Source: an uncultured Trueperaceae bacterium
GTDB lineage: Bacteria > Deinococcota > Deinococci > Deinococcales > Trueperaceae
Reading direction: 5' to 3'
Assembly: GCA_963799485.1 (NCBI GenBank)
Contig: CAWCXJ010000001.1
Coordinates: 32,001 to 96,000, forward strand
Length of the DNA: 64,000 nucleotides
Part shown: one piece after another, positions 1 through 64,000 of the stretch
Numbering within the stretch: the first letter of the stretch is position 1
Layout: every line of letters begins with the position of its first letter
The notes under the pieces: model-generated
What the model was told of the DNA's origin: nothing
Databases searched by the model: none
The model's input: the letters and a program-made list of their open reading frames with translations, nothing else
Made by a program: the position numbers and the translations under genes

Positions 1-216
1 GGCGGTCGGGCGCAAAAAGGCGACACCATCGACCCCGGCGTCGGGGTGGTGCTACACGTGAAAGGCGGGGCCGAAGTGAGGCGCGGGGAGCCGCTGCTGA
101 CGCTTTATCACCGGGGTAGAGGCCTGGAAGACGCCGTAAAACTTTTGGAAGGTGCGGTCACACTATCGAAAACCCGGGCCGAAGCACCGCCGCTTTTTCT
201 GGACACGTCTGCTTGA
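1..216 (+). CDS. Pyrimidine-nucleoside/thymidine phosphorylase, C-terminal fragment (5' end outside the window)
   Basis: Frame 1 reads GGRAQKGDTIDPGVGVVLHVKGGAEVRRGEPLLTLYH...TSA*, matching the PYNP C-terminal motif GR...D.ID..VG......K.G..V..G.PL; TGA at 214-216. Confidence 0.8.
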   Translation, partial: GGRAQKGDTIDPGVGVVLHVKGGAEVRRGEPLLTLYHRGRGLEDAVKLLEGAVTLSKTRAEAPPLFLDTSA

Positions 217-219
217 ACC

Positions 220-609
220 ATGGGTGTGTTCTATCTGCCGCGAGAACTGCTGGAAGACGTCCGCGCACACGCCGCCGAAGCCGCGCCCGACGAATGCGTC
301 GGGCTGCTTTTGGGCTGCTCTGCTCGAGTTGACCGAGTTTTGCGGTTGACGAACGTTTCCCCGACGCCGCAAACCCGGTTTTTTGCCGACCCGCAAGCGC
401 TTTTTACGGCGCTTCAAGAGGCTGACCGGCGCGGTGAGCAGCTCTTGGGAAGCTATCATTCGCATCCCCAAACCGACGCGTTACCGTCTCTAAGCGACCT
501 CGCCGGGGCGCAGGGTAAAACCGTTCAGCTCATCGTCGGGCGGGACACGGTGAGGGTCTTCAGGCTTTACGGCGGGGTGGCGACGGAACTCGAGCTGAAG
601 CTGCTGTAA
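220..609 (+). CDS. JAB/MPN+ (JAMM, M67 family) metallopeptidase
   Basis: N-terminal Glu (PDECVGLL) and canonical H-x-H-x7-S-x2-D motif (YHSHPQTDALPSLSD). Confidence 0.88.
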   Translation: MGVFYLPRELLEDVRAHAAEAAPDECVGLLLGCSARVDRVLRLTNVSPTPQTRFFADPQALFTALQEADRRGEQLLGSYHSHPQTDALPSLSDLAGAQGKTVQLIVGRDTVRVFRLYGGVATELELKLL

Positions 610-627
610 GCTCGAGCCTAGGAGGAC

Positions 628-1257
628 TTGATGAAGGTCTTGGTCGCAGGTGCCAGCGGAAAAACGGGTCGGTTGGTCGTGGAAAAACTGCTGGCGCAAC
701 AACAAGAGGTGCGGGCGCTCGTGCGGCGTGAAGAGGCGGCGTTAGAACTAAAAGCGCTCGGCGCAGAAACCGTCGTCGCCGACCTGACCGGCGACGTTGC
801 CCACACTTTGACAGGCTGCGAAGCGGTCGTTTTCGCTGCCGGGGCCGGCATGAGCGGCGACCCCGAAGCGGTCGATTACCGGGGCGCAGTCAAACTCATC
901 GAGGCGGCGGCGGCGCAAGGTGTCTCCCGGTTCGTGATGGTTTCGTCGCTCGGGACGGGTTACGCGGAGCGGATGCCGGAAATGCTCAAGCCTTACTTGG
1001 GGGCCAAACGCAAAGCTGAAAAGGTGCTGGAGGAAAGTTCGCTCGACTACACCACCGTAAAACCGGGTGGCCTGACCGACGCCGACGGGACGGGCAAAGT
1101 TGCTGTTGCAGAGACGCTGGAGCAGAGCGGCATGATTTCTCGGGTCGATGTCGCAGAGATTGTCGCTGAAGTTTTGCTTAACGAGCTGGCTCTTAAAACG
1201 TCGTTCGAGGTCGTCAGTGGCGATACGCCCATCGCCGACGCGCTCGCTACGCTGTAG
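628..1257 (+). CDS. Atypical SDR / NAD(P)H-binding oxidoreductase
   Basis: VLVAGASGKTG Rossmann motif, YxxxK (YLGAK), RVDVA; RBS AGGAGG upstream. Confidence 0.85.
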   Translation: MMKVLVAGASGKTGRLVVEKLLAQQQEVRALVRREEAALELKALGAETVVADLTGDVAHTLTGCEAVVFAAGAGMSGDPEAVDYRGAVKLIEAAAAQGVSRFVMVSSLGTGYAERMPEMLKPYLGAKRKAEKVLEESSLDYTTVKPGGLTDADGTGKVAVAETLEQSGMISRVDVAEIVAEVLLNELALKTSFEVVSGDTPIADALATL

Positions 1258-1259
1258 CG

Positions 1260-2066
1260 GTGTTTAGCAAAACCCAACTCGACCGTTACAGCCGCCAGCT
1301 TATCCTGCCCGGTGTCGGCGCGGCGGGTCAGCAAAAGCTTTTAGACGCTCGAGTTCTGGTCGTCGGCGCGGGTGGGCTGGGGTCGCCGGTTCTTTTATAT
1401 CTGGCGGCGGCGGGCGTCGGGACGCTCGGCGTCGTGGATAACGACCGCGTAGAGCTGAGTAACCTTCAGCGGCAAGTTATCCACAGCGTTGAGACGTTGG
1501 GTGCTGAGAAGGTAGCGTCGGCTAAAGCGCGTGTGGCAGCACTCAACCCGGACGTGCTGGTCGTGACCCACCCCACCCGCTTGACCGCTGAGAACGCCGT
1601 AAAACTGCTCTCGCCGTATGACCTCATCATCGACGGTTCCGACAACCTGCCGACGCGCTACCTCGTTTCGGACGCGTGTGTGCTGCTCGGCAAACCGTTT
1701 TTGTACGGCGCGATGGCGCAGTTTGAAGGGCAAATGAGCCTGCTACACGCGGCGGCTGCGGGTATTACCGGCCCGTGTTACCGCTGCCTCTATCCGGAGC
1801 CGCCGCCCGCCGACACCGTGCTGAGCTGCGCCGAAGGCGGCGTGTTCGGGGCGTTACCCGGGGTTGTCGGCACTTTGATGGCGACCGAAACCATCAAACA
1901 TATCGTGGGTTTGGAGGCGAGCACTTCGGGCAAGCTGACACACTACGACGCGCTTTCCGGAACGTTTCAGAGTATCAAACTGAGGCGTAACCCGGCGTGC
2001 CCGAGTTGTGGCGAAGCGCCGAGTATTCAAACGTTGGGTGACGCAGAACCTTTTTGTAAAAGCTAG
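1260..2066 (+). CDS. moeB: MoeB/ThiF-family E1-like adenylyltransferase without a rhodanese domain
   Basis: RYSRQ, VVGAGGLGS, SNLQRQ, DGSDN, Zn-binding CYRC and CPSC, catalytic-loop Cys (SCAEGG). Confidence 0.85.
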   Translation: MFSKTQLDRYSRQLILPGVGAAGQQKLLDARVLVVGAGGLGSPVLLYLAAAGVGTLGVVDNDRVELSNLQRQVIHSVETLGAEKVASAKARVAALNPDVLVVTHPTRLTAENAVKLLSPYDLIIDGSDNLPTRYLVSDACVLLGKPFLYGAMAQFEGQMSLLHAAAAGITGPCYRCLYPEPPPADTVLSCAEGGVFGALPGVVGTLMATETIKHIVGLEASTSGKLTHYDALSGTFQSIKLRRNPACPSCGEAPSIQTLGDAEPFCKS

Positions 2067-2207
2067 CTTGTCTTAGTTTAGCGAGATACATTCGGCAACC
2101 CGGCCTATCAAATAGCGGGTAAATACACTACAGACGGCTGAAAGCGCCCTCGCTCACGTGGTAGCTTGGCCTAACCTGCCTTGAAGTGTCGAGGCTGGAG
2201 GTGAAAG

Positions 2208-3212
2208 ATGCACAAGATTTTGCTGATTCCCGGTGACGGGATTGGGCTCGAGGTCACGCCCGCCGCCGAAAAACTTTTGCGGGCGACCGGCTTGCCGTTG
2301 GAAATTAGCTACGCCGACGCCGGTTGGGACACCTTCCAAAAAACCGGTAACAGCGTTCCCGACGAGACCTTGGAAAAGGTCAAGGCCGCCGACGCGACGC
2401 TTGCCGGGGCGTTTACCAGCCCGAGCGGAAGCCAGAAAGTACCGGGGTTTCAGGGGGCGATTCGTTACATGCGCCGTACCCTTGAGCTTTTTGCAAACCT
2501 GCGTCCGGCAAAGTCGCGGCCTATTCCGGGCTCGCTCCAAAACGTCGATATGCTGATGGTGCGCGAAAACACCCAGGGGCTTTACGTCGAGCAAGAAAGG
2601 CGTTACGGCGACGTGGCGATTGCCGACTGTGTGATTACCAAAAGTGCGTCGGAACGGGTGGCGCGAGTAGCGCTCCAAGAGGCACAGAAGCGGCGGGGCG
2701 AGCTTGCCGTCATTCACAAGGCGAACGTGCTGCCGCTGACGACGGGGTTGTTTCTCGAGACCGCCTTGGAGGTTGCCCAAGCATTCCCGGATGTCCACGC
2801 TTTTGATGTCATCGTCGACGCCGCCGCCATGAAGCTCGTGCGCGACCCGCACAGCTTCGATGTGCTGGTGACAACCAACCTTTTCGGGGACATCTTGTCG
2901 GATTTGATGGCGGGGCTCGTCGGTGGTTTAGGGCTTGCGCCGAGCGCCAACCTAGGCGAGCAGCACGCGATTTTTGAACCCGTTCACGGCAGCGCCCCCG
3001 ACATTGCCGGACGCGGTATTGCCAATCCTGCCGCGATGTTTCTGACTGCTGCGATGATGTTAAACCACCTCGGCGAAACCGAAACCGCCGTAAAAATCGA
3101 CCGGGCGGTAGACGAAATTCTGGAAAACGGCCCACGTACCGGTGATTTGGGCGGGAAAGCGACGACAGACGAGTTTACGGGCGCGGTTATAGGTGCGTAC
3201 AGGCAGCTTTAG
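2208..3212 (+). CDS. Homoisocitrate dehydrogenase (alpha-aminoadipate lysine pathway, Thermus/Deinococcus type)
   Basis: [56 protein letters not shown]; closely resembles T. thermophilus HICDH as I recall it; RBS GGAGGT. Confidence 0.85.
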
Positions 3213-3301
3213 CAGTACGGTTTACACCTGTCTGATTTTCATCTAAGTGATTTCCAGCTTTTGCTCGAGGACATCCGCGAGCACCTTGCTGTGGTTTTCT
3301 A

Positions 3302-3367
3302 GAGGGTGTTTGAAAAACCCCCCTACTGATGTTTGAGTAGGGGGTGAATGATAAAACAAAAGCAGTA
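3302..3367. mobile_element. Possible orphan end of an IS5-family (IS1031-like) element
   Basis: GAGGGTGTTTGAAAA at 3302-3316 resembles IS5/IS1031-type terminal inverted repeats and is followed by hairpin CCCCCTACT..AGTAGGGGG; no partner end found. Confidence 0.35.
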
Positions 3368-4386
3368 GGCTCTTCCTGCGTTTCAAGGAGCTACCAGAAC
3401 CTCAATGAGGGACGGTAATAGTGCCCTACCCCGGCTCCTAACGTTGTGGACGAACTCGAAGAAGCCCAAATAGAGTGGCAACTTTTCTTGCGAGATGCCG
3501 CGATGGGAGCGAAGCCAAGAGCGCAGTAGCGACCAGAAGCCCTCAATGCTGTTGACATGCACCTCATGAAAGCCATCGCCATCTTGCGGGCATACTCACC
3601 GGCAGAGTGGTTGACGGCTTGGTGCTCGTATCCCCACTGCTCCAAGCGGTCATAGATGCAGTACTCGTCAGTGTAGATAAGGCTGCCCCTGGAAATGAAG
3701 CTTTTGATGAATGGCGCGATAGTCTTCTGCTTTACGTTGGCAAGCATCTTGATCACTACCTCACCGTTGCGTTGCAGCATCCCTAGCACAGGAGGCTTCT
3801 CCTTCTCAAGCGTGCCTCTTCCGCGGCTTCCTTTGAGTCTGCGCCTTCGTCCCTGACGCTCCTTGTTCTTGACCGCCTGAGCTTGTCCCTTGTGACCCGC
3901 AACGATATACACCTCATCGCACTCTACGGTTCCTAATAGCTCGACAGGCTTTTTTTCGCCACCACGCCCTCACGAAGCTGGCTGGTCATCTGCTGCACAT
4001 CATCCTCGTTCAAATCTAGCTCTTTGGCAATCTGCCGATTGGAGAGATTCAGACCCATGAAATACAGGCACAGCACCCATACCTTCAGCGGCTGATGATG
4101 GCCTTCAAAGACGGTATCGGTAAGATCGTCGAACCGAGCACAGCACCTTCCCTGACAAACGTAGCGTTGGCGATGCGGCTGGGTGCTGTGAAAGCCTCGC
4201 TTGATGATCCTCTCTGACCCGCAGCTTGGGCACTTCACCCCACCAGGCCAACGTAGCTTGCGCACTTCCTCGAAACACTTGGCGTCATCCACCAAGACCT
4301 GGATGTTCAGCATTCGTCGAGTCTAACGGTGATTCTGCCCGTGTTGCAACGGCTTTACATTACCTCCTTGGAATCCATTAAGAGCC
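3368..4386 (-). mobile_element. IS1595-family insertion sequence (about 1.02 kb)
   Basis: Imperfect 23-bp terminal inverted repeats (18/23 identical): GGCTCTTCCTGCGTTTCAAGGAG at 3368 and the reverse complement of CTCCTTGGAATCCATTAAGAGCC ending 4386; encloses a Zn-ribbon/HTH/DDE transposase; no target-site duplication. Confidence 0.88.
3383..4313 (-). pseudogene. IS1595 transposase split across three frames
   Basis: CPSC Zn ribbon plus HTH (3933-4313); -1 frame continues GTVECDEVY...IYTDEY...VNHSAGEYAR; a second shift near 3585 gives DGDGFHEVHVNSIEGFWSLLRSWLRPHRG, ending in TGA at 3383-3385. Confidence 0.8.
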
Positions 4387-4561
4387 AACTTGTTTACTGA
4401 CAGATTTCAGCAAGGCGCAGTGTTCATCTAACTGAGCCTTGCCGAATTTGCAGGTTACAAAGGTGCTACGCTGCGCGTTTTGACGAAACGGCAGCTTCGC
4501 TTTGCAAGGGCAGCAGTAAGGTGCTCGCTCGTTACTGCCTAAAGTGCCGCGCGCCGGGGGG

Positions 4562-5041
4562 TTACTCGAGGTTTACGTCCACCACCGTGTAATTCACCTG
4601 ATTTCGGCCCATTTTAAGTTTTACGTGGTCGCCGCTCCGCCGCCCCAGGAGTTCACGGCCCAAAGGCGACTCGTCCGAGATGCGGTTTTCTAAAATATCC
4701 GCCTCGTGTGTACCGACAAGCTGATAGGTGACTTGAGCGCCGCCTTCATCTTCCAGCACGAGGCTTGCGCCGAGCCGGGCGACCGCTTCCTCGCCGGCTC
4801 TGGCCTCGACCACGACGGCGCGGTGGATAATCTCCTCGAGGTCGGCGATGCGCGCTTCGTTGGCGCTCTGCTCCATCCGGGCCTCGTCGTAGGCGGCGCT
4901 TTCGCGGAGGTCGCCGTCGGCAATCGCAGTACCCATATTGTCTGAAATCTGCTGCCGTTTGACCTCGACTAGGTACCTGAGCTCTTCTTTGATCTTTTCA
5001 AACCCCTGCGGGGTCAGCTGTACGGGTTTTTTCGTCATCAC
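4562..5041 (-). CDS. greA: Transcription elongation factor GreA
   Basis: GDLRESAAYDEAR catalytic tip; ISDESPLGRELLG C-terminal domain motif. Confidence 0.9.
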   Translation of the reverse strand: MMTKKPVQLTPQGFEKIKEELRYLVEVKRQQISDNMGTAIADGDLRESAAYDEARMEQSANEARIADLEEIIHRAVVVEARAGEEAVARLGASLVLEDEGGAQVTYQLVGTHEADILENRISDESPLGRELLGRRSGDHVKLKMGRNQVNYTVVDVNLE

Positions 5042-5214
5042 GCAACCTTTCGTTCTCTGTAGGGTTCAAGCTCTGTCCAGTTTAGTGCATAGTTCAAAAC
5101 CTGTTGTGGCTTAGCCCATTATAAGGTGCGCGGGCGTCCTTGCCAAAGGCAGCGTACAGAACAGCTCGGTAGGGACGGCGTGTTATAAGATACCCGCCAT
5201 CAGGAGGCTGGGTT

Positions 5215-5679
5215 ATGACACGCGACATCAAGGTCACAAAAGAGGGGTTGGCGAGGCTCGAGGCGCAGCTTCAGGACGAACAGGGGCGCTTGGAAGAGGC
5301 GACGCACATCTTGCAAGAGCTGACTGTTTCGTCTAACGACTACGAAGATTCGGGGCTCGAGGACGCTCGCGTAGAAAAAGCACGGCTCGAGGCCCGTGTG
5401 GACGATCTCGAAGACCAGCTCCGCCGCGCCGTCGTGATCGCCGACTACGCGCGCACGCAAGTCGATTTAGGGTCGGTCGTCACGCTAAAAAGCGGCGCGG
5501 AAACCCTGCAAGTGCAGCTCGTATCACCCGTCGAGGCGGTTGTGACCGGCGACGACATCCCGCACATCTCGGACGCGTCGCCGCTCGGTCAGGCGCTTTT
5601 TGGGCGCAAGGTCGGCGAAACATTCACGCTTACGACGGGTCGCCGCAGCACCGACTACGAGGTCACGGAAATACGCTAA
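5215..5679 (+). CDS. gfh1: Gre-factor homologue Gfh1 (anti-cleavage factor)
   Basis: ILQELTVSSNDYEDSGLEDAR resembles Thermus Gfh1 (ILQELMESSDDYDDSGLEAAK); ISDASPLGQAL; RBS AGGAGG. Confidence 0.8.
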   Translation: MTRDIKVTKEGLARLEAQLQDEQGRLEEATHILQELTVSSNDYEDSGLEDARVEKARLEARVDDLEDQLRRAVVIADYARTQVDLGSVVTLKSGAETLQVQLVSPVEAVVTGDDIPHISDASPLGQALFGRKVGETFTLTTGRRSTDYEVTEIR

Positions 5680-5706
5680 GGAACGCTCAGGCAGGTAAGC
5701 TAAGGT

Positions 5707-7206
5707 ATGGAACGACCCGAACAGAAGTCTTTGTCTGAACAGCGCGAGCAGCGACTCCGAAACCTAGAGTCGCTGCGCGAGCGCGGTTTTGAGCCCTACC
5801 CTTATATGTACCGTCCAACGCATACCGCTGCCGAGTTGCACGCCGCGCACCCCAAAGAGGGGCTCGAGCCGGGTACGCACTTTGACGAAACCGTTACGGT
5901 GGCGGGCCGGGTGATGCTCCTGCGCGGGATGGGTAAGGCGAGCTTTGCGACCCTTCAGGACGCGTCGGGGCAGCTTCAGGCATACTTTCAAAAAGATGCG
6001 CTTACTGAGTACAACGCGCTCAAGAAGGTTGATCTAGGCGACTGGCTAGAGGTCTCCGGCCCGCTTTTCGTCACCAAAACCGGCGAACTGACGGTGCAGG
6101 CGACGGATTTTCGCCCGCTCGTCAAATCACTCCGCCCCTTGCCCGATAAATACCACGGTTTGACGGGCAAAGAAGCGCGTTACCGCCAGCGTCACCTCGA
6201 TCTGATGGTCTCGCCCGAGGTCAAACGGGCGTTTGTGCTGCGCTCCAAGGCGGTGTCGTTTATCCGGCGTTATTTAGATGATTTAGGCTTTCTCGAGGTC
6301 GAAACGCCCGTACTGCAAAGCGTTCCCGGGGGCGCGGAGGCGCGGCCTTTTGTCACGCATCACAACGCCCTCTCGCACGACTTTCACCTGCGAATATCCC
6401 TCGAGCTTTACCTCAAACGCCTGATTATCGGCGGTTTCGGTGCAGTGTACGAAATCGGGCGTAATTTTCGCAACGAGGGTGTCTCGCACAAGCACAACCC
6501 CGAATACACGATGCTGGAGCTTTACTGGGCGGGCCGCGATTATCTGGACATCTTGAAGTTGGTTGAGGAGCTGTATAGCAAGCTGATTCAGGCGCTGACC
6601 GGCTCCATGAAGCTCAGCTATCAGGGCACCGAACTCGACTTTACCCCGCCGTGGCCCCGCGTCGATTACACGTCTGAACTCGAAAAGCGCGCCGGCATGG
6701 ACTTCAGCCTGCTCGACGAAGCCAAGCTGCGGGCGTGGGTCGCTGAACAGCACCCGCCTAAAGACGGGGGAGAGGCGCTCTCCGAACGACCGCTCGGCGA
6801 AATATACAACAAGCTTTACGACATCTACCTCGAGCCGTACCTGGAGCAGCCCACCTTCGTCATGGATCACCCGCTCGCCATCAGCCCGCTCGCCAAAATC
6901 CACCGTTCCCGCCCCGGTTTAGTCGAGCGTTTCGAGCCGGTCTGCGCCGGGATGGAACTCGGGAACGCCTTTAGCGAACTCAACGACCCCATCGACCAAC
7001 GGGCGCGTTTTGAAGCGCAGCAAGCCCTGCGCGATGCGGGCGATGACGAGGCGCACCCCATAGACGAGGACTTTTTGGCGGCTTTGGAGTACGGGATGCC
7101 GCCGACGGGTGGTTTAGGACTCGGTATCGACCGTCTGGCGATGCTTTTAGCCGACGTACCGAGCATCCGCGACGTGATTTTGTTTCCGCTTCTGAAACCG
7201 GAGTAG
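5707..7206 (+). CDS. lysS: Lysine--tRNA ligase (class II)
   Basis: OB-fold N-terminus, PLPDKYHGL, RYRQRHLDL, FRNEGVSHKHNPEYT, GMPPTGGLGLGIDRL. Confidence 0.97.
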   Translation: MERPEQKSLSEQREQRLRNLESLRERGFEPYPYMYRPTHTAAELHAAHPKEGLEPGTHFDETVTVAGRVMLLRGMGKASFATLQDASGQLQAYFQKDALTEYNALKKVDLGDWLEVSGPLFVTKTGELTVQATDFRPLVKSLRPLPDKYHGLTGKEARYRQRHLDLMVSPEVKRAFVLRSKAVSFIRRYLDDLGFLEVETPVLQSVPGGAEARPFVTHHNALSHDFHLRISLELYLKRLIIGGFGAVYEIGRNFRNEGVSHKHNPEYTMLELYWAGRDYLDILKLVEELYSKLIQALTGSMKLSYQGTELDFTPPWPRVDYTSELEKRAGMDFSLLDEAKLRAWVAEQHPPKDGGEALSERPLGEIYNKLYDIYLEPYLEQPTFVMDHPLAISPLAKIHRSRPGLVERFEPVCAGMELGNAFSELNDPIDQRARFEAQQALRDAGDDEAHPIDEDFLAALEYGMPPTGGLGLGIDRLAMLLADVPSIRDVILFPLLKPE

Positions 7207-7493
7207 GGGTGTTTCTTGCGCCTCTCACAGTACCGAGACCATACCGAAACACAGTACCGAGAGGCTGCAACCGAACGTACAGCTTGTGCCCGTAAACCGT
7301 TTGGGCCGAGATAAAGTCGGGTTCAAGCTACTTCGGTTTACCCCGCCCTGACTGGCTCGCCTTGCCGGATGTACTAAGTTCTTGGATATAGGCGTCGCCC
7401 GAGGATAACCCGCTTGGCGCGAACATGCTGACCCACCGCTTTTTCAGTGGTGCTAGACCAAGGCTCCGGCAAAGCATCGACGCCGCCTATGCC

Positions 7494-7531
7494 AAAAAAA
7501 GAGGTGGGGCGCGAAGCCCCACCTCTTTTTA
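7494..7531. terminator. Bidirectional intrinsic terminator
   Basis: A-tract, GAGGTGGGGC-GCGAA-GCCCCACCTC stem-loop, T-tract, between convergent genes. Confidence 0.85.
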
Positions 7532-7586
7532 TCTCGGTTCACTATCTTGTTGTGCTGGCCTCTTGTTACGTTAGCCGTACCTTACG

Positions 7587-8579
7587 CTAGCGGTACCGGG
7601 CGAACTCCGAGTGGCGCTTGAACCAGTCGGCGCGGGCTTTTTCCCAGACGCGCTTGTCGGTCGTAATCTTAAAGCACGAAGAGCTGTTGCGCTTAAGGTA
7701 GTTGAGGTAGCGCTTGTCCCCACCGGTGTAGACGATGGTGTTGTTCCGGCATGAACCACCGTTAAGAACCTTGCGTTCGATCTTGCCACCGTCGCGGTTG
7801 GGCAGATAAAAGACGTTGTTGCTCAGGTTCAGCTTGCAGTAGTTTTTGCCTCTGGTCGTGACTTTGAGGAGGTCGTTGCTACGCCCTTTAAGTGAGATGA
7901 GGCTGTTTTTGACGTTGAAGTTGTACATGCGAATTTTGGTGTAGCTTTTACCTTCGCGGCGGCAAGACAACCCGGTAAACGCGCTGTCTACCAAGATATT
8001 GTCGACTGTACCGTCGTTGAAGCGGTCGTTTTCGACGCCGTCGTCGCCGGCGCGACCGACATAAGAATGTTCGATGCGAAAGTTTTGGTTTTTCTGCTTG
8101 ATCGAAAAACCGTCTCCGACGATTTTACCACCTACACCTACCGCGACGTTTTGAACAGTCAGGTTTTGATTGTCCGCAAAGTACAGCCCGTGGCTCGAGT
8201 GCGATTTGCTCCACGAAGCCGAGACGCTCATGTTGGCACCGTAGGTTCCACCTGAAATGCACAGAAACCCACGGTTGTAGCTACCGACGAAGGGATTCTT
8301 GTTGTCCCGAACCGTTACGCCGCGACCATCGACAATGACGTTACGCTGTCTAAAAACACGTCCCCGCTGGTTGTTTTTCAGTTTGATCTTTTTGCCACTG
8401 CGGTTAAGGCAGCTGTTCGCCTGAGGCGCAAGCTCGGGTTGCGAAGGTGCAAGCTCGGGTTGCGTCGGTACATCGGCGTTGAGGACGCTGCTACAAGCTG
8501 CCAGCAGTAGTGTGGCAGAAACCGCAAGATATTTAACCCAGCCCCTGGCGCGCGTTACTTCAGGTGTACGATTCGTCAT
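7587..8579 (-). CDS. Putative lipoprotein with a right-handed beta-helix (pectin-lyase-like) domain
   Basis: ATG at 8579 after RBS-like AAGGA; lipobox LLLAAC; repeated beta-helix-like rungs (NLTVQNV, NFRIEHSYV, DDGVENDR, FNVKNSLI, LNLSNNVF). Confidence 0.55.
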   Translation of the reverse strand: MTNRTPEVTRARGWVKYLAVSATLLLAACSSVLNADVPTQPELAPSQPELAPQANSCLNRSGKKIKLKNNQRGRVFRQRNVIVDGRGVTVRDNKNPFVGSYNRGFLCISGGTYGANMSVSASWSKSHSSHGLYFADNQNLTVQNVAVGVGGKIVGDGFSIKQKNQNFRIEHSYVGRAGDDGVENDRFNDGTVDNILVDSAFTGLSCRREGKSYTKIRMYNFNVKNSLISLKGRSNDLLKVTTRGKNYCKLNLSNNVFYLPNRDGGKIERKVLNGGSCRNNTIVYTGGDKRYLNYLKRNSSSCFKITTDKRVWEKARADWFKRHSEFARYR

Positions 8580-9201
8580 ATTCAATATCCTTTTCCTCTC
8601 CGCTACCCTTGACGCACGTTTAACCCGTGCGCTTCGAACCAGCATCGATTGGGGAGACTTTTGTGCAGCAAAGGCCGACCGATCTGCCGATACTCTGCTC
8701 GCACGTTGTTCGATTCCGGTTGAGGGGAGGCCATCCGCTCAACACCTGTACGAACGTATCGTATGCTTTTATGAAGATTATTAAGTCTATATGGCAATTA
8801 TATGAAATTTGACCCAATAACTTTTCATCATACCAAGCACTAAGGCCGACGACCAACCAACTTCGTGGAACGTGCAATCGTTCGGAAATGTCCTCATTTT
8901 AGCGTGTTCGGACGCTGTTGTTACAGCTAATGTGGTTTCCTTGGTAGCAAAATGCTGGCGAGACCGGTAACAGAAACGCCAGCAGCGGGACTCGCAAACA
9001 GCCAACTTCAAGTCGCTCCGATTGCACCTTTGGTCAATCTACAGTTGTCCGCAACCTCTGGACTCCGGTCTTTTAGAGCTTGCCTGTAAGCTGACGACCG
9101 CTGCCTAAAGCTTAAAGCTGTATCCCTCGGACGTACGACGTACTCCCGGCACTGTACGGCTCACGTCGCGCGTTTTTACGGGGCGGTTTATGCTTGAGCG
9201 T

Positions 9202-10644
9202 ATGATGCATACCCCCAACTGGGTTAAAGACGCCGTTTTTTATCAGATATTTCCCGACCGTTTTGCAAAAAGCGACCGCGTCTCCAAAGCGAGCAACTTG
9301 GAGCCCTGGCATACGCCGCCGACCACGCACGGCTATAAAGGGGGCGACCTGCTGGGCGTCGCGGAAAAACTGGATTATCTGCAAGACCTGGGCGTCACCG
9401 CGCTCTACTTCAACCCCATCTTTCAGTCGGGGTGTAATCACCGCTATCATACCCACGACTACACCCGCGTCGATCCGATGCTGGGCGGCAACGAGGCGCT
9501 TAGAGAGCTGCTGGACGCCGCTCACGCGTACGGCATGAAAGTTGTCTTGGACGGTGTCTTCAACCATGCCAGTCGCGGCTTCTTTCAGTTTCACGATATC
9601 CTCGAGAACGGCTCGCAGAGCGCCTATCTGGACTGGTTTCACGTCCGTTCGTTTCCGCTTTACGCCTATCACGACCCCGAACATCATCAGGGTAACCTAG
9701 GTTACTCGGCGTGGTGGAACCTGCCCGCGCTGCCCAAATTCAATACCGACACACAGGCAGTCCGCGAATTTTTGTGGGACGTCGGGACGTACTGGTTAGA
9801 GTTCGGCATCGACGGCTGGCGTTTGGATGTACCCAACGAAATCGGGGACGACGCCTTTTGGCGCGAGTTTCGCCGCCGTTGCCGCGCGGTCAACCCCGAG
9901 TGCTACATCGTCGGGGAAATCTGGGACGACGCAGGCCGCTGGCTCCAGGGCGACCAGTTCGACGCGGTGATGAACTACCCGTTTACGCGGGCGGCGTTCG
10001 GTTTTACGGCGGCCCGGACGCTAGAACACAGCGAAATCCGCCGCAGCGGGTTACAGCACATCGCGCCGCTGGGCGCGCCCGCCTTTGCCCGCGAGGTCGC
10101 AGGGCTGTTGACGCGGCACCGCCCGGAGGTGACCGAAGTGCAGCTCAACTTGCTCGGCAGCCACGATACAGCGCGCGCCCTGACGCTCGTCGGCGGCGAC
10201 GAGACGGCCTTGCGGTTGTCGCTCTTCTTGCTGCTGACGTTTCCGGGCGCGCCGTGCTTGTACTACGGCGACGAGCTGGGCCTTGCGGGGCGTCACGACC
10301 CGGAGTGCCGTCAGGCGTTCCCGTGGGACAACTCGGACTGGAACGAACCGCTTAGAGACTACCTGAAAACGCTCATTACGGTGCGGCACTGTTACCCGGC
10401 GCTGCGTAGCGGGGTGTTTAGCACCCTTTATGCCGAAGGTGGGGTGTACGCTTTTGAGCGCGGCAGACCGGGAGAACGGCTTATCGGGGTGATGAACGTC
10501 GCGGATAGACCCGAACGGCTTACCCTCGAGGTTCAGTCAGAAACCGCTCAACCGCTTTTGGCTGGGGGCGACGACTTCACCTTGCGAAACGGGGTGCTGA
10601 GCGGGACGATAGCGGAGCGCTCGAGCCTTCTCTTTAAGCTCTGA
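9202..10644 (+). CDS. GH13 alpha-amylase family (neopullulanase/cyclomaltodextrinase-like)
   Basis: [40 protein letters not shown]; start placed 7 nt after TATGCT -10 box (ORF track starts at 9190). Confidence 0.92.
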
Positions 10645-10654
10645 GGCTCACGAC

Positions 10655-10690
10655 GCAAAGAGCGCAGGCTTGCAAGCCTGCGCTCTTTGC
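10655..10690. terminator. Intrinsic terminator between the GH13 gene and amt
   Basis: GCAAAGAGCGCAGGCTTGCAAGCCTGCGCTCTTTGC is a perfect inverted repeat. Confidence 0.8.
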
Positions 10691-10699
10691 TGATTTATT

Positions 10700-12001
10700 T
10701 TAGTCGCCCGCAGGCATGATGACCGGCGCGTTAAGCGCCGTGCCACCGTCTGCGTACCCTTCTTCGTGATGCGATGCGAGGTCGATACCGACGGTTTCAT
10801 TTTGCGCGCTGATGCGGAGGCCGATGGTCAAGTCGATGAGTTTAAGTAACACCACCGTACCTACTGAAGCGAAGACCAGCGTAACGGCGATGCTCACGAG
10901 CTGGATAACGACCTGCTGACCCGTCGCTGCCCCTGCGCCTGTCGTAAAGGCGAAGACGCCCGTTAAAACGGCCCCGACTATGCCGCCGACCCCGTGACAC
11001 GCAAATACGTCGAGGGCGTCGTCGATACCGATACGGCTTTTTAGCTGTACGACGCTAAAGGCGGCAGCTGCGCCAATCGCGCCGACCGCAATAGCTGCCA
11101 GCGGTGAGACGAAACCGGCAGCCGGGGTGATGGTGACGAGCCCGACGACTGCACCTGTTGCCGCGCCGACGGCGCTCGGGCGTTGACCCCGCGCGACTTC
11201 ACAAAAGAGCCAGACGAGCATTGCCGCAGCGGCGGCGGTATTGGTCGTGACGAAGGCGAGCGCGGCGGTACCGTTGGCGGCAAGCGCCGAACCTGCGTTA
11301 AACCCGAACCAGCCGAACCACAGCAGCCCCGCACCCAGCAAGACGAAGGGGATGTTGTGCGGCAGGGCGCTGCGGCGGGTGTTGGCCAGGCGCGGCCCTA
11401 AAACCCACGCGGCGACGAGCGCTGAAAACCCGGCGGACATATGAACGACCGTTCCCCCGGCAAAGTCGAGCGCGCCCAGGTTGAGGAGCCAGCCGTTAGG
11501 AGCCCAAACGATGTGGGCCAGCGGCGCGTAGATCAGTACGCTCCAGAGCGCGATAAAGGTCACGTAAGCCGAGAACTTCATCCGGTCGATGACTGCACCA
11601 CTGATTAAAGCCGGGGTGATGATAGCAAACATCGCCTGGAACATCACGAAAACGAGCGTCGGGATGGTACCGCTGACGCTGGTCTCGAGCCCCTGCAAGC
11701 CGATGGCGCTCAGGCCACCGAAAAACGCGTTGCCACCTTCGCCGAACGCAACCGAGTAGCCGATAACGACCCACAAAACGCCTACCACGCCCATGGCGAT
11801 AAAACTCATCAGCATAGTGTTTAGAACCGATTTGCCACGTGAGAGGCCGCCGTAAAAAAAGGCGAGGCCGGGCGTCATCAGGAGAACCAGCGCGCTCGCG
11901 GTCAGCATCCAGGCGGTGTCGCCGGGGTTGATGCCCTGCGCGAACGCCGCACCCGACAGGGCGACCAAAGTAGCGATCAAAACTTTTATCCACATTTTCA
12001 T
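10700..12001 (-). CDS. amtB: Ammonium transporter (Amt family)
   Basis: TPGLAFFYGG, FQAMFAIIT, DFAGGTVVH, WFGWFGFNAGS, DDALDVFACHG; start ATG 12001 after AAGGA (ORF track over-extends to 12178). Confidence 0.95.
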   Translation of the reverse strand: MKMWIKVLIATLVALSGAAFAQGINPGDTAWMLTASALVLLMTPGLAFFYGGLSRGKSVLNTMLMSFIAMGVVGVLWVVIGYSVAFGEGGNAFFGGLSAIGLQGLETSVSGTIPTLVFVMFQAMFAIITPALISGAVIDRMKFSAYVTFIALWSVLIYAPLAHIVWAPNGWLLNLGALDFAGGTVVHMSAGFSALVAAWVLGPRLANTRRSALPHNIPFVLLGAGLLWFGWFGFNAGSALAANGTAALAFVTTNTAAAAAMLVWLFCEVARGQRPSAVGAATGAVVGLVTITPAAGFVSPLAAIAVGAIGAAAAFSVVQLKSRIGIDDALDVFACHGVGGIVGAVLTGVFAFTTGAGAATGQQVVIQLVSIAVTLVFASVGTVVLLKLIDLTIGLRISAQNETVGIDLASHHEEGYADGGTALNAPVIMPAGD

Positions 12002-12011
12002 GTACATTCCT

Positions 12012-12365
12012 TTACTTTTTAAGCGGCGTAACGGCAGCTTGGTCTTCGTCGCCGTTACGGATGCGGACGACCCGCTCGATGGGTTGGACGAAAATCTTGC
12101 CGTCGCCGACTTCGCCGGTACGCGCACCCTTGATGATGGCCTGAACCGTCTTTTCGACGAACTCTTCGCTGACGGCAATCTCGAGCTGCACTTTTTCGTG
12201 AAACTCGATTAGAAACTTCGAACCGCGGTACTGCTCGAGCTGTTCACGCTCGCCCCCGTGCCCGCTCACACGGGTGATGGTAATGCCGGTTACGCCCGCC
12301 TCGAAGAGGGCTTCTTTTACGGTGGCGAGTTTGTCGGGTCTCACAACTGCGGTAATGAGTTTCAT
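12012..12365 (-). CDS. glnK: P-II nitrogen regulatory protein
   Basis: MKLITAVVRP, T-loop YRG, TGEVGDGKIF; directly upstream of amt. Confidence 0.93.
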   Translation of the reverse strand: MKLITAVVRPDKLATVKEALFEAGVTGITITRVSGHGGEREQLEQYRGSKFLIEFHEKVQLEIAVSEEFVEKTVQAIIKGARTGEVGDGKIFVQPIERVVRIRNGDEDQAAVTPLKK

Positions 12366-12466
12366 CAGTCTCCTGCGGTCTGGCTGACCAACGTGGGGCG
12401 CGTAGGTTTCAGTGCTGTGTCTGGCGATGTCGAAACACCAACGGTCGACGCCGTAACTGCTTTGCC

Positions 12467-12529
12467 CTAGGCAAAACGTCTCCCACTACAAAAAAAAACA
12501 GGCGTGATGGCAGATTTAGCTATCCTCAT
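12467..12529 (-). other. Candidate 20-aa leader uORF (MRIAKSAITPVFFCSGRRFA)
   Basis: AGGAGG 4 nt before ATG 12529; TAG at 12467-12469; contains a T9 tract. Confidence 0.4.
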
Positions 12530-12572
12530 TTGACCTCCTGGGATACCGCTTTAGGCGCGGCGACCTGACTAA

Positions 12573-12601
12573 AGAATATGCGTTACGTTGCAAAGTGTCA
12601 A
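12573..12601 (-). promoter_or_regulatory. Sigma70-type promoter of glnK-amt
   Basis: TTGACA-17 nt-TATTCT on the minus strand. Confidence 0.7.
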
Positions 12602-12787
12602 GCAAAAAGTATCTCAACGACCTAATTCTATTGAACAAGATGTATATAAACCCGCCCACAAACGTTAAAAATCAAAAAATCTATGGTAGATAACCGCATT
12701 AACTCAAACAGTACGTTTGGAGACTCTGTTACCCCGAAAAAGATATGAGGTGCGCGAGTCAGCCGAGGTGTCATACTTGACTTTGTT

Positions 12788-14338
12788 TTGACTTCACCTA
12801 CGCCTGAATCTATGCCTAAAACCTCTAAAACCCCAGCACGGAGCACGGCGCGGGGCGCACTTACCCTGATGATCGGCACGCTGGCCAGCCGCGTCACCGG
12901 GCTTTTACGTGCTGGGTTTTTTAATCAGCTCTTTAGAGTCGAAGTCCTCGATGCTTTCAATATCGCCATCAAAGTCCCCAATCTCTTCCGGGAGCTCCTG
13001 GCTGAAGGTGCGCTCATCAACTCGTTCGTGCCTGCGTACAAGGCGCTGCCCCCGAGCGAGGCCAAGCGGCTCTCGAGCGCCCTCCTCAGCCTCTTAGTCG
13101 TTTTGAACGGCGTTCTGCTCGTGTTTGCAGTCTGGGCCGCGCCCTGGGTCGTGGGGCTGCTCGTCTCCGACCCGAGCAAGATCAACGTGCCGCTGACCGT
13201 CACCCTGACGCGGGCCGTCTTTCCGTTTTTAGGTGCGATTTCGTTTTCGGCGCTGGCGATGGGTATCTTGAACGCCGAAGAGCGCTTTTTTGCGCCCGCT
13301 TGGGCACCTGTAATTCTCAACGTCGTCACAACCGCCCTGATGCTGCTCTATCCGCAGCAGGCGCTGATGCTGGCTGTGGCCTTTGTGCTGGGCGGCGTGG
13401 CGCAGCTACTATTCCAGCTCCCGCCTCTTTTTCGCGCCGGCGTGTTGCCGCAGTTCGGGGTGTGGTGGCACCCGCAACTTCGGAGTGTTCTCCTTTTGAT
13501 GGTGCCCTTCACCTTTACGACCGGGGCGCGGCAGCTTTTGAATCTGGTCTCGAGCCGTCTCCTCACCTCGCTACCCGTGGGTAGCGTAACCGCGTTTACC
13601 AACGCCGACCTGTTTTTGAGCTTGGCTTTGGGGCTTTTTAGCATCTCCCCGGCGCTGGCGTTTTATTCACGGCTCTCAGGGCAGACCTCGAGCCCCACAG
13701 ACTTCCGCACGACACTCGTCTCGGGGTTGCGCCTCATCACCTTTTTAAGCGTTCCGGCAGGGCTGTTACTGACCCTGTACGCAAGCCCTGCCGTCGTAAG
13801 CGTCCTCAACTGGTTTCCGCTCTTGGGACGCCCCGGCATGAACGCTCAGGTGTTGTCGCTCTCGGTCGCCGCCCTTGCCCCGCTCGGTCTGGCGGTCTTT
13901 CCGGTCGGCCTCAGCAACCTGCTCATCCGCACCTTTTACGTGCGCCGCCGCGTCCGGACGCCGGTCGTCGTGAGTGCTCTCTATACCGCCCTCACCGCAC
14001 TTTTTTACGGCGTCTTGGCCCCGGTTTACGGCGTCGCCGGGCTTTCGTGGGGGGCTGTAATCGCCGGATGGGTGCAGCTCGGTGCGTTGCTCTATCTGGT
14101 GGGGCAGCGGGAGGGGCTCGAGGTCAAAGCTCTCTTAACCCAGATAAGCCGGGTCTGGCTGGCAGCACTTTTAGCTGCCGGGTTAGGCTGGGTGCTTTCG
14201 GGTGCGCTGCCGCTTCCGTCCGGGTGGTGGGGCGCGGTGCTGAATGTAAGCCTCGGGGGAGGTCTCAGCGCGCTGCTGTATCTGGCGCTGTGTATACGCC
14301 TGAACGTCGCTGAAGTGGCGCGGTTTCGCCGCCGGTAG
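12788..14338 (+). CDS. murJ: Lipid II flippase MurJ/MviN
   Basis: TLASRVTGLLR, DAFNIAIKVPNLFRELLAEGA..SFVP; many transmembrane segments; start may be the ATG at 12812. Confidence 0.9.
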   Translation: MTSPTPESMPKTSKTPARSTARGALTLMIGTLASRVTGLLRAGFFNQLFRVEVLDAFNIAIKVPNLFRELLAEGALINSFVPAYKALPPSEAKRLSSALLSLLVVLNGVLLVFAVWAAPWVVGLLVSDPSKINVPLTVTLTRAVFPFLGAISFSALAMGILNAEERFFAPAWAPVILNVVTTALMLLYPQQALMLAVAFVLGGVAQLLFQLPPLFRAGVLPQFGVWWHPQLRSVLLLMVPFTFTTGARQLLNLVSSRLLTSLPVGSVTAFTNADLFLSLALGLFSISPALAFYSRLSGQTSSPTDFRTTLVSGLRLITFLSVPAGLLLTLYASPAVVSVLNWFPLLGRPGMNAQVLSLSVAALAPLGLAVFPVGLSNLLIRTFYVRRRVRTPVVVSALYTALTALFYGVLAPVYGVAGLSWGAVIAGWVQLGALLYLVGQREGLEVKALLTQISRVWLAALLAAGLGWVLSGALPLPSGWWGAVLNVSLGGGLSALLYLALCIRLNVAEVARFRRR

Positions 14339-14358
14339 AGAAAGCAAAGTCAAGGCAA

Positions 14359-14392
14359 TAAAAAAGCGCCCCGGTCGAGGGGCGCTTCGTTC
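14359..14392. terminator. Intrinsic terminator between murJ and the convergent lipoprotein gene
   Basis: AAAAAAGCGCCCC-GGTCGA-GGGGCGCTT. Confidence 0.75.
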
Positions 14393-14403
14393 AGCAGAAA
14401 AGT

Positions 14404-16545
14404 TTACTTAGGGCGTAAGAGGGTGATACCAGGTCTGGCATCAGGAGTTTCGTCGTCTTTTTGATCGAACCATGAGACGTACAGGTAGCCGGTAGTGGGA
14501 CTTTGGACTATATCGATGGGATCAATGAAGCCGCTGGGTTTTGGGATGATGGGATCAATCGAAGTAGCGTTGCCGTCGCTTCCAAGCGTAACTGCAACAA
14601 CGTCGTCATATCTGCTGTAGCGAGTGACCAGTAGTTTTCCTTTGAGGTCAGGGAACGCGTTACCGGTATATTCGATGCTTCCGTTTGGCGAGACGTTGTT
14701 ACCGAAGTCGCCAGCAGGCCCACGATAGTTAGGATCGTAGCTCGTTCCGGCAGGGTACTCGGGCCTCTGAGTTGAAGACATAAACTCGCCCGGAAAACCA
14801 ACCGCCCCCCCGTTCAAAATCCATTCGCAACGTTTGGCGTTGGGCGTCCCGTAATAGCCGCCCTTCTCGATTTTGAAGAGGTAATCGCTTAGGGTTTGAG
14901 TGATTTTCCAACCATCGGTTCTGTCGCTGCTGTACCTGGGTAGTGCGCTCGAGTCTGAAATCATCGGGCCGGTATAGGGTTTGCCATCGATGCGGTTGTC
15001 GCAAGTTCCCGGAAGCGGGTCGTAGCGCGGCACATTGCCGCCACCTGCTGAGCCGTTTGCGGGTACATAGAGGTTGCCGTTAGACGTCCAAACCAGGTCG
15101 TACGAGTTGCGCACACCGCTTGCGTAAACTGTCAACGGGGCGTTCGGCGCGAATGGGTCGTAGCTGCCACCGTCTTCGGTTTGCGCGTCGAGCGGCAAGT
15201 TGCCGCCTAGCAAGTTAGTATCTAAGCGCAAAACAGCGCCGGTGAGCGCACGCTCTTCTTGAAACTTCCAAGCCGCGTCGGGTGCGCCCATTGCCGTGTT
15301 GCTTCCCTGGACGAAGTAAACAACGCCTGGTTCAGCAGGGTTGAAGGCAACCGAGTTCGTCACATGGTCTTTACTCGAGCGCGGTAAGCCGACAACGTAA
15401 TCTTGAACGGTCTCGAGGTTCGGACCACTTAGCCGAGTGAGCTTCCCAGCCCAGGGTGCATTGACGCCATTGCCTACCGAGCCGTCGAAGTTACTGGGGT
15501 CGATAAATGTGTGTGTAACCCAAGCAATGAGGTTGTTCGCTGTCGAGGCTGGATCGAAAGCTAAACCGATGGTCAGCCGCGGCTCACCTTCAGCCTGCTG
15601 TAGTGACGTGATTATTGTGGGTGTTCCTAGTGTACCGTCGGTAGCAACTGGAAAGCGCGCAATCTCTCCGAGAATGGTCGTAGCGTAGAGATTTCCGTCG
15701 GGGCCGAAAGCCAACGAGCTGTATCTTGTTCCGAGGGTACTGGGTTGCCCGACAGAAACGATGTCTGAAGGTGGTTGATTACTGCCACCGTCGTCGGCAG
15801 AAGTTGTTGTAAAAGTGCTGGCGTAAGGCGTAAACGGAACGCCGTCGTCTTCCACAGCGCTCGTTACATTAAAGCGGTACGTTGTGTTGGGCGCGAGCAG
15901 CCGCAATGACTGGAGAATAATTGTGTCGCCACCGCCTGAAGTAGTTGGTGCACTGGTAAGTACGCGCTCCCCGTCTAATGTCTCTAAATAGACTGAATCA
16001 GTCGTCAGGGTGGACGAATCGAGGCCGCCACGGGGGGTATTGATGACGGTTGAAATACCACTTGTGCCTATATTTAGCGCCACATTAACAGCACCGTCAG
16101 CCGGAACAGACGAGACAACAGACGGTACGTCCGCCGAAACCGTCGTAAAGGTGCTGCTATAGTCCGTAAACGCCTGACCGCTTTCGTCGGTAACGCCCGA
16201 GGTCACTTCAAAGCGGTAGGTGGTGCCGAACTCGAGCTGCGAAGCAGGGGCGAGCACGAGTGAATCGGTGTCGTTATAGACAGAGATGCTCGAGGGCACG
16301 ACTGCGCCCGTGGCGGCGTTGGTCAGGCGCACCGAGTTAGGGTCGACGCTCGTCGGGTTGATGCCGCCGTTGGGCAAATTAAGGTTGGCAATCACGCTGG
16401 TACCGACCGAAACGTCTGCGGCTCCTCCGCCCGGGGTCACGCTGTTGACCTGCGGTGTACCTGAAATTGGAGGCCTAAAAATGCCACTGAGAGCGCCACA
16501 GCCCGAAAGCGTGAACAGCAGGAACAAAATACCAATTCGTTTCAT
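14404..16545 (-). CDS. Lipoprotein with two Big_5-like Ig domains and a glucose/sorbosone-dehydrogenase-like beta-propeller
   Basis: Lipobox LSGC; P.V.S..P..GA..V....TTY.F.VTS.V repeats; SLAFGPDG.LY, YASGVRNSYDL, GGYYG.PN, PID propeller motifs. Confidence 0.65.
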   Translation of the reverse strand: MKRIGILFLLFTLSGCGALSGIFRPPISGTPQVNSVTPGGGAADVSVGTSVIANLNLPNGGINPTSVDPNSVRLTNAATGAVVPSSISVYNDTDSLVLAPASQLEFGTTYRFEVTSGVTDESGQAFTDYSSTFTTVSADVPSVVSSVPADGAVNVALNIGTSGISTVINTPRGGLDSSTLTTDSVYLETLDGERVLTSAPTTSGGGDTIILQSLRLLAPNTTYRFNVTSAVEDDGVPFTPYASTFTTTSADDGGSNQPPSDIVSVGQPSTLGTRYSSLAFGPDGNLYATTILGEIARFPVATDGTLGTPTIITSLQQAEGEPRLTIGLAFDPASTANNLIAWVTHTFIDPSNFDGSVGNGVNAPWAGKLTRLSGPNLETVQDYVVGLPRSSKDHVTNSVAFNPAEPGVVYFVQGSNTAMGAPDAAWKFQEERALTGAVLRLDTNLLGGNLPLDAQTEDGGSYDPFAPNAPLTVYASGVRNSYDLVWTSNGNLYVPANGSAGGGNVPRYDPLPGTCDNRIDGKPYTGPMISDSSALPRYSSDRTDGWKITQTLSDYLFKIEKGGYYGTPNAKRCEWILNGGAVGFPGEFMSSTQRPEYPAGTSYDPNYRGPAGDFGNNVSPNGSIEYTGNAFPDLKGKLLVTRYSRYDDVVAVTLGSDGNATSIDPIIPKPSGFIDPIDIVQSPTTGYLYVSWFDQKDDETPDARPGITLLRPK

Positions 16546-16564
16546 CTAAACTCCCTTTACAGCT

Positions 16565-16596
16565 TGAAGGTGGCGAGCTTTGACCCGCCACCTTCA
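16565..16596. other. Intercistronic stem-loop
   Basis: TGAAGGTGGCG-10 nt-CGCCACCTTCA with no U-tract, between co-oriented genes. Confidence 0.55.
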
Positions 16597-16606
16597 CCGG
16601 TCTGGA

Positions 16607-19105
16607 CTAATTAACCGGCTGGACGTTCTCTATGATGTACATATTGTCGTTGTAGTCGCAGTTAGCGACGATGCCCTGCTGCGGGGACAAATCGCCTGCT
16701 TCGCCGCCGTCCGCGTAGATGCTGTCCGGCGCATTCGGGTCTGTCGAGCTCGAGCTTGGACAACCTCCTCTGACGAAATCCTGGGCGACGAGGTAGCTGT
16801 TCGGAATAGTGTTGCCGCTGTTGTCTTTAAGGGGCCAGAAACGTAATCCGAGTCTGCCGCGACCGGTTCCCTTGCTGGGGTCGGAGCTGTACCCGGCGCT
16901 GCGAATCTCGAAGGCTCCGGCCGGGTTGGCGCTCAGCTGGGTAAGGTCACCGTTTTGACGCGGGTAGATCGACTGTCCGTAAACGCGGTCGGGCCCCATC
17001 TCTGCAAAGGGCGAGCTGCTACCCTGCTCGTAAAGCTCGAAAGAATAGGCGACCTGGCAGCACGTGTGCAGCGCGGCGAGTTGTAAAGCCGTCACCGGAG
17101 CAGCGGGGTCTGCCACCTCCCAGTAGGCCGAACGCACCTCGTCGCCGGCGAGCGGCGAGTCTGTCTCGGGGCTCGGCAGTTTGCCGCTGGCGGTGGTGCC
17201 CAAGTTGATCTGATAACCGAAGAGGTCTTTGACCAGCGGGCCTAAATAGACCTCACGCGAGCCTTCGGGCCGCAGCATGAAGAGTCCGGCAAGCTCGAGT
17301 CCGGCGCTCTGTCCACCCGACTGAATCAGCAGTCCGGCAGGGTACACGCCTTTGACGCCCGCGTCTTGCGGGTTGAACTCGACCTCCAGCTCATAAGTCT
17401 GCCCGGGTTGCAACGTAAGAGAGTTTTCGCCGTTGGGGAACACGAACAGATTATCGTTTTGAAAGCTTAAGCTCAGCTGAAGGGCGCTGCTACCGGTATT
17501 TTGCAGGTCGACGGTGCCGGTCGTAGGGAACGTCAACCCGTCCCAGCGGTTGGTGTTCGGGTCGCAGTCGGGTTCGACCGCCGGGTCGCAAGGTGCTATA
17601 AAGGTGCTTCTGATCTTTTGCAGCACCAGCCGGTCGCTATAGGGCAGGCCGAGTGCGTTCGTGACCTTTAAGCCCGTGATGCCACTTGCCGGGGGCGTGT
17701 TCGGTACGTCCGGAATGCCTGTGCCGGCGGGAAACTCGCCGGCCGGGACGACGTTACGCACGATAACCACGACGTCGTTGTAGTCGAAGCCCGCGCCGAA
17801 CTCTTCGGTGGCGACCACATAGGCGTTGGCTTCACCGGGTACCGGGTAGACTCTGACGTTATGCGGGATGGCTTTGGGGAAGGTGTTGAGATCATCCTCG
17901 GTGTAGATGGTGCGCTGTTGGAAAAAGCGGTTGGTGGGCCAGAACGAATAGAGGCCGAAGCTGCCCGTGCCGGGGTCGAAGGTTACGGTGTCGCCGCTGA
18001 CCGTACCGCCCGTGGCGGTGACTTCCGGCGCGAGGCGCTGCGCGTTTAGCGCCGGGGTCTGCGCGATGTTAAAAAGAGACGTCTGCGCGCTCGGCTGTCC
18101 GGCAGTGTAGTAACCGAACTCTGTAACCGGGTCGTTCTCGACGCCGAACGCAGCCAACACCTCGACGGTCACGGGTGCGTTCGGGGAGGCCTTGGTGAAG
18201 GTTTTGCCCGCCACCTCGTCGCCGAGCGGCCCGTTCGTCACCGTGTTGTCATCGACGATGCCCGTCGTACTCGGGTTTTCGTCACCGGCATCGATAGCTA
18301 GGCCGTAGGTGTCTAGAATCCACTGGAGCGAGGGCTCGTTGTTGCCGCCCTGCCCTTTGACGCCGAGGCCGCCTAGGGGAACCTCGAGGCTGGGCGCTGC
18401 CGGGTCGCTACTCTGAACGTTCAGCGTGGCGAACTGCGGGCCGAGGCCACTCGGGTTGAAGGTGAGGCTCAGGTCGCGGGTCTGACCGGGCGCGAGGCTG
18501 AAGGTGCTGCTGTCGGCCAGAGAGAACTGCGCCGCGCTGGCCCCGCCGATGCTGAGGCCGGACACGTCGATGGTGTCGCTTCCGGCGTTGGTGAGAGTGA
18601 GGCTGCGGGTGTCGCTCGAGGACGCGCCCCCGGCGCTGAAAACGACCCGCGCGGGCGTGGCGACGAGCCCTGTACCCGGTAGGGACGTAAGGCCGGTGGA
18701 AAAGGTGCTACTAAAGGGTTGCAGCGCGGTGCCGTCGGAGGTTTTGACTTCGGACGTAACGTTAAACGTGTAGCTGGTATCGACCGCGAGGTCGGTATCC
18801 GGGTCGAGCACCAGGGTGCTACCCTCCACGCTGCGCGTCGCCGGAACCGTAACCCCGGAAGCGTCGGTCAGCGTCACTGCGCTGTCGGTCAGGGTCAATA
18901 CGTCGAGCCCAGTGCTACCCGGTAAGCTCAAAGTTGCCCGGACGCTGCTGCCGAGTGCGACCATCGTCGCACCGTCCGCCGGATCGACGGCGGTTACTCT
19001 GGGCACTCCGGAGGGGAGTAGATTGCAAGCGCCCAAAACTGCAGCGAGCGCCGTAAATGCCAGAGCTTGTCTGAAGCCACGCTGGTTTGTCGAGCTTTGT
19101 TTCAT
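16607..19105 (-). CDS. Lipoprotein with a Big_5-like Ig domain and two (choice-of-anchor-D/ASH Ig + DYND-ending) modules
   Basis: Lipobox LGAC; LTLTNAG..LAPGQTRDLSLTFNP and LQNTG..LQPGQTYELEVEFNP; FDYNDVVVIVRNV and CDYNDNMYIIENV. Confidence 0.6.
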   Translation of the reverse strand: MKQSSTNQRGFRQALAFTALAAVLGACNLLPSGVPRVTAVDPADGATMVALGSSVRATLSLPGSTGLDVLTLTDSAVTLTDASGVTVPATRSVEGSTLVLDPDTDLAVDTSYTFNVTSEVKTSDGTALQPFSSTFSTGLTSLPGTGLVATPARVVFSAGGASSSDTRSLTLTNAGSDTIDVSGLSIGGASAAQFSLADSSTFSLAPGQTRDLSLTFNPSGLGPQFATLNVQSSDPAAPSLEVPLGGLGVKGQGGNNEPSLQWILDTYGLAIDAGDENPSTTGIVDDNTVTNGPLGDEVAGKTFTKASPNAPVTVEVLAAFGVENDPVTEFGYYTAGQPSAQTSLFNIAQTPALNAQRLAPEVTATGGTVSGDTVTFDPGTGSFGLYSFWPTNRFFQQRTIYTEDDLNTFPKAIPHNVRVYPVPGEANAYVVATEEFGAGFDYNDVVVIVRNVVPAGEFPAGTGIPDVPNTPPASGITGLKVTNALGLPYSDRLVLQKIRSTFIAPCDPAVEPDCDPNTNRWDGLTFPTTGTVDLQNTGSSALQLSLSFQNDNLFVFPNGENSLTLQPGQTYELEVEFNPQDAGVKGVYPAGLLIQSGGQSAGLELAGLFMLRPEGSREVYLGPLVKDLFGYQINLGTTASGKLPSPETDSPLAGDEVRSAYWEVADPAAPVTALQLAALHTCCQVAYSFELYEQGSSSPFAEMGPDRVYGQSIYPRQNGDLTQLSANPAGAFEIRSAGYSSDPSKGTGRGRLGLRFWPLKDNSGNTIPNSYLVAQDFVRGGCPSSSSTDPNAPDSIYADGGEAGDLSPQQGIVANCDYNDNMYIIENVQPVN

Positions 19106-19471
19106 CCAATCACCTGCAAAAGACAGAAAAACGCTTGAACTCGGTACGTGCTTGGATACATAAAAACCTCCGGGGTTTGGGGCTCAGTGCGCCTCGGCGT
19201 CCGCGACGCCCCGTTTAGTTACGTGCTTTCGTCGCACATCACATAGTCTGTATTCTAAAAGGTCGGCCTGAGTTACCTGAGTGCAGGCATTACAGAAATT
19301 GAGGCGGCAACTTTCGGGGCGGTCGTTTGCGAAGTGCCGAACGGTCGGTAGAGCGACAACTTCAACCGCTCCGGCGCCAAAGGCGATTTCAAAATGATCC
19401 TGAGGCGTATTTGGCAGGATACACGTCCCGAGTCGCTTGCCGTAAGAGGTTTGCTGTAAGAAGCCCGGTCG

Positions 19472-20773
19472 CTACTCGAGCGGCTTGCCGATAAAGGCTA
19501 CCGGGTCCCAACCGTAAGCCACTACGATTTCCCCGCCGACGTTATCTGCCACTGGGTCGAGCATCTTGACCGGCAGGGGTGTGAGTGAAGTCCAGCCGTC
19601 GGTCTTGGGGTCGTAGGCAAAGGTGTCCGGCCTGCCCATGAGGTGCCCGACCTCGCCGCCCATCACGATGATGCGCCCGTTCATGACAAAGCTCGAGTTG
19701 CTGTTGTGCGAGATTGCCAAGGGCATACTCGCGACCTGCGCCCAGCTGTCGGTTTGCGGGTCGTAAGCGTGAACATCGGCTTGCGTGGTAAGTTTGCCGT
19801 CGTGACCACGCTGTCCGGCAATCGCATAGATTTTGCCGCCCAGCACGGCTGCGCCCAGGTGGTTGCGCGGGTTGGGCAGCTCGGCACCTTCACGCCACAC
19901 CTTGGCACCGTCCGCTAGATCGAGGATAAAAAGCGTACCCACGTCGGCCTTGCGGCGGTCGTTGCTGCCGCCGAAGTAGTAGAGCTTGCCGCCGTAATAC
20001 TCGAGCTGTCCCGCACTGCGCGCTTCGGGCAGGTCGGGCATACGGGAGTAGGTGTTTTCGGCGACGTTGTAACGCCACACCTCACGCGTCCCGAAAATCT
20101 GCCCGGTGTAGTCGTTATTCGAGGTGTAGCCGCCCGCAAAATAAATATCGCGCCCGTCGGTGGTAAACCCGGCGTGCGTGACGCCGCCGTACCCCGTCTT
20201 GTTCATCGGCGGCAGCGGTGCGAGGGGCGTCCAGGTCGCCGCCACCGGATCGAAAACGAAGGTGCGGTCGGTCGGCCTGCAGCAGCGGTAGGTACTGTCG
20301 AAACCCCCGAACGCGTAAAGCTTGCCGTTTAACGACACACTTTGCGCTTCGGCAACCCCGTAAGGCGGGACGGCGGTCGGTTGCCAGGTGAGGTCGGTAA
20401 AGGTAGCGCCGCCTTCCGAGTTGTCTTCCGCTACCGTAACGACCGGGGCAGCCTGACTGATACTCTGCCCGTCCAAAGTGACGCTGAGTGTCGCCGGAAA
20501 GCTGCCGGAACCGGCGAAGGTGTGGGTCTGGCTGTTCGCCGCGCAGTCCAAGGTGTACTCGGGCGTGCCGTCGGCCCCGATATCGAGCTGACACGACGCT
20601 CCGGTACCCCTGACCTTCCAGGTATAGGTGGCGCTTTCGCCCGCTGTGATGCTTGTCGGGGTGACCTCGAGGCGTTCGACGGCGGGCTCCTGAGGGTTCG
20701 TCCGCTCGTTACCCTGACTGCAAGCACCCAAAAGCAGCGCCAAACCGACCAAAACCGGAAGATACTTGTGCAT
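19472..20773 (-). CDS. Lipoprotein with a PKD-like domain and a Kelch-repeat propeller
   Basis: Lipobox LGAC; SQTHTFAGSGSFPATLSV (PKD-like); repeated GKLY.FGG...YDP....W....LP Kelch blades. Confidence 0.8.
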   Translation of the reverse strand: MHKYLPVLVGLALLLGACSQGNERTNPQEPAVERLEVTPTSITAGESATYTWKVRGTGASCQLDIGADGTPEYTLDCAANSQTHTFAGSGSFPATLSVTLDGQSISQAAPVVTVAEDNSEGGATFTDLTWQPTAVPPYGVAEAQSVSLNGKLYAFGGFDSTYRCCRPTDRTFVFDPVAATWTPLAPLPPMNKTGYGGVTHAGFTTDGRDIYFAGGYTSNNDYTGQIFGTREVWRYNVAENTYSRMPDLPEARSAGQLEYYGGKLYYFGGSNDRRKADVGTLFILDLADGAKVWREGAELPNPRNHLGAAVLGGKIYAIAGQRGHDGKLTTQADVHAYDPQTDSWAQVASMPLAISHNSNSSFVMNGRIIVMGGEVGHLMGRPDTFAYDPKTDGWTSLTPLPVKMLDPVADNVGGEIVVAYGWDPVAFIGKPLE

Positions 20774-21021
20774 GTCGCCCAGTATGCCCGAGATTTGCCT
20801 GGTTTTCTGTAATCACTAACCGATAAACTCGGTAAACTGCTAAAGGGTGAAGTTGATGTACGCCTGTTGGCCGTAAAATCGACTTGACCGTAAGCTCGGC
20901 CGTAAAGCTTGCCACACAGGCAGCGGCGCAGACGTCGCAAGTAGCTTCAGGGAGCGGCTTACCTCACATCCTTGCTACGCTGAACCTGTTAGAGTCGGTT
21001 ATGACAGTGAGCTGCGTCTGA

Positions 21022-21035
21022 GTAACTATAGTTAC
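21022..21035. promoter_or_regulatory. Perfect 14-bp palindrome, candidate operator
   Basis: GTAACTATAGTTAC, 50 nt upstream of the LuxR-family gene in the divergent intergenic region. Confidence 0.45.
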
Positions 21036-21085
21036 GATGTGTTTTACGTATTTTACGTGATGAGCCGAAGCTTTTTGGAGTCGTT

Positions 21086-21616
21086 ATGCACGTCTGGATA
21101 ATCACGGATTTTCAGGTTCTCAATAAAGCGTTGACCGAACTCGTAACCAGTCTCGGTTTTAAGGCGCACGCCACCCACACGCCTGAAGTCGAGATTGCAC
21201 TTGCCTACCTTACCCGCACCTCGCCGCCTTATCCGGCCCCTCCGCCCGTCCCGACCTTAGCGCTTTTTTCCGGCAGTGAAGACGAGGTGATCCGCTTGTT
21301 GCAACGCGGGTACCGCGGCTATCTAGGGCCGGACGACCCGTTGAGCCGCCTCAAGCTGGCGCTCGAGGCTCTCCGCCGGGGTGAAATCTGGGCGAGCCGT
21401 GAGCTCCTGACGCGCACCCTTGGGACGCTTGCCGCCCCGCAACTGACCGACCGCGAGCGTGAAGTCTTGCAACTTTTAGCAGGTGGGCTCAGCAACCGTG
21501 CGATTGCCGAGCAACTAGGTATTTCAGAGCGTACCGTCAAGGCGCACGTTTCGAACTTGTTCGACAAACACGGCGTCAGAAACCGCACCGAACTCGTGTC
21601 GCAGGTTCAGCACTAG
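21086..21616 (+). CDS. NarL/LuxR-family regulator with a degenerate receiver domain
   Basis: [45 protein letters not shown]; receiver lacks the acceptor Asp and the conserved Lys. Confidence 0.88.
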
Positions 21617-21827
21617 CTGGTTTCGGCTTTCCCTCAACCCTTTGAGCCTTAACCCTTTGAGTAGGCGTTCGTGTGCACTAAACCGTGTGCACTAAACGGG
21701 GGTAGATGTTCTTAGCTAAATCAGGGGCGTTTCGGGGCTGTTTGCTTTTGCGGTGCTACGCCCTTACTGCACTTTGACCGTGTACAAAGGCGGGCGCACA
21801 CCTGCCAAGAGGGTGCTACCCTAGAGG

Positions 21828-22568
21828 ATGCGTCTTTTAATCTCCAACGACGACGGCATCTACAGCCCCGGTATTTGCGCCCTCGCCGAGGTCGCTAGTG
21901 AGTTCGGTGAAGTCCGAATCGTCGCACCCGACGTCGAGCAGTCGGCGATGGGTCACGCGATTACCATCAGCAGGCCGCTCACCTATCACAAAACGCCTAT
22001 CGAGGGCTTCGACGCCTACCGCGTCAACGGTACGCCCGCCGACTGTGTCGCGCTCGGGGCCGACCTCTGGGACAGTGTTGATTTGGTCTTGTCGGGTATC
22101 AACTTAGGGCTCAACGTAGGGCACAACGTGTGGCATTCGGGTACGGTCGCGGCAGCGAAGCAGGCCGCTTTTCTAGATATTCAGGCGGTCGCCTTCAGCG
22201 CTCCCTACGAAGGCACGCCGCCCGATTACGAGGCACTTAAGCCCTTCATCCGGGATATCATCACCCACCTGGTAGAGCTAAAATTGCCTCTGGTCAACGT
22301 CAACTTGCCGCTTCAGCCCCAGGGCATCCGCTGGACGCGGCAGTCGGTGCGTCACTACGAGGGGAGCGTCGTCCCCGGTGAAGACCCGATGGGGCGTTCG
22401 CACTACTGGTTTGCGGCCTATCCGCGTACCGGGGCCGAAAAGGGTACCGACCGTTGGGCGCTCGAGCACAACTATGTTTCGCTGACGCCGCTGCGCCTCG
22501 ACCTGACGGACGAAAAGCTGCTTAGCGAAGCAGTCACGCGGGCGAAAGAAGCGCAGGTTTCCCGGTAA
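21828..22568 (+). CDS. surE: 5'/3'-nucleotidase SurE
   Basis: [33 protein letters not shown]. Confidence 0.93.
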
Positions 22569-22578
22569 GGGCTCCCGG

Positions 22579-23361
22579 TTACGTGCCTGAGTCGGCCCGA
22601 CTGGCAGCGCTGTGTTTGTGATAGTGCGCTACCCAGGCGTCTGAAACCTCGTCGGCGAGCCGTTCGTGGGGTAACTCCGGCAGTGACCAGTCGGGGGCGG
22701 GCTCGAGCCCCAAAAAGTCCAGAATGCTCCGTACTGCTGTTTCGGGTACCCGCACATAGTCTTCGTAGACGACGGTGTAGGGCGTAGCCCCGAACGCGTC
22801 GAAAAAACCTTGCCAACGCGCCTCGCGCAGCGTCAATTCGTGAACCCAGTGGTTGAGGGCGGCAAAATCGAACTCGGTGTCAAGGTCTGTTTCAGAGGCT
22901 GCGTCAGAGTCTGACGTAGCCTCAGGTGCTTCACCGCTGTAACGTGCCCACACCCCCGACGACCTCGCCCGCACATACGAAACCGCCTGCTTCACTTTGT
23001 CGCGCCGGGTCAAATAAACGAAGCGGAGGTCCGGAAACGCCCACCGCACCGCGTCGGCGTCACTCAGCTGCGGCGCACAGAGCCGTTCGCGCAGGGCGTC
23101 GAAGGTGGGGTCGGCGTCCTCGTCGAGCATCACCTTGACCCCGAAAACCCCGTTTGCGGTCGCTGTTCGCGTAGTTACGGCGTCCAGATAGCTGCTTGCG
23201 CTAGCGACCTCGAAGCGCTCAAAAAGCTCGGGCCAGAAGCGGCGGTTGAAGTATTCGGTCGGGCGTCCGGCGACGGCGGTTTGCTCGAGCGCGTCGCAGA
23301 GCGCCGAAGAGCCGCTACGGGGCGTGGTGCAGAGCCAGTAAGAGGGGTTGAAAAAGGTCAC
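22579..23361 (-). CDS. Stf0-family sulfotransferase
   Basis: YWLCTTPRSGSSALC (5'-PSB), GRPTEYF, NGVFGVK, LTRRDKVKQAVS, VYED; probable GTG start at 23361 (ORF extends to 23661). Confidence 0.85.
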   Translation of the reverse strand: MTFFNPSYWLCTTPRSGSSALCDALEQTAVAGRPTEYFNRRFWPELFERFEVASASSYLDAVTTRTATANGVFGVKVMLDEDADPTFDALRERLCAPQLSDADAVRWAFPDLRFVYLTRRDKVKQAVSYVRARSSGVWARYSGEAPEATSDSDAASETDLDTEFDFAALNHWVHELTLREARWQGFFDAFGATPYTVVYEDYVRVPETAVRSILDFLGLEPAPDWSLPELPHERLADEVSDAWVAHYHKHSAASRADSGT

Positions 23362-23933
23362 GCTTTTAGGATGAAGTACCCCGCGCGCTCCGTTAGCGGG
23401 ATACTTCCGGTTCACGGTTCGGGATACTTCACGGTTCTGAGTACTCCACGGTTGTGGAAGACAGTCGCCGGGAGTCTCGTTGTAGCGGGTCTCGAGCCGC
23501 CGTGAAAGCGCGGTAATTTGTCCGGTCTTTATCACCATGCAAAAGGTGTCTGCCGAAAAAACGGTCTCGGCGAACGTGCAAGGCGAGGCGTTGCCAGATG
23601 TCTTCGGCAGGCGCGCTTCGTAGTGTTTCGGGGTGCTCGCGGTACGCTTCTGCTTCTTCAAACCAGTTCGGTCAACCGATTCGTCAACCGAAAGGCATCA
23701 CCAGGTCGTAGCGGTAGAGCAGTTGTAAAAACGCTGAAAGTCGCCCCTCCCAGTAAGGTACTAACAGGCTCCACTTAAAGCCAACCTCACTCGGAAGTAC
23801 GAAAAAATGCTTCGCCCCGGACGTTTTGCTCTAACAAGAGCGCCAGCCCCAAGCCGAGCCCCGGGCAACCAGCCCAAAAGAACACCGTAAAACCTCGCTT
23901 CTCGATATACGTATACCTGCTATATTAACTGTT

Positions 23934-24608
23934 GTGTTAATGCTTTTTACGACCTTGCAACGCTACCTGCGCGAGCCTGTCAACAGCCTCTCTCACTTCG
24001 CCGGGATCATCCTGAGCTTGGTCGGTCTGAGCGTACTGCTGTTCTCCTCGGCGGGTGAGCCCTGGCGCTTGACGAGTTTCGCCGTTTACGGTGTCAGCTC
24101 GGTGCTCCTCTACACCTCGAGCACGCTGCTCCACAGTCTCAAGGTCAAGGCGCAGGCCGAGCGCTGGCTGCTCCGCCTCGATCACGCGGCTATTTTCATC
24201 TTGATTGCCGGCAGCTACACGCCGATCACCTTGGTTACGCTGCGGGAGCACAGCCCGGCGTGGGGCTGGACGCTGTTCGGCACTGTTTGGGGCATCTCCG
24301 TTCTCGGCGTTATCTTCAAGCTTTTCTGGCTCGACGCACCACGCTGGCTTTCGACCGGGCTTTACTTGCTGATGGGCTGGCTGGCGGTGGTCGCCGGCGG
24401 CCCGCTTGTTAGCGCCTTACCGGCCGGAGGACTTGTCTGGTTGGTGGTAGGGGGACTGTTTTACTCCGCGGGAGCCGTTGTCTTTATCCTCGAGCGCCCC
24501 AACTTCTATCCCGGCGTCCTGGGTCATCATGAGCTGTGGCACTTTTTTGTTCTGGCGGGCAGTATCAGCTACTTTTTGATGCTGTTTTTCTATGTACTCC
24601 CGGCGTAA
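23934..24608 (+). CDS. Hemolysin III / PAQR family membrane protein
   Basis: EPVNSLSH, RLDHAAIFILIAGSYTP, HELWHFFVLAGS. Confidence 0.9.
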   Translation: MLMLFTTLQRYLREPVNSLSHFAGIILSLVGLSVLLFSSAGEPWRLTSFAVYGVSSVLLYTSSTLLHSLKVKAQAERWLLRLDHAAIFILIAGSYTPITLVTLREHSPAWGWTLFGTVWGISVLGVIFKLFWLDAPRWLSTGLYLLMGWLAVVAGGPLVSALPAGGLVWLVVGGLFYSAGAVVFILERPNFYPGVLGHHELWHFFVLAGSISYFLMLFFYVLPA

Positions 24609-24725
24609 GCAGGTTGTGTGTTTGACCGGTGAGCTTCTTGGTCGAAAAAGACACTACTAGAAACGCATATATTATGAGGTGATACCTGCGGGTTTTACGT
24701 TCCGTGACGGTAACCGCTTTTAGAG

Positions 24726-27128
24726 GTGATGACGATAAGAGAGGCAGTTACAGCGCAAGAACTTAGAAACCGGCTGCGGGGGCCTTTGACCCTCGAGCTT
24801 AGGAGTGGCTGCCACGATACGGCGGTCAAGGGGGGGCTCGAGCGCCTCTTGGAAACCGTCGGCGGGCCGTTCGGCGACGTACGGGAACTGATAGGCGGTT
24901 ACGGCGCACTCTCGCCCGGTGAACGCGAAGAGAGGTTGGAGCAAGCCCTGACGCTCCTCGGCCCGCCCGAAGAACCGGTTTTTACACCTTCACCGTCGGC
25001 TACACCTCTCCGAAAACCCGTAAAACCTGCACCTGCCGCGCCGGACGTTCAAGTTATGGATTTCGCCAGTGCCCAACTGGGCGCCGAGTTTGACCCCGGC
25101 ACGCTCAACGTCGGTCAGAGCGCCGTAAAAAAACTTGCGCCGCTGGGTCTCAAAACCTACCGTGACCTCTTGTTTTACTATCCCAAACGCTACGAAGACC
25201 GCCGCGCCCTGCCGAGTTTTGCGGCTTTGGGCGAGCAGGAATCGGTCACAGTCGTCGGGACGATTACGGGGCGCAAGCTCACGCGGGCGCGGAGCGGAAT
25301 GACGGTGGTGCGGGCGTTTTTAGAAGACACGCACGGCGCAAGGCTCACAGTCGTGTGGTTTAACCAGGCGTGGCTCGAGAAGCAACTTTTCCCCGGTCAG
25401 CGCATCGTCGTCACCGGCAAGGTCAAACGGCGCGGCAGCGTGACTGAACTCTCAGCGGCGCATCATGAAATCGACGACGACTCCGAATCGCTCTCGGCGG
25501 GGCGGATTGTCGGCGTTTACGGCGCTACGCAGGGCTTAAGTCAAGCCTACCTGCGGCGGGCAATACGTAGACTTTTAGATGCGCTGCAACTCGTGCCCGA
25601 CCATCTGCCGAAAAGCATCGTCGAACGGTTTCACCTCATCTCGCTCGACGAGGCGTTGCGTGAAGTGCATTTTCCTACGGGTGAGAAAGCACTTTCAGCA
25701 GCTTTACGGCGTTTGAAGTTCGACGAGTTTTTGTTTCTCGAGCTGCGCGTTTTGTTAAACCGCGATACGGCGCTGGTCGGCAAACAGTTCAAGGTCAGGC
25801 AGGGTGATTTAGAGATGTTCGCCTCGAGCCTGCCCTTTAAGCTCACGAACGCGCAGAGCCGCGTGCTAGACGAGATTTTAGGCGATATGGCGAATCCCAA
25901 ACAGATGGCGCGGCTGCTGCAAGGGGACGTCGGTTCGGGTAAAACGGCGGTGGCAGCGGCAGCGGCATATATCGCCGTAAAAAACGGCTTTCAGGCCGCG
26001 CTCATGGCCCCAACCGAAATCCTGGCGCGACAACACTACCTGAACCTGATGCAGTATTTGCAACCCCTCGGCGTCGCGTGCGACTTGTTTATCGGGTCGT
26101 CGGGTTTCAAAGAGCGGCGGGGGGCGCGGGAGCGCTTGCAGTCGTCGCAAACCGACCTTGCCGTTGGAACCCACGCCTTGATTCAAGAAGGCGTCGTGTT
26201 TCGCAACTTAGGTCTGGCCATCGTGGACGAAGAACACCGTTTCGGCGTCGAACAGCGCCGTAAACTCCTGGGCAACTCCCCGGACGTCTTGGTCATGAGC
26301 GCCACGCCGATTCCGCGTTCGCTGGCCCTGACCTATTACGGCGACCTCGAGCTCTCGATCATCGACGAACTCCCGCCCGGTCGTCAAGGGGTTGAAACCC
26401 GCTTGGTCGGTGACGCCAAACGCCGCGACGTGTACCGTTTTGCGTGGGGCGAGATTCAAAAAGGGCGGCAGGTTTACCTGGTCACGCCCCTAATTGAAGA
26501 GAGCGAAGCCGAAGTCATGAGCGAAATCGTCTCGGCGACGCAGATGTTTGACGATTTACGGGCCATCATGCCCGAAGGCTGCCGCATTGCGCTGTTGCAC
26601 GGCAAGCTGACCGGTCAGGAAAAAGACGAGGTGATGGAGGCGTTTCGCCGCCGTGAGTACGACCTTTTAGTCTCAACGACCGTGATTGAAGTGGGAGTGG
26701 ACATCCCGAACGCTTCGGTGATGATTATCGAAAATGCCGAACGCTTTGGGCTCTCCCAACTCCATCAGCTCCGGGGCCGGGTCGGGCGCGGCGAACACGC
26801 GAGCTTCTGCATCCTGGTGGCGGGCGACCGCTCGAAAAAGACGCAGCAGCGGCTTGGCGTCATCGAAAAGAACACAGACGGGTTTGTGATTGCGGAAAAA
26901 GATTTGGAACTGCGCGGCCCCGGTGAGCTGCGCGGGACGCGGCAGTCGGGGATGCCGGATCTGGTGTTGGGCGACCTTGCGCAAGATACGGAGATTATCG
27001 AGCGCTCACGTGATTTGGCGAAACGGATGTTGGAGGCTGACCCGAAGCTCGAGGCGTTGTGGGCGGCAAGGCTGCGTGAAGAACTCAAGCGCCGGAGCCG
27101 CGCGGTGGCGTTTAGGGAGATTATCTAG
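24726..27128 (+). CDS. recG: ATP-dependent DNA helicase RecG
   Basis: LLQGDVGSGKT, DEEHRFG, MSATPIPRSL, QLHQLRGRVGRG, DLELRGPGE. Confidence 0.96.
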   Translation: MMTIREAVTAQELRNRLRGPLTLELRSGCHDTAVKGGLERLLETVGGPFGDVRELIGGYGALSPGEREERLEQALTLLGPPEEPVFTPSPSATPLRKPVKPAPAAPDVQVMDFASAQLGAEFDPGTLNVGQSAVKKLAPLGLKTYRDLLFYYPKRYEDRRALPSFAALGEQESVTVVGTITGRKLTRARSGMTVVRAFLEDTHGARLTVVWFNQAWLEKQLFPGQRIVVTGKVKRRGSVTELSAAHHEIDDDSESLSAGRIVGVYGATQGLSQAYLRRAIRRLLDALQLVPDHLPKSIVERFHLISLDEALREVHFPTGEKALSAALRRLKFDEFLFLELRVLLNRDTALVGKQFKVRQGDLEMFASSLPFKLTNAQSRVLDEILGDMANPKQMARLLQGDVGSGKTAVAAAAAYIAVKNGFQAALMAPTEILARQHYLNLMQYLQPLGVACDLFIGSSGFKERRGARERLQSSQTDLAVGTHALIQEGVVFRNLGLAIVDEEHRFGVEQRRKLLGNSPDVLVMSATPIPRSLALTYYGDLELSIIDELPPGRQGVETRLVGDAKRRDVYRFAWGEIQKGRQVYLVTPLIEESEAEVMSEIVSATQMFDDLRAIMPEGCRIALLHGKLTGQEKDEVMEAFRRREYDLLVSTTVIEVGVDIPNASVMIIENAERFGLSQLHQLRGRVGRGEHASFCILVAGDRSKKTQQRLGVIEKNTDGFVIAEKDLELRGPGELRGTRQSGMPDLVLGDLAQDTEIIERSRDLAKRMLEADPKLEALWAARLREELKRRSRAVAFREII

Positions 27129-27189
27129 CCGTGCGGCGTTACGACGAAGCCCGTTTTTCCAAGCACGGTTTGTGTCAAGCTGAGTTCAG

Positions 27190-27645
27190 ATGAGCCTCCT
27201 TCTACGCTTTGGCTTCTTCTTCATCGTTGCAGGCTTGATTATCGGTCTGCTCGTGCGCCGCAGCTACCCCGAACGGACACCTGAGGCCGTTCTAATTTCA
27301 GGGCTGCCGTGGGCGGTTCACCTTGTCTACGCGCTGGTCTGGGCGCTCAGCACCTACCAGGCCGTTCTCAGCACCATCATCTTCGGACTTTTGGACGTCG
27401 CGCTAGCCGTTCTTATCTTCCGCTTCGGGCCGCGCCTTTACCGCCGCGACACCCGCCGCGCCGCGTTCGTCCCGCTGCTACTGCTAGCAGGTCATATTCT
27501 CATTCTGAGCGTGTGGATACTTCTTACCGAGGTGTCGTTTGGAACGTTGCCGAACCTGTACTTCGTCGCCGCGACGCTGTTTGTTTCGGCGGGGCTGTTG
27601 ACTTACGGCATTCCGTTACCTAAGGGCATCGTCAGGCGGCGCTAG
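27190..27645 (+). CDS. Hypothetical membrane protein
   Basis: 151-aa ORF with about 5 hydrophobic segments filling the gap after recG. Confidence 0.6.
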   Translation: MSLLLRFGFFFIVAGLIIGLLVRRSYPERTPEAVLISGLPWAVHLVYALVWALSTYQAVLSTIIFGLLDVALAVLIFRFGPRLYRRDTRRAAFVPLLLLAGHILILSVWILLTEVSFGTLPNLYFVAATLFVSAGLLTYGIPLPKGIVRRR

Positions 27646-27655
27646 AGGTTGCCGG

Positions 27656-29638
27656 TTACAAACCCTCGAGCGCCTCCAGCAACCGGTACTTGCGCTTGTG
27701 TTTACCCCGTAAAACTGTAACGTAAGCCTGCCACGCCTCCGCTCGTCCGCTTGCGCCATACGCCGTTTTCGCATAACCCAGCCACCGTGCGGCACTGTCG
27801 TAATGGTTCGACCGGCCCCCGTCCATAATCGGTTCGGCTTTTCCGCGTGCAGTGCTGATGACCCATGAAGCGTGCGTATGGGTAACTGCGCCCATGACTT
27901 TTTGAAGCAGATTGTCGTCGTTAGAACGCGAGGCAATTTTTACGGCGTCGTCCGGCAAACCTTCTTTTAGAAAAATGTCCGCTGCCGCATCGTAGTTCGG
28001 GTAACTCGCGTTTCTCAAGCTCGTAAACAGTTGTTCTTGAACCTGCGGCCAGTCCGCACCGCTCAGGGTTCGCAGAGCTTCATAGCGCGGCAAACTGCTG
28101 ACGAGTTCAAACTCTATCAGGCTGGCGTCCAGTGTAGCCTGATGGTTGCCCACACGCGCCGCCAAATCTTTGGTGAATGATGCGAGGGCGAGGCGGTCGT
28201 TTCGTCCGCTGTTTGTCCCGATGAACTCCAATCCAAGCTCCCGTAAACGGTTTTGCTGTGCTGAATGTTCCTGCTCTGTAGCCCGAGCCAAACCATGTTT
28301 CAAACCGTACTGTGCCACTTCCAAAGCTTCTTCGGGCTGTGCGCCCCCCAGCTGCCGCGCTACCGTGAGCGCATCCTGTTCATTCTTGACATGTTTTTGA
28401 TATTCAACCATGACCTGACTCAGTTTGCCCTGCTCGAGCAGCACGCCCAGATACCCCGCGCCCTGCCCGGTCGTCTCGGCAAACGCCAAGGCTTCGTCGC
28501 TCCGGCCCGTCTCCCGCAGCACCCGCAGGCGAATTTCGCTGTAAGTGTTTCGGTCGGCCCTGCTAAGCTCGAGCCGCGCCACCTCAGCGAGCAATTCTTC
28601 GGCCTCCGCGTCACGGGTCTGCAAGCCTTCAACCAGCGCGTGCGCCGCCATACTGAGACTCGGGTTCGTCCACTCGTTACCGATCTGGTCGTTCCAGGCG
28701 AAAACCTCGTAGAGCAGACGTTTGCGCTCACCTTCACCCAGCACTAAACCTAAAACAGCTTCGGTCAAATACCGGTCGAAATCGTCGAAAATCCATTCAT
28801 CGCTAAAACCGATGCCCTCGTACATGTCTTCTATACTATTGACTTCGTTTATAAAGGTGTTGATGAGGGCACAAGTGAGTGCCAGCGCGTCCCGGTAGGC
28901 GGCGCGTTCCAGAAACGCTTTGATTTCACCGATGACCTTGTAAACTTCCTCGTATTCGGGAAAACCGTCCCAGTCGCGGCCTGCGCCGCGCACCGCCGTT
29001 CGCATCAATTTTTCAAACAAGCGGGTGTCGAGCGCCGGTTCAGCCGGAGGGTCGTCCGGTTCTGAAGTTGCACGCTCAATTTTTCGCTCGGTTTCCTTTT
29101 GTATTTGCGCCTTTTGCAGGTACAGCTCGAGCGCGTCAATCGCCTCGGGGTAGAGCATGAGCAGATATTCCACCGCGCCGCGCAGGTCGTCTTTGCCCAA
29201 AGGTTCTAAAAGTTCGCCGACGCTGGCTTCACTGATGATGTGTTCGGGCCAGAAGTGAACCTCGAGTGCCGCCGCCGCGATATGTTTGCAGTAGTCGCCG
29301 AAACTTTCCGTATAGGGACACGTGCAGTCGGCGTGCTCGAGGTCATCTCCGGAGAGTGTGAGCGTCACCCGGTAGGGTTTGGTGTCGCTGCCCTGCACGC
29401 CCGCCGACACCGTGTTGCCGCGCAGCGTAAGGTTCAAAACTTCGCCGCTCCGCTGATACTTTTGCCCCCGCTCGAGGATGTGCGGCGCAAAGTGGGCGCG
29501 GAGTTTTTGCAAGTCGAGGTTGGGCCTCTCCATGCGTTTAAGTCTAGCGGGTGTGATGGCAGTTAGGTTAGAGCTTAAGTCAGAGCTTAACAGGTTGGAT
29601 GAAGTCGGGACGCTCTGCTCTGAAGTCCTATCAGCCAA
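27656..29638 (-). CDS. SWIM zinc-finger protein with a helical-repeat C-terminus
   Basis: ERGQKY, VQGS...YRV, CTCP-x7-CKH SWIM motif; start uncertain (ATG 29533 possible). Confidence 0.8.
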   Translation of the reverse strand: MADRTSEQSVPTSSNLLSSDLSSNLTAITPARLKRMERPNLDLQKLRAHFAPHILERGQKYQRSGEVLNLTLRGNTVSAGVQGSDTKPYRVTLTLSGDDLEHADCTCPYTESFGDYCKHIAAAALEVHFWPEHIISEASVGELLEPLGKDDLRGAVEYLLMLYPEAIDALELYLQKAQIQKETERKIERATSEPDDPPAEPALDTRLFEKLMRTAVRGAGRDWDGFPEYEEVYKVIGEIKAFLERAAYRDALALTCALINTFINEVNSIEDMYEGIGFSDEWIFDDFDRYLTEAVLGLVLGEGERKRLLYEVFAWNDQIGNEWTNPSLSMAAHALVEGLQTRDAEAEELLAEVARLELSRADRNTYSEIRLRVLRETGRSDEALAFAETTGQGAGYLGVLLEQGKLSQVMVEYQKHVKNEQDALTVARQLGGAQPEEALEVAQYGLKHGLARATEQEHSAQQNRLRELGLEFIGTNSGRNDRLALASFTKDLAARVGNHQATLDASLIEFELVSSLPRYEALRTLSGADWPQVQEQLFTSLRNASYPNYDAAADIFLKEGLPDDAVKIASRSNDDNLLQKVMGAVTHTHASWVISTARGKAEPIMDGGRSNHYDSAARWLGYAKTAYGASGRAEAWQAYVTVLRGKHKRKYRLLEALEGL

Positions 29639-29707
29639 GGTTTGTCTCGGCGCACTTTCTCATTACAAAGAGGGTAAGACGCCCGGACTGAGGTATCATT
29701 CGCGGGT

Positions 29708-31282
29708 ATGACGCACAAAGTCCTCGTTACAGATACGATTCAACTCGGTGATAAAACGTACGACAATGTTCAGGTGGACTACCGCGAGGGGATTTCGCGG
29801 AGTGACCTGTTAAAGGTAGTTGGTGACTACGACGCCATCATCACCCGGAGCCGCACGCAAGTTGACGACGCGCTGATTCGCGCTGCCAAGAGCCTCAAGG
29901 TCATCGGGCGCGGCGGCGTCGGGGTCGATAATATCGACCTCGAGGCGGCCTCGCGGCGGGGTATTTTGGTCCTGAACGCCCCCGAATCGAACAACGTCTC
30001 GGCGGCAGAACTGGCGGTTGCGCTGATGCTCGCAGCAGCTCGCGGCGTCAGCCGCTCGGACAAGCAGATTCGTTCGGGTACCTGGGACCGGAAGTTCTTG
30101 GGCCGTGAGGTCAAAGATGCGACGCTCGGGATTGTCGGGCTGGGGCGGATTGGGTCTTTGGTCTCGAGGCGGGCGCAAGGTCTCGGGATGACGGTCTTGG
30201 CGTATGACCCGTATATCTCCCGGCAACGCGCCGCCGACCTCAAGGTCGAACTCGTAGACGACTTGGGCGAGATGCTCTCACGCTCGAACTTTTTAACCGT
30301 TCACACCCCGCTGACCGAAGAGACGCAGGGCATTATCGGCGCGGCGGAGCTGGCGCGGCTGCCGCAAGATGCGGTGGTGGTGAACGCGGCGCGGGGCGGC
30401 ATCATCGACGAGGCGGCCTTGTTAGCAGCTTTGGGTGAGAAACGTATTTTCGGGGCCGGGCTGGATGTGTATGTGCTCGAGCCCCCCTCACCCGACAATC
30501 CCCTGTTAGCCCTCGATAACGTCGTGCTGACCGCACACCTGGGCGCAAATACCGCCGAGGCGCAAGCAAGGGTCGGCGCGGAGATTTTAGAACGCACGGC
30601 GCTCGCGCTAAACGGCGACCTCTCACGCGGCGCGGTCAACGCGCCCGCACTGGCCCCCGACGTGATGGCGGTGCTGGGGCCGTACCTCAAACTCGGTGAG
30701 GCACTGGGTAAACTCGTCGCGCAACTGTCAACGGGCCGGATGCGCGAGTTGCAGATTGAGTTTTCCGGGACGTTTCCGCGCGACCCCGACCCGGTGGCGG
30801 TAGCGGTGACGAAAGGGCTCCTGGAGCCCATCTTAGACGAAGCGCCCAACTACATCAACGCGCCCTCGATTGCCAAAGAGCGCGACATCCGCGTCTCGAA
30901 GGTGACGGCCTCGCGCAGCCGCGGCTACACCTCGCACGTGCATGTGAAGCTCACCACCGACGAAGGCAGTTTCAGCGTCGGTGGCACCGTTTTAGGCACC
31001 GAACCGCGTATCGTTTCGGTAGACGATTACCCTATCGAACTCCGGCCCGAAGGCACCATGCTGATTTGCACGAACTACGACCGCCCCGGCGCGGTCGGTA
31101 AGGTCGGGACGGTTTTGGGTGACGCGGGCGTGAACATTTCGGGGATGCAGCTCTCGCGTGTAGGCGACGACGGTTTTGCGATTTTTGCGCTGGGTCTCGA
31201 CAACGAACCGCCGGAGAGTGTTTTAGAGGTGTTGCGTGGCCTGCCGAACGTACTGGCGAGCCTGACGGTGGTGCGGCTCTGA
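29708..31282 (+). CDS. serA: D-3-phosphoglycerate dehydrogenase with ASB and ACT domains
   Basis: GVGVDNID, GLGRIG, NAARGG, HLGANT, DRPGAVGKVG ACT domain. Confidence 0.95.
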   Translation: MTHKVLVTDTIQLGDKTYDNVQVDYREGISRSDLLKVVGDYDAIITRSRTQVDDALIRAAKSLKVIGRGGVGVDNIDLEAASRRGILVLNAPESNNVSAAELAVALMLAAARGVSRSDKQIRSGTWDRKFLGREVKDATLGIVGLGRIGSLVSRRAQGLGMTVLAYDPYISRQRAADLKVELVDDLGEMLSRSNFLTVHTPLTEETQGIIGAAELARLPQDAVVVNAARGGIIDEAALLAALGEKRIFGAGLDVYVLEPPSPDNPLLALDNVVLTAHLGANTAEAQARVGAEILERTALALNGDLSRGAVNAPALAPDVMAVLGPYLKLGEALGKLVAQLSTGRMRELQIEFSGTFPRDPDPVAVAVTKGLLEPILDEAPNYINAPSIAKERDIRVSKVTASRSRGYTSHVHVKLTTDEGSFSVGGTVLGTEPRIVSVDDYPIELRPEGTMLICTNYDRPGAVGKVGTVLGDAGVNISGMQLSRVGDDGFAIFALGLDNEPPESVLEVLRGLPNVLASLTVVRL

Positions 31283-32416
31283 TGTTTAAACTGCGTCTCT
31301 ACGCGCCCGGCCCGGTCGAGGTGCCGCCGCAGGTTTTAGAAGCCGTCAGCCGCCCGGTCGTCCATCACCGCACCCCTGAGTTCAAGGAGCTGTTTTTGCG
31401 GACTCGAGCCAAACTCGCTGCGGTCGCCTGTGTTCCCGGAGACGACGTGCTGATTTTAGCCGGAAGCGGCACCGCCGGTTTTGAAGCCGGACTTTTGGCG
31501 TGTGTTCCCAAAGGCGCGAAGGTCGTCGGGATCAACGCAGGCAAGTTCGGTGAGCGCTGGGTCAAGTTGGCGCGGCATTACGGCTTTGACGTTGCCGAGC
31601 TGACGTTACCGTGGGGCCAGGCTGCTGACCCGGAAGCCGTCCGCACCCTCCTCAAAGAACACCCGGACGCCGCCGCCGTCATGACGACGCATTCGGAAAC
31701 GTCTACGGGTGTCCTACACGATGTTGAAGGCTATCGCCAAAGTTGTCCAGGAAACCGTACCGGACGCGCTCTTTTTGGTTGACACCGTGACGAGTCTAGG
31801 CGTTGCCGAGCTGCGCCCGAAAGACTGGGGTTTGGACGGGATTTTTTCCGGCAGTCAAAAAGGACTGATGACCCCACCCGGACTTGCGTTCGCGTGGCTT
31901 TCGGAGCGGGCTTGGGCGCGGTCTGAAAATCTCCTGCCGACCTTTTATCTCGATTTGCGTAAAGAGCTTAAGCAGCAGCGCGAGGGGCAGACGGCCTACA
32001 CGCCGGCGGTGGGACTAGTCGCGGGATTAGCAGTCGCCCTGGACATACTTTTAGCAGAAGGTTTAGAAAACGTCTGGCAGCGCCGTAAAACGCTCAATGA
32101 GGCCGTCTTAGTGGGGGCCGCTGCCCTCGGCTGCAGACCTTACGCGGAGCGCCCGAGCGCAGCGACAGCAGCGCTCTACGCACCCGAAGGCATTGCCGCC
32201 CCCGCTATTGTCAAAGGCTTCAGCGCCCGGGGCATGCGGATTGCGGGGGGTCAAGACGACGCCAAACCGGTTTTGTTTCGCCCCTCGGTGATGGGTTACG
32301 CCGACCGTTACGACGCGCTGATCATCGTCGCTGCGTTGGAAGAGGTTTTACGGGAGCTGGGTCAGAAGGTGTCTCCGGGGCAGGGGCTCGCCGCGGCGCT
32401 AACCGTGCTGGGGTAG
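31282..32416 (+). pseudogene. Class V PLP aminotransferase (serine-pyruvate/alanine-glyoxylate type) with a one-base frameshift near 31730
   Basis: ORF1 has PGPVEVP, GSGTAG, GKFGERW, HSETSTGVLHD; ORF2 continues AIAKVVQ...VDTVTS...SGSQKGLMTPPG (PLP Lys); removing one base joins them. Confidence 0.8.
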
Positions 32417-32418
32417 TT

Positions 32419-32820
32419 TTGAGGCTCGAGCTAACCACCCCCGCCCTGCTATTCCCGGCGATTTCACTCCTGCTGCTGGCCTACACCAACCGCTTTTTGA
32501 CCCTCGCCGGACTGATCCGCGAGCTTCACCGGCGTTATCTGGACGGGCACGAAGACACGGTACTCGGGCAAATCGTCAATTTACGGGCGCGGGTGCGGCT
32601 TATCCGCGCGATGCAGGCGCTCGGCGTCGCCAGCTTCTTCGGCTGCGTGTTCTGTATGTTTCTGCTCTTTTTCGGGCTGATGTTGGCTGCACAAGGCATT
32701 TTTACGCTGAGCTTGCTGCTGCTGATGGTGTCGCTCGGGCTTTCGGTGTGGGAAATCCAGATGTCGGTCGGGGCGCTCGACTTGCAGCTGAGTGACCTCG
32801 AGGCTGCCCAAAAAAGATAA
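32419..32820 (+). CDS. DUF2721-like membrane protein
   Basis: TPALLFPAISLLLLAYTNRF signature. Confidence 0.7.
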   Translation: MRLELTTPALLFPAISLLLLAYTNRFLTLAGLIRELHRRYLDGHEDTVLGQIVNLRARVRLIRAMQALGVASFFGCVFCMFLLFFGLMLAAQGIFTLSLLLLMVSLGLSVWEIQMSVGALDLQLSDLEAAQKR

Positions 32821-32823
32821 GGG

Positions 32824-34128
32824 TTAGTGCAAACCGTAGTTGCGTCCTGTTTCTTGTTGTTCTAGGTCGTCATAACCACGTTTTTTGTCGAGCTTGCCGA
32901 TAGCGCTCGGTGCGCTGACGCCGTGAACAACCACCGAGAGCAGCACCACAAACCCCACCACAGCCCACAGCCCGTCGGCGTCACGAAAGTTGGCTTCATT
33001 GATGGCGTAGGCCAGATAATAAAACGACCCGACGCCGCGAATTCCGAAAAACGACAACGCGAACCGCTCACGCCACAGCAGTTTGGTACCTAAAAGCCCG
33101 AGCAGACCGAACAGCGGCCTCAGCAAAAAGATAACAGCGACCCCGGCCACGCCGCCGCCCCAGGTCAGGTCGCTCAAAAGCCCCCGGGCGACCGCGCCGC
33201 CGAAAATTACCAGCAGCGCGACCATCAGGAGCCGCTCACCCTGTTCGATAAAACTGTGAAGCTGGACGTGATAGCGGTGTTCGCGTTCAAAGTGCCGTAA
33301 AGCCAGCGCCGCAACGAACACGGCTAAAAACCCGTAGCCCTGTAACAACTCGGTCACGCCGTAAACGAGCAGCACGGCGGCGAGCGCGACAAAACCTTCA
33401 CCGGTCTCGGCGAGTTTGGTTTTGACCTCGGCCCGGAAGATAAGGTGCATCAAGATGCTGCCCAAAAGCCAGCCCACCGCCGCCCCGATGACGATTTTGT
33501 AGACCAGATAATAGAGCGTCCAGTCGTCCAGCCAGTTTTGCGGAGCCAGCCCGTAGGTTGCCGCTAGAATTGCCAGATAGGTAAACGGAAACGCCAGGCC
33601 GTCGTTTAAGCCCGCCTCTGAGGTGAGGCCGAAGCGCACCTCGTCCTCTTTGCCCTCACCGGGGCCACCAACCTGCACGTCCGCCGCCAACACCGGGTCG
33701 GTCGGCGCGAGCACCGCACCTAAAAGCAGCGCCGACGCCGGGGCCAAACCGATAACCCACCAGCCCAGCAGCGCAGTCGCCGCAATGGTTAGCGGCATCA
33801 CGACGGCTAAAAGCCGCCAGGTGACGCCCCAACTGCGAAAGTTGAGCGGGCGGTCTATCTTGAGACCTGCGCCCATCAGCGCGACGATCACCAGCAGTTC
33901 GGTAAAGTGTTCCGTAAAAGCGCGGTTGGCGAGCGGTTCCGGATTGGGCAGACCGAGCGGCAGGCTGAAGAGCACGATGCCCAGCCCGACGTAAACGATG
34001 GGAAACGAGAGTGCCCGACCTTGCAGCAGCCGCGGCAACCAGGCTGCGCCGATAAACGCGACGCCCAGGAGCGCCATGACGACTTCGTAGGTATCGGGCG
34101 AGCTGAGGTCTTTAAGAAGAGTGTCCAT
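32824..34128 (-). CDS. CPA1 cation:proton antiporter
   Basis: LAPTDPVLA, SEAGLNDGLAFPF, FGIRGVGS. Confidence 0.9.
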   Translation of the reverse strand: MDTLLKDLSSPDTYEVVMALLGVAFIGAAWLPRLLQGRALSFPIVYVGLGIVLFSLPLGLPNPEPLANRAFTEHFTELLVIVALMGAGLKIDRPLNFRSWGVTWRLLAVVMPLTIAATALLGWWVIGLAPASALLLGAVLAPTDPVLAADVQVGGPGEGKEDEVRFGLTSEAGLNDGLAFPFTYLAILAATYGLAPQNWLDDWTLYYLVYKIVIGAAVGWLLGSILMHLIFRAEVKTKLAETGEGFVALAAVLLVYGVTELLQGYGFLAVFVAALALRHFEREHRYHVQLHSFIEQGERLLMVALLVIFGGAVARGLLSDLTWGGGVAGVAVIFLLRPLFGLLGLLGTKLLWRERFALSFFGIRGVGSFYYLAYAINEANFRDADGLWAVVGFVVLLSVVVHGVSAPSAIGKLDKKRGYDDLEQQETGRNYGLH

Positions 34129-34237
34129 AAGGTTCGCGTGTGCGCGAAAGGCCAGCTTAACGCGGCGTAAAAGAAAGCTTGCGTCAGCTACGGCACAGAT
34201 CGAGCTGTGATGTGGTTATGACGTGGTAGTGACGTGG

Positions 34238-34972
34238 TTACGATGCGGTGACGACGAGGTGCGGTGCGTCGGCGGAGAACCGGCTACGGCTGAAGTCGCC
34301 GTAAAACTGAACGTGGCTGAAACCGTTTTGGATGAGGGCGCGCGCGAGTTCAAACCTGTAAAAATAGCGCTGCGTCAGCGTGCTGCGCTGCCGCCGTAAA
34401 ATCCCGGTCTCGTCCGTCGTGTCTAAAAAATAGTGTGAGGTCAGGGTCTGGGTGTCGGGGTCGTGGGTTTGCAGTAAAAACAGCTCGCTCTGCTCACCGC
34501 CGACGTGCGTCCATTCGGGCTCGAGCCGTAAAACGTTGAGCTCATTGAAGTTCGGCGTGTAGAGGTCGAAAGCAAAGCGCCCGCCCGGTGCCAGGTGCGT
34601 TTTTACGGTCTGCAAGGTCGCGTCTTGATCAGAAAGCGTGTAGGCGTGCATCAGCGTATTAAACGGGGCGATGATAAGGGGAAACTGCCGTTCTAAACGT
34701 ACTTTTCTCATATCGCCTTGAACGTAAGTCACGCTGTTTAGACTTTCAGCTCCCAACCGTACTTGACCGCGCCGAGTCATTTCAGGGGAGGGCTCGAGCG
34801 CCACGACTTCATGACCGGCCCGTGCGAGGGCGGCGGAGACGCGGGCCGTGCCTGCACCGAGTTCTAGCACCGGGCCGCCGTAATCGTCGGCTAAACGGGT
34901 GTAAAAGGGCAGGTCGTCGCGGTAGTTTCGGTATTGCAGGTCGTAAAGCTCGGCGAGGGGGTCGTAGTTCAT
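34238..34972 (-). CDS. Class I SAM-dependent methyltransferase
   Basis: VLELGAGTAR, QGDMR, HLAPGGRFAFD; ATGA overlap with the ABC gene. Confidence 0.88.
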   Translation of the reverse strand: MNYDPLAELYDLQYRNYRDDLPFYTRLADDYGGPVLELGAGTARVSAALARAGHEVVALEPSPEMTRRGQVRLGAESLNSVTYVQGDMRKVRLERQFPLIIAPFNTLMHAYTLSDQDATLQTVKTHLAPGGRFAFDLYTPNFNELNVLRLEPEWTHVGGEQSELFLLQTHDPDTQTLTSHYFLDTTDETGILRRQRSTLTQRYFYRFELARALIQNGFSHVQFYGDFSRSRFSADAPHLVVTAS

Positions 34973-36609
34973 ACCGGCATATGGGCAAGTTCGGAGAGAT
35001 GACCGCGCCCCAACCGTAACACCCGCTCCGCCGCCAGTGCAAGCGCCGGACGGTGCGCCACGACGACCACAAGCCGCGTTTTGGCCTGTGTTTTTAGCAC
35101 CTCGACGAGTACCCGTTCACTTTCGTCGTCCAGACTCGCACTCGGTTCGTCTAGCAGCAGCACATCGGGGTTTCGCAAGAGGGCGCGGGCGACCGAAAGA
35201 CGCTGCCGCTGCCCCCCCGAAAGCCCCGCGCCGCTCTCGGCGAGTACGGCGTCCAGACCGCGCGCTCGTACCGTCTCCTCTAACCCAACCTCCCGTAAAA
35301 CAGCCCGGAGCGTTTCATCAGAGAAGGTCTCACCGAGCGTCAGGTTGTCGCGTAGTGAGGCGCGGAAGAGCAGCGTTTCTTGCGGGACGTAAGCCACGCG
35401 GCGCTGACGTTCTGCGTCCGGATAGCGTGACAAATCGGTGCCTGCGAGCGTTACGGTGCCTGAAGTCGGTGTCAGCAAGCCCAGCAGTAGCTTGAGCAGG
35501 GTCGTTTTGCCGCCGCCACTCGGCCCGGTCAGGGCGACGAGGCCGGGGCCGGTCAACGTAAGGGTAAGGTCGTCCAGAACGGTTTCGTGGTCGCGCCGAA
35601 ACGTTACGCCGGACAGCTGCATTCTTGGGAGGCGTGGAGGGGTGGGCTCGAGCCTAGTCTGCGCTACTTTGGGCTCCAAGTCACGCAATTCCAGAAGCCG
35701 CGCTGCGCCCGCCCGCGCACTCTGCAAATGAGCGTAGGCGCGAGGTAAAAGCTGGGCAGGCGTTGACAGCAGCGCCAAAAGCGTCACGAACGCGCCGACT
35801 TCACCCAGACTCATCGCGCCGTTTTGGACGCTTCTAGTCAGGTACAAGAGGAGTCCGGCGAGCGCCGCAAACCCGAGCGCCTGCGCGAGCGGGGTTTGCA
35901 GCGCGGCCCAGCGGGTACGGCTCGCCTGCGCCCGCGCCGCCCCCATATTCGCCCTTTCGAAACGTCCGAGTAAAAACGTCTCGAGCCCAAACGCCCGGAC
36001 GACCTCGAGCTGAGCCAGCCCTTCTTGCAGGTGCGAACTCGTCTCTTCTAACAGCCCTTGCGTCTGCAAACTCCGCCGCCGGATAAACCCGCCCGCCCAG
36101 ACGAGCGCCCCGGCGAGCGGCAACGACAGGCCGAGGAGTAAAAGTGTCGCACCGGGGTTGACGTAGAGCAGATACGCGAAACTCAAAAGAAGCGTCAGCG
36201 TTTCGGCGATAAAGGTGCCGAGACCGACCTGAACGAACGCCTCGACTTGGTTAAGGTCGGCTAAAACGCGCCCGGTCAGGCCGCCGCTGGTCTTTTCGGC
36301 GCTGGGCGCGGTCTGGCCCAGCAGCGTCCGGTAGAGACCCCGCCGCCACGCCGCCCCCACCCGCGCCGCGAGCGTGCCGAACACCGCGTCTTGCGCCCAG
36401 AGCGCGACCGCGCCCAATAGCAGCACCCCGCCACCGACCCACAAAACCCGCGTCAGCGCGTCGAAATTGCCCCGGACGAACACTTGATCTAGCAGTGGTT
36501 GTACCAAAAGCGGCGCGACGGCAACCCGCACGAGCGCGTTGACTGCCGCCGCCAGTGCGCCCCAGAGCGTCAGCGCGGTGCGGGGTAAAAGGAGGCTGGG
36601 CAGCGTCAT
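34969..36609 (-). CDS. ABC exporter, fused permease/ATPase (MsbA-like)
   Basis: N-terminal TMD; GPSGGGKT, LSGGQRQR, LLLDEPSASLD, VAHR; follows the lpxB-like gene. Confidence 0.85.
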   Translation of the reverse strand: MTLPSLLLPRTALTLWGALAAAVNALVRVAVAPLLVQPLLDQVFVRGNFDALTRVLWVGGGVLLLGAVALWAQDAVFGTLAARVGAAWRRGLYRTLLGQTAPSAEKTSGGLTGRVLADLNQVEAFVQVGLGTFIAETLTLLLSFAYLLYVNPGATLLLLGLSLPLAGALVWAGGFIRRRSLQTQGLLEETSSHLQEGLAQLEVVRAFGLETFLLGRFERANMGAARAQASRTRWAALQTPLAQALGFAALAGLLLYLTRSVQNGAMSLGEVGAFVTLLALLSTPAQLLPRAYAHLQSARAGAARLLELRDLEPKVAQTRLEPTPPRLPRMQLSGVTFRRDHETVLDDLTLTLTGPGLVALTGPSGGGKTTLLKLLLGLLTPTSGTVTLAGTDLSRYPDAERQRRVAYVPQETLLFRASLRDNLTLGETFSDETLRAVLREVGLEETVRARGLDAVLAESGAGLSGGQRQRLSVARALLRNPDVLLLDEPSASLDDESERVLVEVLKTQAKTRLVVVVAHRPALALAAERVLRLGRGHLSELAHMPV

Positions 36610-37787
36610 CCTGCTAACAGCCGGGTGACGAGTTTGGTGGCGGCCCCCGGCCTCGGCATGGTCGCAAGTAGCCGTTCGCGCCGCCGGTTTCGTTCAGCTT
36701 CATCGTCCAATAACCTCAAAACTTCAGCCAGTACCCCGCCCAGCGTGAGCGTACCTTTAAGCTCCACCATCAACTTCTCCCCGCTCAGGTTGTTCGGCAA
36801 ACTCACCGGCAGGTGCGGCGCGGCTAAGAGCACCGCGCGGCGTTTTAGGCTGGGGCCGACCAGCGGCACGAGCGAAAGCCAGTGTCCGGGGCCCTCGAGC
36901 GGAATCACTTCGGGTTTATTGAGCGGCAACAAAACCACCGACGGCACCCCGGCGATGCCGAGTTCTAGGGTGTTCGTACCGGGGATGGTTACGGCGAGGT
37001 CGGCGGCGCGCATGTGGGCGTAGCGGGTGTTTTCGGGGACGAGCTCGAGCTTGGCCCCGCTCGGCGTCATGATAACGTCCCCCACACGTTTTCCGGAGAT
37101 CCCACCGAGGGTGTCTTGTTCGGCTCCGGCGGCCCCCTGCGCCAGCGTTTCTTCACTCAGCAACCGGCTGACCGGCCAGACAAAGCGGGCGTTCGGGTAG
37201 TGCGCGTAGAGCGCGTCGGTAAGTGCCAGCATGAAGGGAATAATGTGGACGGCAAAACCGTCACGGGAGCCGCACATCATCACGATATGCGGCGCGCCGC
37301 GCTCCGTCACGGGTTCACTCAGCTGGGCGGCGTCGGCGACGAGGTTGCCGACAACTTCCGTGCGTCCCCCCGGTGCACCTAAAAGCCGCGCCCTTTGCGC
37401 CGTGCGCGGTGAATCGACAAACAGCGTCCTAAGTTTTTTGTGCCAGTACGGGACGAAGGAATAGCGGTAGGCCGGGGCGCGTAACTTAGCCGCAAGCCGT
37501 AACGCAAGGTCGGCGCTGCCGCCGAGCCCGAGCACGGTTTCGGCCTGCGCCCCGAACACCGCGCGGTTTCCGGCTATAAGCCCCAGAAAATCTTTCGGAC
37601 TCGTGACCTTATCCGCGCCGAAAGTCTCGGCGATTTTCGTCTCACTGCCGCTGGCAAACTGGCACGGAATGAGGCTCACCGTAACGTGCCGTTCGGGGGC
37701 TTGCCGCCGCAGTTCGGCGAGTACCGGGCGCACCCAGGTATAGAGTTCGCCGGGGCCGTTGCTGAGCAGTATGATGTCACCAGCCAC
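36606..37787 (-). CDS. lpxB: LpxB-like (lipid A disaccharide synthase family) glycosyltransferase
   Basis: ILLSNGPGEL, VVGNLVAD, CGSR, ADLAVTIPGTNTLELG, SLPN; located after lpxA. Confidence 0.7.
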   Translation of the reverse strand: MAGDIILLSNGPGELYTWVRPVLAELRRQAPERHVTVSLIPCQFASGSETKIAETFGADKVTSPKDFLGLIAGNRAVFGAQAETVLGLGGSADLALRLAAKLRAPAYRYSFVPYWHKKLRTLFVDSPRTAQRARLLGAPGGRTEVVGNLVADAAQLSEPVTERGAPHIVMMCGSRDGFAVHIIPFMLALTDALYAHYPNARFVWPVSRLLSEETLAQGAAGAEQDTLGGISGKRVGDVIMTPSGAKLELVPENTRYAHMRAADLAVTIPGTNTLELGIAGVPSVVLLPLNKPEVIPLEGPGHWLSLVPLVGPSLKRRAVLLAAPHLPVSLPNNLSGEKLMVELKGTLTLGGVLAEVLRLLDDEAERNRRRERLLATMPRPGAATKLVTRLLAG

Positions 37788-37796
37788 GATAAACCT

Positions 37797-38567
37797 CTAA
37801 ACGAACGCGGAAAGCCCGCGTTTGGCTGAGGCTTGAAACTCAACCATCAGGTGCACATCGTCACTAAGAAGTGCGAGTTCTTTCAGCAGTGCCCAGTCTC
37901 GGTGACGAAAAGCCCGCACAGCCTTTTCCAGATAACGGTAACGCTCCCCGCCCACACCGCGACGTGCTAAACCGACCCGGTTAAGGCGGTAGTGCCGCGC
38001 CGGATTGCCCCGCGCCATGCTAAAGGGCAGCACGTCCCGGTTCGACGCGCTCCCTGCGCCGAACATGGCGTGTGCTCCGATACGGCAGTGCTGATGTACC
38101 ATTGCCGCCGCGCCGAGTACCGCGTAATCGCCGACCTGCGTGTACCCGCCAAGCTGTACTTGCGTGGTGAGTACGCAGCCCCGCCCGACCCGCGCGTTGT
38201 GCGACACATGCGCCGACGCCATAACCAGCGTGTCCGCGCCGACCCTGGTTTCATTCCCTTCGCCGCTCGCCCGGTGAACGGTTACGAATTCGCGCAGCGT
38301 CACCTGTTGTTCTAACACCGTAAAACTTGGTTCGCCGCGAAACGCCGTGTCCATCGGTGCCCCGCCGACGACCGCGTAAGGCCCGACGCGACAACCCGCT
38401 CCGACGCGGCTCCCGGTATGCAGCACGCTGCCGGTTTGAATAACGGCGTTTTCACCAACCTTGACCCCCGCTTCGATGACGACAAACGGCCCGACGACGC
38501 AGCCCTCCCCGAGTTCGGCACTCCACGAAACGACCGCCGAAGGGTGAACCGTTGCCAACGTACTCAT
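37797..38567 (-). CDS. lpxA: Acyl-ACP--UDP-GlcNAc acyltransferase
   Basis: Hexapeptide repeats, LREFVTVHR, AHVSHN (catalytic His), VHQ, GNPA..LN..GL.RRG. Confidence 0.85.
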   Translation of the reverse strand: MSTLATVHPSAVVSWSAELGEGCVVGPFVVIEAGVKVGENAVIQTGSVLHTGSRVGAGCRVGPYAVVGGAPMDTAFRGEPSFTVLEQQVTLREFVTVHRASGEGNETRVGADTLVMASAHVSHNARVGRGCVLTTQVQLGGYTQVGDYAVLGAAAMVHQHCRIGAHAMFGAGSASNRDVLPFSMARGNPARHYRLNRVGLARRGVGGERYRYLEKAVRAFRHRDWALLKELALLSDDVHLMVEFQASAKRGLSAFV

Positions 38568-38575
38568 AAGGGTGG

Positions 38576-39025
38576 TTATGAAGCGAAAACGAACGACAAG
38601 GTGGCTTCGGCGGCAACTTCATCCCCGACCAGGGCTTTGGCTTCGACGCGGCAGAGGCGGCGGCGAAAGAGCGTGATGGTGCCGACGAGCCGCAACACGT
38701 CGCCGGGAACGACCTTGCGCTTGAATTTGGCCCCATCGACCCCGGCGAGGTAGCCAATTTGCGGTTCGGTATCCGGTCCCGTCCAGCCTTCACGCACCGC
38801 TAAACCGACAGCGGACGCCTGGGCGAGCGCTTCGATAATTAAAACCCCCGGCATCACGGGTTCAGTGGGAAAATGGCCTTGAAAATAGGGTTCGTTAAAC
38901 GAAACGTTTTTACGGCATTCGAAGGCGTCTCCGTCTTGTGAGACGAAGGCGTCGACGAGCAAAAAAGGGTAGCGGTGCGGTAGTAGCGCGCGCAGCTCGA
39001 GGGGGCTTTTCGGGTCGGTACTCAC
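38576..39025 (-). CDS. fabZ: 3-hydroxyacyl-ACP dehydratase
   Basis: LPHRYPFLLVD, NEPYFQGHFP, PGVLIIEALAQ, VVPGD. Confidence 0.95.
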   Translation of the reverse strand: MSTDPKSPLELRALLPHRYPFLLVDAFVSQDGDAFECRKNVSFNEPYFQGHFPTEPVMPGVLIIEALAQASAVGLAVREGWTGPDTEPQIGYLAGVDGAKFKRKVVPGDVLRLVGTITLFRRRLCRVEAKALVGDEVAAEATLSFVFAS

Positions 39026-40008
39026 GTCAAGACCATCTGCCGGGTGAGGTCGTTTTGTGCGTGGAGGTCGGTCACGAGTTGCGTGGCGAGCTGCAGCGCG
39101 CGCAGGTCGTCGTCCAAGGTACCAATTGGTGGGGTGCGGCGGCGGATACGGGCGAGGAAGTGTTCTAACTCGCGCCGCAAAGGGTTGTCCTCGTGAACGA
39201 TCAGCCTGTCCATCTGAATCTCGGAGTGGCTGGTATGTCCGGCACCCTCGGCGACGGGCCGGTAAATCGACACCTCGGTGTGCGGCTCTTTGCCGAAGTC
39301 CACCCGGAGCGTCTGTTTCTTTTCGGCAATCACGAGCGTGCGTTCGGCGTCGGGAGCGACGCGTGAGGCCAAAAAGCGGGCGATACAGCCGTTGCTAAAG
39401 GTAATCTGGGCAGCGGCGATGTCTTCATGCCCGGTCTCGCTCAAGATGTGCCCGGAGACGTGCACGCTCCGAATCGGGTACGGAACGATGCCCAGCACGA
39501 TGTCGATATCGTGAATCATCAGGTCTAGAATAACGCCGACGTCTTGAATACGGGCGTTCGGAGTCAACCGCCGCGCTTCGATGAGGTAGGGCTCGCTGAT
39601 ACGTTCGCCTAACAGCTCGACGGCTTGATAAAAACGGGTGATGTGCCCAACTTGCAAGATCAAACCCTGGGTGCGGCTGAGCGCGGCCATCCGTTCGGCT
39701 TCAGGAACGCTGCCGGCGACCGGCTTTTCGACCATCACGTGAACCCCGGCCCCTAGTAGCTGTTCGGTCACGTGGCAATGGTCGCTCGTCGGCGCGGCGA
39801 CACTGGCGGCGTCGAGTGTTTCGGCCTCGAGCAGTGCGGTCACGTCCGAATAGGTGGCAACGGCAAAGCGCTGGGCAGCCTCGGCGCGGCGTTCTTCGCT
39901 CGGGTCGACGATAGCAGTGAGATCGGTATAGGGTAGCGCGGCGTAGACGCCCGCGTGGTTTTTACCCATCACGCCAAAACCGACGACGGCGACGTGGAGG
40001 CGTTTCAC
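39022..40008 (-). CDS. Gfo/Idh/MocA oxidoreductase (GnnA-like)
   Basis: VVGFGVMGKNH, VEKP, QVGH..RF, R..DVGVILDLMIHDID. Confidence 0.85.
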   Translation of the reverse strand: MKRLHVAVVGFGVMGKNHAGVYAALPYTDLTAIVDPSEERRAEAAQRFAVATYSDVTALLEAETLDAASVAAPTSDHCHVTEQLLGAGVHVMVEKPVAGSVPEAERMAALSRTQGLILQVGHITRFYQAVELLGERISEPYLIEARRLTPNARIQDVGVILDLMIHDIDIVLGIVPYPIRSVHVSGHILSETGHEDIAAAQITFSNGCIARFLASRVAPDAERTLVIAEKKQTLRVDFGKEPHTEVSIYRPVAEGAGHTSHSEIQMDRLIVHEDNPLRRELEHFLARIRRRTPPIGTLDDDLRALQLATQLVTDLHAQNDLTRQMVLT

Positions 40009-40045
40009 CGCACACCTCTAGGTTGGAGCGAGTTGCTAGGTTTGG

Positions 40046-40855
40046 TCAAGGTAACTCCCCGGGGTCGCCCGCAGGCGAAGGCACGAGTGAGAGTAACATA
40101 GCTTCGCGCAAAAGTGCCCGTGCGAAGGCAACGTGTGCGCTGTGTGAGCCCCGCATGACCTCGAGCCGTCCCAACAGTGGCCTGCCGAGCAGATAAAAGT
40201 CGCCGAGCGCGTCGAGCGCCTTGTGCCGGACGGGTTCGTCGGGCACGCGCAGCTCGGTCATCGGCCCGGCGTCGCCGTAAACGATGGCGTTTTCCAGGTT
40301 GGCGGCGGTCGCAAGGCCGTTCTCGCGCAGTTTTTCCAGCTCGCTCAAAAAGCCGAACGTCCGGGCGTGGAGCAGCGTCTCGTACCCTTCCGGGCCGCCG
40401 CACCACCGCTGCCGACCGATTGCGGGGTGCGCGAAGTCGATCTCGGCGCAAAGTTCGGGGTTGCCGGGCAAGACGCGGCAGCGCGTTTCACCCTGCTCGA
40501 GCGCAAACGCGTGCCCGACGACAAACCCCGGCGGTGCGGGCGGCGGCGCGCCGAGGTCGTCCAAAAGCCCCAGCCAGGGTGCGGCGGAACCGTCTAGAAT
40601 CGGCACTTCGTCGGCGGACACTTCGATCACCAGATCCGACCACCAGCCGCGCACGGCGAGCGCTGCCAGCAGGTGTTCGACCGTCAAAACCTGATAGCCG
40701 TCCCTACCGAGGGTGGTGCTGCGGTTCGTTTCGGTGACGAACTCGAGCCGCGCCGGAATCTCCTGTTTGCCGCGCCGAAACCGCACCCCGCCTGTCTCCG
40801 GGTGCAGGTGTACCCACGACGGTGCGCCGGTATGGAGGCCGTAACCGCTAATCAT
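40046..40855 (-). CDS. lpxC: UDP-3-O-acyl-GlcNAc deacetylase
   Basis: [42 protein letters not shown]. Confidence 0.92.
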
Positions 40856-42002
40856 CGTTTTTTCTGTTTCCAGGGTCGTTTTTAAGGTGTTTCCAGAGCG
40901 CCTCGAGCTTGCTCAGCAAGTAGAGCTCACGAACCCAGCGGCGGTGGGGCCGCGCCGGATAGCCCGCCCAAACCTCACCCGCCGGGACACTTTTGAGGAC
41001 GCTCGAGCCCCCCGCAATCCGCACCCCGTCACCGAGCTGAACGTGGTCGGTGACACCGACTTGTCCTCCCAAAACGACCCCGCGCCCGAGTACGGTGCTG
41101 CCGCCAATCGCCGACGCCCCCGCAACGACACAATCCGAACCCATCACGACGTTGTGCCCGATTTGACAGAGATTGTCGATTTTGGTGCGAGCGCCGATAC
41201 GGGTTTCGTGAAGCGTCCCGCGGTCGATACAACTGTTTGCCCCGACCTCTACGTCGTCTTCTAAAACGACCGTACCAAGATGATGGATTTTAACCGCACC
41301 CTGCGGCCCGAAGGCGTAACCGAAACCGTCTGCGCCGACCACCACGCCGCTATGCAAGATGACCCGCGCGCCGAGTTGCACCCCCGGATAAAGCGTGACG
41401 TTGGCCAGTAGCCGCGTTCCTTCGCCCAAAACAGCCCCGTCACCCAATACGCACCCCGCCCCGATACGGCACCCTGCGCCAACGCTGACCCCCGCGCCGA
41501 CAACCGTCCCCGCGCCGACGCCGACCCCTTCGCCGAGCACCGCGTCCGGGTGAATAACTGCCGTCTCTGCAATGACCGCTTGCGGGACCGGGGGCGCAAA
41601 AATCGCGGTCAGTTGCGCGAACGCAAGCCGGGTGTCAGGGACGGTAATAACCGGACAAGAGAAGGTGTTAGAGCCGCCGGGCCCCAGGCTTCCATTTGGA
41701 ATAACGAGCGCGCCCAGCTGCGGTATGTCTGCGTGATTTCGAAACGCTGCTAACTGCGCCGCCGAAACAACGACCACACTCCCGTGCTGAGGCGTGTGGT
41801 CCAGGTCTTCGGGTGACAGGTTGGTAAGTGACAGGTTATCGGCTGACAGTAAAGTGGTGACGGGGCGGTTTTCACCGCTGAGTCGCCCGCCGAGCTTTTG
41901 CGCTAAAGTCTCCGCGTCGGTAGCGTTCGCTGTGCCCTTTACCTTGCTTGCCGCAGTACTTATCGTAGTACTCACGGCAGTACTTATCGTAGTGTCCGTC
42001 AC
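40848..42002 (-). CDS. lpxD: UDP-3-O-acylglucosamine N-acyltransferase
   Basis: [36 protein letters not shown]. Confidence 0.92.
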
Positions 42003-43792
42003 GGCTGCTCCAGAAAACGAGTAAACCCCAGGTCGATGCTCGGCTCGAGCGGCGGGTTCTCCTCTAACGGGTCTTCGCGGGGGCCTGTTTCCGGCAGGGT
42101 TTCGGGTGTCTCGTCGGGTGGGTTGTCGGGCGCAGGTGCTGATTCAGGGGGCCGCGCTGCAGGCTGTTTTGGGCCACGCACCTTTAGGTCGACGTATTCG
42201 CTTCCCGAAATGAGGTACGGCAGACTGAGGCGCGTCAAAAGTCTCGCTTTACCCCCCACGGTCGCCTCGACGACGAGTTCGCTCGCCTGCACATTGTCTT
42301 CGATCGCGCCTAAGAGTTCGGCAAACGACAAGAGTGGACGCAGGTCGCCTTCGCCCTCGGCAGGGGTCGCGCCGCCGCGCACACTCAGCGTCACCGCGCC
42401 GCGCAGTTTGGGCGGGAGCCGCACCTTGACGCGCTCGACGACGGGCTCTGTGCGGTAGGGTTGCAGCCGCACGTTGAGAAACAACGTCGCGCCCGCCTCG
42501 AGGTTTGTACGTTCCGGAACGACTTCGACAAGCTCGGCGACGCGCTCCTGCTGCCTGACCTGAATACTCATCGAAACGCGCGTGACCTCGGCAGCCTGAA
42601 ACGGGTTTCCGGCAAAAAGGGCGAGCGGTTCGGCGGCGAGGCCGGCGGCGGCGAAAGCGAGGTCGTCCGGTGAAGCGGTCTGCTCGAGCGCCCGCACTCT
42701 CCGGCCCCCCGCGAGGGTGATGTCCCACGCCAGCTCCGCAGTACCGCCTCTACGCGCCGCTAGCAGTTCGTCGAAAGCTTGCAACGTCGCCGAGGCCAAG
42801 AGCGGCGCGTAAAGGCGTTCGTCGCCCGCGACCTCGAAGCGTTTCTCGAGCGCACCCGCGTCACCGCTAAAATGAAGCGTTACCGGGACGAACTCGGGAG
42901 CCTTGCCGACAACCCCGCTGATCGCGTAAGGTCGGTCTTGGGTCACGCTGCCAAGAATCCGCCGTCCGCTGTCGGCGAGCTTGAAAGGGGTGGTGCGGCT
43001 CGGGACGAGCGCAGTGATGTAGGCGGGCGCGAGCGCCAGCGATACCGGCCCGCGCCCTAAAAGCGGATGTCCGAACGCCCAGAACTCATCGTCCTCCAGC
43101 ATCGTCAGCGTCCCGACGGCGGCGACGGTCACGTCACCCCGGACGAGCTGCACACTGATCGCGCTCCCCGGTTGGAGCTTGAAGGCCTCGTCTTGCCGCG
43201 CGTAGGCGTTTTGGAGGCGTGTCCCTGCCACCGGGAGATTAAGGGGCTCGAGCGAGTCGGCCAACAGCGGCCCTAAAAATGCCCCCGCACGTTCCGACAA
43301 CCCTGAAATGAGCAGCGGTGTGCGGACGGGAACGATGCGGCTAAAGTCGATTTCCGGCCCGAACGCGGTGCGTTTGTCCGTTTTTGGCTCAGCACGCGGA
43401 TCGGCGCGGCGCATCGTCGCAATCGGCGTAACGAGCCCCAAGCCTCCGGTACTCTCCGGAAAGGTAAAGCTGACAGCCCCCAGGAGTGCGTCTTTGCCCC
43501 CGTAACGCAGGTAGACCGGGCTGCCGCTCATACCCGAGGCGATACCGCCGGCGTCTTCGATAACCTTCCCGCTCGCCCGAATCAGCACCAGCGGAAAGCC
43601 GGTGCCGGCGTCGTACTGGAGTGCTAAAACCTCGACGTCAAAACGTGCGATTCGGTTGCCGGCTACGGCAGTGAGGGCGTAACCGGTCTGACCGGGCTCG
43701 AGGGCAGCAAGGGGCATCGGGGTGGCGGCGCGTACGCTACCAAACATGCCCAAAAACACGGTGAGTGCGAAGAAACTTGCGCGAGTAATCAT
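41999..43792 (-). CDS. Secreted SpoIVB peptidase S55-domain protein
   Basis: Signal peptide; [19 protein letters not shown]...AFGHP; FKLA...G.VTQDR. Confidence 0.8.
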
Positions 43793-43835
43793 AGCCAGTA
43801 GCGGCTACAGAAACTTGTGTGCTTTGCAAGTCGGC

Positions 43836-44867
43836 TCAAGGCTGGCGCTCCGGAAAACGCTCGGAAACGAGGGCGTCCTCAGGTTCGGTCAGCGAGAGCG
43901 CCCTGCCGGTGCCGAGCACCACACAGTCGGCAGCGTTTTCCGCCACGACGACGGGCAGACCGGTCGCTTGCCCCAAGAGATCGGCGAGGTTACGCAGGCG
44001 CGCCCCACCGCCGGTTACGGCGATGCCCTTGTCGATAACGTCCGCAGCGAGTTCGGGGGGGGCAGCTTCCAAAACGCGCTGAACTGCCGCGACGAGCTTC
44101 TCGAGGGGATCGCGGAGCGCCTCTACCACATCGTCGGTGGTCACGACCACGTTTTTCGGCATACTGCTGGTGATGTCACGCCCGCGCACCTCGAAGCTGC
44201 CGACTTCGTCCGAACCTTTAAGTGCCGCTCCGACCCGAAGTTTGATCTCCTCGGCGGTGCGGTCGCCGATCAGCATATTTTCCTTGTGCCGGATAAAGCG
44301 CACGATGGCCTCGTCGAACTCACTCCCGGCAATTCGCAAAGATTCTGCGACGACCACGCCGCCCAAGCTGATGACGGCCACGTCGGTGGTGCCGCCGCCG
44401 ATATCGACAATCAGCTTGCCGGTCGGTTCGGTGACGTCTAGACCTGCGCCGATGGCGGCGGCGAGCGGCGCTTCGATCAGGCGTGCCTGCTTCGCGCCGA
44501 CCTCACGCACCGCCTGCAGCACCGCGCGTTTTTCGGCGTCGGTAACTCCGGGCGGAACACAGACCATAACGTTGTACCCCAAAAGACGGCCCGGCCCGCT
44601 CAGCACACGCCGAAGAAACGCTCCCAGCATCTTTTTGGTCAGCGCGTAGTCGGCAACCACGCCGTCTCGCAGCGGTCTTACCGTGACGACGCTGCCGGGG
44701 GTACGTCCGAGTAGCCGGTAGGCTTCTTCGCCGACGGCGCGCACCTCGCCGGTCTCTTTGGCAAGTGCGACGACCGAGGGTTCGCGGAGTACGACGCCCT
44801 TGCCCCTGACGTAGATTAGAACCGTTGCCGTGCCCAGATCGACGCCGATCTCCTGAGGTCTAAACAT
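43836..44867 (-). CDS. mreB: MreB/Mbl-family actin-like protein
   Basis: GVDLGTA, EPSVVA, PLRDGVVAD, DIGGGTTD, TGGGA. Confidence 0.88.
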   Translation of the reverse strand: MFRPQEIGVDLGTATVLIYVRGKGVVLREPSVVALAKETGEVRAVGEEAYRLLGRTPGSVVTVRPLRDGVVADYALTKKMLGAFLRRVLSGPGRLLGYNVMVCVPPGVTDAEKRAVLQAVREVGAKQARLIEAPLAAAIGAGLDVTEPTGKLIVDIGGGTTDVAVISLGGVVVAESLRIAGSEFDEAIVRFIRHKENMLIGDRTAEEIKLRVGAALKGSDEVGSFEVRGRDITSSMPKNVVVTTDDVVEALRDPLEKLVAAVQRVLEAAPPELAADVIDKGIAVTGGGARLRNLADLLGQATGLPVVVAENAADCVVLGTGRALSLTEPEDALVSERFPERQP

Positions 44868-44998
44868 CGCGCACGGTCTCTGGCGGCGGGAGCATCATAG
44901 CGGTAAAAACAGCACCGGTAAAAACAGCGGTAACGACGAAGGTCACAGGGCAGTATACCCCGCTCGCTGAAGTCGGCCTGAAGAAATCGAAACGGATT

Positions 44999-45568
44999 CT
45001 AGAGATAGAGGGGCGTCACCCGGTTCGCGCCGCCCCCGGCGCGGCGCGCCAGATAACCCGCGTCCGGCGGGACAGCTTCGAAGTAGGGGAGACGTAGCGG
45101 CGACCCCGCCGGGAACCCCAGCGCCTGCGCCGCCGTCCGCTCGAGCTTCACCAGCTCCCCTTCTTGAACCAGTTCGCCCCTGCGCCACTGAAACACGCCC
45201 GCGTAAACGTTGCCGCGCCGCGCGTCCAAAGCAACGACGCCGCGCGGTTCATGGTCGCCTAAAACGCCCGCTGCCATTGCCGCCAGGGTGCTTTCGCCGC
45301 GTAACGAAATACCCAAACCCTGCGCGATACCCCGTGCGGCGGCGACCCCGACCCGGAGCCCCGTGTACGACCCCGGCCCGACGCCGACCCCGACCCCCCG
45401 GAGGTCTTTGGGCGTCAATCCTGCCTGAGTAAACAGTGCGTCTAGGGCGGTGGGCAGGCGTCTGGCGTGGTCGCGGCCTACAGTTTCGCTTATAGTGGCA
45501 AGCACCCCGCCCCGGTAGAGCGCGAGGGCGAGATACGGGCTCGAGCAGTCCACACCGAGGTAAGCCAC
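44999..45568 (-). CDS. tsaB: tRNA t6A biosynthesis protein TsaB
   Basis: GVGPGSYTGLRVG, LDARRGNVY. Confidence 0.9.
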   Translation of the reverse strand: MAYLGVDCSSPYLALALYRGGVLATISETVGRDHARRLPTALDALFTQAGLTPKDLRGVGVGVGPGSYTGLRVGVAAARGIAQGLGISLRGESTLAAMAAGVLGDHEPRGVVALDARRGNVYAGVFQWRRGELVQEGELVKLERTAAQALGFPAGSPLRLPYFEAVPPDAGYLARRAGGGANRVTPLYL

Positions 45569-45599
45569 AGCACCAGCATAACCTTAAACCGGCATAGCC

Positions 45600-46022
45600 T
45601 TAAAAAAGGGGTCGGTCGCCCTGCGTTACGGCGGCGCGGCGCACGTCATCCTCGAGTGAGAGCCGCACGACAAGAGCGTCCGGAAAGGTTTTTAAGAGAC
45701 CTTCTCCCCATTCGACAGCGGTCAGCCGCGCCCGCTCCAGGTAATCCTCGAGTCCTAACTCGAAAAGTGTCTCGGCGTCGCCCAGGCGGTAGGCGTCGAT
45801 GTGAACGAGTACGCCCTCAGGCGTCGGGTACTCGTGAATAAGCGTATACGTCGGGCTGCTGACCTGCGCGCCGCTACCGAGCGCCCGCCCGAGCGCCTGA
45901 ACCAACGCCGTTTTACCGCTACCGAGCGGCCCGACAAGCAGCAGCAGCGCACCCGGAGGTGCGCGCTGTACGAGGCTTTGGGCGAGATTTTGCGTGTCTG
46001 CGAGCGAGCCGAGCAGGGCCAT
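45600..46022 (-). CDS. tsaE: tRNA t6A biosynthesis ATPase TsaE
   Basis: GPLGSGKT-like Walker A, VSSPTYTL, HIDAYRL, VEW. Confidence 0.9.
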   Translation of the reverse strand: MALLGSLADTQNLAQSLVQRAPPGALLLLVGPLGSGKTALVQALGRALGSGAQVSSPTYTLIHEYPTPEGVLVHIDAYRLGDAETLFELGLEDYLERARLTAVEWGEGLLKTFPDALVVRLSLEDDVRRAAVTQGDRPLF

Positions 46023-46313
46023 AACGCCATTACAGCAGATTGTTAGCAGGTGTTATCTGGTCGGTAACACTTTCCATTTAAGGTTTACCGACTGGAACGC
46101 ACATTCTGACGATGACCTGCTTGTGCTCACTAAGGGCATGTCCCCAAGGGTATAGCGGCGTCAACCTAGCGTAGCAATGCTAAATCCGGCAATCTACCTG
46201 CAACGCGAGCTGACCCGGTAAAGCCAAGTTCGACTGCTCCCTGCTGGGTTCGTTTTACGCTTTTACTTCCAACTTCCGGTTTATGCAGCTGAGTCGGTAG
46301 ACCGACATACCTT

Positions 46314-48248
46314 CTAGCCGGGCGCGCCGACCGGTTCGAGGAGCGTGACGAGTTCGGGCAGGGCGTCGAGCGCAGCTTGCCGAACCGCGCCGCGCCAACT
46401 CGGGGCGCGGGTTATGAGAGCGAGGCTGCGGGCGCGGGTCAACCAGAAGATCACGAGCGTATAACCCTGGGTTTCGACGCTCAGCGTTGTAGCGTCCTCT
46501 TCTCCCAGCCCCTGCCCCAGGGTGTCGGCGCGCCGTTTGGTTAGGCGCACGGCGCGTTGCAGCGTTTTGACCGCCGTCGGCAGGTTGCCTGAAACGAGCG
46601 TATCGGCTTCGATAAAGAGTGCGAGTCCGGCGACACCTTCGTGCGCGGCTTGACGCTCGAGCCAAGCTTGCACCTCCGGGTGAGGCGTAGACGGTGAAGT
46701 TGCCGGGATAGCAGGTTTGGCGGCTGCTCGGGGCGGCCCGGCAAACAGCTCTAGACCACCCAGCATATCGTCTAGCGCGTCGTTTCCTGCCAACAGTTGG
46801 GCGGCGACGGCGCGGGTCGCCTCGGCCTCTTCTTGCAGCCCGGCAATCAGCGCTTCGGTCTCCCGCAAACTCGCCTCGAGTTCGGCTTGACGCTTGGGAG
46901 AAACGCGCTGTGACGCGCCCTGCTGCGCGCTTAGCGCCCCGAGCTGCCAGCGCAGCGTCAGCGCCGCGTCCGAGTTGAGCGTTTGAAGCGGCGTGGCGGC
47001 GTTTTGAGCGGCGGCGACCCGGCCCACGAAGCTCTGGGCGCTCCGCTGCTGCTCGGCTTTGGCCCTCTTCAAAAGCGTCCAACCCTCGTCTAAATTGGGG
47101 AGGAGGTGGGCCTTCTCGAGCCCTTCACGCGCCACGGTCAAAAAGCTCTCGAGTGCCCGACCTGAATCGCTCGCCACGACGCGGTAGCTCTCGGCGTCGG
47201 TCTCGAGGCGGTGAAAGTCGGCTAGGTGTTCCGGGTCGAGGTCGCCCGCGCGGAGCAGGTCACGAACGCGCTTGACGTCGGCAGCGGGTGGGAGCGCCGT
47301 TTCCAGCACCTTGAGCGAGAGCCTGAGCAGCTGCGCGAGTTCAGGATTTTCGACCCCGTACTTAAGCGTATGGAACTCTTCTGCCAAACTCTTGCGAAGG
47401 GTTTCTCTTTGCGCCTCGAGCTCGCTGCGAAAAGTTCGGAGCTTGTCGCCTAAAACGTTTCCGTCGGCAACTTGCTTTTGCAACCCGGCAAGTTTTTCGC
47501 CGAGGGCGGGCTCGAGGGCCAAAAGTGTACCGAAGGTTTCGGGTAAGGCGCGCAGCTCACGCGCCTCGTCACCTAAAATCCTGAGCTTTTCCGCGCGCAG
47601 GTCGCCTGCGAGTTGATGCGCCCGTTCAACCTCTGCCGGAACCCGCTGCTGCGCTTCCTGGGCTCCCCGAATCAGTTCTAGGAGTCCACTCAAACGCCGC
47701 ACTTTGGGGCTGCCCAGGCTGCTGTGTTCGCCCCAGGTGGCCTCCAAGAGCGCCAGTTCGCGCGCCTGCACCGAGAGCTGGTCGTTGAGTTTCTGTTGCA
47801 ACACGCCGAGTTGAACCTGAGCCGCCGCAATCAGCTCACTGGCGTTGCGGGTCGCGGCGTGTTCGGTTTCGATAAGCGAGAGTTGCGCGCGCAGTTTCTG
47901 GGTTTCACTCCACTCGAAATAGATGTTAAACGGCTTGAGCGAAGCTTGCAGCAGTCCTATTGCCCGCGCCTGCGCGCTCAGGCTTAGCGCTTTTTCCGCA
48001 CCGACCGCAACCTGAACAAGCTTTTCGGATATGGTTTGAACGGTCTCTTTCGCCTTTGCCTCACCGAGTGAAAGTGTCAGGCGCGGGAGCACCCGACCCC
48101 GCAAAATCACCTCGGCGTCTTGTGGCGCAAGCGTTTCAGGGGTTTTGCCGACGGTGATGAGCCCTTCGTGCAGCGCCTGCGACACGAGCCGGGGGGAGAG
48201 CACCGCCTCGAGTTCACGGACGGCTGCCTTATAGAGCGCGTTCGCCAT
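46314..48248 (-). CDS. Hypothetical helical/coiled-coil protein with a probable C-terminal roadblock/LC7-like domain
   Basis: 644-aa ORF rich in A/L/E/Q/R; C-terminal HEGVAGLALF..DTLVSG...LGQGLG....TLSVETQGYTLVIFWL...LALIT fits the roadblock pattern. Confidence 0.6.
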   Translation of the reverse strand: MANALYKAAVRELEAVLSPRLVSQALHEGLITVGKTPETLAPQDAEVILRGRVLPRLTLSLGEAKAKETVQTISEKLVQVAVGAEKALSLSAQARAIGLLQASLKPFNIYFEWSETQKLRAQLSLIETEHAATRNASELIAAAQVQLGVLQQKLNDQLSVQARELALLEATWGEHSSLGSPKVRRLSGLLELIRGAQEAQQRVPAEVERAHQLAGDLRAEKLRILGDEARELRALPETFGTLLALEPALGEKLAGLQKQVADGNVLGDKLRTFRSELEAQRETLRKSLAEEFHTLKYGVENPELAQLLRLSLKVLETALPPAADVKRVRDLLRAGDLDPEHLADFHRLETDAESYRVVASDSGRALESFLTVAREGLEKAHLLPNLDEGWTLLKRAKAEQQRSAQSFVGRVAAAQNAATPLQTLNSDAALTLRWQLGALSAQQGASQRVSPKRQAELEASLRETEALIAGLQEEAEATRAVAAQLLAGNDALDDMLGGLELFAGPPRAAAKPAIPATSPSTPHPEVQAWLERQAAHEGVAGLALFIEADTLVSGNLPTAVKTLQRAVRLTKRRADTLGQGLGEEDATTLSVETQGYTLVIFWLTRARSLALITRAPSWRGAVRQAALDALPELVTLLEPVGAPG

Positions 48249-48250
48249 CT

Positions 48251-49795
48251 CTAGAAGTCTTCGTCCCAGTCGAGGGTACCTGTCGCAAGGGGGGCCGACC
48301 GGGGTGCGTAGCCCGGCGCTTGCCCTGCGGCGCTCCGGTCGCGCTCCGGCGGGGTCGTCTTATCCGCTTCGCTTTGGTGGTCGGTTATACGTTCGGCTGC
48401 ATGTCCTGCAGTGCGCCAGCCAATAGCAAGGCAGAGCACGGCGGCAACGGTCAGGGAAACCCAGACGAGCTGCATCACCGGATTTACAAAAAGTGAATAG
48501 CTGCCGGCCTGAGCGAGCTGCGGCTGATCGACAAGCGGTGCGAGGAGATCGGCAAGCGCGACGAAGCCTTGGGCGACGGCGGGTAAGAGCAAGAGAGCGA
48601 GCGCTGCGTCTTGCCACGGCGACGTGTTGGGGGCAAATAGCAGCCGGACAAGCCCTACGAGCGCGAGTAGCCCGGCGGCGATGAAAAGCAGGTCGCGCAC
48701 GTCCGGGGTCAAAAAGGGTAGCGCGGGAGCCACACCGGGCTCCGTAACGTCGGTTTGAACAGGTTCGGTCTGGCCCGAGCTGGTTGCGGGGTTTGGAAAG
48801 GTAGGCTGCGTGTTGCCGTCCGTTAGGGCGTCGTCAAGGGTCGTAACCGGGGGCACAAACGGGGCCGCGCCGGAACCGTTCTCTGAGGCGTCGCTCCCGG
48901 TCGTCTGGTTCGGGGCAGTTGCCGGGTCGGGTTGTGCCTGAGTCCGAGCTGCCGTTTCTCCGTTACCGTTTCCGGCACCGTCTCCAGCACCGTCTTTAGC
49001 ACTGTCCCCGGAGTTGTCCCCGGCTCCAGCACTGTCTGTTTGCGCTACTGCTTCCGCCTCGGCGCGTTCGGCTCTCCTGGCAAACCCGGTAAGTTGCGCC
49101 CTGAGCAGGCTTATCCCCTCGTCAATCGGACGTTCTGCGACGAGCGCCCGGATCGTGCCGATCACGGTATCTTGCGTTTTCGGCGGCAGACGCGGCGAGT
49201 CTTGCACGAGAAAAATGTAGCTGTAGAGCTGCGCGAGCGTCCGGTAGCGGTCTTCGAGGTTGCCGCCGAAGGTGCCGAGTTGTGCGAGACCGCGCGCCGC
49301 CAACCGCGCCTCGAACGCACCCTGCAACGCCGCTTGCGCCAAGCCGCTAAACTGCGCGTCCGCAAACCCCAAGTCCCGGCCTAGTACATTCAAGAAATTC
49401 CGGGCACTCTCCAGGTCACCGTTTGCCGCGTTCTGGAGGGCCTGCTGGTAAACGGCGCGGCCGAAGCCGCCCTGCAGTACGGCGGACTGCACCTGCAGGT
49501 CGGTCTCGCTCTGGTTGACGATAGCCTCTTCCGCGCGGCTGAAGGTCGCGTTCAGACCGCTGCGGAGGGTCGGCTTGAGCAACGCCCCGAGTGGCTCAAA
49601 GGCGATTTCGGCCTGCCTCAAGGCGTCCAGACTTTCAACCTGGTCGCTTGGAAAGGCGGCGATACTCGAGCGCAGCGCAGCAGTCGCGTCCTCGTAACTC
49701 GTCAGCAGGGGTTGCGCCAGACCAAAGCTGGCACTGAGGAGGCATGAAGTTAGCAGCAGTTTTGTTAGCAGTGGCATAAATATCGTTGGTTTCAT
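48251..49795 (-). CDS. Hypothetical exported/membrane protein
   Basis: RBS AAGGAG; signal peptide, helical domain, G/D/T/P-rich linker, about 3 transmembrane helices, acidic tail LDWDEDF. Confidence 0.65.
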   Translation of the reverse strand: MKPTIFMPLLTKLLLTSCLLSASFGLAQPLLTSYEDATAALRSSIAAFPSDQVESLDALRQAEIAFEPLGALLKPTLRSGLNATFSRAEEAIVNQSETDLQVQSAVLQGGFGRAVYQQALQNAANGDLESARNFLNVLGRDLGFADAQFSGLAQAALQGAFEARLAARGLAQLGTFGGNLEDRYRTLAQLYSYIFLVQDSPRLPPKTQDTVIGTIRALVAERPIDEGISLLRAQLTGFARRAERAEAEAVAQTDSAGAGDNSGDSAKDGAGDGAGNGNGETAARTQAQPDPATAPNQTTGSDASENGSGAAPFVPPVTTLDDALTDGNTQPTFPNPATSSGQTEPVQTDVTEPGVAPALPFLTPDVRDLLFIAAGLLALVGLVRLLFAPNTSPWQDAALALLLLPAVAQGFVALADLLAPLVDQPQLAQAGSYSLFVNPVMQLVWVSLTVAAVLCLAIGWRTAGHAAERITDHQSEADKTTPPERDRSAAGQAPGYAPRSAPLATGTLDWDEDF

Positions 49796-50231
49796 CAGGT
49801 CTCCTTAGGCGTATGTCCCCTTCCTAAAGGGTATAAACCGGGCGCTTGCAGGGGTGTCGGCCCGGGTTTCTTTGTTTGACAACCTCTAGGGCGCACGCCC
49901 GGAACCTGCTGAGCTGCGACCCTTAAGGACTTGTTTCAATGGCCCAGCATACTGCCGGGACAAACGTCCGGGTGTGAAATATCAGCTAGTACGCTTTTGT
50001 CCACCGATTTGTCCGCCAAAGGCTTCTCTGTGTACGTGTTTTCGTTAGCTCGTATGTTTTCGCTACGGGTTGTTCGGGTTGTCGCCCGGACGCGTCACTT
50101 CGTGTTACATTCTCCCATGTCGCCGTTTGTCGCTGTTTTGCCGTGTCTATCGCCCTATACCCCGCGCCGTTTACGGCTGAGGGAGCGCAACGTATGTTCT
50201 GCGCTTAATCTGGGTAATGCCCTGATGATGT

Positions 50232-50894
50232 ATGTTCTCTGACGTGAGCTTGGACGTAACCTCCGGAACCGCAGCTAAACGTCCGGGCCGGCCCGGGATT
50301 TTGTTCGTGATGACGGGCGCTTCAGGGGTCGGTAAAGACACCATCCGGCAGGCCGCGCTCCCGAACGTCGATCTGTACTTTTCAATCTCCGCGACGACGC
50401 GGGGCCGCCGCCCGGGTGAGGTTCACGGCAAACAGTACTTTTTTTACGAGAAAGCGGCGTTTGAAGCGCTGATTACCGAGGACGCGCTTTTGGAGTACGC
50501 CGAATACGTCGGTGACTTTTACGGTACCCCGGCAGAAGCGGTCCAGAACGCTTTGGCGGAGGGCCGAGACGTTTTGGTAGAACTCGAGTTAGTCGGTGCG
50601 CGGCAGGTCAAGGCAAAGATGCCGGGGGCGATCATGATTTTTATTGCGCCGCCGAGCTTAAGTGAACTCGAGCGCCGTCTGCGCGGACGCGGTACCGACT
50701 CCGAAAGCCGGATTCAAAAACGTCTGGCGCGCGCCCGCGAAGAGATTCGCGCCGTAAAAGAGTTCGACTATGTGGTTGTGAATGACACGCTGCCTACGGC
50801 GGTTCGTGATTTTTGCAGTATCATCTACGCTGAGCGCGCCCGCACCTCGCTTTTGAGTAAACGCGACATCGCCAACTTCTTGCGCGAACTCTAG
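50232..50894 (+). CDS. gmk: Guanylate kinase
   Basis: TGASGVGKD, SATTR..RPGE, YGTP, RGRGTDS. Confidence 0.95.
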   Translation: MFSDVSLDVTSGTAAKRPGRPGILFVMTGASGVGKDTIRQAALPNVDLYFSISATTRGRRPGEVHGKQYFFYEKAAFEALITEDALLEYAEYVGDFYGTPAEAVQNALAEGRDVLVELELVGARQVKAKMPGAIMIFIAPPSLSELERRLRGRGTDSESRIQKRLARAREEIRAVKEFDYVVVNDTLPTAVRDFCSIIYAERARTSLLSKRDIANFLREL

Positions 50895-50939
50895 CGCCCA
50901 CCGGAGCGTGCCGAACGAATCAAGTTTTAAGGAGACACC

Positions 50940-51248
50940 ATGGCTCAAGAAGGTTTCGACACCCTGATGGAATTAACCGAGTCGCGTTACCGCCTCTCGA
51001 TGGTCACAGCGCGCCGCGCCGCACAGCTTAAACTCGGCATCCCCTCGGTGTTGCCCAAAGACGAAGTGCCGCACACCCGCAACACCGTGACCATAGCGAT
51101 GAAAGAACTCGAGGAGGGCGCAGGCATTCTCTGGGGCGACGACCTGCCGAGCACCGAACAGCTCCGGACACTTGTCGAACGTGAGCGCCGCGAAGAACCG
51201 AGCAGCTACAGCGTCTCACGCCGCCCGCGTGACGAGGACGACGAGTAA
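50940..51248 (+). CDS. rpoZ: RNA polymerase omega subunit
   Basis: SRYRLSMVTARRAAQL, NTVTIAMKEL; lies between gmk and coaBC. Confidence 0.9.
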   Translation: MAQEGFDTLMELTESRYRLSMVTARRAAQLKLGIPSVLPKDEVPHTRNTVTIAMKELEEGAGILWGDDLPSTEQLRTLVERERREEPSSYSVSRRPRDEDDE

Positions 51249-51364
51249 CGAGGGCGCAAGCTTTCGGTTTTTGTAAAACGAGGAAGCAAGTAGGAACAGC
51301 CCGCCTTTGCATCTGCTATGAGATTACCCCTGATTTACGGACAACCGCCTGTAGCCACTGGATT

Positions 51365-52591
51365 TTGCTCCCTGGTATTCCTGTGCGGCTGATTGTCGCC
51401 GCGTCGGGCGGCGTCGCGGCCCTTAAAACCCCGTCTCTCTTGCGCCGTCTGCGCGAAGCCGGTCATAAGGTGCGCGCCGCCGCAACGGACGACGCACTGC
51501 ACTTCGTAACCCCGCTTTCCCTCGCGGTCGCCGCCGGCAGCGAAGTCTTTGACCGCGCCGCCTGGTTTAGGCCGGATGGTGAAGCGCGCCACCTCGCGTG
51601 GGCGCGCTGGGCCGACGCGCTCGTCGTAGCACCCGCAACCGCCGACGCGCTCGCAAGTGCGGCGACCGGACGGGCCGACGACGTAATTTCAGCGCTCATC
51701 TTGGCGGGCGTTCCCCGCGTCGTTTGGGTTCCGGCGATGAACACCGCTATGTGGCAGCATCCGCTGGTCAAGCGCAACGTCGAAACGCTGAAAACGCTCG
51801 GTCATTACCTGATTGAACCTGCTGTCGGCGTGCTGGCTGCCAAAGGCGAAGGTGCCGGTGCTGGACGGATGCCCGAACCCGAGACGATTACGGCCCTTTT
51901 GCCCGGACTGCTCGGCCCGCGCGACCTGACAGGCCGCCGGGTACTCGTTTCGGCGGGGCCGACCCGTGAATACCTCGACCCGGTGCGTTACTTGTCGAAC
52001 CCGTCGTCCGGCAAGATGGGGTTTGCGGTGGCGGAGGCTGCCAGAGACCGTGGTGCAAACGTAACGCTCGTCAGCGGCCCGGTTTCGCTGGCTGCGCCGC
52101 AAGGCGTCAAGCTCATCCGGGTCGAAAGTGCTGAAGCGATGTTAGGCGCGCTTACTGACTACTTTGACGCGTGTGACCTGCTGGTGATGAGCGCCGCCGT
52201 CGCCGACTGGCGCGCCGCCGAGATCAAAACCGAAAAAGAACCCAAGGCCGGGGAAAAACAGCAGCTCGAGCTTGTTCGCACGCCCGATATCTTAAGCACC
52301 CTGGCCCCGCGTAAACGCCGTCAGGTGATGATCGGGTTTGCGATGGAAACGCATCAGGGAGTAGCAAGGGCGGCGGACAAGGCGCAGCGTAAAGGACTTA
52401 CGTTTATCTGCCTGAACTACCCCACGCGGGCGGGTTCGGCGTTTGGCGGCGACGACAATCAGGTCACGCTCGTCACGCCGCAAGGGGAAGCCGAAAAACT
52501 GCCCCGCATGTCCAAACGGGCGGTCGCAGAGCATATCTTAGACCGGGTGACGGGGTTACTCGCACCTGAAATTACGGCTAAAACGCAGTAG
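51365..52591 (+). CDS. coaBC: Phosphopantothenoylcysteine decarboxylase/ligase
   Basis: APATAD, PAMN..M, GRMPEP, GPTREYLDPVRYLSNPSSGKMG, AAVADW, GFAMET. Confidence 0.93.
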   Translation: MLPGIPVRLIVAASGGVAALKTPSLLRRLREAGHKVRAAATDDALHFVTPLSLAVAAGSEVFDRAAWFRPDGEARHLAWARWADALVVAPATADALASAATGRADDVISALILAGVPRVVWVPAMNTAMWQHPLVKRNVETLKTLGHYLIEPAVGVLAAKGEGAGAGRMPEPETITALLPGLLGPRDLTGRRVLVSAGPTREYLDPVRYLSNPSSGKMGFAVAEAARDRGANVTLVSGPVSLAAPQGVKLIRVESAEAMLGALTDYFDACDLLVMSAAVADWRAAEIKTEKEPKAGEKQQLELVRTPDILSTLAPRKRRQVMIGFAMETHQGVARAADKAQRKGLTFICLNYPTRAGSAFGGDDNQVTLVTPQGEAEKLPRMSKRAVAEHILDRVTGLLAPEITAKTQ

Positions 52592-52617
52592 CGCCGCCGC
52601 AACGTCCGGTAAATCCG

Positions 52618-52651
52618 AAACGACCGCTGGAGCCGCTCCAGCGGTCGTTTT
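52618..52651. terminator. Intrinsic terminator
   Basis: AAACGACCGCTGGAG-CCG-CTCCAGCGGTCGTTTT. Confidence 0.8.
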
Positions 52652-52704
52652 AGTTGCTTGTGCGGCGAAAAGAAGTGTCGCTGGACAAGTTCTCGGTTCG
52701 GGTT

Positions 52705-54087
52705 TTAGTGCGCTCGAGCAGGCTTGATGTTCTGATTGACGTGAAAAAGGTTTTGCGGGTCGTACTTCGCCTTGATCTCGCTCAGCCGCGCGTAGTTCTC
52801 CCGGTAGGCCGCCCGGACGCGCTCCTGACCCTCGTCCATCCTCATATTGACGTAAGGCCGCCCGCCGAGTAAGGATGCACGGCTTCCCAGTAGTCCACGC
52901 ACCAGTCCTTGACCTGCGCTGCGTTATTCGGGTCGACGCCGACCTCGCCCCAGGTCGCGTCGCGGTAGCGCCGGGCAGTCTCGTCTTTGCCGACGCGGTG
53001 CGCCGCGCCGTTGATAGGGTAGAAGTGCATGGTGCACTGCATCGTCGGCATGGTTTTGGCGTGTTCCAGGTGCTTGGCGATCGCCTCGTCGGAGAGCTCG
53101 TTGACAAAATCCGCGCGCCAGTACCACTGGTGCCCCGGCGGGTAGAGGCCGTCGAAAGCGCTCTGCAAGGCGGGATAGGGCATATCGTGGACGCCGTGCA
53201 GCAGTGGCGGGCCGAACTCACGGATAGGCTTAAAGACCGCCTCGGCCTCCTCGGGTAGCCCGGTGTAACCCCAGACCACGCCGCACACCTTTTTGAGGTG
53301 GAGATGCTCGGGAAAAGGTGGCCCCGGTGAACGGTCATGAGGGCGAAAAAGCCGTTCAGGTCTGCGGGCGCGTTGACGATAAACTCGCGGTACCAGCGCA
53401 TTACTCCGGGCGTCTGCTCGAGTTCCCACAAGGTCGGCCCGCCGATGATGGTGCTGACCGGGTGGCCCTGAAACAAAAACGAGGTCACAACGCCGAAATT
53501 GCCGCCACCGCCGCGCACCGCCTAAAAGAGGTCGGGGTGTTCGTGGGCGTTCGCCGTGACCAAGCTGCCGTCGGCCAAGACCATATCGGCAGAAAGCAAG
53601 TTGCCGATGGTAAGACCGTATTTTCGGGTCAAGTGCCCCAGACCGCTGCCCAACGTGAGCCCGCCGACGCCCATTGTAGAGATGATACCGCTCGGCATTG
53701 CCAAACCGTAGGCGTGGGCCGCGTGGTCAACCTTGCCCCAGGTCGCACTGCCCTCGACCCGGACGCGGTTTTCGCGCCCGGGTCTACCCGGACGCCGTTC
53801 ATCGGTGAAAGGTCGATGACGAGCCTGTCGTCGCAGGTGCCTAAACCGCCGCCGTTATGCCCGCCGCCATGCACTGCTAGCGTCAGGGCATTGTCGCGCG
53901 CAAAATTCACGGCCTGCACGACGTCGGCTACGTCGGCGCAACGGGTGATGAGGGCGGGGCGTTTGTCGATCATGGCGTTGTAGACTTTGCGGCTTTCGTC
54001 GTAAAGCGCGTCGCCAGGTTGGATGAGGCTGCCGCGCAAGCTCGCCTGGAAGGTCGCGGTGGCGGCGTTCTTTGCTTGTGTCGTCAT
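52705..54087 (-). pseudogene. FAD-binding (berberine-bridge-like) oxidoreductase pseudogene
   Basis: Fragments: YNAMIDKRPA..GGGHN; GVGGLTLGSG..HPDLF*(TAG); RGGGGNFGVVT; LQSAFDGLYPPG; YVN..YRENYARL..KAKYDP.NLF; several frameshifts and one stop codon. Confidence 0.88.
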
Positions 54088-54838
54088 CTTGCTTCGCCTC
54101 TATTTCGCAAGCGGGTATAAAAGGCCGAGCCTTTCACACCGGATGGAGTTGCCGGTTCCTTGAACCGGTTGCCGGATCGACATGGGTGATTCCCCAAGAC
54201 CCATCACTTATGAACCTGAACTACCGTCTTCCATCGGCCCAAACGAAGTGGGGAAGCGGTGATGGCCTCCGGCTGACAGAGCGTTCAGAGTGTTCCCTGG
54301 CTACGGTCTGGACCCTCGCCAACGCCTATGACGTACCGGAAATAACCATAACGTTAGCTGTTACCGGGTGCAGATGAGCCGGAGATTCCCACCCGTCTGG
54401 AACCTTAAGGCGGAAGACGAAAGAATTTTCGCTGATATGAGAACTGATTCAGCTGCACAAGACCGGGGTACCGCATGGTTGTAGGTAGTAGCGCCTCTCT
54501 TTTCCTAACACTCGGTTCCTCCTGGTAGATTGTGGGCGATATGCACCTCCTGCCGACACGCTTAGCGCAGACATAGGCCGTTTCCCAACCGTGAACGCAC
54601 AAGGAACGCCCGCGTGAACCAAACGTTCACGCGGGCACCAAAGGATTTGCTACCGGCTCGAGGGGCTTGAGCCCTCTTGCCAAGCCCGGCATTTCCACAA
54701 GAAATTGCCGGACGCCGCGCTCGGTCGCCACATGAAAAAGAGGTCGGCTCGTATTTACCGGGCGTTACGGCGCGAAGTGGTCGCAGACCCGGCGGCGCGC
54801 ACGCATATCCCACCTCCGGCTGCGTGTTATAACCCGGC

Positions 54839-55252
54839 ATGAGCGAGGGCGCAACACCCCTTTACGTGGTCGCTGTCGCCGCCGTCATCCGGCGTGAGGG
54901 CAAACTGCTCGCCATGCGCCGCGCAAAGGCCAAAGACGCCGGGCCGGGACTCTGGGAAACGCTCTCGGGGCGCGTCGAGGTGGGGGAGACGCCGTTGGAC
55001 GCCGCCCGAAGAGAGATTCTAGAAGAGTGTGGGTTGGGGGTTGCGCTTTTATCCCGTCCCGTCACCTGCTACCCCGCGACACGTCTGGGCTTGCCGATGA
55101 TCGTCATCGTTTACGCCGCCGATTACCTATCCGGCGACGTTACGCTAAGTGACGAGCACGACCGCTATCTTTGGCTCTCCCCGGACGCGTTTGCCGTAAA
55201 AAGTACGCTTACGCCCCTCGCCCAGGCGGTACACTTGGCTTTTAAGCTGTAA
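54839..55252 (+). CDS. NUDIX hydrolase
   Basis: [23 protein letters not shown]udix box; LSDEH. Confidence 0.88.
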
Positions 55253-55268
55253 CCGTAAAGGAGAAACG

Positions 55269-55595
55269 ATGATCATTTCTACAACCTCTGTTTTAAGTGG
55301 CAGGGAAGTCACCGACTATCACGGCCTCGTCAGCGGTGAGGCCATTTTGGGTGCAAACATCTTCCGGGACTTTTTCGCGGGCATTCGAGATATTGTCGGC
55401 GGGCGAAGCGGCGCGTATGAACGGGCGCTGCGCGAGGCCAAAGAGATTGCGGTGCGCGAGATGGAAGAAGAGGCGAAGCGTTTGGGCGCGAACGCAGTTA
55501 TCGGCGTTGATCTGGACTACGAGAACATCACCACGGGTAATGGCGGCGGGATGCTGATGGTGTCGGCAAGCGGTACGGCGGTGACGGTTCGTTAG
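55269..55595 (+). CDS. YbjQ/UPF0145 family protein
   Basis: [42 protein letters not shown]. Confidence 0.9.
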
Positions 55596-55599
55596 GCGC

Positions 55600-56000
55600 G
55601 TGAGCTTCAAGCTGCGGGGTCGTCCGTGGGCTATGGTGCGGGCGCTTCACTTGCCGCCGAAGGACTGTGCCATTTTCGCAGCGCCCCGATGTTAGCACAC
55701 GGTCTCATCACCGAAATTGGCGATGTTGACATTGTGGCGATCCGCTCAGCGTGGCAATTTGCACAGAAGTTGGGGACGCCTGAGTTTGCACCCGGTGGCG
55801 ACCGGATTATTCAAGTGTCGTCCGGGTTGGCGATTTTTGATGGTTGGTTGAGCTTGGATGTTGAGGCTATTATCGAGCGCTCGAGCCTACAAGACGGTTT
55901 ACCCATCGCTCAGCTAAAAGACGTAGCCGCGTACAAACGCTTGCTGGGCCGTCTCAACAGAGTGCATTTGAGGTTGCTCGAGCCTTACCTTGCCCAGTAA
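55600..56000 (+). pseudogene. Small hypothetical (nucleotidyltransferase-like) gene with a probable frameshift near 55678
   Basis: GTG 55600 frame gives ..LHLPPKDCAIF; adding one G gives IFGSAPMLAHGL..EIGDVDIV (GS...DxD). Confidence 0.45.
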
Positions 56001-56009
56001 CGTAAAATA

Positions 56010-56564
56010 TTACTGATCGCAAAAACTCCTGAGCGACTGCACCGAATCCCTCGCAAAATGCGCCTGAACCCGCCGTAAAACCGGCGCACCGAGTTTGACA
56101 AGCGGCTGCCGGGGTCGTGACAGCGCCGTAAGCTCGTACCAGACCCGTCCCTGCTCGTCTAAAAAAACATGAAAGCGTTCACAGCCTGAAACGGCGTGTT
56201 GCGGCAGCGTCCCGAGGGTAAAACTGACCTGCTGCGAGGTGTTTTTTACGGCGATAATTCGCACGGCGCTCAGTGTCCAAACTGGCTTGATACCCGCGAC
56301 GAGCGCCACGACGACGCCTTCACGCAGCGGCGCACGGTGAGGGTAGAGCGTCAGCCACGAAGGGTAAACAGCCCACGCTGCCAATCCTGCAACGGCTTTA
56401 GCGAACACGTCCGGGCCATCCCCGAGCGGCCAGCGTTGACGGGTAAACCTAAAACCGGGGGTCGGTTGGGGCGGTCCGCTGTAAGTTACGGCCTGTGTGC
56501 CTTGTGACCTGACGAAGGGCTCGAGGTCGTCAATCCCCGGTTTTGTGAGGTTGAAAAAGCGCAA
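56010..56564 (-). CDS. DUF1990/UPF0548 family protein
   Basis: LGDGPDVFAKA, GTLPQHAVSGCERF, VWYEL.ALSRP. Confidence 0.75.
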   Translation of the reverse strand: MRFFNLTKPGIDDLEPFVRSQGTQAVTYSGPPQPTPGFRFTRQRWPLGDGPDVFAKAVAGLAAWAVYPSWLTLYPHRAPLREGVVVALVAGIKPVWTLSAVRIIAVKNTSQQVSFTLGTLPQHAVSGCERFHVFLDEQGRVWYELTALSRPRQPLVKLGAPVLRRVQAHFARDSVQSLRSFCDQ

Positions 56565-56565
56565 G

Positions 56566-57663
56566 CTAGCGCACGGCTAAACGTACCCGCTGCACGTTGC
56601 CCCACTCGTACCCGGCGGGGTTCCAACCGGTTGTGGGCCCTAGTGGTTGCGCGTAGCCTGCGTCGTCAAAGGCGCGTAGCCACACCTCGGGTTCGCCCGC
56701 AGGTAGCTCCAACGTCAGCGACCATTCCGACCAGGCGTAAGGGCTTTCGGGTGTGTCTAGTTTGGCGTCGTGCCAGGTTTCACCGCTATCTTGCGAAACC
56801 GCGACCCGCGCGACGCGGCTCTGTCCGTCCGTCCAGGCGACGCCGCCGAGTTCGTTCGGGCCCGCGTGCAACGTATCGCCGATGAGAGGAGTCCAGAGGA
56901 GGCTCCGGAGTTTCATCCGCCAGCTCGGGGTGCTGTTCTGGGGTGTTCCGATAAAGGGTTGACCGGGCTCTAGAGGTTTTTTTGGCAGCCGGTACCTTTC
57001 CTGCTGATAGTGACTCGGGCTCTCTTCATCTTCTAAACTCAAATAGTTCAGCCATTTTACGTTGTTGACGCCGTAAAATCCCGGCAACACGAGCCGGAGC
57101 GGGCCACCGTGCAGCGCCGGGAGCGGTTCGCCGTTAAGGGTAGAGGCGAGCAGCGCGTTTTCCAGTACGTCATCAAGGGGTACGCTCCGTTCAAACGGGC
57201 CGTGATTGTCGTGTGCGGTTCCGGCACCACGGGCCAGCAGGTAACGCGCTTCGCCGTAAAATCCTAGATCGTCCAGCACAGTTTTGAGCCGGACACCGCC
57301 GAAAACGACGTTGGCGACCGCGCCGTCACTCCACTGTGCGCCGCTGACCGGGCTGCTGCCGCCGAAGTGTCCCCTCGAGTTTCCCGAACACTGCAACACC
57401 ATCTCGGTTTCGGTGACGGGATAACGCCGTAAATCTGGCAAGCTGAGCTGCACCGACGACGCTCCGTCCTGCACCGTAAAAGACCATTCAGTCGGAGCCT
57501 CAGCTAAGGTCATGTAGCCGTCTAAATCCTGATTGTTGCGGATATACAGGTGCGCCTTGTCGGTAACGCGCGAGCGCCGTAACAGAGCAAGGGGGGTTTC
57601 GCTCTGCAGCGGGTCGCTGACGTGCAGCGTCAGCCAGGGGGTTTTGCCTGCAATGTTGTGCAT
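56566..57663 (-). CDS. Sulfite oxidase-family molybdoenzyme without a Tat signal
   Basis: YIRN, LQCSGNSR (Mo-ligand Cys), NGEPLPALHGGPLRLVLPG.YG..NVKWL, Ig-like dimerisation domain. Confidence 0.88.
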   Translation of the reverse strand: MHNIAGKTPWLTLHVSDPLQSETPLALLRRSRVTDKAHLYIRNNQDLDGYMTLAEAPTEWSFTVQDGASSVQLSLPDLRRYPVTETEMVLQCSGNSRGHFGGSSPVSGAQWSDGAVANVVFGGVRLKTVLDDLGFYGEARYLLARGAGTAHDNHGPFERSVPLDDVLENALLASTLNGEPLPALHGGPLRLVLPGFYGVNNVKWLNYLSLEDEESPSHYQQERYRLPKKPLEPGQPFIGTPQNSTPSWRMKLRSLLWTPLIGDTLHAGPNELGGVAWTDGQSRVARVAVSQDSGETWHDAKLDTPESPYAWSEWSLTLELPAGEPEVWLRAFDDAGYAQPLGPTTGWNPAGYEWGNVQRVRLAVR

Positions 57664-57815
57664 GGGTGCTCCTTCAAAAGAGGCATGTTGAGTCAGGGTT
57701 GTCCTCGTAAAGAGTCAGCCTAGCGGCCGGGTTCCGTTACCGGTCGTGTTCATTCAGTCTACTTTAGCAGCGCAGCCCGGCACTCCCAAATGGGCCATCT
57801 GATAGGCTTAACGAA

Positions 57816-58259
57816 ATGATCTCGCTCACGCAAAAGGCTAAATACGCGCTGAAAGCGCTGGTTTTTTTAGCCAAGGAGTACGACAACGGCCCGGTGCTGA
57901 TTACGACCATCGCCGAGTCGGAACACATTTCACGCAAGTTTTTAGAGCTGATTTTGCTCGAGCTTAAAAATCACGGGGTGCTGCAGAGCAAAAAGGGGCG
58001 CGGCGGTGGTTACTGGCTGGCGCAGCCTCCCGAAGACATCTATCTGGGGCGCGTCATCCGCATCTTTGAAGGGGCACTTGCGCCCCTGCCGTGCGCGTCG
58101 AAACGCTATTACCGGCGTTGTGAGGAATGTAAGGACGAAGCGAGGTGTGAGGTGCGGGCGGTAATGCTCGAGGTCAAGGCGGCTACCTTGCGCGTCCTCG
58201 ACACGACTTCGCTACGTGACACCTTGAGCCTGGGACAGACGCCGGTGCTGGGTTTGTAG
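57816..58259 (+). CDS. Rrf2-family transcriptional regulator
   Basis: KYALKAL, ISRKFLELIL..LK, SKKGRGGGY; Cys cluster PLPCAS...CEEC....C. Confidence 0.9.
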   Translation: MISLTQKAKYALKALVFLAKEYDNGPVLITTIAESEHISRKFLELILLELKNHGVLQSKKGRGGGYWLAQPPEDIYLGRVIRIFEGALAPLPCASKRYYRRCEECKDEARCEVRAVMLEVKAATLRVLDTTSLRDTLSLGQTPVLGL

Positions 58260-58338
58260 CTGTTCGCTGCCTGGACACGCCTCCAAGAAGGTGTAGACTC
58301 GGACGTAAGCGCACTTTACGCTTTTCTGGAGGATTGTT

Positions 58339-59442
58339 ATGCCCACCCCTGACTTTTTATGGTTTTGTCAGCTCTCGCGCGACGGCGAGTTCGTCGGCAC
58401 TAAAGAACTTTCACCGCGTAAACCGACCCTCGAGTACCTTTCCGGCATCATCGAAACGGCGGCCGAAGCGGGGTTTTCCTCGCTCCTCACCGCAACCAAT
58501 TATCACCACGAAAACGAGACCTGGACGGCGGGCGTTGCCGCGCTCGCCCGCACGCGCGGGGCCGGACTCCTGCTCGCGGTGCGTCCCGGTATGTATCACC
58601 CTTCGCAGTACGCCAAGATGGTCGCAACCGCCGCCAACTTTTTTCCGGGTCGCGTCCGCATCAACGTCGTGACGGGTTCGTCACCCGCTGAAAATGCCAT
58701 GTACGGCGACTTCGAGCCGCACGCACAGCGCTACACACGCACCCGCGAATTCATGCTGCTCTTACGTAAACTCTGGCGCGAAACGCCGGTCTCGTTCGAG
58801 GGCGAGGTCTACCGGATTGAAAACGCCGTTGTCGATCCCAAACCGCCTGAAAACATCCCGCTCTACTTCGGCGGTGCGAGCGACGCCGCGCAGCGCATCG
58901 CCGCCGAACTCGCCGACGTTTACCTGATGTGGGGCGAACCGCAAGAGATGATCAAAGAGCGTCTGGAAAAGATGCAGGGTTTGAGCGCCGAATACGGTCG
59001 CACGCTCCGTTACGGCCTCCGGATGCACGTGATTGTCCGAGAGACCGAAGCCGAGGCGTGGGCCGCTGCCGAGCGGATGATTTCGCGTATCGACCCCGAG
59101 GTCCGGCAAGCCTTTTTGGAGTCGTACAAACACGTCGATTCGGTCGGGCAGCGCCGTCAGATCGAGATGGGTCTGAAGGGCGACCTGATGGTCGAGCCGC
59201 ACCTGTGGGCCGGTATCGGCTTGGCGCGGAGCGGCGTCGGGGTAGCGCTTGTCGGCGACCCGCAACAGGTCGCGGATAAACTAAGGGGTTATCAAAAGAT
59301 GGGCATCGACACCTTTATCTTGTCGAGCTATCCGCACCTCGAGGAAGCGCGGCGCTTCGGTGAGCTGGTGATGCCGTACTTTCAGGGCGGCAACGCCGAG
59401 CAGCGGGCGATTCATACCGATACGGTGGCTCCGGCGTTCTGA
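58339..59442 (+). CDS. LLM-class flavin-dependent monooxygenase (SsuD-like)
   Basis: LLAVRPG, GRVRINVVTG, YFGGAS, YLMWGEP, YGLRMHVIVRETEAEAW, LWAGIG, ILSSYPHLEEA. Confidence 0.85.
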   Translation: MPTPDFLWFCQLSRDGEFVGTKELSPRKPTLEYLSGIIETAAEAGFSSLLTATNYHHENETWTAGVAALARTRGAGLLLAVRPGMYHPSQYAKMVATAANFFPGRVRINVVTGSSPAENAMYGDFEPHAQRYTRTREFMLLLRKLWRETPVSFEGEVYRIENAVVDPKPPENIPLYFGGASDAAQRIAAELADVYLMWGEPQEMIKERLEKMQGLSAEYGRTLRYGLRMHVIVRETEAEAWAAAERMISRIDPEVRQAFLESYKHVDSVGQRRQIEMGLKGDLMVEPHLWAGIGLARSGVGVALVGDPQQVADKLRGYQKMGIDTFILSSYPHLEEARRFGELVMPYFQGGNAEQRAIHTDTVAPAF

Positions 59443-59460
59443 AGCTTAGAAAATTATGAA

Positions 59461-59483
59461 AGCCCTCGAGGCGCTCGAGGGCT
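59461..59483. other. Stem-loop built from two CTCGAG sites
   Basis: AGCCCTCGAG-GCG-CTCGAGGGCT. Confidence 0.55.
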
Positions 59484-59494
59484 CTATCCTGTAG

Positions 59495-60568
59495 GTGCGT
59501 TACGAGCTAAAGTCCATTGTGGAAGACCTAAACGACTTGCTAACCGAGGTTTTTCAGCAGTATGACGTTCCTTCACTGGCAGCGGCGGTTGTTTTTGGCG
59601 GGAAACTCTACGCGGCAGGCGCGGTAGGCGTCCGCAAACGTGGCGACAGCACACCCGTGACCGTAAACGACAGATATCATATCGGGTCGTGTACGAAGGC
59701 GATGACGGCGACGCTGGCGGGGATTCTAGTCAAGCGGGGTTTACTCGCTTGGAATACGACGTTGCGTAAAGTTTTTCCTGAAATGAAAATGCATCCGGCC
59801 TATCAATCCGTAACGCTCAAGCAGCTCTTGTCACATACGGCGGGAATGCCTGCTTTTACCGATTCAGAAGCCGAAGAAGCAGCTGACCCAATGCTAACAG
59901 AAACCGTTTTCGGGGTTGACGGCGTACCTATGAACGACCGGTTGGGGGTCGTCGTCCCCGAGCTTCTGCGCCGGGAACCTCGCACGCCACCGGGAAGCGC
60001 GTTCGAGTATTCCAATATGGGTTATGTGACGGCGGGCGCAGTGTTTGAAAAGCTGACGCAAACGCCTTTTGAGACACTTTTACCAACCGAAGTTTTTACG
60101 CCGCTCGGTCTGACTTCGGCAGGGTTTGGAGCGGCAGGTACAGCCGGGAAGATTGATGAACCCTGGGGTCACGCCCCTAAACCCGTCGAACCTGGGCCGG
60201 AGGCAGACAATCCGCCTGTCATTTCACCCGCAGGTTGTGTTCATATGTCCGTCGTAGATTTTGCCCGTCACGCGGTGTTTCATCTGACGGGTGAACCTAA
60301 ACGTGTGGGCCGAGAGACGCTCGAGGTTTTACACACACCCGTTTCTGAGAACTACGCTTTAGGTTGGGGTGTAGCTGAGCGCGAGTGGGCACCGGGAAAA
60401 CTGCTCACGCACGCGGGCTCGAACAACAGGTCGCTTGCCGTGAACTTGCTAGCTCCCGCGTTGGGCTTCTCTGTTGTCGCTGCGTGCAATTCGGGTATCG
60501 ATGAAGGGACTGAGGCGTTAGACGAAATTGTGCAAGCCGCCAAGCGCCGTTTCCTGAACGTAAAATAG
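59495..60568 (+). CDS. Beta-lactamase-related serine hydrolase
   Basis: SxxK (GSCTK), LLSHTAG, YSN, HAGS. Confidence 0.88.
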   Translation: MRYELKSIVEDLNDLLTEVFQQYDVPSLAAAVVFGGKLYAAGAVGVRKRGDSTPVTVNDRYHIGSCTKAMTATLAGILVKRGLLAWNTTLRKVFPEMKMHPAYQSVTLKQLLSHTAGMPAFTDSEAEEAADPMLTETVFGVDGVPMNDRLGVVVPELLRREPRTPPGSAFEYSNMGYVTAGAVFEKLTQTPFETLLPTEVFTPLGLTSAGFGAAGTAGKIDEPWGHAPKPVEPGPEADNPPVISPAGCVHMSVVDFARHAVFHLTGEPKRVGRETLEVLHTPVSENYALGWGVAEREWAPGKLLTHAGSNNRSLAVNLLAPALGFSVVAACNSGIDEGTEALDEIVQAAKRRFLNVK

Positions 60569-60617
60569 TCAGACCGAAAGCCTGACTACCTGTTTTTGAC
60601 CTGTCCTTGTGAACTGT

Positions 60618-61934
60618 TTACGCGCCGACGGCGACCGGCTCCAAAACGGCGCGGATTGCGCGCTCGAGCTTTTCCAACCCTTCACTCAGCTCCGCGTCCG
60701 ACATGCGAATCGGGGGTAACAGCCGAATGACGTTGCTGTAGGTGCCGGTCGTCAAGAGCAGCAGACCGTCCGCGCGGGCGTGTTCCAACACCGCCTGCGC
60801 CGCTTCGGGGTTGGGCGTTTTGTCCGGGCCGCTGACGAATTCAATCCCGACCATTGCGCCGAGGCCGCGCACATCGCCGATTTTAGGCAGGTCTTTTTGC
60901 AGCGACTTGAGTTTGTCGGTTGCTGCTGCGCCGATTTCTTGCGCGCGTTCCAGCAAGCCTTCTTCTTCGATGACCTCTAAAGTTGCCAAAGCCGCCGCAC
61001 ACGAAACCGGGTTGCCGCCGAAGGTACTACCGAGCTGTCCCGGCGCAATTTTGTCCATCACTTCGGCTTTCCCGATCACGGCTGAAAGCGGAAACCCCGA
61101 CGAGAGCGCCTTCGCCGAGCAGATGAGGTCGGGCTCGAGGCCGTAATGGTCAACCACCCACCACGCCCCGGTGCGCCCGATCCCGGCCTGCACCTCGTCG
61201 TCGATCCAGAGCGCGCCGATTTCCTTGGCGTAGGCCTGCAGACCTTCCAGAAACGCTTTGGGAGCCGGAATAAAGCCCCCTTCACCGGCGACGGGTTCGA
61301 TCATAAAGGCGGCGACTTCACCTTCGCCGATGACGTACTTAACCTGCTCTTTAAGCTCAGTAAGCGCTCTTTCAGCGACTTCGGCTTCAGTCGTTGCGCC
61401 CCACGGGTTGCGGTAGAGGTATGGATACTGCGCCCGGTAGACCTCGGCAGCCCTCGGCGCAAACCCGGCTTTGTAGGGATTGGCTTTCGCCGTAAGCGAC
61501 AGCGCCATGTGGGTACGCCCGTGAAACGCGTGCGTAAACGCGACGATGCCCTGTCGCCCGGTGGCGACTCGAGCGATCTTTACGGCGTTTTCGACGGCTT
61601 CCGCACCCGAATTGATTAAGAACGTGCGCTTTTCCGAGCTGCCCGGTGCAATTTCGTTGAGTTTTTCGGCAAGCTGAATATACGTCTCGTTCATCCCGAC
61701 GGCAAAACAGAGGTGCTGAAACGCCTCGGCTTGTTTCTTGACAGCTTCAACGACTTTCGGGTGCGAGTGACCGACGTTCATGACGGCAATCCCCACCGTC
61801 CAGTCGAGATACTTGTTACCGTCGGCGTCCCAGATATACGCACCCTCACCCTTGACCGGATAAACCGGGTGGGTCGAATACGCGGCGGGGGTAACAGCCC
61901 TACGGCGGCGCTCGGCTAAGCTCTGGTTGCTCAT
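60618..61934 (-). CDS. gabT: 4-aminobutyrate aminotransferase (class III)
   Basis: NSGAEAVENAVKIAR, AFHGRT, EPVAGEGG, DEVQAGIGRTG, AKAL, TFGGNPV. Confidence 0.85.
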   Translation of the reverse strand: MSNQSLAERRRRAVTPAAYSTHPVYPVKGEGAYIWDADGNKYLDWTVGIAVMNVGHSHPKVVEAVKKQAEAFQHLCFAVGMNETYIQLAEKLNEIAPGSSEKRTFLINSGAEAVENAVKIARVATGRQGIVAFTHAFHGRTHMALSLTAKANPYKAGFAPRAAEVYRAQYPYLYRNPWGATTEAEVAERALTELKEQVKYVIGEGEVAAFMIEPVAGEGGFIPAPKAFLEGLQAYAKEIGALWIDDEVQAGIGRTGAWWVVDHYGLEPDLICSAKALSSGFPLSAVIGKAEVMDKIAPGQLGSTFGGNPVSCAAALATLEVIEEEGLLERAQEIGAAATDKLKSLQKDLPKIGDVRGLGAMVGIEFVSGPDKTPNPEAAQAVLEHARADGLLLLTTGTYSNVIRLLPPIRMSDAELSEGLEKLERAIRAVLEPVAVGA

Positions 61935-62155
61935 CTAAACCTCCCGTATCAAAAAACCTGTGAATGTTAAACACTTGATGCGCTACGCTTACGATTTCTA
62001 GGCTATCGCGTAAAAATACACAGCATTCTGTAGCTGGCGTATAGTTGAATGGTAGCACCTTTTGAAGACGGTGTGAACCCCTGCCGGACATAGCTTGGGG
62101 GTATTTTCCGCAGTTGTCTAGCTGATTTTCTGTGCGGGGCGGTAGACTGCCCGTT

Positions 62156-62827
62156 ATGAACTTACGCGCGCTTATCTTCGATATGGACGGTACCCTCATC
62201 GACACGGACAATCAGCACTTCGACGCCTACGTCAAGGTGCTAGATGATATCGGTATGCCTTTAGACCGCGAGGAGTACAATACCAGAATGGCGGGGCGGC
62301 CTAATATGGAAATCCTGCGCGACTATTTTCCGGACGCGGATGACGCGTATCGGCGCGACCTTATGAACCGTAAAGAGCGTGCCTTTAGAAATACCGCAGC
62401 GACCTGGGAACCTCTTTCCGGCCTTTCTGAGCTGATGGCGTGGGCCCACGAACAGGACTTGGCGCAGGCGCTGGTGACGAGCGCCCCACGTGAAAACGCG
62501 GCGTATCTCCTCGACGCCGTAAAGCTGACCGGCGCGTTCGAGCCTGAGGTTTACGCCGACGAATTGCCGCGCGGCAAACCCGACCCGCTCCCTTATACGA
62601 CGGCGTTAGAGCTTTTAGGCGTCTTACCCGAACAAGCTCTCGTCTTTGAAGACTCGGCGAGCGGGGTGAAGTCGGGGGCCGGCGCGGGTATTTTGACGGT
62701 CGGCTTGGCGACGACGCAGCGCCCGGAAGTGCTGAAGGCGGCGGGGGCGACGCTGGTTATTTACGACTTCACCGACCCGGCGCTTTGGGATTTATTGGGG
62801 GAGCTGCTCCCGGTCGCTGCGCGGTAG
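62156..62827 (+). CDS. HAD-family phosphatase (beta-PGM/CbbY-like)
   Basis: FDMDGTL, VTS, GKPDP, FEDS..G; ATG 62156 lies 7 nt after TAGACT. Confidence 0.88.
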   Translation: MNLRALIFDMDGTLIDTDNQHFDAYVKVLDDIGMPLDREEYNTRMAGRPNMEILRDYFPDADDAYRRDLMNRKERAFRNTAATWEPLSGLSELMAWAHEQDLAQALVTSAPRENAAYLLDAVKLTGAFEPEVYADELPRGKPDPLPYTTALELLGVLPEQALVFEDSASGVKSGAGAGILTVGLATTQRPEVLKAAGATLVIYDFTDPALWDLLGELLPVAAR

Positions 62828-62836
62828 GCGTAAAGC

Positions 62837-63580
62837 GTGCGTGTGGCGGTCTCCTGGGACGATGAGGTGAAAGCTGAAGCTCAGGCACTCGCCAAACGGC
62901 TCGAGCTACCGCTCGCAGGCGAAATACAGGCGGACGCCCTTCTTTGTCTGACGCGTGAGCGGCTCGAGCTTCGCACTACCGGCCCGCACGCGCCGGGGCC
63001 GGTCTACGCCGATTTTACCGGGGGCCGCGCCGAGTATCGCCGTAAACACGGGGGTGGACGCGGGCAACTTCTGGCGCGGGCTGTTTTAGCTAAAGGCATT
63101 TCACCGACGGTCATCGACGCGACGGCGGGGCTTGGGCGCGACGCCTTCGTGCTGGCGTCACTCGGGGCGCGGGTAACGCTGCTCGAGCGCTCGCCTGTCG
63201 TCGGCGTTCTTTTAGAAGACGCCCTGCGCCGCGCGCGAACCTCTGAAGTTGCCGACATCGCCGCCCGGATGAAGCTTTATGTCGGCGACGCCGTAAACTA
63301 CTTGGCAGCGTTAAAGGAAACGGAACGCCCCGAGGTCATCTACCTCGACCCAATGTATCCACATACGAGTAAACGCGCCTTGCAAAAAAAAGAGATGCAG
63401 CTCTTTCGGCAACTCGTGGGCGCAGACGACGCCGCTGAACTACTAAACATCGCGCGGTGCACGGCTCTTAAACGTGTGGTAGTCAAACGTCCGGCTGGCG
63501 CACCGTTTTTAGGGGACATGCAACCTGATGGGCGGCTCGAGAGCAAAAACACCCGTTTCGATTTCTATCTCAGCCGCTGA
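62837..63580 (+). CDS. rsmJ: 16S rRNA m2G1516 methyltransferase
   Basis: DATAGLGRDAFVLA, YLDPMYP, KKEM, RVVVKRP, RFD.Y. Confidence 0.88.
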   Translation: MRVAVSWDDEVKAEAQALAKRLELPLAGEIQADALLCLTRERLELRTTGPHAPGPVYADFTGGRAEYRRKHGGGRGQLLARAVLAKGISPTVIDATAGLGRDAFVLASLGARVTLLERSPVVGVLLEDALRRARTSEVADIAARMKLYVGDAVNYLAALKETERPEVIYLDPMYPHTSKRALQKKEMQLFRQLVGADDAAELLNIARCTALKRVVVKRPAGAPFLGDMQPDGRLESKNTRFDFYLSR

Positions 63581-63637
63581 CGAAAAGCTGTCAACTACCC
63601 ATGACTAACGTCACGAGTGAAGGAGCCTAGCCCCACG

Positions 63638-63671
63638 AAAAAACCCGGATGAACTATCCGGGTTCGGTTTT
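63638..63671. terminator. Intrinsic terminator
   Basis: AAAAAACCCGGAT-GAACT-ATCCGGGTTCGGTTTT between convergent genes. Confidence 0.7.
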
Positions 63672-63725
63672 CAGTACCTGTCTAAAACGTACTGTCTAAA
63701 ACATACTCAGGTCGTGTACGTGCTG

Positions 63726-63971
63726 CTATCTGCGAACAGCTTTGACGATGGCCAACAGAATCACTGCCCCGATTACGGCGGTAATCAAACTGACAATCAA
63801 GTTGGCGTTCGGGTTGACGCCGAAAAGACCTACAACCCAACCGCCGATAAATGCGCCGATGATCCCTACAACGATGTCGATTAGAAGACCTTGCTCTGCG
63901 TTGGTCTTCATGATCATGCTGGCAATCCAGCCTGCCAGCGCGCCAATAATAAGCCATAAAATGAAACCCAT
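63726..63971 (-). CDS. GlsB/YeaQ/YmgE stress-response membrane protein
   Basis: WLIIGALAGWIAS..M, DIVVGIIGAFIGG, AVIGAVILL. Confidence 0.88.
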   Translation of the reverse strand: MGFILWLIIGALAGWIASMIMKTNAEQGLLIDIVVGIIGAFIGGWVVGLFGVNPNANLIVSLITAVIGAVILLAIVKAVRR

Positions 63972-64000
63972 ACGTTCATTCCCCTTTCAAGACTCCTGTT

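Follow-up and report, generated by a model that had tools for sequence, protein, structure and literature searches.

To our knowledge, HIP1, the iterated palindrome of cyanobacteria, has been reported from a single phylum and has lacked an explanation for three decades. Passages of two studies describe HIP1 (GCGATCGC) and alternate highly iterated palindromes in these bacteria (Elhai 2015, PMC4390886; Xu et al. 2018, PMC5861425). The HIP1 excess is given there as 15- to 300-fold (Xu 2018, PMC5861425), and a genome with an iterated palindrome is stated to carry a methyltransferase specific for that word (Elhai 2015, PMC4390886). Term look-ups in the texts of PMC4390886 and PMC5861425 found no mention of CTCGAG, Deinococc* or Thermus. 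A published account of CTCGAG hyper-abundance was not found in a literature search.

Other models for a dense methylated word are Dam/GATC and CcrM/GANTC; in E. coli, GATC occurs about once per 250 bp. Also in E. coli, Dcm/Vsr very-short-patch repair raises CCWGG and needs both m5C and the Vsr nuclease. Mismatch repair in Deinococcota is thought to use a MutL nuclease without methyl direction. Orphan methylases were surveyed by Blow 2016 (PMC4752239), in which passages of the running text deal with methylation and unmethylated sites, not with word abundance, and name CTCGAG for Nocardia only.

The window, the whole 64,000-nt stretch of DNA analysed here, contains 126 exact CTCGAG, the first at 323 and the last at 63541. 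Dinucleotide-preserving shuffles gave 21.53 ± 4.13 (maximum 31) and reached 126 in 0 of 100 cases, which confirms the first-pass annotation of about 125 sites against about 21 expected. By frame, as far as crude gene calls assign it, 94 sites read CTC-GAG, 4 xCT-CGA-Gxx and 19 xxC-TCG-AGx, and 9 are non-coding. The individual sites and elements discussed below are as follows.

323..328, + strand: frame-2 example GCT-CGA-G, containing the rare Arg codon CGA
611..616, no strand given: short-spacer site between two genes
3365..4389, - strand: IS1595-family element with zero CTCGAG
13072..13077, + strand: frame-3 example xxC-TCG-AGx
59462..59482, + strand: inverted-repeat site pair, 9-bp arms and 3-base loop, GCCCTCGAG GCG CTCGAGGGC

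The example sites named earlier held at 323 (frame 2), 13072 (frame 3), and 611 and 3264 (spacers); the one at 23491, taken for intergenic, lies inside a long ORF in the crude gene calls. The pair at 59465/59474, proposed to form a hairpin, is an inverted repeat. It starts 20 bp past the stop codon at 59440-59442 and looks like a terminator stem, but without the T run. The reported lack of CTCGAG in the IS1595 element is real. Its four genomic copies are 99.6-100% identical, and the absence is therefore one observation; it is also weak evidence, as had been stated, because just about two sites are expected per kb.

The excess extends to the whole genome (G000; 3,655,195 bp, 15 contigs, GC 59%). 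CTCGAG occurs 7,252 times, or once per 504 bp, which ranks it first among all 4,096 hexamers, and on each of the 15 contigs the density is one site per 482-662 bp. The observed/expected ratio (O/E) is 6.2, 5.9, 4.7, 3.3 and 1.48 under Markov orders 0, 1, 2, 3 and 4, and thus does not come near 1 in the higher-order models. The runner-up among the 64 palindromic hexamers is AAGCTT, with an O/E of 2.08. CTCGAG is also the commonest hexamer in many relatives of G000, whereas restriction sites are normally avoided; CTCGAG is the recognition sequence of XhoI/PaeR7I.

Codon usage and protein composition do not account for this abundance. Thirty within-gene synonymous-codon shuffles yielded 1,781 ± 45 CTCGAG (maximum 1,889) against 6,235 observed in coding DNA, a 3.5-fold excess, and the codon-preserving control did not reproduce the count. 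Coding O/E in frames 1, 2 and 3 is 3.3, 7.8 and 4.0. Frame 1 supplies 5,032 of the 6,235 coding sites; CTC-GAG encodes 5,032 of 9,424 Leu-Glu pairs, and the dipeptide itself stands at 1.23 times expectation. GAG makes up 96% of Glu codons after CTC; for most other preceding codons its share is near 45%, with a maximum of 81%. Codon pairs one base away are depleted (CTC-GAA 0.15, CTT-GAG 0.29, CTG-GAG 0.34), and TTG-GAG has an O/E of 1.16. In the other two frames, genome-wide, the rare Arg codon CGA rises from 5% of Arg codons overall to 44% within xCT-Arg-Gxx, and the Ser codon TCG from 28% to 67% within xxC-Ser-AGx. We also observed that the best codon-adapted genes carry slightly fewer CTCGAG.

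Non-coding DNA holds 1,025 sites at an O/E of 6.3 (7.6 in spacers shorter than 150 bp), and divergent, tandem and convergent spacers are alike, with 1.8-2.1 CTCGAG per kb. The earlier observation of sites in all three codon phases and in intergenic DNA is thereby extended, each class being enriched genome-wide. Among one-base variants, O/E is 0.87-1.69 for changes at positions 1/6, 0.74-0.98 for those at 2/5 and 0.44-0.98 for those at 3/4. The genome is depleted of the other xTCGAy palindromes (GTCGAC 747, ATCGAT 354, TTCGAA 315). At the flanks, G at -1 and C at +1 each reach 50% against a background of 29.5%, and the consensus extends no further. The hexamer qualifies as a genuine highly iterated palindrome, and there is a weaker preference for GCTCGAGC.

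Sites are also conserved in place. Among pairs whose two amino acids are conserved, CTC-GAG is the same in 45 of 56 cases against relative G001, 32 of 38 against G005 and 12 of 15 against G002, while the identity of other degenerate codon pairs is 38%, 43% and 28%, respectively; part of this conservation may reflect shared preference instead of descent. The coefficient of variation of CTCGAG spacing is 0.935; of the 21 most frequent hexamers it alone falls below 1, the others having 1.06-1.32. These results support a HIP-like palindrome maintained in the DNA itself, whatever the frame and in spacers too, and on the same grounds (depleted neighbours, conserved synonymous positions, spacing slightly more even than random) the HIP1-like iterated motif suspected at first is upheld. 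The further idea that CTCGAG marks native versus acquired DNA fares less well. The marker is weak: from one codon-adaptation decile to another, site density hardly varies (1.64 per kb in the bottom decile, 1.8-2.25 in the others), and the longest CTCGAG-free stretch in the genome is 4,667 bp.

The likeness to HIP1 is broad. Both are short GC-rich palindromes far above expectation in genes (all frames) and spacers, common to a large clade with exceptions, with cognate methylases in the same lineages. Both have one-base variants that are commoner at outer than at inner positions, as passages of Elhai 2015 (PMC4390886) describe for HIP1, and both combine positional conservation (here 80-84% versus 28-43%) with quasi-even spacing, which parts of Xu 2018 (PMC5861425) report. 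The differences are that CTCGAG is a hexamer and HIP1 an octamer, that the phylum is different, and that the CTCGAG excess is about 6-fold. Furthermore, the recorded CTCGAG methylation is exclusively m6A and comes from gamma-class Eco57I-family enzymes, several of which lie next to restriction systems or derive from them, and the candidate methylase of G000 is broken.

We used R, the ratio of CTCGAG to CTGGAG, as an enrichment index in a sample of 151 Deinococcota genomes and in 71 Trueperaceae genomes (family tallies count one unpublished genome, G183). G000 has the highest value of the 151, R = 12.3. Enrichment is lineage-wide: most Trueperaceae have it, and so do several genera that are Thermaceae-like or Marinithermaceae-like. 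Trueperaceae span R values of 1.15-12.3, with 33 of 36 genera above 1.2; the range is 1.25-7.3 for genera g26, g31 and g32 and 1.6-4.7 for family f3. In the Thermus-like genus g23 (27 genomes) the word is neutral (R about 0.4-1.5), and in the Deinococcus-like genus g21 (77 genomes) it is strongly avoided (R about 0.01-0.4). The comparison with other Deinococcota proposed in the first-pass annotation, which had guessed the phylum correctly, thus places the enrichment across much of the phylum. CTCGAG density, one per 150-500 bp, is of the same order as that of GATC in E. coli. We know of no MutH- or SeqA-like reader of a CTCGAG mark.

Methylation of CTCGAG is on record in cultured relatives. 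As m6A, it was found at 94.6% of sites in Marinithermus hydrothermalis, 94.1% in Meiothermus chliarophilus and 99.5% in M. ruber (Blow 2016, PMC4752239, tables S3/S4), and no cognate nuclease is listed for the methylases of these three species (Blow 2016, PMC4752239). The CTCGAG motif is absent from the published methylome of M. silvanus (Blow 2016, PMC4752239), yet 50 kb of the plasmid pMESIL01 of this species carry 63 CTCGAG against 17 expected.

At least two gamma-class methylase lineages, A and B, have a near-complementary distribution in the CTCGAG-rich genera. Type A is a 554-codon gene of the Eco57I family (G000:C6:26002-27663), present in 39 of 71 Trueperaceae genomes, where its occurrence is consistent within each genus, and in 12 of 15 g26 genomes; we infer that this lineage recognises CTCGAG. 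Type B occurs in the remaining 3 of the 15 g26 genomes and in 6 of 71 Trueperaceae, 5 of the 6 belonging to genera without type A. Median R in Trueperaceae is 6.6 with type A versus 3.6 without (genus-level one-sided Mann-Whitney p = 0.03, phylogeny uncorrected), and in the 12 genera without A or B it is 2.7, with g39 at 10.5. No Eco57I-family match was obtained in two of the three g31 genomes, whose R is 7.3 and 3.9, and type A was not found in G036, a member of the densest family, f5. Conversely, carrying a type A-like methylase is not sufficient for an excess: metagenome contigs with a type A homologue mostly lack one (92 CTCGAG versus 137 expected at order 1, 56 loci).

The gene usually next to type A (at 59 of 80 metagenome loci) encodes a protein with the fold of a restriction nuclease, with structural matches to NucC (Z 10.1), BstEII (9.0) and NgoMIV (8.3). 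Gene order and sizes of type A and its partner of about 240 aa are as in the PaeR7I system, to whose family type A may belong, judging by gene sizes; similarity of the partner to the XhoI family consists of an hhalign E of 0.039 over 36 columns only, plus an Atlas lead. In G002, type B is followed by an XhoI-family (PF04555) nuclease gene, split into two ORFs, and nucleases of this family are intact in three CTCGAG-rich f3 genomes. The type A partner is present in 2 of 71 Trueperaceae, versus 39 for the methylase. Type A, being genus-consistent and rarely partnered, is a conserved orphan methyltransferase in the sense of Blow 2016 (PMC4752239), whose enzymes are likewise nuclease-less, genus-conserved and methylate a palindrome genome-wide.

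A single genus spans several stages: methylase with an intact nuclease-fold partner next to it in G005, methylase alone in G001 and G002, and methylase with a stop in G000. The only Eco57I-family type II candidate in G000 is its type A gene, which has an in-frame TGA at codon 74, possibly an assembly error, as public reads give no coverage there. The sequence reads GCT TGA GTC where G001 and G005 have GCT CGA GTC, a C-to-T change within a CTCGAG site. Searches of G000 found neither nuclease kind, with no match at E <= 0.1 to the XhoI nuclease profile PF04555 and none to the partner profile A1. The Vsr-type repair gene suggested at first likewise had no match (PF03852, E <= 0.1), and Dam was not found. 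Two intact m5C methylases are present in G000, both within prophage- or plasmid-like stretches.

No motif decay was seen in G000 despite the broken methylase, and its motif level is still full. Three-way site patterns in G000, G001 and G005 are symmetric (private sites 11, 16 and 11; private absences 5, 4 and 4), and neighbour-to-site ratios in the same order are 0.118, 0.100 and 0.106 for CTCGAA and 0.109, 0.117 and 0.131 for CTTGAG. The methyltransferase link proposed in the first-pass annotation stands in part: m6A in three relatives and gamma-class genes that track the richest genera speak for it; the in-frame stop in the G000 candidate, very rich genomes without the searched types and the M. 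silvanus methylome, which has no CTCGAG on record, speak against it.

Methylation-linked maintenance of CTCGAG is our leading reading, held tentatively, at slightly less than even confidence. Throughout the genome, a force acting on DNA prefers exact CTCGAG to words one base away, outweighs codon preference in three frames, nudges Leu-Glu up and loads spacers to gene-level density. The motif-bearing lineages also carry gamma-class Eco57I-family adenine methylases, probably for this word, solitary or next to a restriction nuclease. In this reading a causal tie links the methyl mark to the abundance, the same tie that has been proposed in cyanobacteria between HIP1 and its methylases. Either mark-guided repair or conversion would turn near-sites into CTCGAG, or a dense methyl mark would be selected for. 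G000 would then have lost the nuclease partner, its methylase recently broken by the C-to-T change in its own CTCGAG site. That methylation causes or maintains the abundance is something we infer; G000 without decay, rich genomes without the searched types, the M. silvanus methylome and the insufficiency of the methylase all count against it. Dcm/Vsr offers a parallel, as a methylase-tied repair under which the target word becomes more frequent and words one base away become scarcer. However, G000 has no Vsr match, the recorded CTCGAG mark is m6A, and the depleted neighbours include transversions (CTG-GAG), beyond the deamination product. We know of no mutational route from m6A to new sites. 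It is rather doubtful, yet conceivable, that an m6A-guided activity of the kind postulated for HIP1 converts one-base neighbours into CTCGAG across Deinococcota, or that the dense mark has a Dam-like role genome-wide; either way, resident methylases would generally give rise to highly iterated palindromes.

Alternatively, CTCGAG may owe its abundance to some other cause, such as a protein that binds or repairs DNA or a bias of the lineage in mutation or conversion, the methylases being a consequence; we give this an appreciable chance, if clearly short of an even one. Amid thousands of sites, a CTCGAG restriction-modification system would be strongly addictive, and a resident methylase would pre-protect against XhoI-type systems. 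Such genes would therefore be preferentially retained, the nuclease going first and the orphan methylase decaying later. The presence of every decay stage in one genus (G005 to G001 and G002 to G000), the split nuclease beside type B, the rarity of the type A partner relative to the methylase and the intact nucleases in f3 are what this would leave behind, and rich genomes free of the searched methylases, the M. silvanus methylome and the undecayed G000 fit a cause independent of methylation. Nevertheless, it comes without a concrete candidate, at least three or four methylase types, unrelated or only distantly related, converge on CTCGAG in these lineages, the top Trueperaceae enrichments accompany type A, and cyanobacteria show the same pairing of palindrome and cognate methylase, according to passages of Elhai 2015 (PMC4390886).

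It is very unlikely that the excess is a by-product of overlapping di- to pentanucleotide biases, even though O/E falls to 1.48 under the maximal-order Markov model. That value is so low largely because CTCGA and TCGAG consist mostly of CTCGAG, the hexamer itself making its sub-words abundant: G comes after CTCGA in 7,252 of 10,771 cases. A ratio of 1.48 on an expected 4,904 still leaves 2,348 surplus sites, other xTCGAy palindromes are depleted, and synonymous shuffles keep the motif-inflated codon usage, yet the 3.5-fold excess remains.

Protein composition and a translational preference for Leu-Glu as CTC-GAG would suit the predominance of frame 1 and the raised dipeptide, but this account is scarcely tenable, already contradicted by spacers equally loaded in every gene orientation, by the stronger excess in the other two frames with their rare Arg codon, and by the slightly poorer best codon-adapted genes.

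CTCGAG is a second, independent iterated palindrome in another phylum, a counterpart of HIP1, and its different sequence and methylase class help in testing proposed causes. Sister genera that ignore or avoid the word provide a comparative contrast, and one family offers natural contrasts between methylase with nuclease, methylase alone, broken methylase and none. The phylum also has cultured members with methylomes already public, and iterated palindromes could be studied in cultured Meiothermus and Truepera. Together, these contrasts and cultured members make methylation-guided repair, selection for the mark and restriction-system retention testable by comparison and knock-out.

In these organisms, XhoI is a very frequent cutter and CTCGAG distorts codon-pair statistics. 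The motif also raises the use of an otherwise rare Arg codon that a single change turns into a stop, a cost visible in the methylase gene of G000. If the m6A-guided conversion or the Dam-like role is true, highly iterated palindromes would be no cyanobacterial curiosity but would arise in unrelated phyla.

The window contains 126 exact copies of CTCGAG, from position 323 to 63541, and dinucleotide-preserving shuffles of the same sequence yielded 21.5 ± 4.1 (largest 31; 0 of 100 reached 126). The window corresponds to C1:32001–96000 of genome G000 (3,655,195 bp in 15 contigs, GC 59%), in the whole of which we counted 7,252 sites, one per 504 bp, with every contig carrying one per 482–662 bp. 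CTCGAG is the top-ranked hexamer, followed by CGCCGC/GCGGCG with 6,922 per strand. Its observed/expected ratio (O/E) under Markov models of orders 0 to 4 is 6.2, 5.9, 4.7, 3.3 and 1.48; the drop at order 4 arises in large part from the pentamers in the model, which derive from CTCGAG itself. Among the 64 palindromic hexamers, AAGCTT comes second with an O/E of 2.08 and the majority are depleted.

The flanks favour G at −1 and C at +1 (50% vs 29.5%) and nothing further. This preference makes GCTCGAGC the top octamer of the genome, with 1,755 copies. Other palindromes of the form xTCGAy are rare. Membership of a repeat element was ruled out, as the consensus ends at the G/C flanks.

Several palindromes are strongly avoided in this genome, namely TTTAAA (22 copies, O/E 0.08), GGATCC (53, 0.05), GGCGCC (210, 0.09), GCATGC (83, 0.07) and CCATGG (107, 0.09). 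Such avoidance of many palindromic hexamers may reflect past or present restriction pressure. Another frequent octamer, GCCGTAAA / TTTACGGC (1,752 copies over both strands), sits in no consensus longer than CGCCGTAAAa, and CGTAAA occurs at 5.4 times expectation.

For a codon-aware test we used crude gene calls (long ORFs, a codon-usage score and greedy choice). The resulting 3,357 genes make up 84% of the genome and hold 6,235 CTCGAG. Synonymous codons were shuffled within each gene (n = 30).

Coding CTCGAG by frame: observed, shuffle expectation, O/E
CTC-GAG: 5,032; 1,520; 3.3
xCT-CGA-Gxx: 309; 40; 7.8
xxC-TCG-AGx: 894; 221; 4.0

The shuffles produced 1,781 ± 45 sites in total (largest 1,889), so that the over-representation claimed in the first-pass annotation outlasts both this control and the order-4 Markov model. 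The control errs on the cautious side, since the codon usage that it preserves is already inflated by CTCGAG. Explanations by composition or by codon pairs were rejected. Non-coding DNA holds 1,025 sites (O/E 6.3), and the O/E rises to 7.6 in spacers shorter than 150 bp.

Codon choice follows the motif in all three frames. Leu-Glu pairs, which occur at 1.23 times expectation, are written CTC-GAG in 53% of cases, and Glu is GAG 96% of the time after CTC, vs about 45% after most other codons (maximum 81%). The one-step neighbours CTC-GAA, CTT-GAG and CTG-GAG are scarce (O/E 0.15, 0.29 and 0.34), while the two-step neighbour TTG-GAG is not depleted (1.16). The rare Arg codon CGA (5% overall) reaches 44% in xCT-Arg-Gxx, vs 3.5% in the control xCC-Arg-Gxx. 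Similarly, the Ser codon TCG goes from 28% overall to 67% in xxC-Ser-AGx.

Along the genome, divergent, tandem and convergent spacers carry CTCGAG at similar densities (1.8–2.1 per kb), which rules out regulatory placement; the motif is scarcer only within 20 bp upstream of start codons. Its spacing has a coefficient of variation of 0.935, the sole value below 1 among the 21 commonest hexamer words (1.06–1.32 for the others), with both very short and very long distances under-represented. Large site-free islands of foreign DNA were also rejected: the longest CTCGAG-free stretch is 4,667 bp, and the longest ones are small, with lower GC and lower codon scores. The proposal that the motif marks native as opposed to acquired DNA holds only weakly here. 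Density is nearly flat over deciles of codon adaptation (1.64 per kb in the lowest, 1.8–2.25 in the others); 30% of the genes in the lowest decile have no site. The IS1595-family element does lack CTCGAG, and since its four copies are 99.6–100% identical, this counts as one observation. Such near-identity points to recent transposition.

Copies of the IS1595-family element
window 3365–4389
C1:251671–252695
C11:3775–4796
C6:735473–736491

The hairpin described at 59465/59474 was found as stated, with a 9-bp stem and a 3-base loop, shortly after a stop codon.

The window is collinear with three relatives in the same genus (g1), G001 and G005 (about 80% DNA identity) and G002 (about 73%). Among aligned CTCGAG, those kept in place number 55 of 86 (G001), 36 of 54 (G005) and 13 of 36 (G002); the rate for all hexamers taken together is 27%, 34% and 18%. 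At codon pairs with both residues unchanged, CTC-GAG stays identical in 45 of 56, 32 of 38 and 12 of 15; the corresponding share is 38%, 43% and 28% for other degenerate codon pairs and 17%, 30% and 6% for other Leu-Glu encodings. Part of the CTC-GAG identity could reflect shared preference, not descent. GC within the genus is 59% in G000, about 57–58% in G001 and G005 and 69% in an 80-kb sample of G002, and the O/E of CTCGAG is similar despite this spread (7.0–7.5).

Among named relatives, LysS is closest to that of a Truepera MAG (78% identity), followed by that of an uncultured Trueperaceae genome (72%). To compare 151 sampled Deinococcota we used the index R, the ratio of CTCGAG to the mean of CTGGAG over the two strands, which is free of composition.

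Enrichment index R in sampled Deinococcota
G000: 12.3, the highest of the 151-genome sample
Trueperaceae (151-genome sample): 1.15–12.3
genus g26: 1.25–6.9
genus g31: 3.9–7.3
genus g32: 4.3–4.7
family f3: 1.6–4.7
genus g23 (27 genomes, 1.8–2.5 Mb): about 0.4–1.5
genus g21 (77 genomes): about 0.01–0.4, strong avoidance

Our guess is that g21, g23 and g26 are Deinococcus-, Thermus- and Meiothermus-like. The g21 genomes (1.9–6.1 Mb) have 26–1,010 copies of CTCGAG, the opposite of their sister lineages, and a search of the 77 sampled revealed no XhoI-family nuclease. Members of family f5 carry 1,540–2,544 copies of GCTCGAGC each, and R exceeds 1.2 in 33 of 36 Trueperaceae genera (71 genomes; this and the other 71-genome tallies take in one unpublished genome, G183). 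The excess of CTCGAG is a real feature of the whole lineage that acts on the DNA itself, and the idea of a HIP1-like iterated motif, after the palindrome of cyanobacteria, is borne out by these tests.

In some relatives the reversed word is very rare: CGAGCTCG has 0–3 copies per genome in f5 (G028, G032, G036, G040), and GAGCTC has just 62–145 in several Trueperaceae of 4.2–4.7 Mb (G087, G171, G182, G200). These counts suggest that the SacI-type palindrome is strongly avoided alongside the CTCGAG excess in these relatives.

A possible link to methylation comes from published methylomes. In tables S3 and S4 of Blow et al. 2016 (PMC4752239), m6A at CTCGAG is recorded for three Deinococcota.

CTCGAG methylases listed in PMC4752239, with sites detected as methylated
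Marinithermus hydrothermalis, Marky_0034: 94.6% (Eco57I annotation in table S5)
Meiothermus chliarophilus, MeichDRAFT_0814: 94.1%
Meiothermus ruber, Mrub_2385: 99.5%

The entries give a cognate nuclease for none of the three, and the main text of that paper names CTCGAG for Nocardia only.

The annotation had also proposed a search for Vsr-like genes and for XhoI/PaeR7I-like or TaqI-like methyltransferases; XhoI-family nuclease, Vsr and Dam were searched for in G000 and none was found. The candidate here is a gamma-class methylase of the Eco57I family, which we call type A.

Methylase genes of G000
C6:26002–27663 (locus L091, outside the window): type A, type II gamma-class, Eco57I and M_Eco57I_C domains
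type I HsdM
MmeI-like enzyme
N6_N4 fusion protein of 1,084 aa
m5C methylases: two intact and one partial match, in prophage- or plasmid-like stretches

C5 cytosine methyltransferases are encoded at C2:20460–21548 and C3:35865–36923 by two genes that resemble each other and are surrounded by numerous short genes with low codon scores. Their contigs have the lowest GC (56.8%) among those of this size, and both genes look like prophage or plasmid copies.

In G000, type A is cut by one in-frame TGA, and its orthologues in G001–G005 are intact. At this position the two nearest relatives, G001 and G005, read GCT CGA GTC (Ala-Arg-Val, a CTCGAG site) and G000 reads GCT TGA GTC. Judging from this alignment, the stop appears to have arisen when the C of the CpG within a CTCGAG copy mutated to T. 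It may also be an assembly error; four public read runs gave short contigs only, none spanning the TGA.

Type A homologues carry only generic names, and a PDB sequence search with the methylase gave no match. Of 71 Trueperaceae, 39 carry type A, with consistent presence inside each genus, as do 12 of the 15 g26 genomes; the other three g26 genomes have type B, a second lineage (Eco57I and TaqI_C domains) with 25% identity to type A over the full length. Type B occurs in six of the 71 Trueperaceae, five in genera without type A and the sixth being G002, which carries both. The distributions of the two lineages are near-complementary. The gene directly after type B in G002 encodes an XhoI-family nuclease, in two separate ORFs, and this adjacency ties type B to CTCGAG. 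Such nucleases were found in 4 of the 151 genomes; in one f3 genome an intact one is convergent to an N6_N4 methylase. A TaqI-like type C is present in one f3 genome (G030), and genes 51–58% identical to it occur in 27 of 27 g23 genomes, a genus without CTCGAG excess.

Median R in Trueperaceae is 6.6 with type A (n = 39) vs 3.6 without (n = 32), and by genus (21 vs 15) a one-sided Mann-Whitney test, uncorrected for phylogeny, gave p = 0.03. Seven genera span R 33.8 to 7.5 and each of them carries type A; g39 (R 10.5), the one exception at that level, has neither lineage. Tallied by hand, the median by genus is 5.4 with A or B (24) and 2.7 with neither (12). Against the association, two of three g31 genomes lack any Eco57I-family gene (R 7.3 and 3.9), one f5 genome lacks type A, and the same tables of PMC4752239 list five motifs for Meiothermus silvanus, CTCGAG not among them. 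Its plasmid pMESIL01 nevertheless has 63 CTCGAG in the first 50 kb, vs 17 expected (R 1.6). The excess is also absent from most metagenome contigs with type A; the methylase by itself does not produce the abundance.

We saw no decay of CTCGAG after the methylase loss in G000. In a three-way comparison with G001 and G005, 29 sites are common to all, 11, 16 and 11 are private and 5, 4 and 4 privately absent (G000, G001 and G005), a symmetric pattern, and neighbour-to-site ratios are similar. One-base variants account for 4 of 5, 0 of 4 and 2 of 4 of the privately absent sites, numbers too small to use. So either the methylase was lost very recently, or the TGA stems from misassembly, or the motif holds without methylation.

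The type A locus itself bears on whether a restriction system is involved. At 59 of 80 metagenome loci, the type A homologue is followed on the same strand by a conserved gene whose product has about 240 aa. This partner belongs to no Pfam or NCBIfam family and is a "hypothetical protein" on annotated plasmids. A Foldseek search against the PDB gave no match at E ≤ 0.001; the best matches of its predicted structure (pLDDT 89) are restriction-fold nucleases.

Structural matches of the partner (Z)
NucC: 10.1 and 9.4
BstEII: 9.0
NgoMIV: 8.3
BbvCI: 8.2
PspGI: 8.1

The partner is probably an undescribed type II nuclease family. A language-model look-up placed it near a cluster with 13% of members in the XhoI family, and a profile comparison with XhoI-family nucleases aligned 36 columns at the catalytic motif (E 0.039, not significant); the faint likeness to XhoI counts only as a lead. 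On 56 partner-bearing metagenome loci, the avoided words showed just the generic avoidance of palindromes and no type A specificity. Two of 71 Trueperaceae have the partner, one being G005, the closest relative, in the same gene neighbourhood as around type A in G000.

Type A and partner in G005
C8:3371179–3373466 (locus L223): type A followed directly by an intact partner of 239 codons

The leading explanation, held tentatively and at a little under even chance, is that CTCGAG abundance is tied to adenine methylation of CTCGAG. Somewhat doubtful, yet deserving serious weight, is the reversed arrow: a genome full of CTCGAG would make systems directed at this word both addictive and protective, so that they would be kept and would later decay. 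Genus g1 shows stages that fit this sequence of events too.

The motif is HIP-like by every test run, save for an intact cognate methylase in G000. We found no published report of this CTCGAG abundance in the literature on its over-representation, on Thermus, Meiothermus and Truepera motifs or on orphan methyltransferases, and CTCGAG, Deinococc* and Thermus are absent from the text of two HIP papers (PMC4390886, PMC5861425). The present analysis adds the reach of the motif to Trueperaceae and cultured genera, the link to published methylomes, the near-complementary methylase lineages, the putative nuclease partner and the apparently self-inflicted stop codon. CTCGAG brings in the rare codon CGA, which a single change turns into a stop, and the TGA in type A would be the visible cost.

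Follow-up and report, generated by a model that had tools for sequence, protein, structure and literature searches.

A conserved Deinococcota operon predicted to encode a truncated, Kdo-free pathway to a lipid A-like glycolipid

Thermus and Deinococcus are the textbook case of an outer membrane without LPS (PMC13721041). Despite this, an lpx operon whose product is undescribed is kept in nearly half of the sampled genomes of the phylum, and LPS genes in part of Deinococcus-Thermus had previously been noted (PMC5007114). What do these genes make? In this study, we analysed a window of 64,000 nucleotides from a Trueperaceae genome, together with the rest of that genome and its relatives. In our best reading, to which we give a probability of about 0.6, this Deinococcota-wide operon would encode a truncated, non-canonical, Kdo-free Raetz-type pathway for a lipid A-like glycolipid. 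The Truepera product is probably an outer-membrane lipid unlike classical endotoxin, and one that has never been characterised. Our literature search found nothing on lipid A of Truepera or Meiothermus; the supplements of PMC3087551 and PMC5007114 may list lpx genes of Deinococcus-Thermus.

The ten ORFs of the operon all lie on the minus strand, between 34238 and 44867 (Table 1), at the coordinates that an earlier, sequence-only reading had given them. Five pairs of genes overlap at their start and stop codons, by 8 nt at 40848-40855 and by 4 nt at 41999-42002, 39022-39025, 36606-36609 and 34969-34972, and the remaining intergenic gaps measure 43, 37, 8 and 9 nt. The tight coupling proposed in that reading, with every other gap under 45 nt, is thus confirmed. 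A promoter-like pair was found close to the head of the block, in a consensus scan that returned 3 sites in the region where 1.8 were expected. The reading had also called for mapping the operon across Deinococcota, and this revealed a conserved arrangement. Of 20 loci centred on LpxC, from four Deinococcota families, 15 show lpxD-lpxC-gfo-fabZ-lpxA-lpxB-like-ABC as an uninterrupted series, so the arrangement is more than chance. Moreover, mreB adjoins the lpx genes in 19 of the 20 LpxC loci.

Table 1. Features of the operon, with positions counted from the first nucleotide of the window
Feature	Position	Strand	Remarks
Promoter-like -35/-10 pair	44894..44922	-	TTTACC, 17 nt, TATGAT; close upstream of mreB; weak evidence
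mreB	43836..44867	-	Heads the co-directional block; NF010539, 429.5 bits (cut-off 293)
Secreted S55-like protein	41999..43792	-	597 aa; PF05580, 30.3 bits, residues 32-114 only
lpxD	40848..42002	-	NF002060, 318.1 bits (cut-off 207)
lpxC	40046..40855	-	PF03331, 215.1 bits (cut-off 27)
GnnA-like Gfo/Idh/MocA oxidoreductase	39022..40008	-	Candidate UDP-GlcNAc 3-dehydrogenase; closest solved relative 7bvj
fabZ	38576..39025	-	NF000582, 152.5 bits (cut-off 113)
lpxA	37797..38567	-	NF003657, 237.1 bits (cut-off 226)
LpxB-paralogue GT-B glycosyltransferase	36606..37787	-	Separate family in tree; not an LpxB orthologue
ABCB-type half-transporter (TMD-NBD)	34969..36609	-	ABC_membrane, 123 bits; ABC_tran, 110 bits
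Class I SAM-dependent methyltransferase	34238..34972	-	Last gene; Methyltransf_25, 59.2 bits; start overlaps ABC stop

The labels mreB, lpxD, lpxC, fabZ and lpxA all hold, each protein scoring over its model's cut-off, and MreB membership is backed by a second model (TIGR00904, 399 versus 365.75). The catalytic residues of LpxA, LpxC and LpxD, read as intact from the sequence, indeed align with those of solved structures. LpxC has the same Glu-His pair, zinc motif (H..D) and later His as the P. aeruginosa enzyme. The catalytic His of LpxD, position 239 of E. coli LpxD by count (3eh0), is kept behind a low-complexity N-terminal extension. LpxA also retains its catalytic His, and a Tyr replaces the His of the G-H motif found in the aligned structures.

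The S55 label stands only in part. The protein does match PF05580, at profile positions 116-198 of 210, and its nearest Atlas clusters are PF05580 proteins of about 600 aa; the match is partial, and TIGR02860 gives 25.8 against a cut-off of 305. In SpoIVB-type S55 peptidases the His precedes the Ser, whereas here a signal peptide is followed by a GMSGSP serine motif (Ser89) and then by an AFGHP histidine motif (His242), both residues being invariant across 13 homologues. A whole-model Foldseek search returned no meaningful match for its fold (TM at most 0.13). The gene occupies the same spot in the loci of families f1 and f3 and is absent from those of f4 and f5. In gene order, mreB and the S55-like gene are co-oriented, conserved neighbours of the operon, and nothing ties either to action on the lipid.

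The genome under study is 99.99% complete, and HMM searches for LpxH (TIGR01854), LpxI (PF06230), LpxK, WaaA, KdsB and LpxL gave zero matches in it, while KdsA, at 107 bits, stayed below its cut-off of 314. Hence, the lack of lpxH, lpxI, lpxK, waaA and kds genes noticed in the window extends to the whole genome, and the complete canonical pathway elsewhere, which the sequence-only reading had named as the outcome that would overturn it, was looked for and did not appear. These absences cover homologous families; LpxG and non-homologous hydrolase, kinase or Kdo routes lie outside their reach. The only genome-wide match to PF02684 is the window gene itself, at 24 bits, which is no true LpxB. Among 20 LpxC-positive genomes from five families, LpxI and LpxH were each found in none by HMM, and PF02684 gave matches of 20-32 bits only; true LpxB was not found in 21 Deinococcota genomes. 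In 14 control genomes, PF02684 was over its cut-off in four and rang in six, Synechococcus elongatus included. Across 161 genomes at least 90% complete, LpxK exceeded its cut-off once (a 33-bit fragment, in a genus without an LpxC-positive genome) and WaaA once (26 bits, in f2). LptD had no match in the studied genome, which is weak evidence and was set aside, as the model rings in only two of the 14 controls; LptF/G and OstA-like genes are present, as they also are by the same models in the controls without LPS, Thermus and Deinococcus. In terms of the canonical Raetz (Kdo2-lipid A) pathway, then, LpxA, LpxC and LpxD are in place, and LpxH/LpxI, a true LpxB and the LpxK, WaaA, Kds and late acyltransferase functions were not found. 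With the remaining Raetz steps and Kdo synthesis not found in so complete a genome, the best reading is a product that is non-canonical and free of Kdo.

The gene taken for lpxB deserves separate consideration, for its product turned out to belong to a distinct paralogue family that is split from true LpxB in our tree with support of 100/100. In line with this, the window protein matches PF02684 at 25 bits over 39 residues only and TIGR00215 at 19.5 bits (cut-off 190), well short of a full-length LpxB/GT19 match. A disaccharide backbone therefore cannot be assumed. The predicted model has a GT-B fold (pLDDT 91.9); Foldseek puts LpxB at rank 9 and also lists UDP-GlcNAc 2-epimerases and MurG among the highest matches. 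Among solved structures, only E. coli LpxB (GT19; PDB 5W8S/5W8N/5W8X) is significantly related in sequence to the paralogue profile (E 7.7e-5), and the alignment is collinear. Compared with the LpxB residues listed in Table 3 of PMC5785501, the family retains the UDP-binding motifs: both proteins have the N-terminal Glu, the pyrophosphate loop G-S-R and the ribose motif T...E in common, and what sets the paralogue apart is a motif specific to its family, P-C-x-[YF]-A-S-G-x-E. True LpxB has a conserved motif of the D-x-P-D-F type; in the column of its first Asp, 13 of 13 paralogues from outside Deinococcota carry an Asp and none of the 16 Deinococcota proteins does, six of which have an Asp two or three residues later. 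From the alignment, this column would correspond to E. coli D98, in the predicted catalytic base region. The missing Asp makes the chemistry of the enzyme uncertain and counts against our reading of a truncated pathway.

The family comprises 409 clusters (50% identity) with E values up to 1e-30. Among loci of its distant members flanked by 5 kb or more in each direction, only five of 26 have an lpx gene nearby. A third LpxB-related GT-B family (about 400 aa; homologue G000:C13:117924-119099), which follows the ABC exporter in other lineages, was considered as the missing disaccharide synthase and rejected; it also occurs in 77 of 125 f2 genomes and in Thermus, and is therefore not specific to lpx.

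The diamino-sugar from which all-amide lipid A is built is a product of GnnA, an enzyme whose substrate is the UDP-GlcNAc precursor, not the finished lipid. The Gfo/Idh/MocA gene had been proposed as a redox tailoring gene; it proved to be most like GnnA, which places its candidate activity, judging by relatedness, on UDP-GlcNAc. Its closest solved relative is 7bvj (125.6 bits; runner-up 62 bits), named GnnA in 10.1101/2024.11.05.622173. Against NF040723, the only curated cut-off at hand, it scores 173 bits, below the cut-off of 450, and this also counts against the truncated-pathway reading. The gene holds the same position in 16 of 20 LpxC loci. In the search for the GnnB partner, the genome was seen to carry two DegT-family genes; no DegT gene was found in the gaps or flanks of the scanned Deinococcota lpx loci. 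For the C8 DegT gene the phyletic profile is uninformative, with relatives of 44-51% identity also in LpxC-negative Deinococcaceae and Thermus. That neither approach singled out a GnnB is a further point against the truncated-pathway reading.

The ABC protein, initially labelled MsbA-like, falls below both MsbA models (TIGR02203, 232.6 versus 602; TIGR02204, 249.7 versus 780.4). Its top solved relatives are of the ABCB1 type, and MsbA was not among the best 60 shown; a generic ABCB-type exporter is the better description. MsbA is likewise a TMD-NBD half-transporter encoded beside lipid A genes, and the ABC gene comes after the paralogue in Deinococcota and in other lineages; we presume that it exports or flips the product. 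The methyltransferase is a generic class I enzyme with generic Atlas neighbours. Its gene follows the ABC gene in 8 of 11 f1 loci and the paralogue in one f3 locus, and is missing from the same operon in f4 and f5.

The spread of LpxC and that of the paralogue are nearly identical. Of the 364 genomes of the phylum, 167 have LpxC (f1, 113/127; f2, 0/125; f3, 17/19; f4, 2/23; f5, 33/68; f6, 1/1) and 174 have the paralogue (f1, 117/127; f2, 0/125; f3, 19/19; f4, 2/23; f5, 34/68; f6, 1/1), f2, the largest family apart from f1, being devoid of both. Five Trueperaceae genomes of three genera (G290, G337 and G340-G342) keep LpxA (210-246 bits) and the paralogue and have lost LpxC and LpxD, the LpxD model giving only cross-hits of 45-53 bits on lpxA. 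The paralogue scores 492-601 bits, as listed for G290, G337 and G339-G341. In G290, a single contig that is 97% complete, the operon reads mreB-S55-gfo-fabZ-lpxA-paralogue-ABC-MT, with about 370 nt in the place of lpxD-lpxC; the retained cluster of G341 also includes the GnnA-like gene, FabZ, the ABC gene and the methyltransferase.

The enzyme families follow from the profile matches, and from them we infer all of the chemistry. The GnnA-like dehydrogenase and an unlinked aminotransferase may convert UDP-GlcNAc to UDP-GlcNAc3N. LpxA would attach a 3-hydroxyacyl chain taken from the FabZ branch point, LpxC would take off the acetyl group, and LpxD would attach a second acyl chain, giving a UDP-2,3-diacyl-GlcN(3N). 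At this point the pathway would leave the textbook route, with no LpxH/LpxI, true LpxB, LpxK, Kdo synthesis or transfer, or late acyltransferase to continue it. The acylated UDP-sugar would be used instead by the LpxB-paralogue GT-B enzyme, and the product would be moved across the inner membrane by the neighbouring ABCB-type exporter; in Trueperaceae, modification by the soluble methyltransferase may follow. The outcome would be a lipid A-like glycolipid that is free of Kdo and has no need of LpxK; its backbone could be a mono- or a disaccharide, or else a sugar carried by another acceptor. The sequence-only reading had envisaged a minimal, possibly Kdo-free acyl-hexosamine lipid with redox and methyl tailoring; its Kdo-free, non-canonical character stands on the pathway absences, and its redox tailoring gives way to the GnnA-like assignment.

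Could the product be ordinary lipid A, made by four enzymes? The paralogue would then be a fast-evolving disaccharide synthase supplied with acceptor by an unrecognised hydrolase, and the product a tetra-acyl disaccharide of GlcN(3N) that lacks both Kdo and phosphate and later bears polysaccharide. Marine Synechococcus reportedly has such a tetra-acyl disaccharide lipid A, without Kdo or phosphate. The retained UDP-binding motifs, E. coli LpxB as the sole significant solved relative and the two O-antigen-ligase-like (Wzy_C) genes of the genome agree with this explanation, as does a gene order matching the cluster of Cyanobacteria and Dictyoglomi, described in PMC3087551 as also without LpxK and WaaA. 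We consider it unlikely nonetheless. The window protein groups with paralogues that coexist with true LpxB or are fused to it, so the family serves a separate function where LpxB occurs; the Asp conserved in the family is gone in Deinococcota; LpxH and LpxI were not found in 21 genomes; and the retention of the paralogue in genomes lacking LpxC and LpxD misfits a strict diacyl-GlcN disaccharide synthase.

The same LpxC/LpxD-less genomes, with the ~370-nt gap of G290, favour the opposite idea, namely that the product is not lipid A and that the paralogue moves a mono- or di-acylated aminosugar from UDP to a different acceptor such as a glycerolipid, another glycolipid or a carrier, creating a new class of acyl-aminosugar envelope lipid exported by the ABC protein. 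The position of most distant family members away from lpx genes and the absence of true LpxB, hydrolase and kinase alike fit it too. However, most genomes, the present one among them, keep LpxC and LpxD, whose catalytic residues are intact and whose genes are translationally coupled to the rest; no acceptor-making gene is linked; and the case is built on absence and phyletic patterns. This makes it very unlikely in our view. A related conjecture, quite unlikely as we see it, holds that LpxC-positive Deinococcota make no lipid A and that the Asp-less paralogue, their only GT19-like enzyme, puts an acylated (di)aminosugar on an acceptor other than lipid X. If true, it would reveal an unseen class of outer-membrane acyl-aminosugar lipid, of which the LpxC/LpxD-less Trueperaceae would make a mono-acyl version. 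Finally, the genes might be leftovers of an ancestral LPS pathway whose membrane lipid is no longer made. Antunes et al. inferred that the phylum's ancestor had an LPS outer membrane and that losses came later (PMC5007114), and the genes are gone from all of f2, a large part of f4 and f5 and certain genera of f1. Yet the intact ORFs, conserved catalytic residues, overlapping starts and stops, and synteny kept at a between-family protein identity of only 38-48% indicate purifying selection and render a relic extremely improbable.

These findings are relevant to the assembly of LPS without Kdo and to the evolution of diderm envelopes. With an LpxB paralogue at the sugar-joining step and natural variants lacking LpxC and LpxD, the question of the operon's product becomes testable in cultured strains such as Truepera radiovictrix and Meiothermus.

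Among known systems, the GlcN3N lipid A route of Acidithiobacillus ferrooxidans, Leptospira and rhizobia provides GnnA, the closest counterpart of the oxidoreductase, which here lies inside the lpx cluster and has no GnnB aminotransferase linked or identified. Unlike the studied Truepera genome, the GnnA/GnnB organisms have complete pathways with LpxB, LpxK and WaaA, according to PMC5644692. For the paralogue, the nearest parallels are clusters of uncultured bacteria (loci L176, L174, L167 and L181; protein P0155), where it sits directly behind true LpxB or is fused to it, matches the Deinococcota profile over its full length at 220-325 bits and is again followed by an ABCB-type exporter. Those clusters hold true LpxB, and LpxI too in three of the seven loci scanned, whereas the Deinococcota paralogue stands alone; no LpxK or WaaA domain was detected among the 72 neighbouring ORFs scanned. 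This uncharacterised GT-B family hence travels with LpxB and an ABC exporter in clusters where LpxK and WaaA were not found. [quoted passage not shown] On the function of an LpxB paralogue, our literature search found nothing beyond a gene-list mention of Leptospira lpxB1/lpxB2 in PMC4758666.

The pathway would be a new form of the known four-enzyme one. An earlier study described a Kdo-free pathway of four enzymes in Cyanobacteria and Dictyoglomi (Opiyo et al., 2010; PMC3087551), where the lpxD-lpxC-fabZ-lpxA-lpxB cluster has the same order of lpxD, lpxC, fabZ and lpxA followed by a GT19-like gene, and a Kdo-free product is likewise expected; LpxK, WaaA and late acyltransferases are missing from both that pathway and the genome studied here. 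The operon studied here differs in that its last enzyme is a paralogue and not true LpxB, and in that lpxC is separated from fabZ by a GnnA-like gene; mreB and the S55-like gene stand in front, and at the other end the cluster gains an ABC exporter, joined in Trueperaceae by a methyltransferase.

The ten minus-strand open reading frames proposed in the sequence-only reading were recovered at exactly the reported coordinates. The five start/stop overlaps it described follow from these coordinates, and the other gaps measure 43, 37, 8 and 9 nt. MreB (429.5 bits), LpxD (318), LpxC (215), FabZ (152.5) and LpxA (237) all scored above the curated Pfam and NCBIfam cut-offs. Alignment to solved structures bore out the claim of intact catalytic residues: LpxC keeps the Glu-His pair, the H..D zinc motif and the later His, and the catalytic His is kept in both LpxA and LpxD (His239 in LpxD, as counted on the alignment). 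At the position where its top two PDB matches, of Burkholderia and Proteus type, have the His of the conserved G-H motif (E. coli His144), LpxA has a Tyr, which might be related to the choice of sugar nucleotide. LpxD begins with a Thr/Ser/Ala-rich, low-complexity N-terminus of about 30 residues ahead of the region alignable to its relatives. The true start may therefore lie downstream of the annotated one, which would abolish the 4-nt overlap with the gene of the S55-like protein. A tentative promoter-like -35/-10 pair lies directly upstream of mreB, and the operon is flanked by a cation/proton antiporter gene downstream and by tsaB-tsaE upstream. The two open reading frames just upstream of tsaE-tsaB (Table) keep their place in most Trueperaceae loci, with identities of 30-66%.

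The key departure from the known pathway concerns the gene labelled lpxB-like in the sequence-only reading. Its product falls outside the true LpxB clade. In a maximum-likelihood tree of 33 sequences, the five true LpxB proteins stood apart from all paralogues and Deinococcota sequences (support 100/100), and the eight Deinococcota paralogues formed a single group (100/99). No true LpxB was found in the genome of the window (G000) or in 20 relatives. Used as a single query, the paralogue had no solved sequence relative; a profile of 16 Deinococcota homologues gave a collinear match to E. coli LpxB (E = 7.7e-5) and no other significant match. The AlphaFold model (pLDDT 91.9) has a GT-B fold, and its top structural matches include UDP-GlcNAc 2-epimerases, MurG and LpxB. 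The nearest public relatives, at most 89% identical, come from Truepera and Trueperaceae MAGs. An exhaustive profile search returned 2671 cluster representatives with E <= 0.001, of which 409 have E <= 1e-30, and the paralogue family is therefore large. One 789-aa protein (P0155) combines a complete true LpxB (344.7 bits) with a paralogue of this family in a single chain, and a second such fusion is listed in the Table.

The paralogue family retains the N-terminal Glu, the G-S-R loop and the T...E motif of LpxB. The alignment position that holds the first Asp of a motif conserved in the five true LpxB proteins is also Asp in 13/13 non-Deinococcota paralogues; in 16/16 Deinococcota proteins it is S, A, N or G, and in six of these an Asp follows two or three positions later. 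For E. coli LpxB, Table 3 of PMC5785501 lists E15, S17, D98, P198-G199-S200-R201, T277 and E281, and we infer that the column with the lost Asp corresponds to D98.

Non-Deinococcota members of the family were used to collect 80 metagenome loci. Of the 62 loci whose upstream sequence spans 1.2 kb or more, 12 have a true LpxB immediately before the paralogue, as do four shorter loci. Any lpx gene is present in only 5 of the 26 loci with 5 kb or more of sequence on each side; therefore, part of the family acts in other contexts. Across seven loci pairing LpxB with the paralogue, no LpxK or WaaA domain was found in the 72 open reading frames scanned. A third LpxB-related family includes a GT-B protein of the window's genome (Table), whose gene is separated from a Wzy_C (O-antigen-ligase-like) gene by about 2.4 kb, including an aspartokinase gene. 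Members of this family follow an ABC exporter in other lineages, and LpxC-negative Deinococcaceae and Thermus have them as well.

Coordinates of the features discussed (window positions unless a locus, L, or a contig, C, of a genome, G, is named)
Feature	Location	Strand	Content
Operon	34238-44867	-	ten genes, mreB through methyltransferase
LpxB paralogue	36606-37787	-	GT-B glycosyltransferase
LpxA	37797-38567	-	
LpxD	40848-42002	-	
S55-like protein	41999-43792	-	Ser89 and His242 invariant
Two open reading frames	46314-48248, 48251-49795	-	644 and 514 aa, no Pfam/NCBIfam match
Third-family GT-B gene	G000:C13:117924-119099 (L223:8924-10102)	+	392 aa, no Pfam match
LptF/LptG-like neighbourhood	L026 (G000:C8:240001-260000), 5064-9034		two open reading frames without Pfam match (219, 719 aa) and M16 peptidase gene pair, third LptF/LptG-like gene, relA/spoT gene
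Wzy_C neighbourhood	L027 (G000:C6:516001-534000), 5858-9863		second Wzy_C (O-antigen-ligase-like) gene beside GNAT acetyltransferase and LegC-like aminotransferase genes
Insertion	L047 (G246:C1), 5360-8656		IS-type integrase and OLD-family ATPase/TOPRIM gene between gfo and fabZ
LpxB-paralogue fusion	L181:7720-10248		842 aa, true LpxB; GnnA-like gene before, ICMT-family methyltransferase after; order lpxC-fabZ-Gfo-lpxA-[LpxB~paralogue fusion]-ICMT
Locus with LpxB and paralogue	L176		lpxC-fabZ-[lpxA]-LpxI-LpxB-paralogue-ABC exporter-unknown GT-B-GT2...LptB-LptFG
Variant without lpxD and lpxC	L234 (G290:C1:835700-855699)		mreB-S55-gfo-fabZ-lpxA-paralogue-ABC-methyltransferase
Variant without lpxD and lpxC	L235 (G341:C14)		gfo-fabZ-lpxA-paralogue-ABC-methyltransferase intact, as in L234
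Variant without lpxD and lpxC	L236 (G337:C7)		only fabZ-lpxA-paralogue

The absence of lpxH/I, lpxK, waaA and kds genes, claimed for the window, was extended to the whole assembly (3.66 Mb, 15 contigs, 99.99% complete), where family models gave no match for LpxH, LpxI, LpxK, WaaA, KdsB or the LpxL/LpxM family, and KdsA reached 107 bits, below its cut-off of 314. LptD also gave no match in this genome, which is weak evidence because its model detected LptD in only 2/14 controls. Three copies of LptF/G and OstA-like genes were matched, and these matches are non-discriminating because the models also respond in Thermus, Deinococcus and Thermotoga controls. The third LptF/LptG-like gene has the neighbours listed in the Table. 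A search of 161 genomes with a completeness of 90% or more gave a single LpxK match over the cut-off, a 33-bit fragment from a 1.5-kb contig; it belongs to a genus in whose family LpxC occurs in 0/23 members outside two other genera. The single WaaA match over the cut-off, at 26 bits, was in family f2. Neither match falls among 16 Trueperaceae genomes or 24 genomes of the LpxC-positive genera g51, g54, g55 and g57. LpxI and LpxH were each found in 0/20 LpxC-positive genomes from five families. Within the genomes searched, the later-pathway absences hold across the lineage.

LpxC occurs in 167 of 364 Deinococcota genomes, with 113/127 in family f1 (Trueperaceae), 0/125 in f2, 17/19 in f3, 2/23 in f4, 33/68 in f5 and 1/1 in f6; the tally counts one unpublished genome (G325), on which no claim rests. 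The paralogue mirrors this distribution (174/364; 0/125 in f2). Mapping operon conservation across Deinococcota, a check suggested with the sequence-only reading, was done by placing the window proteins on 20-kb segments that surround LpxC in 20 genomes, which represent four families. The lpxD-lpxC-gfo-fabZ-lpxA-lpxB-like-ABC core, in which gfo is the GnnA-like oxidoreductase gene, is contiguous in 15/20 of these loci, and the full ten-gene order is found in 7 of the 11 Trueperaceae loci. Five of the six f4 and f5 loci carry the core after mreB, without the genes for the S55-like protein and the methyltransferase. Locally, only mreB-(S55)-lpxD-lpxC is present in the three f3 loci and in one f5 locus; fabZ-lpxA-lpxB-like is located elsewhere in the two f3 genomes checked, and the f5 genome has its LpxB-like gene elsewhere, with no fabZ or lpxA beside it. 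In one Trueperaceae genome (G246), an insertion splits the operon (Table).

Natural variants were also found. Five Trueperaceae genomes of three genera (G290, G337 and G340-G342) have the paralogue and LpxA (210-246 bits) and lack LpxC; the only LpxD matches in them are 45-53-bit cross-hits on lpxA. The paralogue scores 492-601 bits where listed (G290, G337 and G339-G341), and G339, which is 80% complete, has the paralogue and no LpxA match above 36 bits. G290, a single-contig genome of 97% completeness, has about 370 nt at the expected place of lpxD-lpxC, and its other operon genes are intact, sharing 52-66% identity with those of the window. Therefore, the set of LpxA, GnnA-like protein, paralogue and ABC protein seems to retain a function without LpxC and LpxD.

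The top solved relative of the oxidoreductase is 7bvj (125.6 bits; runner-up, 62 bits), named as the UDP-GlcNAc 3-dehydrogenase GnnA (10.1101/2024.11.05.622173). GnnA and GnnB are described as producing the UDP-GlcNAc3N from which lipid A of the diamino-sugar type is built (PMC5644692). The position of gfo between lpxC and fabZ is constant in f1, f4 and f5, and in L181, one of the metagenome loci, a GnnA-like gene also sits within an lpx operon, together with an ICMT-type methyltransferase gene. A GnnB-type aminotransferase partner was not identified in the window's genome, where two strong DegT-family genes were found. One adjoins folD-nusB-accC-accB, and a phyletic test placed its relatives in LpxC-negative genomes too; the other is LegC-like and adjoins a Wzy_C gene. 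The neighbourhood of the second Wzy_C gene (Table) hints at surface glycan assembly.

The protein described as an MsbA-like ABC transporter is a generic ABCB-type half-transporter, and the MsbA label did not stand: it scores below the MsbA cut-offs and its top solved relatives are of ABCB1 type. Its connection to the pathway is that such exporters recur beside the paralogue in lineages that are not related. The predicted SAM methyltransferase was recognized as a generic class I enzyme. The S55-like protein is secreted, about 600 aa long, and belongs to a family present in several diderm phyla. Its serine motif GMSGSP (Ser89) precedes its histidine motif AFGHP (His242), the opposite of the order in SpoIVB, so the protein may be circularly permuted or carry a split domain. 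No mechanistic link of the S55-like protein or MreB to the lipid was found.

Our literature search found no paper on the product of the operon or on the function of the paralogue. Among described systems, the four-enzyme pathway of Cyanobacteria and Dictyoglomi, with its lpxD-lpxC-fabZ-lpxA-lpxB cluster, comes closest; the LPS of these bacteria is described as being without Kdo and phosphate (PMC3087551). In a Dictyoglomus genome, an additional 'hypothetical protein related to LpxB' is reported to follow lpxB (PMC5167688), and the LPS genes of part of Deinococcus-Thermus were previously inferred to be ancestral (PMC5007114). Compared with these descriptions, and as read from the genomes surveyed, what is new is the apparent use of a paralogue in place of true LpxB, the loss in Deinococcota of the conserved Asp of the paralogue family, the building of a GnnA-like gene into the operon and the existence of variants without LpxC and LpxD.
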